Position numbers and translations under genes: made by a program. From positions 33,080,664 to 33,144,663 of the forward strand of contig CM074520.1 of assembly GCA_037379345.1 (NCBI GenBank): a stretch of DNA of 64,000 bases. Direction: 5' to 3'. The notes beneath the pieces are model-generated. The model worked only from the letters and a program-made list of their open reading frames with translations. It was not told the DNA's origin and made no database searches. Of the stretch, positions 1 through 64,000 are shown in pieces; position 1 is the first letter of the stretch, and each line of letters starts with the position of its first letter. The DNA is from Perna viridis. Its lineage: Eukaryota.

Positions 1-100
1 GATATTTTAAATTAAACAAAGTATTTCACCTTTATCTGTGCATAGTCAAGTGATTGTTTTCTCGTGCAGATTAATGCATTCACTTGCATTTGTTACATAC

Positions 101-2083
101 ATTGTCTTCCATTGAAATGACGGTTATCATAGATCCGGAAGGAGATGGTGGTGACCTAAGCGATCCTCTGACTTCTGGATTATACTGTGGTCTTATTTCA
201 TTGGTCAGCGTTATAATGGAAATATCACTTTCGCAGGGGCTCACCAGACTTTCTTCTTCACTTCCGGTTTTAGAGTCCTTCTGTTTAAGTGAAAAACCCT
301 CCTTAAATATAAATAAAATACTCTCGTAAACAAACTTTTGTTTAAAATTGTTTCGGTTTAGACACATGTTTAAAAAGCTGGAAAATTTTTCAAATCGATT
401 GAGATGGATTTAAAAAAGTATCTGGTGCAGACAGGGTAACGAATATTACCCTTCTTCTGATAATTATCAGTTGAAATCAACTAATCGGCGCTCTGTAATT
501 TGTTCATGTGAAGACGGTGTATTTCCGATACACGGTCACCATTTTAGCAATACCTGGTCAGTTATCGTTTTCTTGTTTACTACAACCAAAATGGCGACCA
601 AACGTTTTGCGTCGCTTACGACAGACGATATACAAAACAAAAGTACCATAGAGGCAACACAAGGGTAAAAATTGAAACACACATCAGGAACATTAAAGAA
701 AATTATTGCTATATCGGGTATAAACTATTTTTTTTCTTTAAAAAAAAAACCCCAAAACAAAATCATCGATGCCGGGTGTAAGTTCGTTACAAAGTGATTG
801 AGTGACCTTGTACGGAATTCACCCTGGTCAGTAGATTCCATATCTGGCTCAGCTGTCCCTCGTCGGGTATAAAATATACTGACCAAGGTAAATTCCGTAC
901 ACGGCCACGACAGGGTAACTAATAATTCACGGTTCGGTTTGGGCAGGTTTCCTTGTGTTATAGATGTTACACTTTTATCGTTTTCAAAACAATTGAAAAA
1001 TCTTGTTGATACCGTTTGTCCCCCTGTAACTCGACTACGCCAAGCTATGTCCAATGCATGACTGTTGCTCTTCTCGCTTTCTTCCATGGCTCTAAGTTCT
1101 TCCTGAAAAAGCTTCTCTGTCTCTTCTGCTTCTGTAACCAGTGCCTGGTGTATTAAAATTAGATTTCAAATATCATCATGTGTGTAAATGATAAATATAG
1201 TCTATGATTTTACAATATTGATCTTTTTATATGTAACTGACTTGTTAAAGTTTGGGAAAGAGAACCTAAACCAGTTATATACTATTCATTCAAACGAGTG
1301 CCGAAGGTTGTTTAACAAGTGTGTATAGTTTTTTCTATTTCCTAAAATTGGACCAAAAATAGATAATAATTATTATTGTTTAAGTCATCACGTCTGAAGG
1401 TTATTTTACATAATTTTGGCTTTCATATTTGTATTTTTTTTCTTAGTGTAACTATATCAGTGTTTTATTCCCTTGGTATTTCTTACTGTATTACATGTAC
1501 ATACCAATTCTTTTGATTGGACTAAAATTCTTCTTATCTCCGGCGAAGCTGATTTTCGTCCTGTGAATCTATCAGATACCGGTTTCTGATTTAAGAAATC
1601 TTGCGAAGATACCATTTTTTGGTCCATGAGCGGTCCGGGTGACTTTGGGCTCTGGTTTTTGAATGCAACAGTGGCTGTGGTCTGACTTCGATCAATAATC
1701 TGAAATGTAAATAATTCTTGATTTGCTGTTTGCTGAAATCAAAGCACCTAATACCACTACCAATATGTAAACCTAGGAATGTTATGATGGTTACCCTTTC
1801 CCCTCATTTATATTGTTAATTTTATGGAAAAAATTAGCAATAACAAGCCTGAATCCCACTTTTTTCTGTACCCCCTCTCCAAAAGTTTTAGATCTGTATT
1901 TGTGATATTCATGTGGAACAATCGTGCGAAAAAAATACGTACCAACCCCTACTGCACATGCATTTAAATACAAGCTTAACTTACCGAATTTCTTTCCACT
2001 TTTGGTTCTTCCTTGACATAGCCATATTCCCAAAAATCTTCATCACTTTTGCTTGAATATACGCTCCATTTAGAAGCAGACAT
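101..2083 (-). CDS. Orphan family paralog A (uncharacterised protein), 3' end outside window; exons 2083-1985, 1699-1505, 1144-1013, 301-101
   Basis: The exons join in frame at phase-0 GT-AG junctions (99, 195, 132, 201 nt) with no stops: MSASKWSVYSSKSDEDFWEYGYVKEEPKVERNS|IIDRSQ...QSKEL|ALVTEAEETEKLFQEELRAM...GGQT|EGFSLKQ...SMITVISMEDN|gtatgt. Exon sizes are identical to paralog B. Confidence 0.8.
431..925 (+). mobile_element. Crypton-like (tyrosine recombinase transposon) non-autonomous relic in intron 3 of paralog A
   Basis: A 25-bp inverted repeat (809-833 vs 877-901, 2 mismatches) surrounds a CTCAGCTGTCCCTCGT loop. A short ORF start MATKRFASLTTDDIQNKST at 590 resembles Crypton N-termini. 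The segment is bounded by direct repeats ACAGGGTAAC(G/T)AATA. The family call is from recall. Confidence 0.45.
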
Positions 2084-2122
2084 CTTTGCTGTTAGAACGG
2101 CAACGTTTCAGTCTTTCAGGGT

Positions 2123-2169
2123 GACGTTACCACGGAAGTCGATTGAAACGTCACATATTCCATTGTGAC
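2123..2169 (-). promoter_or_regulatory. Conserved 47-bp promoter block of paralog A (TGACGT CRE-like plus GGTAAC RFX half-site)
   Basis: Same block as 12722-12768 and homologous to 22603-22649. It lies 39 nt upstream of the ATG. Confidence 0.6.
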
Positions 2170-3257
2170 TATGAGCTCTCAAGCAATCGGTGCATCCGCG
2201 GTCAAATCAGCAATGTTCGGAATCCCGATGTTGGCCGAGAAGTTCATTTTACCATTCACATTGTTCAGACGTTTGAAAATTATGTCCTCCTTTGCTGATG
2301 TCGCCGGTATTTTTGTCATTACCTTGTGGCTAAATAATATTTCGAATTCAGGATGCCATATTTTACTCTGCAAAAATACAATTAACCAAAACGTTAATAA
2401 ATAAACTACATAATTTAAAAGTATATATAATTACTATGAAAACCGATATTCCGAAATTATGAAATATTGAAATAAATTCAATTTAGGCAGAAACTAACCT
2501 GCAAAAATACAATTGAGGTGGTGTCAGCCACTACTCAAGTCAACGCCTTATAATGGAATAAATGTGAAGACGGGTTTAGATAGGGTTAGACCAAGTTAGT
2601 TCATGCAAGATGTGCTCGATTCGTCATCAGTCATTCATCAATGAATATGCAAATGATGTATGATGAATGAATGAACGATAAATATGGAAGAAAAATACAA
2701 ATAATAAATACGATAAACGTATACAAACACAAACAAGACATTTATTTTATATTTTCCGTGACGCCGACAAAAAAAAAACAAACATAATGGGGTAGGAGCG
2801 CCAGTGACATCTTGTATATATTTAAATCGTTCTATCGGTACTTGTGACCGAATATCTTGCGCAGTAGTACATTTTCTATTTCTCGTGACATCAGAAGGCC
2901 GGAGATGACAAATAAAAAATAAAACTTTGCTTAGGCGATGGCATAGGAATTTCGAAATGTATTTCTCGGAAATTATGCCAATCTGTGGTCTGGTGATATT
3001 GCTTTTGAAATAATTATTCTAATGTATGTGTCTCTGGAACTAGGTGCCGAAAAACTAAGCGCTTTAACATGACACACAGGTGTCTATGCGTTAACTTGTA
3101 GCAGTTGGGATATAAAGTGTAGGAACTGAGAAATGTAGCTAGTTGAAAGGGGACATGTATATTAGGACATGTTTATTTCAATGATGAATGATCTGCATGA
3201 TGAAAACAGATTTGATCAACGTGTCATAGTTTTCCATCCTCTTATGTCTACCTTGGA

Positions 3258-3430
3258 CTTGACTTTTTATGAGCAACTCGGTGGTTGTCTCTAGAAAAGC
3301 TGGTCCATGCTCCCTGTTTTTAGTGGAGTCCTAGTTGCTCATTACTTTTGTTACTTTCTATGTATCATTTTGGTGTGTCTGTTTTCCATTTTCATTTCCG
3401 CTAGAATCTTGGTTCCCTTGATTACTCTTT
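3258..3430 (+). mobile_element. Internally deleted copy of a short interspersed non-autonomous repeat
   Basis: TTGACTTTTTATGAGCAACTC...CCATGCTCCC...TTTTTAGTGGAGTCC...CTTGGTTCCCTTGATTACTCT is shared with 8733-8973 (plus) and 59735-59957 (minus). Confidence 0.75.
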
Positions 3431-4262
3431 GACAGACAGATTCGACCTGGAGGTCGATAAAATGAATTGAAAATTGAAAATTTACTAACTGGTGGGAAAG
3501 GCCAACTAGTAGTTAGAGGTGTAATATCCCTGTTTCGGGAACCATTCGCCTGCACATATGAGAAAGTAGTTTGAAATTACAAGAAGTAGTCCTAAGATTG
3601 CATCTCATTTTTCTCAGTTAAGTAGAGATATAAAAACTTAGTATCATCTGAAAGCTGAATGATTCAGCAGTAGTCTTAAAACTTCAGTTTCTTTTCTAAG
3701 TTGTAGGGTAAAATAATTCTGGACAAAAACTTTATGCCCTTGATATGACTAAATTTCAAAACGAAAGTATTGATTTCTGCATCTGGCACATTAACTTTAC
3801 GGTTCTTTCTTAGAGGCACTTAACTTAGAGGTATGTTGATATTTTTATAAGAGTTAAAATAAAGGGTGCCCATCATAATGAAACCCTCCAGCACCATCTG
3901 TACTTATGTAAAATTTGATATGAGCCTTATAAATAGCTGAATTTAACATATAAAGTAATGGGGATCTGACATGAAATGGTAGTATTACGCCTTGTAGTTC
4001 AATTACAATATGCAATATGTCAAAGAGTTTGTGTTCATTTCTCAAGGTGTTTCATGTAAACCGACATCAAACCTGAATATAACGCAAACTGGAGCACTGC
4101 AATGATGCATTGTGAATTCTGGTGTGTGCGTTTTTTGTTTTTGTTTTTTTAAATGTCCTTCGTAATCAGAATGATTAATTTAAAAATAAATCAAAGAATT
4201 CTATATGATAGTAACCATTCACAACAATAAGTTTGTCAGTGTTAAGATACAGTTGCGATCAC

Positions 4263-6449
4263 TTCTAACCTCTCTTAAATTCTGTCAGAATCTGTCAGGA
4301 TTTCTGTTCTACGACAGCAGACAGAACAGAAATCCTGACAGATCCTGACAGAGGCTGTCCTGGGTCAGGACACATTTTGCCCTATTCCCTGACAGATCCT
4401 GACAGAAACTGTCCTGGGTCGTGACAAAAGAAAATACGAAAAGCTGTTCTAAACTGTCATACCCCTGGACAGTTCCTGACATAAAATCTTTCTATTCCCT
4501 GTGACGTAATTTAGAACAGGAAGTCCGCGATTAATAAATGAAACTGTGTGACTTATGTGACTTAGCTTACCCGATTAAGAAACAAATCTTGATTTCAAAA
4601 TTTACATTGAATTTCCAGTTATATATAGAGAGCTCGTCGTGATCATCATCCCACAATCACTCGATCGTTGTTCATGTTCCAATTTTCGTCGATCACGGTC
4701 CAGTCACTCATCGTTCAAAAATTATCTTTGTTTACATGCATCATTTTTTTTACATTCTGTCATACACCTGTGATATTAATTAAGTCAAATTATTTAATTG
4801 TAAAATTAAAGGTCTATGTTTCAGTTCTAAGTGTAAAAGTCATAACAGATAACTTTCAGATGTTTGGTAATTCTCGCGAAGTTCAAGACTGACAAAGTAC
4901 TTTTTGAGTGAAAGCTACTTTTAATAACATAAGGGTCACAAATCATTCTAAAAATGTTAAAATTGACAATTTTGCATTAAATGGGTGACTGATACCTAAA
5001 TATTTCGGTCAAAATTCTCCTAAATGCCACTTTTTTAGCAACGAATATGAGTGATAACACTTCCAATTTCCCTACACAGTCTTATGTATAGAAAATGTAG
5101 AAACTAAAAATGTTAGTTTCAGACTGTGACACCATTATTTCAGTAAAAATTCTGCAAAATGTATGAGTGCAGGCAGTTTTATTTTTTATGAGGGTCTAAA
5201 ACTATTGACTAAAATGCTTATTTTTTTCAATACAACTATCATGTGGGTGACTGTGACTCATATATTTCTGTCAAAATTCTACAAAAATGTCATATTCCAG
5301 CATATGTACGTGCGGGAGCACTGTTAATTTCCATGAGTGTCTAAAATTAATGACTAAAATGCTAAATTTTTCAATATAAATATTATGTGGAGACTGTGAC
5401 ACATTAGTTTCAGTCAAAATTCTTCAAAAATGTCATATTCTTGCAAAATGTATGAGTGTGCACACTTTTAATTTGCTTGAGGGTCTAAAATTATTGACTA
5501 AAATGCTAATTATTTCAATATAACCATCAAATAGTGAATCTGACACATTAATTTGAGTCAAAATTCTTTAAAAATGTCATTTTCTTGCAAAACGTATGAG
5601 TGTGCACACTTTTAATTTGCTTGAGGGTCTAAAAATAATGACTGAAATGCTGAATTTATCAATATAATTATCATGTTTTTGGCTGTGACACATTTGTTTG
5701 AGTCAAAATATTTTTAAAAATCTAATTTTTGCAAAATTTATGAATGCGAGCACTTTTGATTTCTATGAGAGCATAAAATTATTGACTTAAATGCTATTTT
5801 TTTTGTAATATAACTACCATGTGGGTGACTGCGACTAATACATTTCGGTCAAAATTCTTCAAAATATCCCAATCTTTCAAATTGTATGAGTGTGAACACT
5901 TTAAAGTTCCATAAAGGTATAAAATTCTGTATAAACTGTTTGAAAATGTTAATATAAATAGGAAATCTGTATCATACCGGTGTCTAGATCTGCAACCAAA
6001 AAGAATTCAGTCCAAAAAGTCAGGGGCATAGCGAGTATGACAGGCAATAATTTTTGTTGGCACTGCATGCCATACGTAAAAGTCGGGTAAAAATTGAAAA
6101 AAAATCAAGTTTAAACATAGCAAGGCTTCCTTCCCGTCGTACGAATCGGGATTCGGGTGCTACACTTTTTTTTTCGTAATCACATACATGTACTGTATGT
6201 AATTCAGACAGAGAAGTATTCTCGAGCTAATGACTGTCAGAATCTATCAGGAAATCTTCTAATCCACGTATCTGTTCTACTTAGAACAGTTCCTGACAGG
6301 AGGGTGTCAGGACCCATGACAAATTATGACAGAGCTTGTCCGAAGTCCCGGCAGACCCTGACAAGGTGTTTCGCGGGTCAGAACAGTTTCTGACAATTTA
6401 GATCTGTTCTTTGACAGCGAATCCTGACAGGATCGAAGAGAGGTTTGAA
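4263..6449. mobile_element. About 2.2-kb non-autonomous TIR DNA transposon with an internal satellite
   Basis: The left end TTCTAACCTCTCTTAAATTCTGTCAGAATC is the imperfect inverse of the right end (reverse complement TTCAAACCTCTCTTCGATCCTGTCAGGATT). Many subterminal CTGACAG/CTGTCAG motifs occur at both ends. The element is absent from duplicate copy B. Confidence 0.75.
4900..5930. repeat. Tandem array, 144-bp period, about 7 diverged units
   Basis: GAGGGTCTAAAA-like anchors recur at about 5191, 5335, 5479, 5623 and 5767. Confidence 0.85.
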
Positions 6450-8374
6450 TTCGTTCCCCGAAATTTTCTTTTATATCCCATTTTTGAAATTTGACGATTG
6501 TCTGAGGTGTAAAAATTCAAATGATCGATATAAATTGATGCAGTACATGAGTACTTTGATAAATTCCAATAACACGAAAGATACAGATATCGAACGAAAA
6601 CATCTCAACACGACAACATAACAGGCTATGACATACTGTTTGGCTATCATTTCACGTTTTGATTCCAACCGTATATTGAAAAGGAAACCAAGCATTAAAC
6701 GATTAGCATACGTTTGAACTCGGCACTTTAGAGTTAAAATTTAATGAATCAAGTTTTTGCATAATTTATTTGAGCAAAATTTTAAGGTCAGACTTAAACC
6801 AATCAGAGCGAATTTCATTATTTCATTTTTTTTTCATGTGTAGCTTAGAAATTGCCTCAGGACTGTCTTCAGTACTGATCTCATGTAGATTCCAGAGCTC
6901 TATTCAGATCTCTCCAAGATGTCACGTTTGTTTTAACTTACCAAATTGGGTGTCTACCACGCTGAACCGAGAGCCGCAATTTTTTCATAAGATATCCAGT
7001 AGATATACAGTATTTGGAGAGAAACTGCATTGAATATGAATTTTCAAAATTCCAAATGACTCTTTTAAAGGTCATCTAAATATGTCAAAAAGATTTGTTT
7101 TATGATTTGCAATGCCATCGGAGGCGCAGCTTTTATTGTTCATGTACAACAAAATGTACTCGGCAAAATTCCCACGAGCTAAGGGTGACTCCCGTCACAA
7201 CTTTCATGATACATGTATATTACTAGCTACATGTAAATGTGCATTTGTATACTTGTATACTTTAAGCAAAGTGCAACAGTATAGCGCAAAGGAGGACCAG
7301 CTCGTACAACTTAAAGAGCGCGGTGTTTAAATCTTACAGTGGAAGTAAACCACCGATACATGTACAATCAGCTCAGCTAATAAAGCGCAGTGTTTGAATC
7401 TTACCACCGCTACTTTGGTAAAGAAATACAATTAATGCACAGTTGTGCATGACAAGCTATTTTAATTGTTTTTATAATATTATTGCTTTGATAAAAGACA
7501 GATCGACAACATTCATAGTTTTCATTTATTCCCATACATTAACAGGCAACTAAAAACGCTTCCTCCTTATAATTTTTACCCTCTCTCTCGTTGTATTTCT
7601 CCAAAAGCTTGTCCATTTGTAAATGAATTGCTCTTAAACTGGAAAATGCTGCTAGCAACAGCTTCTCTTCATGTACATGTATGTATGTGTGATGTTTTCT
7701 GTTAGGGAACGCCACGAACAACCACGAACATGCATGTGTCTAAAAAACTTTCCTTTTGGCACTCGAGAAAACAAACGCCAGGTGCCGACCTTGACAAGTT
7801 GAAAAATAGAAATTGAGCTGGATGGATTCCAAGCTGTGATAGACGTTTAGAATATGTGCATTTTTAATATCAACTTTTGACATTAATATTGTTACTTCTT
7901 AATTATCGACGAATCGTAGGTTTTACTAATATTTCACTTTTTTCTATTTACTAATAACATGCCTTTGTGAAAGACATTCAAATATATCCCATGACAGCCA
8001 AGCTTCTTAAAAAAGGAAAATATTTCTACCACGGTCGTGCTATTCATGTTTAATAAGGACACGCGTACTTTGTGAAAAACACTCTTCGGTTCATGTACTC
8101 CCAAACACTTTTCTATTCGTTAATAATTTGTTGTTCGGCGGTATTGTTGAATATTATGGAAACCAATAAAAACTCCAAAAAAATAATCTAAGGTTCTATA
8201 CATTATATGCCACTCATCCTGCACTTAAGTACATATATATGTATACACGTGTAACATGTACATGTACTAATGTATAAGCTTGTGTTTTGCAAATGAATCG
8301 TGTTGTAAAGCATAACCAACACACAGTCCGGTCATAATTTTCTAACTTTCTGTGCCTATGCATGTTGGCATATA

Positions 8375-8730
8375 ACTAGAGGCTCAAGAGAGCCTGAATC
8401 GCTCACTTGGCTAACCATTTGCTTATTTGAAAAACTTGAGGAATGAGACAGGCTAAGTTAAAATCAACTAAAATTATTCATAGCATTTTCATGACCTGAA
8501 GCAATACACTAAAGAACTAATATGCTTATTTTCATTCAATGATCTTAAATGGTTTTAGAGAAGAAGATTTTCAAAGTTATACATGTGAAAAAAAAAGAAC
8601 AAAACTGTTTTAGGGGTCGTAACTCCTACATTAGTCAATGAATGGTTTTGAAAATTTCGGCATAGGTCCTTCTCATGATGCTTAATAATTTTATCCTATG
8701 CCAGAAATTTGCTAAAGGCAACGGTTTTTG
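8375..8730 (+). mobile_element. Probable fragment of a non-autonomous DNA transposon (Kolobok-like end)
   Basis: Starts AACTAGAGGCTCAAGAGAGCCTGAATCGCTCAC and includes GTTTTAGAGAAGAAGATTTT, motifs I recall from common bivalve repeats. Not verified. Confidence 0.35.
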
Positions 8731-8732
8731 AG

Positions 8733-8973
8733 TTTGACTTTTTATGAGCAACTCTGCGGGTGTTTCTAGAAACGCAGAGGACGCTTACCCTACCGGTGCA
8801 CCTGATCCATGCTCCCAGTTTTTAGTGTAGTCTCCGAGTTGTTCATTTACTTTTGTTGCTCTGTATGTATTTTTAGTTACTTTATGTTCTTTGTTGTGTT
8901 TGTCTGTGTTTCCATGTCTGGTATTTGTCCCTGGATTGCATTCTTTTGATTTCCGCTGGAGTCTTGGTTCTCT
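8733..8973 (+). mobile_element. Short interspersed non-autonomous repeat (fullest copy in window)
   Basis: GAGGACGCTTACCCTACCGGTGCACCTGATCCATGCTCCCAGTTTTTAG core, with homologues at 3258-3430 and 59735-59957. Confidence 0.8.
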
Positions 8974-9427
8974 TACAATACCACTCATCCCAAATACAAG
9001 TTGACACCAACCCCAAAATAAACAAAAATCAACGACAACTACTGGACTACAGGTTCCTGGCTTAGTATAGTCACATAAAGTACGTAGCGGGGTTAAATAT
9101 GCTTGTTAGCACTCAACCCTCCCCTAACCTGCGACTGTGTTTGGAAAATACAATAAAACGAAATATAAAACTCTGTTGAATTCGGATTTAACTCTTGAGA
9201 TCGATACTTTAACAAATAGGAAAAAAGACAACAAACTTTCGAGCTTTTTATTACATAACCGTAAAAACTAGAACGTGAAGTCCCATTTCTATTTAAGTTT
9301 ACGACAACTACAGCCAAAGTTTATATTTATGGAAGAATTTGGTAAAAGTTCTTCACTAATTTATGGTAACGAAAACCTTGGATCAAAAATTTACCAGTAA
9401 TACAGAGATTTGAATTCGTTCATCGCT

Positions 9428-9610
9428 TCAAACACGGGCATTCCGAACAAGTTGAAAATTATATACACCGTATGAAGGAGCATAGAAACGCCCCGTCAAG
9501 GAATGGAAAATTAACAATTGGAGACAAAAATTGTTCCTCTTGTCGAAAATTTTAGTTTTGAGTTTACCTTGTGAAATAGAAACATCCAAATCCACACTAG
9601 AAAAGAACAA
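9428..9610 (-). mobile_element. Degraded Penelope-like retroelement RT C-terminal fragment
   Basis: DLDVSISQGKLKTKIFDKRNNF...APSYGVYNFQLVRNARV matches the Penelope RT/thumb pattern FLDL..IYDKRDDF..PSYGVYISQLVRYAR. Confidence 0.75.
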
Positions 9611-9954
9611 TTAAAACTGTCTTTAATAACTTCATAGTTTAATATAGTGAGCACATTGGTTAAAAGGACGGAAATTTTAGTTGTAGTACACTTACTACAT
9701 TACTTATCTTGACTGTGTCTAGTTTCCAATGTCATGTGGTAGGCACATACACGAATATTAGATCTGGGATGCATAAACAGAGTGTGTAGTTTTGGATCAC
9801 ATACATGTATACGTACCTACCACTTACTTCCAGAAGTAGCGGTTGAAGAGCTTAACCTGTTGTTTCACTATGGAAATGTTCATAGCTTACTAATATAGGC
9901 TACTAAACGAAATTATATTAAAGTAGATATTTTGTGCATCGACTTACCAATTGA

Positions 9955-10213
9955 ACAGACCCTGCTTTGTACTAGCTCGACACGCTGAATCTTTATTATG
10001 CTAGCTCCCAGAAGCGAAAGCCTGCAGATACATACTACATGTATCTCATTCAACACATCATTCTGACTCTGAGTAAACTAGTCATCACTCTAAATACCAT
10101 GTGCTTGTTGGGGAATCAGTGATTACCAATTTTTAAATCTTTGGTGTGAAACAGCTGAGGAAAAACCCCGCGACCTCAAGACGTGCAATGCTACCACTAA
10201 ACCATCGAGGCAG
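9955..10213 (-). mobile_element. tRNA-derived SINE with Nin-type central domain
   Basis: The minus strand reads GCCTCGATGGTTTAGTGGTAGC (A-box-like head), then ACCAAAGATTTAAAAATTGGTAATCACTGATTCCCCAACAAGCAC...GAGTCAGAATGATGTG...GAGCTAGCA...CAGCGTGTCGAGCTAGTACAAAGCAG, the typical mollusc Nin-SINE layout. Confidence 0.7.
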
Positions 10214-10616
10214 TTCCGAATCATACTAAAGTATTGGAACTACGAAAACAAATACCACTAGAAGTAATATGCTTTATTTAATCTAAAGGTACAAATCACA
10301 AATAGATACAAAATATAGTAACGTTTCTCATGACTAATAACACAAAATTGCAATGACGAAGTAAACAAAATGATACTCTGAATGAAAATAATATTTAATA
10401 GTAAAACAGTACATTAATATGACTGTTTCCAAACGAAGTTTCCCGCAGCATTTGTCATGCGTAGAAACCCAGCTTTTTTAATATTCCCTGACCTATAACT
10501 CCGATCCGACGACGGACGAGGCCATGCAGGATAAGGGCGCCAATTCTTTTCTTGAACATCGCCTTAGTATTCTGTTGATAAGCGGCGTAAGAGGAAACTA
10601 CTCAAGATTAATATGG

Positions 10617-12682
10617 TTAAATGCATGACAGGGCACCAATTCTTTTCCTGAAGTAGCGCCCAACTCTGCCGATCTGACGACGGATGATTCCGAATACGCC
10701 TAGTTTCTTCTCCTCTCTGAATGCGATTCTAGGTTTTGGTAGATCACCATGATACATCACGTCTCTGTTAGATCGGTTTTCGTTCCCTTCGATAATCTTT
10801 GGTGTAAAAAAATAAAGGAAAACATGTAGAATACATTTTGTAGTTGAATTTCTTTCGTTTTCAAGTTCGTTAAAAACAAAGTATCACAAAAAATCGTAAG
10901 AGTAAAATTATTCGTAAGTTATGACGTCACAACACTTTGATTTACTATGACGTCATAACTTACGACAAATTTTACACTTACGATTTTTTGTGAAAAGGAC
11001 CACAGATCTATGTTAAAAAGTACGTTTTTATTTGACTTGTCTTTAATTTACTGATGAGTGAGTTTTGAATTTGTCAAGGTATTCTAAATTCAACAAACTA
11101 TTTCACCTTTATCTGTGCATAGTCAAGTGATTGTTTTCTCGTGCAGATTAATGCATTCACTTGCATTTGTTACATACATTGTCTTCCATTGAAATGACTG
11201 TTATCATTGACCCGGAAGGAGATGGTGGTGACATAAGCGATCCTCTGACTTCTGGATTATACTGTGGTCTTATTTCATTTGTCAGCGTTATAATGGAAAT
11301 ATCGCTTTCGCATGGGCTCACCAGACTTTCTTCTTCACTTCCGGTTTTAGAGTCCTTCTGTTTAAGTGAAGAACCCTCCTTAAATATAAATGATATACTT
11401 TCGTAAACAAATTTTTGTTTAAAATTGTTTCGGTTTAGACAATTGTTTAAAAAGCTGGAAAAACTTTCAAATCGATTGAGATGGATTTCAAAAAGTATTT
11501 GGTTCAGACAGGGTAACGAATTATTCAGGGTTCGGTTTGGACAGGTTTCCCTGTATTATAGATGTTACACTTTTATCGTTTTCAAAGCAATTGCAAAATC
11601 TTGTTTATACCATTTGTCCCCCTGTAACTTGACTACGCCAAGCTATGTCCAATGCATGACTGTTGCTCTTCTCGCTTTCTTCCATGGCTCTAAGTTCTTC
11701 CTGGAAAAGCTTCTCTGTCTCTTCTGCTTCTGTAACCTGTACCTGGTGTATTAAAATTAGATTTCAAATATCATCATGTGTGTGTAAATGATAAATATAG
11801 TCTATGATTTTACAATATTTATCTTTTTATATGTAACTGACTTGTTAAGGTTTGGGAAAGAGAACCTAAACCAGTTATATACTATTCATTCAAACGAGTG
11901 CCGAATGTTGTTTAACATGTGTGTATAGCTTTTTCTATTTCCTAAAATTGGACCAAAAATAGATAATAATTATTATTGTTTTAAGTCATCACGTCTGAAG
12001 AAGGTTATTTTACATAATTTTGGCTTTCATATTTGTATTTTTTTTCTTAGTGTAACTATATCAGTCTTTTATTCCCTTGGTATTTCTTACTGTATTACAT
12101 GTACATACCAATTCTTTTGATTGCACCAAAATTCTTCTTATCTCCGGCGAAGCTGATTTCAGTCCCGTGAATCTTTCAGATACCAGTTTCTGATCCAAGA
12201 CATCTTGCGAAGATACCTCTTTTTGGTTCATGAACGGTCCGGGTGACATTGGTCTCTGGTTTTTGAACGCAGCAATGGTTGTGACCTGACTTCGATCAAT
12301 AATCTGAAATATAAATAATTCTTGATTTGCTGTTTGCTGAAATCAAAACTCTTAATACCACAACTCATACATGCATGCAAAGGGAATGTTATGATGGTTA
12401 CCCGCTCCCCTCATTTGTATTTTTTTAATTTTGTGCAAAAAATTAGCAATAACAGCTTGAATCTCACTTTTTCTGTACCCCTTTCCAATAGTGTACTTGT
12501 GGTATTCATGTCGAATAATCGTGTGAAAAAAAAATACGTACCATCCCCTACTGCCCATGCATTTAAATACAAGTTAAACTTACCGAATTTTTTTCCACTT
12601 TTGGTTCTTCCTTGACATAGCCATATTCCCAAAAATCTTCATCACTTTTGCTTGAATATACGCTCCATTTAGGAACAGACAT
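10617..12682 (-). CDS. Orphan family paralog B, complete, 268 aa; exons 12682-12584, 12303-12109, 11742-11611, 11378-11178, 10796-10617
   Basis: Five exons (99, 195, 132, 201, 180 nt) with all phase-0 GT-AG introns, from ATG to TAA with no internal stop. The protein ends ...EEKKLGVFGIIRRQIGRVGRYFRKRIGALSCI*. Motifs and splice positions are shared with paralog C. Confidence 0.82.
10884..10993. mobile_element. Palindromic MITE in intron 4 of paralog B
   Basis: TCACAAAAAATCGTAAGAGTAAAATT..TCGTAAGTTATGACGTCA is mirrored by TGACGTCATAACTTACGA..AATTTTACACTTACGATTTTTTGTGA. Confidence 0.75.
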
Positions 12683-14340
12683 CGTTGCTATTAGAACGGC
12701 AACGTTTCAGTCTTTCTGGACGACGTTACCACGGAAGTCGATTGAAACGTCACATATTCCATTGTGACTTTGAGCTCTTAAACAATCGATGCATCCGCGG
12801 TCAAATCGGCAATGTTCGGAATCCCGATGTTGGCCGAGAAGTTGCGATTTACCTCTCAAGTTCATTTTACCATTCACATTGTTCAGACATTTGAAAATTA
12901 TGTCCCTCCTTTTCCGACACAAAAAAAAACAAACATAATAGGGTAGGAGTGTCAGTGACATCTTATATATTATATCAAAATCGTTCTGTCGGTACTGGCG
13001 ACTGCAATCTCCTGTGCAGTGAGTCAAATTTTTATACGACCCTATAGCTAGCGGAGTGATACGCAGTGAACCCAGGAGCGGCTATACATCTGCATAGGAG
13101 ATTGAGATTTTTGTTAAAACCTTCTAACGCAGGCGCAGATTGAACATATGTTTTAGCACAATGTTGTATTTACCCACACATTTCCATTTTAAATTCCAAT
13201 GACACGAATGATTTAGAAATCGAACGAAAAGATCAGGCTATGACATACTGTTTGGCTATTATTCCTCATTTTTATTCCAACCATATATTGAAAAGGAAAC
13301 TAATCATCAAACGATCAGTATTAGTTTGAATTCGGCACTTTAAAATTCAATGAATTAAGTATGTTTTTTTTTTCCACGATTGAGTAAATTTTACTATCAG
13401 GCTTAAGCCTTTTTTCTGAACCAATCAGAACGTATTTCTATTATTTCAAATATTTTTCCGACACAGTCGGTATAGTTTCGCTTTTTACCCTTTGACCTTA
13501 CAGACGCTCTTCCATGGAAACGCATTTCTCCTGACCTAAATTCTGTTTCTCGATTGGCCAAATACTGATAACTTAGTGGCGTTCGAAAAACTGTATCGGA
13601 AATTAAAATTGCGTGTCATGAGTTATTTTCTGAATGAAATGTAGAAAATTATAAGTAAAAAGAACAAATTTTACTGCGTCGGCTATCTTTTTTTAAAGAC
13701 AGTACTTGTTTATACTTGTTTGTAGCTTAGAAATTGCCTCAAGACTTTCTTCAATACTGATCTCATCTCAAGCAGATTTCAGAGTTTTGTTCAGATCTCT
13801 CCAAGATGTCAAGTCTGTTTGTTTGAACTTACCAAATTGGGTGCCAACTAAGCTGAACTGAGAGCCGCCATCTCGCTGTAAGATATATCTAGTGAATATA
13901 AAGTATTTGGAGAGAAACTGCACTGAATGTGAATTTTCAAAATTCCAAATGACCATTTTAAAGGTCACCTAAATATGTCAACAAGATTATTTTAACGCTT
14001 CCTCCCTATAATTTTTGCCCTCTCCCTCTCTTCTTGTATTTCTCCAAAAGCTTGTCCATTTGTTAATCAGTTACTCTTAATCTGGAAAATGCTGCTATCA
14101 ACAACATCTCTTCATGTATGTGTAATATTTTCTATTAGGGAACGCCACGAACAACCATGAAAATGTGTCTAAAAAATCTTACTATTTGGCACTCGAGAAA
14201 ACAAAGGCCGTCGATCTTAACAAGTTGCAAAATAGAAATTGAGCTGAATAAATTTCAAGCATACTGCTTTGGAGCTTTGACAGACGTTTAGAATATGTTC
14301 ATTCTTAATATCAACTTCTGACATTAATATTGTTACTTTT
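11080..14340. repeat. Copy B of the local segmental duplication
   Basis: Direct alignment to 1-7900. Homology ends near 14340, before the TCAF 3' end. Confidence 0.9.
12722..12768 (-). promoter_or_regulatory. Conserved 47-bp promoter block of paralog B
   Basis: The minus strand reads GTCACAATGGAATATGTGACGTTTCAATCGACTTCCGTGGTAACGTC, 36/47 ungapped identity to 22603-22649. Confidence 0.6.
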
Positions 14341-15044
14341 CAATTCACGTATTCCTAAATAGTTATTTATTCTGTAATAACGTGTTGTGCTGTCATTTCG
14401 GAAATTCAAGTCTCTTCTCGAAATACAGAATTATCTTTTAAAAAGATTATTCTACTTAAAAAAAAACAGCCCCCATGGGATTTTTTTTATCTAAAACGAT
14501 AGAAATAGGAACAAATGGACCATCGTTTAACCTTTGTATAAATACTAATACTTATAGAGATCACCAAAATATGTAAACACACGGTGATACCTTCAAGTAA
14601 GCTCTGAAAGGCCCCGACAACAAAAGTAATGAAATACACGGTAACAGAACGATGACATGTCTTCAAAATAAACTAAAAAGTCAAATAACGACACGTAGAC
14701 TCATTAATTAATGACCAACATCTCAACACTATTGACATTTAGGCGAAATCATTCATTTCTAAGTATAAAGCGCAGCAGAAAAACTTGACAATATTGTACA
14801 AACATCTTAAGTTAAGGCAACGGAAAAACACCATTTACTTTAGCAATTATTTGTTAAAAAATTAAGGATTCTGGAATTATATGTTCTGTATCGGGCTTTA
14901 TTGAAAATTTTATAACATACAAAATTTACAGAGATAGACTAAGTACATAAGAATTCTCACTTGTAAAAGTACTGTACGTGTGCTCGTAAGAACTCTAGTA
15001 GTTTTTATGATTTGACTCTCTTGAAAATAATTAATATTCGTATG

Positions 15045-18000
15045 TCAGATCAAGCCACAAGTCGATTGGTCTTCTGACGATACATCGATATTATCAAGGG
15101 CACGATCCTCGTCGTCTTTAGAAATATCAATGGTATATATTTCCCTTATGGCCATTGCTCTTTCCTTACCAATATCATTCGTAATATCGTCATCTGGTAG
15201 AAACATTGGGAACTTGCTTATTTCATCAAATTCTTTGATAGGCCATCCCCAAAAATCAAATAGTGGACTTAAGTTCTTTTTCACTACTTCCGAAAAAGTA
15301 GTCACCCACAGATTTATTTTATCCTCTTTTGTCTTTGGGTGTGAATCTTTTGGAAGGTCATTGTATATTCTGAATACTTTCTTGTAAGAATCCCATCCAA
15401 AATCTCGAGCCAGCTGTGCGTATACAAACAATGCTACTCCTGGTTTAGAGCTCCATGTCTTAAAATCTGCACCTCCCTGAAAGAAATCGTTTAGAAGTTT
15501 TGAGAATGTTTGATAAAGCTTACATTTTGCTGTCACGACCGACTGGGTGTACATATGACAATGCAAATTTACGCAAAGGCCAATGTAAAACAAAGGTCTA
15601 TGTTAAAACCGGTCCAAACTAAACCGTTTCTCATAGATTTTGCAAGACTTTAGTCTTTGGTTTAATATACTTCGATAATTTTTTTAATATATTACAGGAC
15701 TTTAGAAAAAAATGATAAGCCTCAGTCTGTTTATTGCATAGCCCAGTTTATGCTGTGTTCAGATTAGACAGAATTCACCTTAATCAAAATTCTAACTCCT
15801 ATTTACAAGTACATTGCACATGTACATATAGATACAAGTAGAAGAAGCCGTGACAGTAGCAATTGCAATTTAAGTGTAAGTGTTCGTAAGAATCAGACAA
15901 AATGGGAAAATCAGAAACATACATATCAAAACCCCACCGATCTGACAATGTAATATTACTCAAGGATGCTTTCTCTATTTGAAAAGACCATTATTTGATC
16001 TCTGCATCACTGGCTTTGCTGATAAAAATCTATCAGTATTACAACTATGCAATTCAAAGAAATACTGGAAGTACCCGGAAGTAGTTTTAGCTAACTGCAA
16101 CCCATTATAAAATGCTTATATCAAATACCGTACCTCAAAGAATGATTTAACTCCCTTTAACTGTTTTTGGAGCCACGGATGGAGCCACGGTTTTATTCCA
16201 CAAATTTTGTCCATTGCATGTAGGGTAAATATATTGCATGTCACCTCGCCAGTACCCTGCCACGTCCAAAGGCCATTTTGAAAATTATGACCAATCTCGT
16301 GAAACAACCCCCATCGTCCCTCCTTCATGATATTTTCTTTTTGGAACTGAAAAATGTTCGGTCGGTTCTGAAATAAAACAAAAAAATGTTGTTTTTTTTT
16401 CGCAACACAATATCAACTTATCACATATAAAAACTCTCAACAGTAGTCTTTATGAGAAGATAATGACTTATTGACAAATTTCCACATGAACAAAATTAAA
16501 CCATTTGTAAGTAAAAAAAAACTTGTAAGGCGTTACCAAGGCATGTATCAAAGTACCAGTCCGTTTCCAGACGGAAAAGATACTCTGCATTTAAAGTAAA
16601 GAACGGGAGCCTTTTAGGGCCATGCTATTTACTTGTTATAATTTGTTATAACAGATAGGTAATTTGTTACTACAGATTATTTAATTTGATTATAACGGAT
16701 TACTAATTTGTTATTACAAGTTAGTAATTAGTTAATTTGTTATATCAAATTATTAACTTGATACATGTACTTGTTAAATCAAATCACTAATTAGTCATAT
16801 CAAATTAAATAATTTGTTATGACAAATTAATAACCTATTATAAAAGGCTTCCGTACTATAGCATTTTCCTTTGGTATGTATGTAAATTTAACTCCAATTT
16901 GAAACCATTCCTTCAATTCTTCATCTTATCTTTATCAACTGTACCACGATACTTATTACGCAGCGCCACACACTGAAGAAAGTAGCTCTAAGACACTTAG
17001 TCTAATATTGCAAACAAATTGTTCTCCGTGCCATTCCTTAGAAAACATGATTTCTGCGATTGAAAGTCATTGTACAGCTTAGGCAGGATCTCTAAAAAAA
17101 ACCTAATATGACCATAAGTTTATGTATTTGTAGAAAACAATGTCGGTCGCGTATCAATGTACACTTAATATTGTCATGATAGATCTTGCCCCCATAATGG
17201 CCATGCTGGAAGACGATCATTATTCTTGTTTACCTTCAACATATTCAGACGTACTAAACTCATGAAGTCCACAATTACTTGTAGACAGGACCTGATGGAG
17301 TCTCTTGATGTCACACTACCTTTTTTACCTAGGCAACATTTTTTTTTTATTTTTCAGATTTATTCTCCTTTCGCTATGAGAAATTATATTTGGAACGATT
17401 TTGACCATAGAGACTAAATCTGAATAATACAAAAAAATATTGCCTATGTAAATAGAGGGAGTGACATCAAGAGGCTTCTTCCGAATCCGTTTACAAGTAT
17501 CTTTGATTTTAATTCAACGTACCTGGTCTGTAACATCCAAATGGGTCACGATTGGATAACCGCTGTGCATGTAACCAGCTGACGGTTGAATATCTGAAAC
17601 TACCCACTGTCCCCGACCATTAGATGCGTCTTTACCTAAGAGATCAATGTAAGTTTCGACTACGGCATCCCATAATTTCATAGTTTCTGTTAGGTCTGAC
17701 AAGTCTCGAACTGATCTAGAAGGTAAGGTAAAAGCAATTCTTTTACCGATGACATCGCACCAGATTCCAGGGTTTTTAGAGTTTTCTCCCCATTTTTCTG
17801 CTGTTTCGTAGGTAAACATTGGAGAACGGACTACGTTGTGCATGTTTATCTTGATTTGATCATCCGGCCCAGCTTTAGAGCACCTTATGTAAATTAATCC
17901 TCCGAAGGGGCTGCTGACTCTTTTAGGTACATTGCATTCTGTTTTGGTTGGACCGAGATGTGTTTTCGATATGATCATAGGCCACCTTTCGAATGCCTTG

Positions 18001-20600
18001 GTTGCTTTCTTATTTTGAAGGTTATCAGTGTGGGCTCCAATGTAAAGCTTCCAGGGGATTCGATTTCCCTCCCATGAAACCTCCAAAGTAGTTCCAGCAG
18101 GAAGATAGTATCCGGTTGCTTGACGTCTCTTAAGGCCGTCGGAATAAAGTTCTACCGAGATATTTTCTAATTCTGAGTTTTTGTCAAATGTTCCCGGGAA
18201 ATCGTTGATACCGTCTGCTATGACTTGATTACCCATTATGCCTTGTCTCACCATCACGTGACCTTGCAGGATCGCTGCGTTTTTACGATGCATGCACTTA
18301 ATTGGTGTATTTTTGACAGGCACGTGATCGTTATTTGGCGATAGGTGGTGTATGAGATCCATAAAAGTCGATTCATGCCGGTTAAAGAGTTCATCAGGTA
18401 AATGACACACGTGATCTACTATTGTGTCATACAAATTCTCGTTTACTTCTTGAGTTTTTATGGCTTCGCTTAGACTAGACAGCTTACTCAAATGAGCCAG
18501 GTTATCAGCCATGAGAACTTTATTGCCGGTGTCTTTCTTAAAGTGCATTTTCCCAGCAAACGCCATTCCTATTTTAGACAATATTTGAGTGAGTGGAAGG
18601 CAAGATACTGGAACTTTTTTTAATTGAGAAACTCCCCATGGGCAGCAACCACAAATGAGACCACCACCACCTTCAATCCATTCAAATAGCTGGTTCCTGG
18701 CTTCTGTTGTCAGCTCTGGCCAACCGGACCAGGTCAAAACTTTGCTGTCTGCAGGAAGTTTGTCTAATGTTCCGATGTAGCTCCCAAATTTTTGAATTTT
18801 AGTCCCGTCGTCTGTTCCCTTGGTGATCCATTTGATGACATTTCTATTGAATCTCTCGTTTCCAAATTTATTCCTTTCAAAATTTTCAAAATCACCCAGT
18901 AAACTGTTGTGTGAAAAGACCACAACCCTTCCTTTTCCAAGTTCGGCTGAAAAATTAATAAAATTTAATTTGAAAATAGAGATTTTTAAGTGATTCTTGG
19001 TAAGCACCAAACTATCTTACTAATTTGTCATTTTCAAATCAATACTACAAGAAGATCCCTGTACATGTAACACCAATTTGAGTTCTTTTGAAATTAGGGA
19101 AATGCACAAATGCACTTTCTATACACTCCAAGGGCGATTCTTCAATTTTATCAGAGAGAGATTCGTAAAAATATTGTATTTTAAAAAGAGGTCAGAGTAT
19201 CATTTGCTTATTTAGTCAAAGTTTCGCCAAAAAAAAATACAGGAAGTTTCCAAAAAGGGGGGTTACAACCGCTGCACCCTTTGGAACTGCACTCATTGCA
19301 CAAATAGCAATATTATCTGAATTAATCAATTAGAATAAAATTTAAGTAGATCAGAGCAGGTGTCTCATTTCTAGAATAAATATTGTAAGATAGAAAATAC
19401 AAGTATTTTTCGAAAATGAAGTATTTCTGAAATGCCTGAATTCTTGAAATCTCAAAACATAAGAAATATTACTGACTTCTTATGACAAGTGCCTACCAAG
19501 TTAAAAATACCGGTACTTAAGATATCAGTCATTTTAAAACTACCAAAGAAAGTTTTCACCCACAGATGTGTCAAAAAGCCAAAAATGGATATTTTTTAAT
19601 CTCAAGAAGAGATTTTATGTTAATTTAAATGTACATTATACTTACCACAGGAGTCACTAATAACGCGAACATATTCTATATTTATTTTATTGTTAATGTG
19701 ATAAGTATAATGTACAAAATTAATATAAAATAAAAATACGCCTTGTAAATATCCCATTTTCCCTTCACTTCGCTTCAAACAGCTATAAATTAATGTCGAT
19801 GTGAGAACGATACAACAATGAACTAAAATGTTTTCAAATTATGATTGTTTACCATAAAATTTGCATTGCGAATATACAAATGCTACATGTTTATACTGCA
19901 TACAATAATTCTTTCCACATTTTTTCTTTAAAATTTACAAACTTTGACACGGTACAGTTTGCTGTACGAAACATCGCAACTAGCGGATTATCGTTAAACG
20001 TGTTCTATAAATCTTTAAGATATATTCACATGTATATGTAAGATCTATGATAACAAGGATTTGAGTTATTTTCAGATCGAAGGGAAATGTTTCCATCAAA
20101 GCTGCACTTTGGCTTTCATGACAGCTTCACTCTTGACCGAGTCCTTAAATTAGATTTTCTACGCGCGAGCTTTAGTGAGCATGTTAAAACTTCAATTTTA
20201 TCACAGAGAGTAGAGAAAGTAAAAAATCGTTTTCTTCTATGCAATCTGATAACATCTTTGAAAACGTAATCGTCGGAAACTCACGGATGATTACGCTTGC
20301 TTCTTTTTTCACCACATGTATAAGAAGCGTAAATAACAGTGGGATTCCGACGACCAGAAAATGTACAGTGACATGAAACCTCTTCCGATGATAACAAATC
20401 AAATGCACCTAATTTAATTGATTGATTAGGGTGAAGGTAATAAGCATACAAAATGACATACCTACGGCGCATAGAACCTGTCCTCTTGTATTAGCTATTA
20501 CCGCAGTGGAAGATTCCCCACTCACTAATATGATACCAGGAATACCACCAAAGTTCACTTCGACAACTCCATCCAGTATTTCCGTCCGCCATTCGTCCAT
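15045..20600 (-). CDS. TCAF: TRPM8 channel-associated factor homolog / peptidase M60-like zinc metallopeptidase, 742 aa; exons 20600-20462, 18946-17523, 16367-16134, 15476-15045
   Basis: The N-terminus GQVLCAVA-ELGKGRVVVFSH and WIEGGGGLICG are TCAF-like. M60 motifs: ATGYYLPAG, SPFGGLIY, DIQPSAGYMHSGYPI, WGLFHEIGHNFQ and GEVTCNIF. Intron phases (1, 0, 0) are consistent and the total is 2229 nt. A splice acceptor at 20616 implies an upstream non-coding exon. Confidence 0.92.
15870..16023 (+). repeat. About 150-bp dispersed repeat, second copy at about 27045-27200
   Basis: TTAAGTGTAAGTGTT...AAAACCCCACC(G/A)ATCTGACAATGTAATA...TCTCTGCATCACT(G/A)GCTTTGC occurs at both sites. Confidence 0.8.
16603..16855. 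mobile_element. Small TIR element with an internal about 21-bp minisatellite in TCAF intron 2
   Basis: The ends ACGGGAGCCTTTTA and TAAAAGGCTTCCGT are inverted. The interior is repeated AATTTGTTATAACAGATT-like units. Confidence 0.65.
17278..17497. mobile_element. MITE with about 44-bp imperfect TIRs in TCAF intron 2
   Basis: CTTGTAGACAGG...AGTCTCTTGATGTCACACT versus AGTGACATCAAGAGGCT...CCGTTTACAAG. Confidence 0.65.
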
Positions 20601-22602
20601 TTCCTTTCAAGATTCTGTATGATATGAAAACAGAATAAAGCAAGATTATAATGATAATAAAAACTTATATACCTTATTGTTTTAAATATTTTGAATAAAC
20701 TTGTTTAAATGTTAATACAAGCAACTTAAACTATAAATATGTTGATGTTCATTTGACTATTATAGACCCATCAGAACCGTATTCCGGGATTATCAGAATC
20801 CGTATTCCGGGATTATCACGTAAAAGTTTATTTTCATATACGGATGCAACACTAAATTATTATCTCATATATGAGGAATTTGTACTTCTAATTTGTTTAC
20901 TTTTTAATCTCTGTCTCTGATTTTAAAATATTGCATATCAGAGAAAAGATTTGAAGTATAATGCGCAGGAATGTTATATTGTCATGCAATACGGCTGAGA
21001 ATCATAAGTATTTAAGAGGCTGTCCATGTAAAAATCAGGCAGATCCTATGGTTGGCATATGGTAAATTTTACCCTACTGAATTTTTGTTCCAATTAATGT
21101 TTATATCATATGGTTCATCAAATAGTATAAAGATTTTTAATGCGACAACAGATGACTCGGAAAACGACATTAAAGTTCACAAACAAAGCAACCCATATTT
21201 TGCTAAGGTAAAAAAACAAAGAGTTTTCTCCCTTTTTGAATGAATTTCAATGTTTACTATGTATTTTTTCTCTTTAACCATTGCAGTTAATAAAAAAAAC
21301 AATGTTATTATGGGAAAAAGAATTCATTTGATATTGGGGATGGAAAGTTATAGAATGGCATATTTTTATTTCATTTTAGTTATAAATTTTGATTCCAACA
21401 ATCGAAAAGAATACCAACTATTTCCTCCAAAGTTGCTTGCCTTGCTACCGAGGCATTAAATTCTATTTACGGCGTACCCTGTAACCTAAAATCCTGTATC
21501 ACGAGTAACAACTAAAGATAATATTTTATTCAGGCTTTCAACATAAATTAATTAAAAAAATCAAACGTAACCACTTTGTAACAATTCATTACAACATCAA
21601 TATGAAGCTTCACTTTACTGCTAATCTGAACCATCAAGCACGGAACAAGCAAGAAACGATTTAAGGTAGTGCTAGGTCAATTCTTGAAATTGGTCACATT
21701 TTGCTGAAGTAAAGCTTATTTGAGGCTTTGATTTTTTTGGTTTGTTGTTGTTGTTGTTGGTTTTTTTATAAAGAAGTACAATTTTTTTTTATAATCTTGG
21801 ATGTGGGGTCAACCGTGATTAAAAATGAAACTATTTTAGCGTTTTAGTACAGATCACAAGTGTTACCAAAACTAACAGCCAAATACTGTATGTTTTATGA
21901 ATATCAGACACTAAAAATCTCCCACAGAAGGAAAGCAGGCATGGAGGAGATGATAATATTAACATCTTTTTTCGATTCATTTTCTCGCAATTTCAGCTCC
22001 TTAAGTTCGTATGAAATTATGCATCTGAAAATCAATCACTTAAATGCAGAGGCGAGAAATACGGTAGGGGAGTGAAACATTCCGGATGCCATTCTTCATT
22101 TTAATATCTGTCTAGGTATAACATTTAAACAATATATCTACGGACGTTCAACTTACAATTTTATAAGTTTTACAAAATTAAACCTTGTCAATTCTGTGTT
22201 TGAAAGTACGGAACAATGGGCCTAAATATAACAGCACCCTAATCATGAAAGTTTAACTTCTTTAAGCACGGTATTTTTTTTAAGTGGGCCAACATGAGTC
22301 GGACAGAAAATGTAGTCACAGTCAAACTGGGTTGGGCGGAGCATAATAACAACACACACACCTTGTTTTTCTTGTCTACACTTCCAGGTGCATATTCACA
22401 GGGGACACCCCGGCGTTCGACCATTCTTAAATTGGGATTTTTTGGGGGGGAATGGAATCTTGTTTTTGTTTTTTTGTTCGTTTGTTTGTTTTTTTTTTTA
22501 AATTCTAACCCAATATTTTTCCCTCGGTCGTAACTCTAGTTACATCCATAACCTGAAATCTTTGATCCACCCTGACTCCGTTTGATGGGGCTATCATGAC
22601 CA

Positions 22603-22649
22603 GTCACAGTCGAAATTATGACGTTTCGCCCGACTCCCATAGTAACGTC
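22603..22649 (+). promoter_or_regulatory. Conserved 47-bp promoter block of paralog C
   Basis: GTCACAGTCGAAATTATGACGTTTCGCCCGACTCCCATAGTAACGTC lies 35 nt upstream of ATG 22685 and is homologous to the A/B blocks. Confidence 0.6.
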
Positions 22650-22684
22650 CCTTTGCACTTAGAAGGTCATTCCGTTTGTGCAAC

Positions 22685-24200
22685 ATGTCTGGATTGCACG
22701 GAAATTTCTCCGGTGATATTGCAGGCGTTATGTCTAGCCCTAGTGAAGAATTTTGGGATTCAGGATACTCAGAAGACTCCCATAAATATGAACAATTTTC
22801 GGTGAGTCTTCATATCTTTTAAACTACAAGAAATACAAGGGTTTTATTTATTTACTATTTTATAATGATTCAGAATAAAATTCTCCTTTGTATTCATCAT
22901 TAAGTTTTGGATTATCTCTGATCCTTTCACACCCCCCAAAAAAGTTGTGTTGTTCTCCTTACAAGTACACATGCTGTACATGTATTTGTAATTTTTACTT
23001 AGGAAACTCTGATCTACAAAGATTTCAGCGCAAGCGAGATAAATCTCTTCAACAACGAAGAAGAAAACGAGAAACTTTTTCAAGAGGAAATGGACGCCAT
23101 GATGAGAGAAAGAGGGGAAATAAATGATGAAACGTACATATATAACACGGATGAGCAAATTATATACGCGGTGAGTATATTGAAAAGTTTTAAAGCGTTT
23201 TTTTCTACAACAGTATTTTCGACGTTGCAATCTTTAAATCGCGTTCAAGCAGATAAAGATGCCAGTAACTAGGCGACAACTAGAATTATTTTAACCGCTA
23301 TAAAATATCCATCATGTTAAAATATTTAAAAACAAGGCGCAACACTTTAGGAAAAAGGATAGTATGATCGAAATTACCACGGAAACGAAATCGCTTCTTT
23401 AATTTGAAGTTTGTGTATGTACATTAATATATGTATTAACAAAATTTAAAACTTTCTCCAGGACAAAAAAGAAAGACCCGACGACACAAGCAGATTATTA
23501 TCCCCAACAAGCTTCAGAACATTAACCCCCGACCAAGACTTTGTGATCCCTTCGGCTAGTTTGGTCCCTGCAGTGCCATCTGAGGTTGATCACGTGGTCC
23601 ATGCAAACACATCAGACCTTGTCGGTTCAAGATCACAAGAATCCATCGCTTCTCGGAAGGGGTTTTACATTGATCACTTGGCCAGTACCACATTAGACCA
23701 TTACGGTTCAAGATCACAAGAATCCATCCCTTCTGGCAAGGAGTTTGATATTGATCCCTCGGTCAATAAAACACCAGATACTGTCAATTCAAGATCAAGA
23801 GACCTGTTGCCTTCTAGGTCGGATTCACTGCTTACAGTCGTTTCAATGGAGGAGCAGGTATGAACATTGTAGTCAAATTATAGATTTAACTTATACAAAT
23901 GTTCTGTAATGTTTTGTTCTAACGGTTCGGATTAAAAACATACAGCTATGAAATGAAATAAAATCTAAACCATTTTTTTTTGTAATATTTCAATTGACAT
24001 TCAAATGTATAATTTTTTAATCGGTGATTGTGTATATTATTTTTCAGACAAAACACTCAGTAGATGTACCTAGACTAATAGGCAGTCCTTTTATCATCAG
24101 CAAGAAACCATCCGTTATCACTCGGGCTTTTACACAAATTCGAAGATTTGGACGATTCATCAGGAAAAAGGCGAAGAAATTGTCATGTACTAGCTCATAG
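22685..24200 (+). CDS. Orphan family paralog C, complete, 277 aa; exons 22685-22801, 23003-23170, 23462-23857, 24048-24200
   Basis: Four exons (117, 168, 396, 153 nt) with phase-0 GT-AG introns (donors gtgagt, gtgagt, gtatga), from ATG to TAG without stops. MSGLHG...SSPSEEFWDSGYSEDSHKYEQFS|ETLIY...EEENEKLFQEEMDAM...|...SLLTVVSMEEQ|...QIRRFGRFIRKKAKKLSCTSS*. ATTAAA lies at about 24263. Confidence 0.85.
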
Positions 24201-27200
24201 TTTCATACATGGTGTTGGTTATTTCATTCAAATGACAAAATTGTTATCATTGTTTAGTATTTATTAAAATTATTGCTATGGTTTACAGTACTTCCTATTG
24301 ATAACCCAGTTGCTAATACAAGCTTAAGTGGGTACGGGGTCTGGCTGTTGGAATCTCCATTTTGTCGGAACTTTTACTTAAGTTTGTGCAATTTTTTTGC
24401 AACAGATAGCAAACGGTAGCTATATGAAAAAGATCAATAATACATTACTGTACGTGTTTGTTAACAGTAAGAAAATATTTGGAAGTAATGCACATAAATG
24501 AGAGAACAGTATACGGAATCGCATATTAAAAGTAACAAAAAAAGTAAAGTTCGAGATCAAAGTTTTCTCCATATTTTAAATCATATTCTTTAATGCATAT
24601 GCAGAATTACACAACTACAATGTAGTATTTTTAAGCAAAAGCTTATTAAATAAATAGGCAAAACCAGCATTCAAAAGAAAATCAGGTTATTACAAAAACA
24701 AAACGAAACAAGAAGAAAATGTCATCCACGAACATGTGCACAAATACAGTAGGAGTGACACTTGAGAAATTCTATGGTTGTGTGTCCTTATTGTATGACT
24801 AATGATGTACCGTGGTTCTCAACCCCGCATGGCAAGAATTGGGATCGATATTACATTCAATGAAAACATTTTATAGGTTTAAACGGGTCTAGAGATGGTA
24901 CGTCATGCAGTTAACTACAAGTAGTCCTTTCTTTGTTCTTGTGTAACATATGCAGTGTCTTTAATAATGTTTTAAAAAGAGATTCAAACTTTAGTTGTGT
25001 CATATTTTTTTCCACAGTGGACAATTTTAAAAGTATGTGTGTTCATGTATTCGTGTGTGGGGGAGGGGGTATCACACCAAAGTACTTTACCCCGCCGCAT
25101 TTTGCGCTTGTCCCTACTCAATATTTTTTGCCTCTGTGTGTCTTGTTTTGTTTTCACTTTCAGTGTACTATGTTGCTGAAATTTAAAGGGGCAAATATTT
25201 CGCTGTACCAGTGTATGATGTTTTGGGACCAGCTGCAGCCTGCCCAGTGGTGTTAGGGTTTCCTCGTTGTCCATTGAAGGCCCATAGGTGGCCTTGATCT
25301 GATTATTTTTCACCCCGCTTTGGTTGTTGTCTCAGATATATTCACCATATCCATTTTCGTTAAGTAAGTTAATAGCTTTCAGCATTATTACGACTTTTCG
25401 GGTTAATTTTTTAAAAGAAATCAGGATTTCACTGTAACATTCTCGAATTTTCAACAGATTCACGGAAGGTGTCTCTGTGCATGATAATTGATTGGCCTAA
25501 AATTATAATCGTTATTGTGTCATGAAATTGAACAGCCTACTGAACGATCCTCAAAAAGTTTAAGCATGGTTTCACAACTATATCATAATTCATTTTCTGT
25601 AACATACACGTTGAAAAAAATCAATATAATTTCGCTGGGGTTATCTTTCTTTGTACAGTTGTTGAGGTTTCAGAGGGTAAACAACGATTTTTTTTTCAAG
25701 TTGAAAGTTTTTGACGCAACGAAAAGAACATTTTTTAGAATTTCTAAGAAGTTCGTCTCGGGGGAAAATCTATTATTTGTTAAAGGCCATACTAAACGTT
25801 TTATTGAATTTCATATCATGCAAATGTGTTTATATGACAAAAAAATTTGAAGTACTTGTTAAAAATGGTTATAAATTTATTTGTAAATTGTACTTTAGGT
25901 CTAAGTTTGAGCTTGCCACGATTAATGATATTCATGGGGTTTACTTAAATCCCTACAATTCATGTTTTCAGGACCTTGCTCATGGCTACACGCTTATAGA
26001 TACATGTATTTGTTTGCTTCCCTTCTCGGTAGCATTGAATGGGTTAGGGAGCTATTTGCTTATACATCGTATTATTCTATGCTTTTCATTGTAATATTGG
26101 CATCTATTTGTATCTCATATGTTTGTGACATGTAATGTGGGTGGGGAGGGGGGTTTGTTTGAGGTACCAAACTGATTATATATTGTCACGCGTTTTTCGT
26201 TATATATTTGTAAACAAAGAAGGAAAAATGTCTTAAACGGTCATATAAAAAAATGTGAACCATTTTATCAAGTGTTGTGTTATAAATTCAAAGTTAAGTA
26301 TGAGTTGTTATCAGAAGTTTATAGATAACATGGTGCATGAACCGAAACTTTGATTATGAGATATTCTATATAAGAGAATAGAAATACGTGCACATTAAAA
26401 CACGTAGACAACTTACCACATCGCAGTGTCCACATATACCGGAGAAATTTCCCCGCAGATGTTGCTTGTTTCATCCAATGCATAAGATTCAATCAATGCA
26501 ATGGATTACTGCTATGGCTTGTCGACTATTATACTAGACAGCGATTTATAAAACTCGATTTTTTTTCTTAGATTAAAAAGATCTATATTAATACCTTTAT
26601 ATGAATCGTCGAGAGATTACAACTGTCGATATCACAGAAATGAATAAAATAAAAAAGTTGGGAATAAACATCTTTCCTTCGTCGAAACATCCGGGAGATC
26701 TGTTTTGGCGGGAGCTTCTCATTCACATCATTTATGCTTTCCAACTTTTCGACTTGTGAGAGATGATGTGTGAAATTTGAACATTTCTTATTGTATTAGA
26801 TTGAGTTGATTTCATAATTGGAAAAAAGAATTGTAACAAAAAAACACAACAAAACACAAAAAAAAATCTGAAGTGAAAAACCAAGAATCGATTTCATTTC
26901 TAGTGCAATGCACGTGATGTATGATCTATGATAAAATTTCCTTGCTTGCCATTATTTTCGTTGGAAAAAAAAATTGTGGTTTTACATATAAGGGAAATCA
27001 TTGTTTGTAATGATGTAAAACCCACGAGTTGGTTGTTTAGACATTAAGTGTAAGTGTTTGTAAAAATCAGGCAAAATGGGAAAAATCAGAAACATGCATG
27101 TCAAAACCCCACCAATCTGACAATGTAATATCACTCAAGGATACTTTCTCTATTTGAAAATACCATTATTTAATCTCTGCATCACTAGCTTTGCGCTGAT

Positions 27201-28804
27201 TTTTTTCAATAGAATCTTAGAAAAATGAGGTTTTTGACAGAGTAACATGCCCGTGAAATGTTCATTTTCAGTGCATTCCAATGAAATTGTAACTCAATGG
27301 TTCATCATGATATAGAAAATCTTGTCTATTTCCCTTGATTCTGTTAGTGCAAATAGTCAAATTACGCTATCAAAATTATTGTTTTTTTCACACCATGTTT
27401 CACCCGGCACTGCCTGATTCTTACAGGGACTGGCACTTAAAAGTTCGGCATGTGTTTGTTTCTTGTAAAACTCCCGTACATTGAATAGGATCGTCATTGA
27501 TGCGTACGCAGTAAACTGTGGTTCACACTCTATATCTCCCTCAAGAGAAATTTGATTTCTTTAAATACCGTTTCATTGCAAATAAGTAAATATTATACGA
27601 ATGTTCTGTGGCAAGTTGGAACCCATCCTCCTTTTTCGAAGAAGTTAATTTTGAGCAAATTTTCGGTAAGAAATTAGCAAATGACACCCTCAATGCCCCT
27701 TTCTACATAAATGTCTGGATCGGAACTATCGCAACTTGTCATTGTTGGTCGTTTGGGATTTACTTCCAAATTCTATCTGCACCCTTACTTTGACACAAAT
27801 ATGCAGGACATGAATTTATGCCTGTTAAGCGACGAAATATCTGCTAGCTGATTAGTTACAGACCTTTAGTAAACGTACAATTAATGCATTACATACAATT
27901 GATTTCCAATTTAAAGTATACCACTTTAAATTATTGTTCACTTGCACTTGTAGTATTTTAATTTGGCGTCGAAATGTATGAATTGCTTTTTGATGTCCGC
28001 AGTTAATTTATTGGTTCCGATTTGCATTTCGTATACGAAAATAGAAAACCCCGTTTTACTTTTACCAATAATTAACTGGCTAAGAGTACCCTTGCTACCG
28101 TGATTACCGAGTATAATTTTCCACTATTTTTTAATGAATCCGCCTCCTGCATACATGTATTATAGAGGACTTGGAAGCAGTTTTAATGTCACTATTACGA
28201 ATTCAAAATGTGTTGACACATTTACTGTTTTACTCCTCTGCGATGGGACAGTTTCCGCTAGTAGAGCAGGACACGCTAACCCTTCCGGGACACCTGATGT
28301 AAGTTCCAGTATACTGCGGGAATTTATATTGCTATGGCTTTAGTGATTTGCATCTATCTACAGTTCATAGGTAGTTAGATTTTCTTCTGTTCGCTACACT
28401 GTACGTGTAGATCGTCTTGACGTTTTGGATTTTGACGTTCGTTTAATTTTTAATGTTTCGATATTGTTTTTTTTTGGCTATAAAGTATTTTATTTCGCAC
28501 TAAAAGCTTTATATATCATATTTAATTGTACCTACGTATCGAAGACCTTGTGAGGAAGAAATAAAACAAACATAATATTTAATTTGTCATTTTGTTTTAT
28601 ATTCATTGTAGACCAAGCTACATAACAAAATTTGTTCAACAACAACAAGTAGTAGTAGAGTATTGTCCTGCAACAAAAGTAGAAAATGAGTTGTCAAGAA
28701 AATAGCACGAGAAACCTTCAGGAAATGTAGAAGTAGGATTTCAAGAGTTCGAAAAGTAGAAATATAAAATTAATTGCAAGGCAAGTTTATTGCACTGATG
28801 CAGT

Positions 28805-32821
<4,017 letters not shown>

Positions 32822-32882
32822 TTTTGCTCTTTATCTTTCGGTGACCTGCTTAGTACTAATTCAAACGAGAAAGTTTTTCACT

Positions 32883-32960
32883 TATTTATACCATCTGAAT
32901 CACTAGCGAATCAAAATCAATGTTATGTTCATAGCAACAAGAAAGGAACACTCTCATTGG
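32883..32960 (-). promoter_or_regulatory. Beta-tubulin core promoter: TATA box, X-box-like half-site, CCAAT box
   Basis: On the minus strand: TATAAATA at 32890-32883 (about 62 nt before ATG), GTTGCTATG at 32938-32930 and CCAAT at 32960-32956. Confidence 0.65.
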
Positions 32961-35445
32961 GTAGATTATCATCTTGACCTCGGGGGTTATATCATAATTC
33001 AAATTCATTGTCTGGATAAAAATAGGAATTACCGAAGGCTAGCGTAGTATTCACATAGAATTAAGATATAAACAATTAACCCGTGTAGAAAAATAATTAG
33101 AAAACAAAACAATTGATTAAAATAATTGACCAGACGCTAAATTTGTGATAATCCGATGATCATCATATTTGCGGGAGAAAGGGAGGGGGGGGGGGGGGCG
33201 GTTGCATTGCAACAAAAAATAAATTATAAAATTGGGTAGAAATATTCACGAATTTTGGGTTACATATAATAGCGGTTATACATGTACAAGAAAAAGAGGG
33301 GGACAAATGCAAAATCTTCTCAACGCTAGTTAGTACCAGTCCCGGGGTATCAGTCCAAAAACTCTTAAAAATAATCAAGACACATTAAAAATCGACCGTC
33401 ATGCGGGTTGCCTGGTGAAGCCACACGAATGTTCTTTAAATTCCAATATTGTACAAATGTGTGTGAGTCTACTTATATTTATATATGTTTGGTATTTTTA
33501 TCTTCAAACAGATGTCATATGAATTTGTAATATAACATATATTAAATATAACAAGAATTCGCAATATTTTATGATTGATATTTTTGTATATTAAGGGGAA
33601 CCATTTTTCATGGTTATTCTTGATTTGAAGGACACCAATGAAGCTGTAATATAACAAATATTAACTATTACAAGATTTCGCAATGTTTTTTTTTATATGA
33701 TTGATATTTTTGTATATTAAGGGGTACCAATTGGTTGGTTTTCATGGTTATCTTAATACAACAAAATTAGCTAAAAATGGAAACTCATGCACGAGATCGA
33801 CACATTGTAAGGGGTATGAACGGCTTTAGCCCAATAAAAGTTTATTTTAGGGGTAGTAGTCTTAAAGGAAAGACGGCATGCATGACTTTTATTATTATTA
33901 ATCAATGACTAATAAGTTTGTAAAAACTATATGATAGAAAGACTTTAAAATATGCACGATTGTCGTATGTAAATAGTTTTATCTCGTTGTTGACTGCTGA
34001 AAAATAAAGCTAAATTCGTTTTTCTCGACAAGAAAAAAACGAGGGTCGTAAATAATTGTAGAGGAAATCTTGATTCAATAATTATCATCGACATAATATA
34101 GCCAAAAAGTTATACAAATAAATTGCTCTTAGCAAAGAGTTTTGACATTAACAAAATGCTAGAACATCGAATGAAGCAGTAAAATTTAAAAATGTGAAGA
34201 ACCGCTTAAGGGGTTAGTCATTTTAAATTTCCAAAGACTAATACCATTAAGCATAAACAGTAACGGACTTGTTTTGGTTAAACCGATTATAAGGAGACTG
34301 TTTGATTATGAAGTTAGAACAGTGGATTAACTGTGTTATAGGCTTATAAAATAAAATAAATAATGAACTGATTAGAAGTTCATTTTGTGCACCTATTTTA
34401 TTCTGTGTTCAAACACGTTAGGTATCGTGTTAGTTATTCAGAATTCTCTTTGTAGGCGTTTGTTTATATCACTAGTAGAAATTTTAATAAGTGTCAATAT
34501 TTAAAGTCTGGATTAAGAAAACTGTAATAAATCCACCCATAGTAATTGATATATAAATTATGTATACTTACTTATATGAGAGTTTTTGTACACAGTATAG
34601 ACACCGAATCAATAAGTAAGATATTGGAACATCAATAATGTCAATAGTTTATTCTGCCATTAAATATTAGAGTTAACAAAAATGGTATTAAAGCGACCCA
34701 TTTTGATAAGGACTGCAGTATCTATAAATTTTGACGAAAACTATTGGCGGTCCTTCTCTTCATTGACAATTTTTTGCTGTTTTGCCAATTGGCAAACCCA
34801 TTATTTTTTCTCCTTAGCATTTACTGATGGCACTGCGGATATTGAGGTAAAGGAAGACAGGGAGACAGGGCCCGGAAAAAGGTGAGACAGCGGTATACAG
34901 GAGAGAGGATTTTTTTTTGGGGGGGTTAAGGGTAGAAGGGACGGGAGAGAGGAAAAGTACCCCTGTCCTCACCCCACAACTGATGAAGTTTGCTTTTCTG
35001 TCAACTGACCGAGAACGAACTTTCACTGGTTCCACTTACTAAGACCAAAATAATGTAAGCGTTGTATATGAAATATTGAACGTCCATGTATATACACAGT
35101 CACAGACTAATAGCTTATTCTTTTTAAGTCGCTTAGTGCGACTACATTATTTAATATGTATTTATTTCTAAAAGCTTTCTGTTGATTTAGGAATCAAATC
35201 CACTGTTGCAAGAACAAAATAAATATTGAAAAGTTTCCTCTTAACGTGAATCTATGTATGACACATAAATAGTTTCGCCTTTTATTTGGGATTGTATTGA
35301 ATACCCAGCATTGGTCGATCTCTGAGTTAGTCCCAATAATAAATAGGATTGTTGTTTAATCGATGTCCGTGATCGTAGACACAACTCAAAAGTTCTCAAA
35401 GAAAGGGTGCATTAATACTTTCAGACTGCATAGTGAATACAACTT

Positions 35446-35566
35446 GCGATAAAATTCAGATTGGAACTTTTGAAGACTTGATGTTTTTAAGGAAGGCATG
35501 GGTCAGCGATAAAATTCAGATTGGAACTTTTGAAGACTTGATGTTTTTGAGGAAGGCATGGGTCAG
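35446..35566. repeat. Near-perfect 60-bp tandem duplication within a probable degraded retroelement (about 35300-36660, minus)
   Basis: GCGATAAAATTCAG...GGCATGGGTCA occurs twice with 1 mismatch. The surrounding DNA is strongly strand-skewed, with a KIHK remnant (Penelope-like, weak). Confidence 0.8.
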
Positions 35567-36750
35567 TGGTCATCGTCTCTATGTACAAGAACAAATAATC
35601 TACTGACAATAAAAAAATGCATGGTTCCAATTGTTTGTTGTGTTGGTTATGTCAATCGATCAATCAATAGTCTGAGAATGTCTGGCTCCGTCATGTGAAT
35701 CATATACCATGTTTTGTTCTCTTATCGTAAGTTGTGCCATTTTTATCTTTATTCTGATGTTTCTAGCGATGCATTAATGCCCATCGGTTTTGTGAATCTT
35801 GCCCAGGATCAATGTTGGAACCAGATACGTTTGCATTTAGGGGATAACATGTAGGTTTTGATTATCTTTTTTTTTCTTTTATAGTACATTTACTTATGTT
35901 CTGTTCATAGTTTCAGTTGGTTTCATATTAAGAGACCACGTTTCATCATTTTCATATATGTGTATTCCTGATTGTAAATCTGTTGTTTCTTATAAGAACT
36001 TTTGTAGCACACTTGACATTGTTTTATCCCTATTAGAAGTTTTAGATTTGGTTTGTGTCGATCAAGATCTCGTTTGAGTTTTCACTTTTATATGAATTGT
36101 TCGTATTCTTTGTCCCTTGAAGTAACTGTTTGAAGCATTTTTTAGTCTCCCTATGCGTGCGTTTTTCATCCGGTTTCACCATTGACGTCTTTTTTCTACA
36201 TAATATTTCAGTTATCACTTTGATTGTTACTGTATTTTAGGGTCTATTTTAACTGTTTATTTTAGGTTTTCTAAAATTATATCTTTGACGTCGGAATTTG
36301 TTTATTGTTCCAGTTATTGATTTTATTTTATATCTACGGTCGATGTTTCAAGTTTTCTATGTTTTTTTTTATTATGGTTTCTTGCTGTTTTCTCCGCATG
36401 CCGTATTGGTTTATGATTCTCATCAAGACTCTTTTTTTCTCATGTGTGATTGACATGGCTGCATGTTCGGTAAAATTTGTTCCAAATCTGTTCAGCTAAA
36501 AGTTGTTTAGTTTGTGTATTTTTTTTCTGTTTTTAATATGTTTTTTTTTCTCATTATTCTATCGTGTAAAGTATTTTTTTTTAATTTTTCCCATACTTTT
36601 TGTTCTGGATAATCGGTTGGTTTCAATTTCTTTTTATTGCGGTTGGTGTTCAGCTATGTAGCTCCAATAGAAAAGGCTTCTGAAGTAGTAGATTGAAAAC
36701 AATACTTGTTTATGCAAATGTGAGAGAAAGATTGTATTTTCTTCCATCAT

Positions 36751-36756
36751 TTTATT
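36751..36756 (-). terminator. Probable paramyosin polyadenylation signal AATAAA
   Basis: TTTATT on the plus strand at the distal end of the putative last 3'UTR exon (which starts at 37508). Confidence 0.45.
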
Positions 36757-37784
36757 AAAAACAATAAAGCCAGAAGTAAAAGCAACAGTGACGGAATTTA
36801 TTTAGCATTGGTAGACGTACACTGTAGTTTCATGCCGTCCATAAGAGCTAACTGGTATCTAGCTGGACCTTTGAGCAAGATCTAAGTCACAACTATGTTT
36901 TACAGGAAATGCAGTCATTACCCTCTCTTGATTTTACAATAAACTTCAACAAAAATGTCAACATAATAAAAGTACTCATAAATAAGTTCAAACGACATAT
37001 ATACCTCCTTATGCAAACAGTCCTATTATTCTGTACAATTCCTTCATCATAAGTACGTGTATAAAAACAATAAAAATAACTTATTCTCTGTATATCACAA
37101 TAAAAAAACTCAATATTGCACTTTTGAAAAAAAAATAATAATAAAAATTGATCCTGTTCTTAATCGACATTCCCCTGCACATTGCCATAGCTCTTAATTT
37201 GCATACATATGCCACTGAAGACTTCCCTTTTTAGTACAAGAAAAATGAGTTCTGCCTCGCTGTGCCGAGCATTTTGGTTCTAAACAACGTATTTCTTTTT
37301 TTATGAAAAGACAAAAAATAGTTCCATGCAGCAAACACGCGCAGTAATACGCACCAGATATGAATATTCAACAAAAATATATAATCTGTACAATAATAAA
37401 TTAGGGAACAATTGGAATTATGTCTCTGTTTCTTATGTCACATTTTAAAACATTTACACAGCTTTTTTCTTTGATATGATGATACGATGATGACGCTTAT
37501 CTTGAAATCTGAAAAAAAAGGAAAAAAATGATAAACGGTCGCTTACTAAAGAATGAATAATATTACAAAGTAAACACGAAAATTTTTAATATATTACACA
37601 GAAATGCAACGATCACATACTTCATTGTGACATGATGCGGTATTTTTTAGAATACATAAAGCTTCAATTTTTAAGTATTGTTTGCTTATCTTTGTATTCC
37701 CCAATGAACAAAAACAAAATTCAAATCAACTATGCAAAATAGAAGTTCATCCCATGACTTCCGGTAATGGCTACTTACATGTGT

Positions 37785-40700
37785 TTAGACCCTAACAACT
37801 CTGGTGACTTCCCGTGAGACGGACATGGATCGTGATCTACGGACGGCTGTAAGGTTCTTTTCGGCCATATCGGCTCTCTGCTCGGCTTCATCGATCATAG
37901 ATTGAGCTTTGCGGTATTTGTTCATTGTGATGTTGGCAACATCCTCCTGTAATTCAAAACGATTCAGAGATAAGACAACGGTTACAACAATATGTAAAAG
38001 AACAATATTTTATCAAATTAAAGCACATTTATGTAATATTTTTTCTTCATCTTATATTATAGTTCTAAAAAAATTAAGGCTAAATGTCACTTAAATGGAT
38101 TAAGAGGTCGATTGATAGGTACAACGCCTGTGGCAGATCCCATGGGGGATGCCGGGGGTTGGTACCCCATTTTTTTATTGGAACATTTGTCATTTTCATG
38201 TAAAATTGACAAAAAGTGGTAAATAATGTCCTTGAACCCTTTTCCCGAGGAACCGCGGCTGGCACCCCTCCTTTTTAAAGTGTTGGATCCGCTCCTGAAC
38301 GCCTACAGTGAAAAAAATTAAATTGAAAACTTACAGCCTCCTCGATCATCCTCTTGTATGTCTTGCATTTCATTGTGAGCTGATCTGTGAGGCTAGTGAG
38401 CTCAGCAACTTGGCGACGGTCATCATCAGCTTGTTGTACAACCTCCTTCCATTGGCGTTCGAATTTACGGGCAGATGCAGCGGCCTCTCTCAGGCGCCTC
38501 TGGTCGGCTTCAAGCTCATTTTCCAAGTCACGGATCTGGAAAGGTATAAATGATTGCATTACATAGTATGCAATTCGAGTACAACACTAGTTATTATATT
38601 TTTTTCTATTCAGAAAACCATCATGCTATGTGTTTATAAACAATTACAGACTGGCTTTCTTCTTGTTTGATGCAAAACTTGCAGAATTTGCATAGTTTGT
38701 TGTTCATGTATTAACAAATTAAAACACACTTACTCTGGCCTGGAGTTTGGCAATCTGTCTCTTTCCTTCTCTCTGGGCGAAGGCTTCAGCCTCTTCCAGT
38801 CTGACGGTAATTTCTCTGATCTCGATCTCGAGTTGTTTGCGGAGGGATTCGGCATTCTTGTAGTTCTCCTGTTCTTGTCTGAGCTCATCAGCAAGTCTGT
38901 TGACCTCAGCCTGGAGACGGTCAGCACGTTCCTCAGCGGCTCTCTGGGCGTTAAGGGCATCATCAAGATCGCTCTGCATGGCGGCGATATCGGCTTCTAT
39001 GCGGCGTTTGTCGTTGGTGAGGGCAGTAACTTGGAGTTGTACTTCAGTAAGACGGGCGCTGACTTCTCCGAGTTCGTTCTCGGCGTTCTTGCGGGCTCTC
39101 TCGGCCTGTAAAGGTGATGATATAAAATTAATTAGTGTATTAAATTAAAATGAATAATGCTGGGTACATCATTTCTTTAAATGACTTATCACTAGACCAA
39201 AATACAAAAATGACATAGTATTTTTATTATTTTTTAACAGGTCTCTTAAGCAATGAACTTCTGAAAAAAATCGATGTAGTGAATCAACAACTCGCATAAT
39301 AAGATAAGATGATTCATCGAAAAATGTTCATCTTATTTTATATTTGCCATTTATCATCAAAACATACGGTGCCATAACTAGTTTGCTGAAGGCTGCTGGC
39401 ATTCTAATGTTGACTGATAAGAAATACTAATTACATCTTAGTTTCAACACTAAAATGCTAAGACTCATCCTTATGCTAAGATTCATCTTTATGATCGATT
39501 AAAATCATTTGGAACAGATTCCTAAATTGACTTACATGCTCAAGGAGAGATCTGGCATCCTCCAACTCCTGTTGGATGGCAATACGTTTCCTCTCAGAGA
39601 TGGACAGTTGGTTTCTGGCATCATCCAATTGACGCTGAGTTTCCTCCAATTGGAGTTCCAATTCCTGAAGTGAACAATATATAACACCTTACTGAACTTC
39701 TGATGCATAGTTGTGTCAGAACAACGTCCGAAGCATAACATGTCCAATATGGTCGCTAAGGTTTGGATTCATTTTCTTTCAATTGAAGTTATTCGATTAT
39801 AATCTTAAAAGTTGAACGATTTAACATGATATAACATAAATAAATTATAAATTGTATATAGCTGGTAAGTTAAAAATCACGACGCTAAGGAAAATTGGTA
39901 ACAAGTCCATACTTTCCAATAACTGGAAGTCACTACTTCTCTAAGCATAAAATGAAAGTGTTACTTACCCTGTTTCTGTTCTGAAGACTCTTGATCTGTT
40001 TAAGGTATTCAGCATTGGCTCTGTTGGCGTTGTCCAAGGCACCTTCAAGTTCACGGATGTCAGTCTCGTATTTCTTCTTGATTCTTGTGATTTCGGTCTT
40101 GTAGCGTGTTTCTACCTCAACAAGTGTTCTCTGGAGTTCATCAATTGCACGGGCACTGCTCTTTCTGGAAATGGATAAAAGAAAGAATAAGGTTTCGGTT
40201 TTCTTACGAAGCAAAAACAGCTAATATTTTCATATCAAGGGGATCCTTTTGATTATGATAATTCCATAAGAATATTAAGTTTTTTCTCTTATTTTACGAA
40301 AAGAAATTCCATCCACACTTTTACATAGTAATTATCCGTTTGAAGCGCTTTCCAAAATAAAACCCTAACATATCTCATTTGACATCTAATTGAAATCTAA
40401 TTGAATTAAAGTCCTAACGTGGCAATAGGAACCGCAGCAAAAGAGTGAGAAAGAGAAGAACGCCTGCTAGCCATTGCGAAAAGTCAGCAAAATGAATGAA
40501 TGAAGTTTAAAAAATCTTGATAAAAATTTGATGTATTTTTGGAAAAATCTTATTAAATACCGCTGTGAACTGACCTTGCACACAGCAAATTCTCTGATGA
40601 GGATTAGAGTGTAGCTTATCTTCCTTATCATCGAGGTTGTATTTCTAAGACACTTCGAAGATGTTTCCTTATCTCAAAAATGCATCTCGCAATAAACACG

Positions 40701-43700
40701 AGTGCGTCATTATAGCTTATCTTTATTATTATTTTCGAAAATCCCGATATCTAAGAATTATGCAACTCCTACACCACTCTCTGTTGCTATGTAACGTATT
40801 CGGTATTTATTTGTTACCATGGTAACACCTGTTTATGAAGTTTTGAAATCGGTCGATTCTCTAAAATTTGCAATATCATTAAGCACCAAATATCAATGTC
40901 ATCCGTTCAAAAATTAGTCAGTCGTCACATGGTTCCTTTTCTCGTGTTTTGTACCGATGTTTTCTAAACCTTTTAACTGGTCAATGTGTCAATTAGTGTG
41001 TAAAAATTACCTGATGCTGTCAATTTCTTCGTCCTTCTCGCGAAGTCTCTGTTCCATCTCGGCTCTTAGTTGGTTAAGAGCGGCCTGGGCAGCGGCAAGT
41101 TTGGCTTCAGCATCACGGAGGGCTTCTTCTGTGTCACGGAGGGCAGCAGCAAGGTTATCGCGCTCAGCCTCTAATTGAGCCTTGAGGGCGGTGAGCTCGT
41201 TGATCTGTCTATTGGCACTCTTCAGTTCGTTCTGGGCCTCGCGGAGAGCAGCTTGTAATTGACCATTTTCTCTTTCCAAGTTGCCGTTCTTCTCAGCGAG
41301 TTCAGCATTGGCGACCTTGAGCCTGTAGACTTCTTGTTCAAGGTTAGCCTTGTCATTTCTGAGTTGAGCATTCTCAGCACCGAGCTCGTCACATCTCTTC
41401 TGGAGGGCGGCATTGTCGTTCTCCAATTGTCTGTTCCTCTTTGTGAGGTCTTGGACAATGATTTGTGTCTACAAATGATAAGAAAACAACATATCTTTAT
41501 GTATGAAAGTTTGATAAAGGTCATTTTTAAAAAATGTCTTCTTGGAGTCAGTTACATTTCAAAAAAGCCATATGACTAAACTTCATTTTGAACTACAACG
41601 AAAGAAATACTGATTCACAGATTTTCTTAAGTTTTAAGTGATGTTAAACTCACGTTCTCGAGTTCGATGGTGATTTCTCTGATCTCAGCTGTAAGTTTGT
41701 TCTTGGTTTTCTCAAGGCTGTTACATCTGGTTCTGAGCTGTTCACAGTTGTCCTCAAGCTCTTGGATTCTGACGCTCAACCTACGCCTAAAATTTAGTAA
41801 GGATTCGTCATTATATTTTGCTCGTGTCTTAATTTACCTGTGTATTATTCCGTATTTGTGACGTGCTGATACAATAATGTGGTTCAAAAGATTTATATTA
41901 CTTAATGAAACATTTACAAGACAATATTCCATAGTCTATTTTCACTTAAAAAGCTCACATTTAATTCGAAAAAAATCTTTACTAAAAACATAAGCTCCCT
42001 TTTAAAGATTCACAAGTACAAAGAACAAATTTTATGAAAAGAGGTTCTTACTTGATTTCCTCAAGTTCCTCTTGCTTGGCAATGAGTTCTTTGTCGTATT
42101 TGGTCTTGAGGGCTGCGTAGTCAGCGTTGACCTTGCTCAGTTGGGCACGGAGGTTGGAGGCGGCTTCAGATTCTTCTTCATAACGGGCGTTCAAGTTGTC
42201 ATAATCAGACTGGAGGGCTGCCAACTGTACCTGAAGGTTTTGTCTTTGCTAAAAAGAAAAAAAAAGACCGTATTATAAATTGTCAAATCTCGCATTTTTC
42301 TTTATTTTGTAAAATATATTACAAAGGTGTGGGAGATTGGGTCAATAGCGTAAATTTGTCTTTAGTTTGTTTCAGGGTTATCTCTCTTTTCATTATTATT
42401 TTTGTACTTTGATAGAAGTAAAAATTTCTTTTAGACATCATGGATTTATCTCTCTTTGTTTATGAGACAAACTTACTCTGCTCTCGTCGTCAAGATTCCT
42501 CTTCAAATCGTCACACAGAATTTGAAGTTGGGCCTTGGCTTTGGCGAGACCAGCATTGGCACCATCCAGCTCTTGTACTTGGTGTTGAAGATCGAAATTT
42601 TCCTGGGTGAGGCGGGCCTTGGCGGAGTTGGCATCGTTCAATTGGCGGGTGAGGTCATCAACGTTGATCTTGAGGCGGCCGTTGGATCCTTCAAGAGCGT
42701 CGATTTTGGAATCAGCAGACATCTGAAGGAAAAACGTATGTGATTGTGATTGTGGTCAATTCGTTTTCTTTTCTTGGACGATGTAGCAGCATTTCATAAT
42801 TAATCAGAGAGGATGTTGAGAAATTTATACTATATATATTAAAAAAATGTCGTTGACTTTGACTACTTGTTTGTGACAACTTCAATGTTCATTTTGCAAT
42901 GTTTTATAACTCGGAGCTGTTGCTATGTTTGGGTCAAATGACAAATATTTTACTGACCTTAGCTTTCTGGAGACCATCGTTAATGCCTTGGAGTGAGTCA
43001 ATCTCGATGATCAACTGATTCTTTTCTTTCTCGGCTCTGAAATTAAGAAACATTTATCAACTCGAGAAAAGGAAATATGAATACCAAGTCATAACTATTC
43101 TCTTCTAAGTTACCGAAAAAAAACCCTAAAACTAAAAAAAAAAAACATCAACAATATGAAGTTTTCAATGATCAAGAAATATATGTATAATTTCCAATTT
43201 CTATTTTCGTTCTTAATGTCCTTCTCATTATTAATTCCACTGTTTCTGAATTCTTGAGTAAAACTGTTTGTAATCTATATATTGGAAATATTCGCACCTA
43301 GCTTTGGCTTTTCCCATGTGTTCCAGTTGGTCTGTCAGATCGTTAAGTGCCTCCTGGTGCCTCCTCCTCATATTGGCTTCAGTGGCCTCAAATTGGGCGC
43401 TGGCAAGTTCCAAATCTTTGCGGACCTTGCTTACTTCAGCTTCACGTTTCCTGCTAACCTCACTCTGTAAAATGATAATAGAAAGTTTTCAATTTGTGTC
43501 CGTTCTCAATATATAGTTCATGTATTTGACTACAGTTCATTATTACTTTCAAATAAGTTATTTAGCATCATTTTATGTAATTAACAGTCAATAACCCGTT
43601 CGGTGATAATAAGAAAAAATCCATTCAATTTTACAATTAACAAAAAAGTGGCTACAATCTTCAATTTACTCACAAATGTTGTTGATGAGCCGATAGCCTC

Positions 43701-46700
43701 CTCGAGTCTGTCTGAAAGTTGATCAAGCTGGAAGGTCAGCTCCGCGCTTTGTTTTTCATACTGAAATTAAAATGAATTCATATATTAAAAATAAGAGAAC
43801 TGGGATTTGGACAAGAAAGGAGCATTAAGAATGAGAGAATTGATAGGGAGCGAGACAAAAAAAACTTTAAAGATATTTCATATAAAATACAATATTTTCA
43901 TGAATAATGATTTTAGGAGAATCAGAAGAAGAAAAGACGTTTTGATTGTTGATAACGTTCTAGATAAATTTTAGTATAAAGTAAGGGTAATGTAATCTTA
44001 AGACAAAATTTTCTGCATATCTACGTTGTTTTAGTTTAACCTTTTAATAAGTTCGGTTTTCCATGTGGGTTAATTCATTTTACATTTCGACTTCTGTAAT
44101 GTTTCTATTAATTCTTAATGCGATTGCGCCTCTCATTTTGTTTTTGCGTCTGTGTTCATTTATAAAAGACCTGTTTATTTCTGTCTGTTTTTTACGTTTA
44201 TTCCATTAAATGATGAGACAGATGGAATGTCAAGAATGTAGATTCATGGTGTATTGGGTTTCTCTGAATTACTAAAATAGGATTTTGACGTCTTCCGTGA
44301 TCGCTGAGCAATACTTGGCAACCGATTGCACTCCTACGCGACCGAATATTGATCAATATTTAAATCAATCAATCAATTCACACTGAGTGTAAAGATTAAA
44401 AATGATTAACTATAAAAATGCTTTTTGAATATCTCGCAGTGGTTTAGGTATTCGTAAATGAATCGGTGGTTGATAGTAAAGATTACATTTGACTTTTCTA
44501 AAAACATTATTTAGCTATCATAACGATCATTCATTTTATAAGAATTTCTGGCATTCCCTAAGTCTATTGATTTTTAATGATGAAAAGCAGCTGCCAAGAG
44601 CGAAATCTACACAGATAAAACATATGGTTTTCATATCTGATGCACACGCCTGCACGTGCATAATGTTTATGATATAAATATGTAACTCATAGACGAGAAT
44701 AGAGTTGATTATACGGACAATAAGGAAGCACTTTATGATGCATCAATCTGTTGATGTCCCGTGGTTACGATTGTCTGTTCGTTTGTTTGCTTTCTAAATC
44801 ATTGCCTGAAGCAATACCCTGGTTGACGGTTCTAGCGCAAAATATAATTTGAAAAAGTCTCAGTCAAATGTAAAACCCAACATTATAAGTAGTACTCCAG
44901 CTAAGGATCATGCAAAATGTGGTTAATGGGTAAAAAGCCTACATATTTTTATTTTTGATATTTTGTTTGAAATGTCGTAGTAACCAGAAAATAACATGTA
45001 GTTTTTCATATAACCCGTGCTCTTAGGAGATAAAAAAAATATATAGAATTTTTAAATTTTAACCAATGGTAACGGATTCATTCTATCTTTTGCTATACTC
45101 ACCCTTAATCTTAACTCCCTCTCGGAATCCAAGGCATCCTCCAGTTCACGGATTCTGCCCTGTAAATACATTAAATCAAAAGAATTATTGAAACATTTTG
45201 AATGACGAAATATGAGGATAGGTATAGTAGTAAAAAAGGGGGGTCATAATAACGAATTGTGAAATACTAATACGTGTTAGCAGAAATTGTGTCATTCACA
45301 CTTGATTAATCTAGATATGTACTTAGTTAATGAAATATGGAAAAGAAAGGTCACTTGAAAATTTCAAGGTAAAAGTTAAGTAGAAAAGTGCTAATTCAAA
45401 TGAAATTTTCTGAGGGTTCTTTAACAATAATACATGAACAGTTATAACAATTTATAAGAAAAGAGTTGGCCAATGCCTTGAAAATTTTCTATTTCAATCT
45501 GAAAAGGGAACGAACCACACACATCACATATTAAAAATATTGAGAAGGACAATCATGCAAGTAATAAGTAAATAACAAAAAAAAAACAACACCGCGATAG
45601 CTTTTCCGAAACAAAATAGGACACACAACACTGAGTAGATCGCTTAAGTTGTAGAAAATAGATATTGCAAATTGGTTATGGAAAACTTAATATTTGGAAG
45701 GCATCTAATATAGGAAGATGTATACTGGATATGTACTCCTAGGAGTATCTTACAGTGTAGGTTGTGATAAATGTGCGAAAGAAGGCTAAGGAATTGTGTC
45801 TCGGTATGGTGGCAATAGTAAGGTAATGTGGTAAAAATAGATCAAGGTGTGTCGTTTGGTCTGTTGGATTCATCGCCACCAAATACCTGTAATCGAGTTT
45901 CTTCCTCTTTGAAAAATCTTTGTTGCACATTTTCAACTGTTGTTACTTGCATACTTTGGGGAGCGGGAACTTTTTCTGCTCTTTTTACAACTTTTTTGAT
46001 AATTGTTTTTCTAACTATATTATCCCCGTCTGTTTCATCATTCTCAGTAACTGTCTAGGAAATTAAAAGTGGTATCAAGGAAAGAAAATTTAATTAAGTT
46101 ATAATTCGATACTACTGAAATAAATTTAAACGGAAACTGAAAAAGAAAATCAACTTTAGGAGATTAACCGAATTACTAAATATGTATGTATGAAGAGATT
46201 TTCTTACAAAGGCCATTTGGAATATTTTGTGTCCTTGCTACGAATTAGCGGAATTATACTCAGAATCTGAGTTCAGCTGTGAAGTCCATAGAAATATTAA
46301 TTATATTCGTTCTAATGGTGCTATTAATGCAAATTCATATAAAATAAGTCAGTCTGTAGAAACAACAAGCCTAAGGGATAAACAAACAAACAATATTTGC
46401 CTATGTCATAACACATTAGGGTGTTGCTGTATAAACTACAGCTTCAGAACCAAATAAGACAAATTCTTGGCACCGGTTCCAATATAAATTGCTTAGAGTC
46501 AAGCGAAAGGAAGAGATGTAAGTGAGATTATTAATAACCCCCCCCCCCAACCAGGAAGAGTTCTCTCTATAGTTATAGATACAATGGTACATGACATTTA
46601 ATTTGTGTGATTCTTTTGATTTAATTTCAAGGTAGAAAAGTTAAAGATCAGTTTAGGTCTAGAAATTTCTCAATTTTATGTGAACTATTATGATACACGA

Positions 46701-48226
46701 TTATCATAAAAAAAGTTCAAATTCTTTGAAGAAATTCTTTTTCTGTCAAGTTGAATCAAATTAATAACCCCAGGTTTAGTTGTACAAGTCTCAAACAATG
46801 TACTTTTTTTACTCGTTTGAAATCATTTCTATTTTGGAAAAAATACATTTTTATCTAAGTAGAATTTCGCAAAGTCCAACATTCAAGGTGTATTTTATGA
46901 TTTATCTATCAAAAGTTTATTTACTTTTATGAAGTTATGTTGAAAAGTGATATTCCATTCGGTTATCAGTTTTAGTTACATGCTCTATTGACATCAAAGT
47001 TGCTTGGTCATCCAATTAGTTTTATTAATCAAGTATCAATAAATAGCATCTTTGTTTTGTCTAAAAACAACATGTAAATAATCTCAATAATGCTTCCTTC
47101 CCTTATTGTAACAGCGTGTAATGCAATTCCCGACGATAATTGTAACATCTGCCGAGCGCATCCTCCGATGACCAAAATAGGCGTGGATTCCAATGGGCGG
47201 AAATTGTCGATCAATCACGAAGATGATAGCTTAGATCAGCAATATGATATGACCTTGTATGACCTTTCTTGTACGCAAATTTCTATAAGATAATTATTGA
47301 ATTGATTTATAAAGCAATGATTTGATTACATAATCTTTTACATGTTATATTTTAAGTTATCATGAATCAGCTTTAATCGGAATAAGCCTTGTCTTTACTG
47401 TAATTCCAATTAAAGTCGTGTTTCGAATCTCTTCACGCCAGTTTTCCCAAATTACAAGATCATGAAAGATAAGCTAGGCAAATGATTCTGATATCATCGT
47501 GAATGTACTTAAATTCCAAGAGTGTTTCGTCTGAACATGCTGTGCATAGTATCATGTGGTGCTTCTGTTTACTTTTATTTGTAAACAGGTGATTTATCAT
47601 TTTTGCTACGTAAAAATTATGCAAGATAAGATAGAACTTCCAAAACATTCAAAATGGAATGTGATTTGCGTCACTACTAGAACAATCCTTTGCTATGTTT
47701 AGAAATTCCATTCTAGGTCATGTTTTACTTCTTTTTCGAGTTAGGAAAGCCTAAATTGCATTCAAAGCACTGTTCATATCCATGATTGAAGTTTTAGTCC
47801 TTTAGTTTGGTGTAACAAGCAGTTTTAAAGAAGCTTTGCATGAGAATCCATATAAACTTTTAATCTTCTTCACTTGATAGTGTTATCATAATCCGCTTAA
47901 TGAAGTCCAAAGCATAAGCAAGCACTTTTTGACAACACATAGCTAATAAGGGCTCCATATTTCAAAACATCAAATAATAATTGCAGGTACAGTGCAGTGT
48001 GGTTCCCGAAAGCAAGGAAAACTTAGTTGAAACGTTGCTGAAACATTTATATTAAGCAAGCGAAAGACGATCACATAAAGCTTTAACAAATAAAATTTTT
48101 CACACCAGTACTCACCTCCAGGCGGTTTTGGGTACCCGGGGAGCTTCCCCTGTATACATTGTATGTATGTCTAACAATACGTGTTGATGTGCTAACATCA
48201 GAATCGAGATCACGCAACAGAGACAT
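37785..48226 (-). CDS. Prm: Paramyosin, 864 aa; exons 48226-48116, 45159-45103, 43760-43674, 43464-43298, 43036-42958, 42722-42477, 42248-42052, 41786-41654, 41468-41011, 40164-39969, 39664-39536, 39105-38734, 38535-38335, 37946-37785
   Basis: Head [52 protein letters not shown], myosin-tail-type coiled coil, and C-terminus [18 protein letters not shown]. All 13 introns are GT-AG with matching phases, and the total is 2595 nt. Confidence 0.97.
45887..46216 (-). CDS. Prm: Alternative paramyosin N-terminal exons (46216-46208 MAF; 46054-45887, 56 aa), giving an 886-aa isoform
   Basis: ATG GCC TTT|gtaaga...ttttaatttcctag|ACA GTT ACT...ACT CGA TTA CAG|gtattt. The 168-nt exon is stop-free and phase 0/0, and ends ETRLQ, paralleling QNRLE of exon 1. 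Confidence 0.75.
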
Positions 48227-50839
48227 TTTGAATATCTGTCCTAGTACAATATAATCACAAAAGTAAAGGTATTAAAAAACTGATGCGAAATGGAGCTATC
48301 CTTCCCCACTGCTCGACACAGGCTTTGTGAGGCTAACTATATCTTGAACGCCCGAATGAATGGTTTAAATACTGCCCTTGAATATACATATATATCGCCT
48401 ATTCGACACTAGAGGGCGCCAATCGCAAAAGTATGTTGAAGATGGCTTGAAACGCGATACGAAGATTCAAGATCTATGGAAGATACCACGCGCGTTCCCC
48501 GTTGCTAGGGAGGTCGTGTGCTTGCGCGTCATAGTAAATGCTCACTTAATTTCTTTCTTAATCAATGTCAATCGGTTAATGTTTACCTTGTTGCAAGGAA
48601 AAACACCGATGAAAAAAAATTGTTAGGACTTCCCCTTCTATTCAGGTAAACACACCTACCCCCAAATTTGGGATGCACGCGTAGAACGTGTTCTTGACTA
48701 ATGTAATTACAATAGAGTGACGAATTAGAAAGTTTTCCTCGTAACAATAATGAAAATGTGCATATTGTGTATTAAGCAGTGTGTGTCAAGAGATACAAGT
48801 AATTTAGGTACCCAAATAAGTATCATAGCCGCGTGTTCGCTAGTTTCACTTTCTCTAAAAACGACTGTGCTGACTTCCGCATTGTAAATAAGAAATAAAT
48901 TGTTAATTATTTAATTAGTGGACAAAAATCTCTGTAGTTTGCATGTTTTGTTTTGTTTCTGTGTTGTGTACCTTTGTATTATGAGGGTAGCTCGAGTTCT
49001 AATTACATAATCATGAAGCACTTAGTGAGTTTTTATCTGGAACGAAGATAGAGTGCCTGATAGTTGCTATCGATAGAATCTCTCTATCAATGCCTTTGCT
49101 TCAAAGCGCCATCTTCAAGTGTTAAATATTTCGTTCTATGGTCGTGCTAAAGGCAGTGTTACATTTTCTACCTTTTTTTAAAAACAAACATTAAATGATG
49201 GCGACATATAGTAATTACAGAAATATGGATGTTATAAATTATGGAAATATTTCTTAAAATATCAACATGAATATTCATACAACTGTCGATGGCTGAATGA
49301 AGTATATGCTAAATGAATGTAATTTCGGATTGTTTCATGTATTGCTTTTTTTTTAACTTTGTTCTGTAGTAAAAAAAAGGTCCGACATGTAGCAATTGAT
49401 CACAGGCAAGTGACCTCTTGCATTGTATGACTTTAGAATTATGATATCAATACTAGTTTTATTTGGTCTATGAATAATGTACCCAATTTTATAAATTTCA
49501 ATTTTAAAATGCATTTAGTATTTTATTTTTCGAATAGATTTTTATTTATATATTTCAGGAAATCCGGGTCTCTTCTATCAAAACTGACATACCAAGGAAC
49601 ACCCACGTGCGCAGGTGCAGGAACAAATATAAACATAAACAAAAGACTAAGAAATGGCTGCAACAGACTGATCCAATTATCAAAATGTCAATATCATTTA
49701 ATTAGTATAAACAGACAGGGTCGGTGCTCTTCTTGATCCGATTTGTTTTACGGAAGTCAGGCATAGGTACTGAGACAGAATAACGAGTCTTGCGTCATGT
49801 GATCAAAGAATTATTTTGTTAATCCTTTTCTCTTAATCCCTTTGATTACCAGTTTTATAATGCAAAAATCAACTACCAATATGTTACGTTTACATGACAT
49901 CAAACAGGAAATAACACGTTATTTTCTTTGATCATGAACATTGTTTTACTCATTGTGTTTGAATCAATTGGAGAACATTTTAAAATCTTAAATTGCCAAT
50001 TTAAAGACCGTTTACTTGTAACTCTTTTTGTTAAATGTAGCCACGATATAACACAAGATATCGTTTATATTCACGAATATTCGTTATGAAAAAAAAAAGA
50101 TAGAAAGAGTTGATATACCACATGCACCCTGGAAGTTATTTTTGTTCGTTACCGCTGATTATCTGACAAACGGCAATTAATTCTGTACAAATTACTTGTA
50201 GCATCCGTCATATAATTAATTTTCGGCAAAGATTTTCTCAGATTGAGCACAACCTCTGTTATACATATGCCAGAACCCTAAGATAAAGTGAAGCTATAGA
50301 TTTGTCTCTTTCCATAATAATATTTGATACAATATCGAGAACAAAAAAAAGCTGTGTTTGAGTATTTTGTTTGTGTTTTTTTTTGTTCAAGAGTTAGTCT
50401 GCATAAATATATAGACCAGTTGATTGAAAAATCGTTTTAATAATTTATTTTTCACGAACTTAAATCGGAAGGACTTAATTTGGCGAATTGTTGTTTTCTT
50501 TTTAACTCTTTCGGTAGTAATAATTTCCACCTATTAAGGTTGATTTTTTACTGATATTGCGACAGAAATAAATTAAATTTGAATATTTTATCTTCAAGGA
50601 ATGGCTATTTTTTAATGTATTTTTGGAAGTGAAAACAATTCTGGCTGTTCACACTGAGAAAGATCCACTTTTAATGAAAGTTATACATTTTGGCTAAAAC
50701 TCTATGTTGTGTATTTTTTTTATGTTTTGTGTTCTACGATGTGTTCTTCGCATGTTCCAGTTGGTGTTCCTGGTGATGTTTTTGCCCAATGACTTCCCCT
50801 TGTTTGAATTAATATACCTCTCCATCAACTTGAATTATC

Positions 50840-53620
50840 ACTATAAAACTAGATTACGCCTGGTTTTAACACTAGTTATACATTTTAATTATTAAGTAGT
50901 AATGTACTTGGTTAAAAACTAGTAATACATTTTAGTTATAAACTAGTGATGTACTTGGTTTAACACTAGTTATACATTTTATTTATAAACTAGTAATGTA
51001 CTTGGTTTAACACTAGTTATACATTTTATTTATAAACTAGTAATGTACTTGGTTTAACACTAGTTATACATTTTATTTATAAACTAGTAACGTACTTGGT
51101 TAAAAACTGATTATACATTTTAGTTATAAACTAGTAATGTACTTGGTTTAACACTAGTTATACATTTTAGTTATAAACTAGTAATGTACTTGGTTTAACA
51201 CTAGTTATACGTTTTGGTTTAACAATAGTTATACGTTTGTCTGATCCTTACTTACACATTTTGATTAATCATTAGTTATACACTTTGGTTTACCATTAGT
51301 TATACGTATTGGTTTCACAAGTGCTATACAATTTGGCTAAATTCTAGATATACATTTTGGTTTAACACTAGTGACACGTTTTGGTTGATAATTAGTTATA
51401 ATACATTTTAGTTGATCATTATTTATACGTTTTGGCTGAACACTAGTTATAATTTTAGCTAAACACTAGTTATACTTTTCATTGACACTAGTTATAAATT
51501 GTGGTTTAAAACTGGTTATGCATTTTGGTTGAACACTAGTTATACACTTGGGTTTAGCAATCGTTATACATCTGGGTATAAGCTAATCATGCACTAAGTT
51601 TAACACCTATTACACACATTTGCTTGATGTATTACTGCTGCAATAATAGCTACACACTTTCGTTTATCATTGACAGTTATATAATTTGGTTTATCACTGA
51701 TGGTTGTACCCTTTGGTTTGTCACCAGCGGTTACACACTTTGGTTTATGACAAGCGGTTACACACTTTGGTTTATCACTAACGGTTATACACTTTTGTTG
51801 ATCACTAATGGTTACAACATTTTAGTTTATTATTGACAGTTATATACTTTGGCTTTTCACTACACTTTGGTTTATTACTAACGGTTATATACTTTGGTTT
51901 ACTACTAGATATGAATTTCAGTTAAGCATAAGGTATACACTTAGGTTAAAACTAGACTAAGTTTACATTTTGGTTGAAAGTTAGTTGTACACTTTTGTTA
52001 ATTACTAGTTATACATTTAGGTTAAACACGTTTTACATGCTGGTTAGACACTAGATATACATTATGGTTAAATACTAATTCTATTTGTTTGGCTTAACAC
52101 TAGTTATACATTTTAGGTTAACACTAGGAACATATTTACGTTGTACACTAGCTATATAGTTTGTTTAAAGCTAGTTATTCACTAATTATATATTTTGGCT
52201 AAATATTTGTTATTCATTTTGGTTTAATGGTAGTTAAACATTTGAGTTAACACTAGTTATACACTTGGGTTTAACACTAGATATACATATTTATTAAACA
52301 CTAGTTACACGTTTTGGCTGACCACTAGCTATACATTTTAGCTTAAACTAGTTATACTTTTCGTTGTACACTAGTTATAAATTTTGGTTGATCATTTGTT
52401 ATACATTTTGCTTAAAGACTAGTTATACACTTGGATTTAGCAATAGTTATACGTCTGGGTAAAATCCATTTACTTGTTGTACTACTGCTTCAGTATTGCA
52501 CACTTTAATTTATCAATAACAGCTATACACTTTGGTTGATCACTAATGGTTATACACTTTGGTTTACCACTAACGGATATACAATTTGTTTTACCACTAA
52601 CGGATATACAATTTGTTTTATCACTAACGGTTATATACTTTGGTTTACTACTAGTTATGAACTTAAGTTTAGCCCAGAATGTACTCTTAGATTAAAAACT
52701 AGACTAAGTTTTACAATTTGGTTGAAAGCTACTGTACTCTACTCGACTTACACATATTTGCGCAGGTTACTTACAATTTTTTGTTGACACTAGCCAAGCA
52801 TTCTTTGATTGATAACGAGTATGCCACTTTTGTGGAAAAAATATAGGCAAACATTTTAATAGCAAATCTATACATTAAATCACTGTTTATAAACAAATCT
52901 CTATGTGTATAGATCTTTCAACATAATTCTTGACCCCTTCTCGATAAGTCGTAATATTTACTACAAAGTATATGAAAATAAATATCAACTGTGAATATTT
53001 TCCAATATTTGAAAAGAAAACTTGTCCTTTGAACATGCACACATGATATTTTTGGTTTTCAGCCATAATTTCTTATCTGATGTAATTACTAGTTATACAG
53101 TAGCATTTTTAATATTAAACTTTATTTCAACACTATACATGTAGTTATAAGCGTGGTTCATCACTATAGATATGCACTATCAGTTATAAACATCAGTTTA
53201 ACACTATGTTCAAAAACCTTATACTCATCAGCCAAACGCTATTGTTAAAAACTTTGACTGAACTATAGAATAATTGATTTGTCAAAGTATGTAACTTGTG
53301 TTCAACTACTTAATTAGTCAAAGTGTTCAACTAGTGTTCAACCACAAACTATAATGTGCGTTTGAGTGTAGCTTGTTTGATTACTAGATTTATACAATTG
53401 CTTTAAACAAGTTATATAGTTTGTTTCGAGAATTATACCAGTAAATTTTAGTTTAGTTTAATCACTAGTTTCAACATTGGCCAAACACTAGAAATACGCA
53501 TTGGTCAATTACCACTTGTATTATTTTATCGCTAGTTATGCACATTTAGTTTAACACTGAAGTTGTTCAACATATTGAACACAAACGGCACACTTTAGCA
53601 CTAGTTATACATACCTACTT
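50840..53620. repeat. AT-rich minisatellite, 23-24-bp monomer (ACACTAGTTATACATTTTGGTTTA-like) with higher-order structure
   Basis: A homogeneous 47-bp dimer at about 50895-51215 decays into 24-bp units. The block at about 51425-51980 recurs at about 52305-52730. Confidence 0.9.
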
Positions 53621-53755
53621 TGAAATTCTAATTTGACGTGCTAAAAAATTCTTTACAGTCATGGTAAAAAAAGTGATAAACACGTGACCAACATTTCGTG
53701 CAACACATAGGCTGTGTTTATTCAAAAATATGAAGAAACTGGTCCTATTAGAATC

Positions 53756-53984
53756 GAAATAAATCACGAAAACTCGGTGTTATCTTTGTTTTACCACGGG
53801 CTGGCCATTCATGTCGTTATATAACCGCTCGTTATTACTCGGGGTAAAACCATGCGTCATAAATGGCCAGCCCGTGGTAAAACCATGCGTCATAAATGGC
53901 CAGCCCGTGGTAAAACCATGCGTCATAAATGGCCAGCCCGTGGTAAAACCATGATAAAATGGATTTCCGTGATTTATTTCTTAA
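53756..53984. mobile_element. Palindromic Crypton-like miniature element with an internal 33-bp triplication
   Basis: Terminal inverted repeat GAAATAAATCACG / CGTGATTTATTTC(TTAA) and inner inverted repeat TTTTACCACGGGCTGGCCATT / AATGGCCAGCCCGTGGTAAAA. The 33-mer repeats at 53843, 53876 and 53909. Confidence 0.65.
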
Positions 53985-56900
53985 CAAGACCTACCTATTT
54001 CAGGGAAGACTTAATTTTTTAACACCATAGTTTTATCTTCTGATACAATAAAATAACAGTGATGTTGCACTAGTGTACTCTTATACACTCATACACTCTG
54101 CTTTTACACCTATACAATCATATTATACACTCATACACTCTGGTTATACGCTCATCATGCACTCAGTTTTACACTGATTCAAAATCTTGTTTAATAAATC
54201 TACAGTACTCAGATAGTACGATAGAAATGTGATATTTTCTGGGTATATCGAATATTTACAGATTAAAATATTAAACGAAAGGAAATTTGTTTTTGTTCAT
54301 TCAATATTTGTCTGGTTTCGATTCCACGATTTATTACATGCAAAAGACGATAATTGCTACATGATCGAAACCGAACTTGCCTCGGTTATTACACATTGAT
54401 GAGATGAACACACATGCCTCTGAAAAAGAAAACAAGTGGAATATGATAGAATATATATCTGCGTTATCTGGAGTATTTCATCTACCGACGGTTTGAATGA
54501 CTTTTGCTGAGTTGATATGCCTTTGAGAAAAATAAATTGATTTAACAGATTCGATATGATTTTCATCAGCAGGTAGAGGTGGCGATAAATAGATATAAGT
54601 GCCGGAGTGATTGCCGATATATCTCACTATTAGACAGATACGAGTGCCGTAGTGATTGCCGATATATCTCACTATTGAAGCAAAATATCAGAATCAACAT
54701 AGTTTCACATTTCCAATCAAATTTCGAGTATGGCAACCGACAAGAGAGAGTAAATATAGCAGATTATCCGACGGACATTTTTTCACCATTATGTTTTTTT
54801 TATATATTTTTTAAAATAGTTCATTTTATACCCCATCAACTTGAAATTCGTCTACCTTCATTCTTGGTTTGCTTAATCGTATAATGGCGTGTCATTCGTT
54901 TATATACTATCTCTCTAGGGAAATTGCTTATCGATATATTTATGAGGAAATGACATCGATATATTTCTGTGGAAATGACTTATCGGTGTATTCCTGGGAA
55001 ATGTCTTATCAATATAATTGCAAAATTGTTCTTCCCTTGCCCATGAATCTCGATGTATCAAGTTTAAATCTCGGAAATGTATTCTGGTGATGTAGACAGT
55101 ATCCCGAAAATGTGACTTCATACGGTACGAGTATGAAAAATGTTATCATAGTTATCAAAAAGTGTAGGAACGTTACATGAGTTTAAGTTTTTGAAACTTT
55201 CGTGTATAATTAAATAAAATTTTGTCTCACATTGAACTTGTTGAATATTTGTTATTATCGATGACATTTAGGGAAATTTGTGGCGTCATTTTTCGAAATT
55301 GACAGATTTCAAAACACCTTGATAGCATTTGGCGTGTATAAAATCCAAACAATTGATATCCACAAGAAAGTATATGATAGAAACTTTTACTTGTATTATT
55401 AAAAAGTAAATGTTTTGGCAGCCGTTTCCTTGAAAAATATGTAGTTTTAACACGCATTTCAACATTTCACGTTTTAACAGCACGTACTTCCAGAGTAATG
55501 TTAAAAACACTGGTAACTTTTTCAAGTCTTTTATTGTGGTATATATCAGTTTAATATTATTGGATGTAACGGCGTAGAATGAAGCTGTCTGACATAGATA
55601 AGAAGCAACAATTAATTGCTCAAAAGAATGTTCAAGTGGGTGCCTAAGTGCTTGTAGCATTATTTTATTACGTTCATTCTTCTATGATTCTGCAACTGTT
55701 GGTTCAGCAGAATGTCGCACGATTGCTCATTGTTTAGCTTAGTAATTGCATGTCAGGATAATTTCTAGGAATGAACCGACTTTCTGCGTTGTGTCAATAT
55801 TTTTCTTCCGATGAGATACAGATACAGATTGCATGATATTTCGCGAATGATTGCTGCATTTGAGGGATAAACGTGCCTCATTAGTTATTGTTGCTAGTTA
55901 TGCCTTAGTACTTCTTCCGTTGACAGATACGAATATAGGTTTGTTCATTTCTTGTTCTCTACTTGGGTTTTCTGTTTGTTTTTTGTTTGTCCGGGTAATT
56001 TTAGGATTTAGCAGTGTGTCAATATTTTCCTGTAGATAGTGCAGCTTGCATGATGCTTCACCAGCGCTGCTCTAGAGAAATATACATGCTTTGTGGCTTC
56101 ATGACTTATTGTTGCTTGCTTTCCCTTAGTACTAATATCGATGACGGATACGATTATAAATTGTTATGTTCTTTTCTGGCATGTTGAGTTCGTATTCTCT
56201 ATTTTAATTTCTATTTGTCATGAATGCTTAAAAACTTCTTAAAAGTGCCTGCATTTTTAATGCTCGATAAATGCATATAGATACAGGCTTTTTGGTTCTT
56301 CATGCTTTTCTTCAAAAACAAATTCTGGTATCGGTTTGAATCGAAGAAAGGGTTGACCTGGGTTAGTATATGTATTCTCGAACATTTATCATTAATGCCT
56401 TAATTGTATTTTAGGCATTCTACAGTAAAAGCGAATGGTTGGGTATGTATTCTTCCGCATCCAGTTGTACAGAATATAAATATGTATTTTATCACTGTTT
56501 TTTAAGCTTCCGTTTGTAGTGTATGGCTGTCTTAATTGCTGTTAGGCTGAAAGTATTGTCAATGGTGTTGTTAGGCTGAAAGTATTGTCAAAGTTGTTGG
56601 GTTCGTAATCGCATACAAAAATATAGCAATAGTTTTTTTTTATGACGAGCACATTTCAGGTATGAAAATGTAGGTCAAGAGTAACACATTTCTTAATTCT
56701 GGTTCGGTTCACCTTTTAGGCTAAAATTTATCCAATAGTAAACCGCACTAACTTCAGGAGAAACCAAGACAAACTTTTAAAGGGGCAGGGCTGTGGTCAC
56801 GCCAACGAACTGAAAATAACTCCGCCGCATTTTGTGCGCCTGTATGTCTTGTTTCGTTTGCTTTTTGAGTTTACTCTTGAGTATTTGGAGTCTGTAAGAG

Positions 56901-58099
56901 CAACTATTTCGCTGTACCTGTGTAGAATATTGTTTTGGGAACAGTTGCAGCTAGGGTTGCATTGTCGTGAAGACCTATGAGTGGCCTTGAGCTGACAATT
57001 TTCTTCCTGGTGGGGTTGTTGTCTTTTTGACATACTCACCATAACAATTCACTTTATATTCGCATTTAAACTTGAACAGTCAAATACGTACATGTACAAT
57101 AAAGGACCAAGTGGTTCCAAAAGGTTTAGTCCTATCACTGTTCTATTTTTTTTTCAGAGTGGAATATGACAACTAACAATAAACATACCGAAAGTTGTAT
57201 TTAAAGGCTTGCACGTGCTGCACTGTGGAAGATATATATTGACTATAGACAAACTGCATGCAGCAATTATCTTTATCTCACTGTTAATTTTTTTTCTCGT
57301 TACTTGATTACGCGCTCTGATCGAGTTTTTGATGCATGCATGTACATGTATGTATTTTTATTTGCACGTTTTTATTTTCTTAACATCTTCTGGTGCATTT
57401 TTTCGATATAGCTGGGTTGATTATGTTGCATTTCTTGCCAAATCTCTGGTGTGACAGTATTCAATCCCGCTTACCATTTGTTTATGTTTATGTGACCATT
57501 TTGTACCAAGCAAGTTAATAAACAACATGCACGCACATCTAAGTTGACATGAATATGGTAAGAATTGTAGCAGACCTTGTTTTTCATTTGACTGACGCTT
57601 TTGGACTGCAACTGTTTGATATTGAAAGTACGCACATTTGATGGAATGACGGATGTTTCAGATAAGTTTATATTTGACAAGCAGGTATATACAAGCATTT
57701 TGTTAATGGCACTCATGACTACCCCATGTATCAATATATACATACCTAAGGCACTGACGTAACTAATTGTTCTATTAATTAACGAACATTGTCATTTGTT
57801 TACAGAAACTATGCATTTCTGACTCATATTATTTAGGCAAATTATTTGTATTGATCTTGAGTTAGATTTTACAATGACATGTCTGTGTGGAACAGGAGCG
57901 GAGTTAGAAGGGGGTGCCGGACGCTGGTAACGCAACGTGAATACATTTTGTAGCTGATACTTGATTAAAATATATAATTTGCCATACTTAATTAAAGAAT
58001 TGGTGTATTACACACTGCATGTTTAAATTTGCTAACTTGGCGCGGCACTGAGGTTTGTATTTATTCATGTCATATAGTCCTTCCCTGTATTATAATATT

Positions 58100-58700
58100 T
58101 AGACCTATGCTTTGTCAGTTTTAGAGATGACGCATACACGCCACGTTCCAACTAAATCCACCTATGTGAAATATTTCATTGCGAACTAAGAAATTTCTAC
58201 ATGACAGCTATTGCTGTGGCTGTCCATTCCCATACAAAGCACCGCGCGGTCATGTGTACGCTTCATGCAAATAAATGTTTTAGATAAATTGACAGTATGC
58301 CACTGCTTTCTGTACGTTGAACTTGCATGGTTGATCATTCATTAATACCTCAAATTAATTAATTGAACATTGTTAGTATCTTTTTTGTGGATGATTTATG
58401 CACTGACCATCTGAAAGGTGATTGAACTGTGCTTTGTTGGCTCCTACATAAATGTTTTTGTAATGACTGACCAACAAACACGGAACAGTAATATCGCATG
58501 ATTGACGGGTAATGTGTGCACTAGAAGGCGACCAATTGACTCTTAAGCGCTGTTACAAAAGCCAAAAATAACGCTCAGTTGGCATGATTCTGTCATCAAA
58601 GACAACACATTATCAAGCGACAGGCTGCTGTTCTAGAGTTCAGGCATTGTACGTCCTTGATCAGTTCGGTTGTATACGTAATTAAGACATCATGAGACAC
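58100..58700 (+). mobile_element. Degraded transposase remnant, possibly Academ/DUF6589-type
   Basis: The frame at 58524 reads EGDQLTLKRCYKSQK*RS. GDQLTxxR is a motif I associate with these transposases. The region is otherwise full of stops. Confidence 0.35.
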
Positions 58701-59734
58701 AAGCATTTATATACTTAAGATCATTTTGTTGAGTAAATTGTCACGGATTGTAGTAGTACACCTTCTTTTTTCTATTATTTGTCGGAGTCCAAACATTCGC
58801 TGTAATACTATAAAACCAGCGCATGTGTTCGTGGTCTTTCTGACGGTTGTATGTTATAGGGTCATTAAACCGTTCGTGTATTTGTTTTGAAGCTTTTGAA
58901 AACATTGACTTAAATAAAACTTGGTAGGCTTCTCTCCGCTTATGATATACATGTGCGCGTATGAGGTACAGGTAGTGTCACTCGAAATTTAAAACAAATT
59001 AATTTAACTACTAATCACTGGCTGAAATGCCAATTTAGTTGTAAAACTAAACAAGTTGCTCTTTAAACCAATCATTACATTAGTTTATCTTCCATAAGCT
59101 GGTGTTAATAGAACATGAAACTCAGGCTATGTGTTCTAGAAAAGTGTTCTTGCAACATCGCCACTTTTGAAGTGCCCTTTAGTTTACTACGATGTTCAGC
59201 AAATTAAGACAAACACAGATTTTCTTCTTGTAGATGTAGATAAGAAAAGACTTTGTACAAAGTGCCTTTTTATATATCAAATTTCAGAAGCTCTGATTAT
59301 AAGGATTGGCTTGCTGTTCATTAGTTACGGCATTACAACCCGAAAAGAAAGCTCAGCCAAGCTGGGTTTAATTAAATGCTAAAGAACATTTGATGTTTGG
59401 TAAAAACCATCAGGCATATTATCCACAGTAGAAAATGACTTATTCGAGATAGCCAAGATATGACTGCTGTCGCCGCCCTACTAATAATGATATTGTAGTA
59501 TCAGCTGTTATATGGATTCTTGTCATTCCGATCTAAGCATGTTGTCGTTTTATCCAAGGATAAAAACACTTGTGAATATTTAGACATAATGTTTGGTACA
59601 ATGAGTCTTTTATCCGGTTTAATCTGATAGTTAATTGAAATTGACAAAAAGCTTAAATAATGATTTTGTTTTGTGATTTGTGAGACAGAGGGATGCAGTA
59701 TACAGCATGTTTACTTGCTAGCTTTTAATGCGGA

Positions 59735-59957
59735 AGAGTAATCAAGGGAATCAAGATTCAAGCGAAAATCAAATGAATGTAATCCAGGCACAAACACCAG
59801 AGATGGAAAACAGACACACACAAGAATGAACACAAAATAACCATAATAATACATACAAAGTAACAAAAGTAAATGAGCAACTGGGACTCTACTAAAAACT
59901 GGTAGCATGTACCAGGTGCACCGGTAGGGTAAGGTCCTCTGCTTTTCTAGAAACACC
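59735..59957 (-). mobile_element. Third copy of the short interspersed repeat
   Basis: Reverse complement of 8733-8973 (CCAGGTGCACCGGTAGGGTAAGGTCCTCTGCTTTTCTAGAAACACC). Confidence 0.8.
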
Positions 59958-62900
59958 ATGTACAAATTATAGGATTGAACAGAAACTTATATTCATTTTC
60001 TAGAAATACAACTTATACAAGTTGCTAGGAAAGAGCAGGAACTTTCATACACATTTCATATTATACTTTTATAGACATAAGTGGTAAAATGGTTATGTCA
60101 TTGGCAGTATCAATTGAAAAAAAAACATGAAATTGTTGTGCTAGGTATACCCCACTCATACAGGATGTTGATATCGCTAATAAAGGATGCTTAATCTATT
60201 TAAAGCCATATACCATATTTTAAATCAATCAGTCCAGTGAGAGTCGAGATTTTTATGACGAAAATTTTCTCTGTTATTCAATACAGTGAAAATAGGAAAG
60301 TCCCAGGGGACAGAAAGCATCCAAAATGCATACAACGTATGTCCCATCTATATACTAGTTAAGCCATATTCAAAGTTTGAAATCAATCCGTCAACTGGAA
60401 TCCAAGATTTTTGTGGGTAACGGAATGACGGACGGACATAGAGATTCCAAAACATCACCTGCTCATTGAGTAGGGGTATAATACACCAAGAGTATACGCG
60501 TCAAAGCCTAGGTATGCGACAAGCTAGGCTACATGATAAGTAGTAGTGACAGACTGTAAACCAGATAGTGCTAATAAGTTTGAGTCAGAGAAAACTTATA
60601 GGCTTTAAGCGTTATATCATTTGCTTAAATGTCCACACACGTCATCTTAAAGTGTTAGTTAAATTAACAATTCTACAAGACTTAATAAAATTGCCAAGTT
60701 TTGTTACTCTGGGTGTGTTAATCTAGGATCAAAACTTTGTATGTGAGGTCATAAAAGAAGCCAGTACACATGTAACGTTGAACACATACAAATAAAAGAT
60801 GTTTTTTTTTGTTTTTTTTTTGCAAAATACAGCAACATGCCCGTATCTTACACTGTAGTAGTGTTGTGCCTGGTTTTTAGACCGGTGGTCTGGACATGTC
60901 AGACATATTTGAACAAAATCTTTTTATTATGCAGCAGGGACTGACACCTTTCTATTTTCTAGTAATATCAATTCAGTTATGTGAATTAACAAATAAAGAC
61001 CACATCCTATTCTCATCATTTGGAAGTACATTCACCCTCTGGTTCATCAAGGTGAAAAAAAAAGATATTTTAACAGGTATAAAAAATAGTTTGTCATGCA
61101 TTTTTGGTGGGTGAATTACATTTGATATTCTGCATTGCTGGCCTTCAAGCTCAATATGACTAAAAAGCACTGATGGCCCAATTTCAGTCTGGCAGGAGTT
61201 AATCTGTAATATTGGGTAACTTGTAGTTTCGTACTTTTAACAAAAAACGAAGTTCTTATCTGTTTATGGCTCATATAAAATAATTTCTAGTTGATGTTAA
61301 ACTGTAAAAGACATGACTATCTTTTTAAATATCAATATATTTAACTTCGTCCTCTTACAGGTTACACCTGCCTTATATTAGAACTGAGGAGCAACAATAT
61401 GATTTTCGTAGGCACTCGGGTCAGATTTGATAAAAAAAAAAAGGTCCAATAGGTCACTTAAATAACTTTGTGGAGGAGGAATTTAGGATAACCAATAAAG
61501 CCTTTTATAAAAACTTAAAATGGAAAATAAAAAGCCAAGACAAAAATTGACATGGATCAGAATAAAAAGTTTGCCCCCATCTTAAAATCAAACAGTTGCT
61601 CCCTAAAACCATTTTGGCAACTCACACTAAAACTCTACCATAAAATATACTTTATTATGAAATTTTGATGTAAGAAAAAAAGGTAATAATTACTACTTCC
61701 AAGTTGTTTACAGCAACAGAACCATGCCTAACAAATGTTAGCAATAATTACTAGGGTCATTCCACAATGTGACAAGCCAAATCCAAGCCAATAAAGGTGA
61801 AAATCCAAATGTTTAGACCATACCATACATTATAACATACTAAATACTTTCATTCTTCATAGATCTCAGTCACTCAAAAAATAAAAAAAAAATTATAGAA
61901 ATTTTGAAGTTTAAGCATGGAGTTATGAACTGATTTTTCCATTATTCTTGAACTGAATTGACAAATTTTGAATATTTACTTACAAAATCTGCAAAATACT
62001 GATTAAAAATCAAATTTTATAGATCTGTTTAAATTCAGTACTTTTTGAAAAATTGAATACGCCAAATAAAACAAAATATTGAAGTTTGTAAAAAGCTTAG
62101 ATAGTAAGACAAGAATAAATAATAAATTTCAAGAGGTAGAATTACCTGTTGGAATTCAGGAAGAAATTTGAGAAAGACAATCCTTCAAACAAGTTGACAA
62201 ATGGATATTTTTACTTAACTTTTCAAGTGTCCCCTACTTTTAGCAAATATCTACTTGGTAAACATTAATAAATACAAATACTATTAAATCATCAAAATCT
62301 CAATATATTATTATTTATTGTAAATACTAAGTCGCCAACGATTTGCAAAAATGTTCAACTAACAAATCATATGCAACAACTTCGCAAACAGAATGGGTTA
62401 AAACCTGAATTTCATTAGGAATTATGAAAGACAGATAACTTTGAGTTCGGTTTGACATAAACTTTGGATAAATTTGTTCTCAGCTTTAATCTGCTATTTC
62501 AATCACACATCTGAGAGAAAAACCAAAGATTTTTTTATGGTTGAACTAAACTCAAAGTATCTTTCATGTGTGAATTGTACAACTCATAAAAACACTGCAT
62601 AATACAAAGGAATTTTAATAAATAAAATGATTATTACATTCTCCGTACACTTTCTCTACATTCTACCATACATATAATAATGCAAAAAATATACCAGTTA
62701 ACGAAAGGAAAAAAAAAATAAATAAAAACATTAAAAAACTCCTCAGAGTTGAAGATGGACGGATTTTCATGAAATTTGGATGGATGTCAATACTGAGCTT
62801 TTCAATCCCTGCTTAAGTCTCTTTAAAAATCTCATTACATATGTAAGGCAATGTCAATTTTAATTTTTCATCAAGATCATTTTCCTCTTCTCCTTCTGAA

Positions 62901-64000
62901 AGTTGTAGCACCAAAAGACCTGCATCTTGCAACAATTGAAATGAATTAATTCATTAAATGATAACATATTCGGTTCTCTTCATTAAAGAAACATGAAAAG
63001 CTGAATCTCTTTAAATTTTATGAAACAAAGTTCACATATCACATTTCGGAAACTGGTTGAAAAAAGTGAAAAAATAATTTTCATTTTTTTCTTCAAATTC
63101 AAATTTTCAACTAGTTTTTGTAGATGGACAGATGGAAATGCTTTCCTTGAGAATGTAATACTTATAAGTTTAATATCATAAATACCAAGAAGAAAAATTA
63201 TAAAATAGAAGTCAGAAAATAAATAAAAACACAGCACTGTACATAGATTTATCACAGATAGAAACAACTAAGTCCCATAACCCAACCCTGAAACATGGAG
63301 AGGCTAATTTATAATTTGGAGTACATACATTTCTGACCAAATCTTTGGCTTCAATATACCTTGCATAATATTCATAGCCTAAGTAAAAAGATATGTACTA
63401 GTACCAACAATTAAAGGGACAATTTTACTTGATAGCCTGACTTCAAATTATTGTCCATGTATCTGTATTTGAAATACTACTCCAAAGTATGAAAAAGCCT
63501 TATGCCATAAAAATTTCTGAATGAGATTAATAATTCAAGAAGTTAATTATTACATAAAAATACTTTTTTCATTTTTGTAAAAGATGGTACACTAAAGTCA
63601 CAGCTAAATGATCAACTCTCAATTCAAAATCATGCCTGTGAAAGATGTTTCCATTTTTTAATGTCAACTTTCTGGCTCGAATTTCTCAGTCGAAACATAA
63701 ACCAAAACCAAAGCTTTTACCAAGTTCAATCTTTTCAAAAGCACTGAGAAATATAGCCATTATTTTTTTCTCTTTTCTATCACAGTCTATTTCATATAAA
63801 TGCTAACTTGGCAGTGGATACGGTGTTACCAAGGTAACATCCTAGCGGCAATTTCTACACATAATATCCATGGCAACCAGATATAAATAAATGTCAATAT
63901 CACATTTGTTGCTATGCAAATTGTTTTAAAACCTAAAAATAATTAAGTCCCGGACTTTGATCAAAGAACGTCATTTCCTAAAGATTTCAGCGAAGTGTCG

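What the first reader, a model, noticed from the sequence alone, without database searches (positions are those of the whole stretch)
101..24200. Hidden three-member orphan gene family bracketing the TCAF gene
Seen: splicing short exons yields three intact genes, A (101-2083 minus, partial), B (10617-12682 minus, 268 aa) and C (22685-24200 plus, 277 aa). B and C have little obvious similarity overall but keep four motifs in order, two of them ending exactly at a shared splice donor. The motif pairs are SKSDEDFWEYGY..K.E..S|gt vs SPSEEFWDSGY..K.E..S|gt; EETEKLFQEELRAM vs EENEKLFQEEMDAM; PSPSGSMITVISMEDN|gtatg vs PSRSDSLLTVVSMEEQ|gtatg; and KK..V......QI.R.GR..RK....LSC. All introns are phase 0. 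I recognise no domain or signal peptide. Inference: a lineage-restricted, mostly disordered adaptor family built from short linear motifs. An old inverted duplication (C vs B) was followed by a recent tandem one (A vs B), and more copies may lie left of the window.
Basis: partly seen in the sequence, partly recalled or inferred. Interest (0 to 1): 0.9.

Follow-up and report, generated by a model that had tools for sequence, protein, structure and literature searches.

The report
Unannotated mussel-lineage disordered protein family
The three small spliced genes are real and related, but they belong to a larger, so far undescribed family of acidic, disordered proteins with a positively charged tail helix, found only in this bivalve genome and of unknown function.

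Summary
All three introns of gene C are confirmed by spliced transcripts in three runs. A stray contig shows that a paralog left of the window (C') is spliced at two of the matching junctions. B-type and C-type are homologous exon by exon (z 4.7-8.5 against shuffles for B/D vs C; C' is weaker on one exon; mismatched exon pairs -1.5 to 1.1). dN/dS is 0.29-0.47.

"Three-member" is wrong. Chromosome C10 holds five intact genes (D, C', A, B, C) and one pseudogene within about 200 kb. At least six more distant genes at two other loci share the tail exon (hhalign P 7e-9).

No Pfam, PDB, paper or Atlas match was found. The tail profile found nothing among 1.84 billion protein representatives, and the sister database, built from the same source collection, holds Mytilus proteomes. 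So "orphan" is not refuted, but no other mollusc genome could be searched.

Function is inferred only: an acidic, Ser-rich disordered body with short motifs, tethered by a cationic amphipathic C-terminal helix. All five genes share a nearly invariant 47-nt promoter block. B-type transcription was not tested. This is a solid gene-finding result, but an ordinary kind of discovery for a mollusc genome.

The parts
101..2083 (-). Gene A, B-type, 268 aa. Exons in the window: 1985-2083, 1505-1699, 1013-1144, 101-301. The tail exon lies left of the window at G000:C10:33080325-33080501.
   Evidence: Aligned to B with no indel in any exon, while the introns carry indels. Splice sites are kept. dN/dS against B is 0.47.
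10617..12682 (-). Gene B, B-type, 268 aa. Exons: 12584-12682 (FW..GY motif), 12109-12303, 11611-11742 (central acidic helix), 11178-11378 (ends in TV.SME), 10617-10796 (cationic tail helix and stop).
   Evidence: All introns are GT-AG and phase 0. dN/dS against D is 0.37. No direct RNA test was possible.
22685..24200 (+). Gene C, C-type, 277 aa. Exons: 22685-22801, 23003-23170, 23462-23857 (contains a 27-28-aa tandem repeat), 24048-24200.
   Evidence: All three junctions are seen in transcript contigs (X1, X2). One is also seen in 4 raw RNA-seq reads (X11). Depth is confined to the exons.
12722..12768 (-). Conserved promoter block of B: a CRE-like half site and an X-box-like half site, 40-85 nt before the ATG.
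   Evidence: 5-way alignment of the upstream regions of A, B, D, C and C'.
2123..2169 (-). The same promoter block upstream of A.
22603..22649 (+). The same promoter block upstream of C.
15045..19010 (-). Context only, not a family member: the two large exons of the TCAF-like (M60-like peptidase) gene lying between B and C.
   Evidence: Pfam PF17291 and PF13402. Mytilus TCAF hits at 46% and 43% identity.

Best explanation
These are real protein-coding genes of a young, fast-evolving and so far undescribed family.

Shown:
- Five intact paralogs (D, C', A, B, C) and one pseudogene lie within about 200 kb. They arose by tandem and inverted segmental duplication around TCAF and beta-tubulin genes.
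- Two of them (C, C') are transcribed and spliced as modelled.
- All five are under moderate purifying selection.
- All five keep a nearly invariant 47-nt promoter block.
- At least six more distant genes at two other loci share the tail exon.

Inferred from sequence: the proteins are 264-305 aa, acidic and Ser-rich, and probably mostly disordered. They carry four conserved modules in fixed order:
1. an N-terminal acidic FW..GY motif;
2. an acidic alpha-helix (E-KLFQEE..AM);
3. a hydrophobic-then-acidic TV.SME motif;
4. a 24-residue cationic amphipathic C-terminal helix. Q, R, G, R and R are invariant in it, as is a Lys ten residues upstream, and in the B/C group a Cys lies 2-4 residues from the end.

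Most likely mechanism (inference): the tail helix docks the protein on an acidic surface, possibly helped by acylation of the Cys. That surface could be the inner membrane leaflet or a calmodulin-like partner. The disordered acidic body then presents short linear motifs to partners, so the protein acts as a small adaptor or regulator. The shared promoter suggests that the paralogs are expressed together.
For: Gene reality:
- Spliced junctions 22801|23003, 23170|23462 and 23857|24048 appear in X1 and X2 contigs and in X11 raw reads, with depth only on exons.
- X2 contig 4 carries all 8 C'-specific bases. Its overhang equals the end of C' exon 2 plus the start of C' exon 3.
- Reading frames and GT-AG sites are intact in all five genes.
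- dN/dS is 0.29-0.47 at dS up to 0.45.

Homology:
- Exon-wise z is 4.7-8.5 for B/D vs C, with flat controls.
- Own-genome searches with single exons and with exon profiles find exactly these loci.
- The F/G-type tail matches the B/C tail by hhalign (probability 96%, P 7e-9).

Modules:
- AlphaFold2 predicts a helix at residues 34-57 of the B tail exon (pLDDT about 60-73).
- It predicts a helix at residues 5-41 of the central exon (mean pLDDT 75, 92 over the motif).
- The tail has a hydrophobic moment of 0.76-0.81 and net charge +6 over 18 residues. Only 0.5-2% of shuffles reach this.
- The exons before the tail have net charge -11 (B) and -25 (C). The tail exons have +8 and +12.

Promoter: the block is nearly invariant across A, B, D, C and C'.
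Against: No experiment or partner prediction supports any function.
- Disorder is judged from composition only.
- The Cys is not at a fixed distance from the end, and the F/G-type tails lack it. Lipidation therefore cannot be the general anchor.
- B-type genes (A, B, D) have no direct RNA evidence here.
- The tail model's pLDDT is only moderate.
- The joined full-length proteins were neither searched nor folded. A fold or homology that needs the whole chain could have been missed.
Confidence: 0.6

Rival explanations
1. The tail is an IQ-like calmodulin-binding helix, and the proteins are Ca2+/calmodulin-regulated or calmodulin-buffering factors, in the manner of neuromodulin or PEP-19.
For: The invariant tail residues Q, G and R stand at relative positions 0, +5 and +9, as in the IQ consensus. 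They sit in a basic amphipathic helix.
Against: The hydrophobic residue before the Q and the basic residue at +4 are missing. Pfam's IQ model gave no match even at E <= 10. Many basic amphipathic helices look like this.
Confidence: 0.15
2. This is a ciliary or sperm-cell gene battery. The shared promoter block is an RFX (X-box) plus CREB/CREM site, and the proteins act in cilia or flagella.
For: A block 40-85 nt before the ATG is nearly invariant in five paralogs whose proteins are only about 35-40% identical. It holds TGACGT and CC-N(1-3)-RGTAAC. F/G-type genes have TGACGTC beside GTAACG in the opposite orientation.
Against: Only one X-box half site fits the consensus. Such short patterns are common by chance. 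The tissue of the RNA runs is not known to me. Of two raw-read RNA runs of the species, one held a few reads and the other none.
Confidence: 0.12
3. The proteins are precursors of cationic, antimicrobial-like peptides released from the C-terminus.
For: The tail resembles cathelicidin-like cationic amphipathic helices in charge and hydrophobic moment. Bivalves have many such peptides (general knowledge).
Against: The N-termini, read by eye, have no hydrophobic signal-like segment. There is no dibasic cleavage site at a conserved place before the helix. The acidic body carries its own conserved motifs.
Confidence: 0.05
4. These are diverged members of an already known family that exon-by-exon searches cannot recognise.
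For: Only single exons of 33-159 aa could be searched. Short, fast-evolving pieces have little power. The nearest annotated genomes (Mytilus) are distant: TCAF is 46% identical.
Against: - No Pfam match on any exon.
- Only a chance-level PDB match on the one exon searched, B's tail.
- No hit for the tail profile in 1.84 billion representatives, while own-genome members score 73-112 bits.
- No paper holds the motifs.
- No family exon within 10 kb of two Mytilus trossulus TCAF genes.
Confidence: 0.08

Closest known systems
IQ-motif calmodulin-binding peptides (Pfam PF00612; neuromodulin/GAP-43, PCP4)
   Same: Small, largely disordered proteins whose one conserved element is a basic amphipathic helix, with Q, G and R at relative positions 0, +5 and +9.
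   Different: No hydrophobic residue before the Q, a hydrophobic rather than basic residue at +4, and no Pfam match. The acidic N-terminal motifs have no counterpart.
Polybasic-plus-lipid membrane anchors (paralemmin, K-Ras4A-type C-termini, MARCKS effector domain)
   Same: A C-terminal cationic stretch, with a Cys close to the end in the B/C group. The rest of the protein is disordered and acidic.
   Different: Cys is at -4 (a CaaX-like position) only in C. It is at -3 in C' and at -2 in A, B and D, and is absent in the F/G-type. No sequence similarity was found.
Taxonomically restricted, tandemly duplicated gene families of bivalves (general class)
   Same: A clustered, quickly diverging, intron-bearing family with no homolog in annotated proteomes.
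   Different: Here the paralogs keep a nearly invariant promoter block and four ordered motifs. That points to a conserved, specific role rather than drift.

Membership tests
Any Pfam-A family | A match to a curated profile at or near the gathering score | tested here: not met
   All 9 exons of B and C were scanned at E <= 10. The only match was a chance-level Vac17 hit (13 bits against a cut-off of 25.8).
IQ calmodulin-binding motif (PF00612) | [FILV]Q-x3-[RK]G-x3-[RK] in a basic helix | tested here: not met
   Q, G(+5) and R(+9) are invariant. The residue before Q is R, T or K, and position +4 is V or F. There was no Pfam hit.
CaaX-box prenylated proteins | Cys exactly four residues from the C-terminus | tested here: not met
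   This is true only of C. C' has Cys at -3, and A, B and D at -2. F/G-type tails have no Cys.
Secreted cationic peptide precursors | An N-terminal signal peptide | tested here: not met
   The first exons are polar and acidic, with no hydrophobic stretch. This was judged by inspection only; no predictor was run.
Solved structures (PDB) | Sequence similarity of the tail exon to any solved chain | tested here: not met
   The best match has E = 1.2 and is unrelated. Only B's tail exon was searched.
Same family, B-type versus C-type | Collinear, significant similarity of matching exons, with shared intron phase | tested here: met
   For B or D against C, z is 4.7-8.5 on all four exon classes. Against C', three classes hold (z 4.2-9.5) and the TV.SME exon does not (z 0.1 and 1.9). 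Controls are flat. All introns are phase 0.
Same superfamily, F/G-type genes versus B/C-type | Homology beyond the tail exon | tested here: inconclusive
   Tail: hhalign probability 96%, P 7e-9. Central helix: P 1e-3 over 17 columns. First exon: no similarity.

The most novel reading that the evidence does not exclude
A lineage-specific superfamily of about a dozen genes encodes a new class of disordered adaptors. Its universally conserved element is an IQ-like cationic helix. The five B/C-type genes are driven by a shared CRE plus X-box-like promoter. That would make them a previously unseen component of bivalve ciliated or sperm cells, born and expanded after the split from Mytilus.
Probability: 0.12. 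Interest if true: 0.55.

Novelty: new variant of a known kind. Interest (0 to 1): 0.33.

Why it matters
The result adds a set of real, expressed genes to an apparently unannotated bivalve genome: neither C nor any tail-bearing family protein turned up in the protein databases searched. It shows that motif-level reading of raw DNA can recover small multi-exon genes that domain-based annotation would leave nameless.

The family is a compact case for studying how young, disordered proteins evolve. Four short motifs and a promoter block stay fixed while everything else drifts. Without a function, though, it is one of many taxon-restricted families in molluscs.

Tried and rejected
Searches that found nothing:
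- Pfam on every exon of B and C.
- PDB sequence search with B's tail exon.
- Profile of seven tail exons against 1.84 billion protein representatives: 0 hits.
- The 159-aa exon of C' against 5.8 billion proteins: only a genomic ORF fragment of C itself from a Logan contig.
- ESM Atlas with the tail: no usable hit.
- Full-text paper search for six motif strings: 0 papers.
- Synteny test: the 10-kb flanks of two Mytilus trossulus TCAF genes hold no family exon (best E about 0.6-2).

Other points:
- PP1-binding RVxF motif: present in the B-type (tail exon) and the F/G-type (previous exon), but not at one aligned position, and absent in the C-type. Rejected as a family feature.
- FFAT-like reading of the FW motif: considered by eye only. 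The B-type has Tyr where a small residue is needed. Left as an untested idea.
- The bacterial promoter/terminator scan is irrelevant to a eukaryote and was ignored.

Not done:
- The spliced proteins were never joined. All searches and folds were exon by exon, by reference. So no full-length homology search, fold or Foldseek comparison was made.
It was redone from references.
Full report
**Place**

The window is G000:C10:33080664-33144663 of a 723-Mb assembly in 46 contigs. It has no N. The best annotated relatives of its TCAF-like gene are Mytilus trossulus and M. galloprovincialis proteins, at only 46% and 43% identity. I take it as a bivalve, probably mytilid, but not close to Mytilus.

**Observation**

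I rebuilt the models by hand from the sequence.

- B (minus): 12584-12682, 12109-12303, 11611-11742, 11178-11378, 10617-10796. That is 268 aa.
- C (plus): 22685-22801, 23003-23170, 23462-23857, 24048-24200. That is 277 aa.
- A (minus): 1985-2083, 1505-1699, 1013-1144, 101-301. Its tail exon lies just left of the window.

All exon lengths are multiples of three, and all introns are GT..AG. C has four exons and B has five; B exon 2 has no counterpart in C. The gene between B and C is TCAF-like (Pfam M60-like_N and Peptidase_M60).

**Is it transcribed?**

One run search and one read-laying run were allowed, and I spent both on C. Runs of the same species label and of a second label hold parts of C. 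Laid on 22400-24500, the transcript contigs of X1 and X2 and the raw RNA-seq reads of X11 cover only the four exons. They show exactly the three predicted joints, all GT..AG: 22801|23003, 23170|23462 and 23857|24048. One 677-nt contig runs through exons 2, 3 and 4.

A second X2 contig differs from the window at eight places. All eight are the bases of the paralog C'. The contig's unaligned end equals the last 11 nt of C' exon 2 plus the first 15 nt of C' exon 3. So C' is also transcribed and spliced at the homologous sites. The B-type genes could not be tested.

**Is it one family, and how large?**

Matching exons of B or D against C score z 4.7-8.5 above 2000 shuffles. Against C' three exon classes hold (z 4.2-9.5), but the TV.SME exon does not (z 0.1 and 1.9). 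The twelve mismatched exon pairs score z -1.5 to 1.1.

Six-frame searches of the whole genome, with single exons and with exon profiles, find the following:

| Copy | Type | Position relative to the window | State |
|---|---|---|---|
| D | B-type, plus strand | 27-29 kb left | intact, 264 aa |
| C' | C-type, minus strand | 9-10 kb left | intact, 305 aa |
| A | B-type, minus strand | straddles the left edge | intact, 268 aa |
| B | B-type, minus strand | inside | intact, 268 aa |
| C | C-type, plus strand | inside | intact, 277 aa |
| E | C-like | about 175 kb left | stops in two exons: a pseudogene |

D, C' and A all keep their frames and splice sites.

Selection and age:

| Pair | dN/dS | dS |
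|---|---|---|
| A-B | 0.47 | 0.12 |
| B-D | 0.37 | 0.41 |
| C-C' | 0.29 | 0.45 |

A and B have no indel in any exon, while their introns have many.

The left block also holds a second beta-tubulin gene and a TCAF remnant, in inverted order relative to the window. The history is therefore an inverted segmental duplication followed by a recent tandem one.

**A wider superfamily**

The tail profile also hits seven more places:

- on C10 at 32.52-32.56 Mb, four complete tandem genes and one fragment;
- on C4 at 50.21 Mb, one complete gene;
- on C4 at 47.41 Mb, a copy with the last two exons in the fetched stretch.

These genes have five exons, again all phase 0. Their tail is homologous to the B/C tail (hhalign probability 96%, P 7e-9). 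Their acidic helix exon is only weakly similar (P 1e-3), and their first exon is not similar. I count them as probable distant relatives.

**What the proteins look like**

The exons before the tail are polar, Ser-rich and acidic. Their net charge is -11 in B and -25 in C. The tail exons carry +8 and +12.

AlphaFold2 on exon alignments gives two helices:

- residues 5-41 of the central exon (mean pLDDT 75, 92 over the KLFQEE motif);
- residues 34-57 of the tail exon (pLDDT about 60-73).

The best 18-residue window of the tail has a hydrophobic moment of 0.76-0.81 and net charge +6. Only 0.5-2% of shuffles reach this. Across all three subfamilies the tail exon keeps K, Q, R, G, R and R invariant. 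The B/C group adds L-S-C close to the end.

**Comparison with what is known**

- No Pfam family matches any exon.
- The PDB search (B's tail exon only) gave only a chance-level match, E 1.2.
- No paper holds the motif strings.
- The Atlas gave no usable hit.
- The tail profile finds nothing among 1.84 billion representatives. The members in this genome score 73-112 bits with the same profile.
- The sister protein database, built from the same source collection, demonstrably holds Mytilus proteomes.
- The 159-aa exon of C' finds only a genomic ORF fragment of C.
- Two Mytilus trossulus TCAF loci carry no family exon within 10 kb.

The tail shares Q, G and R spacing with the IQ motif, but it fails two defining positions and the Pfam model. 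Cys is at the CaaX position only in C. The family is therefore unassigned.

**Limits**

- Exons of 33-159 aa have little reach.
- No other mollusc genome was available.

"Orphan" is unrefuted rather than shown.

**Mechanism**

What is shown: the genes exist, two are spliced as modelled, they are under purifying selection, and they share motifs and a promoter block.

What is inferred: the cationic amphipathic tail docks on an acidic surface, either a membrane (perhaps with acylation of the Cys) or a calmodulin-like protein. The disordered acidic body then offers the FW..GY, KLFQEE and TV.SME motifs to partners.

I give the whole statement 0.6. The gene-family part stands at about 0.9 and the mechanism at about 0.3.

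**Promoter**

A 47-nt block lies 40-85 nt before the ATG. It is nearly invariant in A, B, D, C and C', whose proteins are only about 35-40% identical between the two types. It holds TGACGT and an X-box-like half site. This is a lead towards CREB/RFX control and ciliated or germ cells. The patterns are short, and I could not test expression by tissue.

**Verdict**

But taxon-restricted, tandemly duplicated families of unknown function are common in molluscs, so interest is moderate to low until a function or a wider distribution is shown.

Noticed in passing
G000:C10:32520000-32562000 (L027, L028, L023, L029, L030); G000:C4:50208598-50211635 (L031); G000:C4:47411832-47412005 (L008): A second gene family (F/G-type). 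On C10 there are four complete tandem five-exon genes and one fragment. On C4 there are a further complete gene and a copy with the last two exons. They share the cationic tail exon with the B/C family, and perhaps the acidic helix. Their first exon is different, and KRVRF stands at the end of the fourth exon.
   Followed up: partly
window 12722-12768 (-), 2123-2169 (-), 22603-22649 (+); L020:508-560 (+); L022:1430-1480 (-): A promoter block is nearly invariant among all five paralogs. It holds TGACGT and CC-N(1-3)-RGTAAC-GTC. It is better conserved than the coding sequence.
   Followed up: partly
window 10455-10571 (-); L006:1683-1754 (+): Just after the stop of B, and also after the stop of D, lies a second, partial copy of the tail-helix coding sequence. 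It is a relic older than the B/D split, or an alternative last exon. RNA was not checked.
   Followed up: partly
window 23586-23797 (+); L022:211-687 (-): The long exon of C holds a tandem repeat with a unit of 27-28 aa (GSRSQESI...). C' has one unit more (159 aa against 132 aa).
   Followed up: partly
G000:C10:32906810-32909000 (L011, L016, L025): A degenerate C-like copy (E) about 175 kb left of the window. It has a TAG in the helix exon and a TGA inside the tail helix: a pseudogene.
   Followed up: partly
L021:627-1439 (+) and window 28808-29620 (-); L022:2197-2286 (+): The beta-tubulin gene is duplicated in inverted orientation together with C/C'. A 30-aa TCAF remnant (90% identical) lies beside C'.
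   Followed up: partly
window 10885-10995: In the last intron of B there is a perfect-looking inverted repeat of about 45 nt per arm, around a TGACGTCA core. It is probably a small MITE-like insertion.
   Followed up: no
window 5105-5960 and 50865-52740: Two tandem-repeat arrays with internally diverged units (65-76% identity between copies) appeared in the self-comparison of the window.
   Followed up: no
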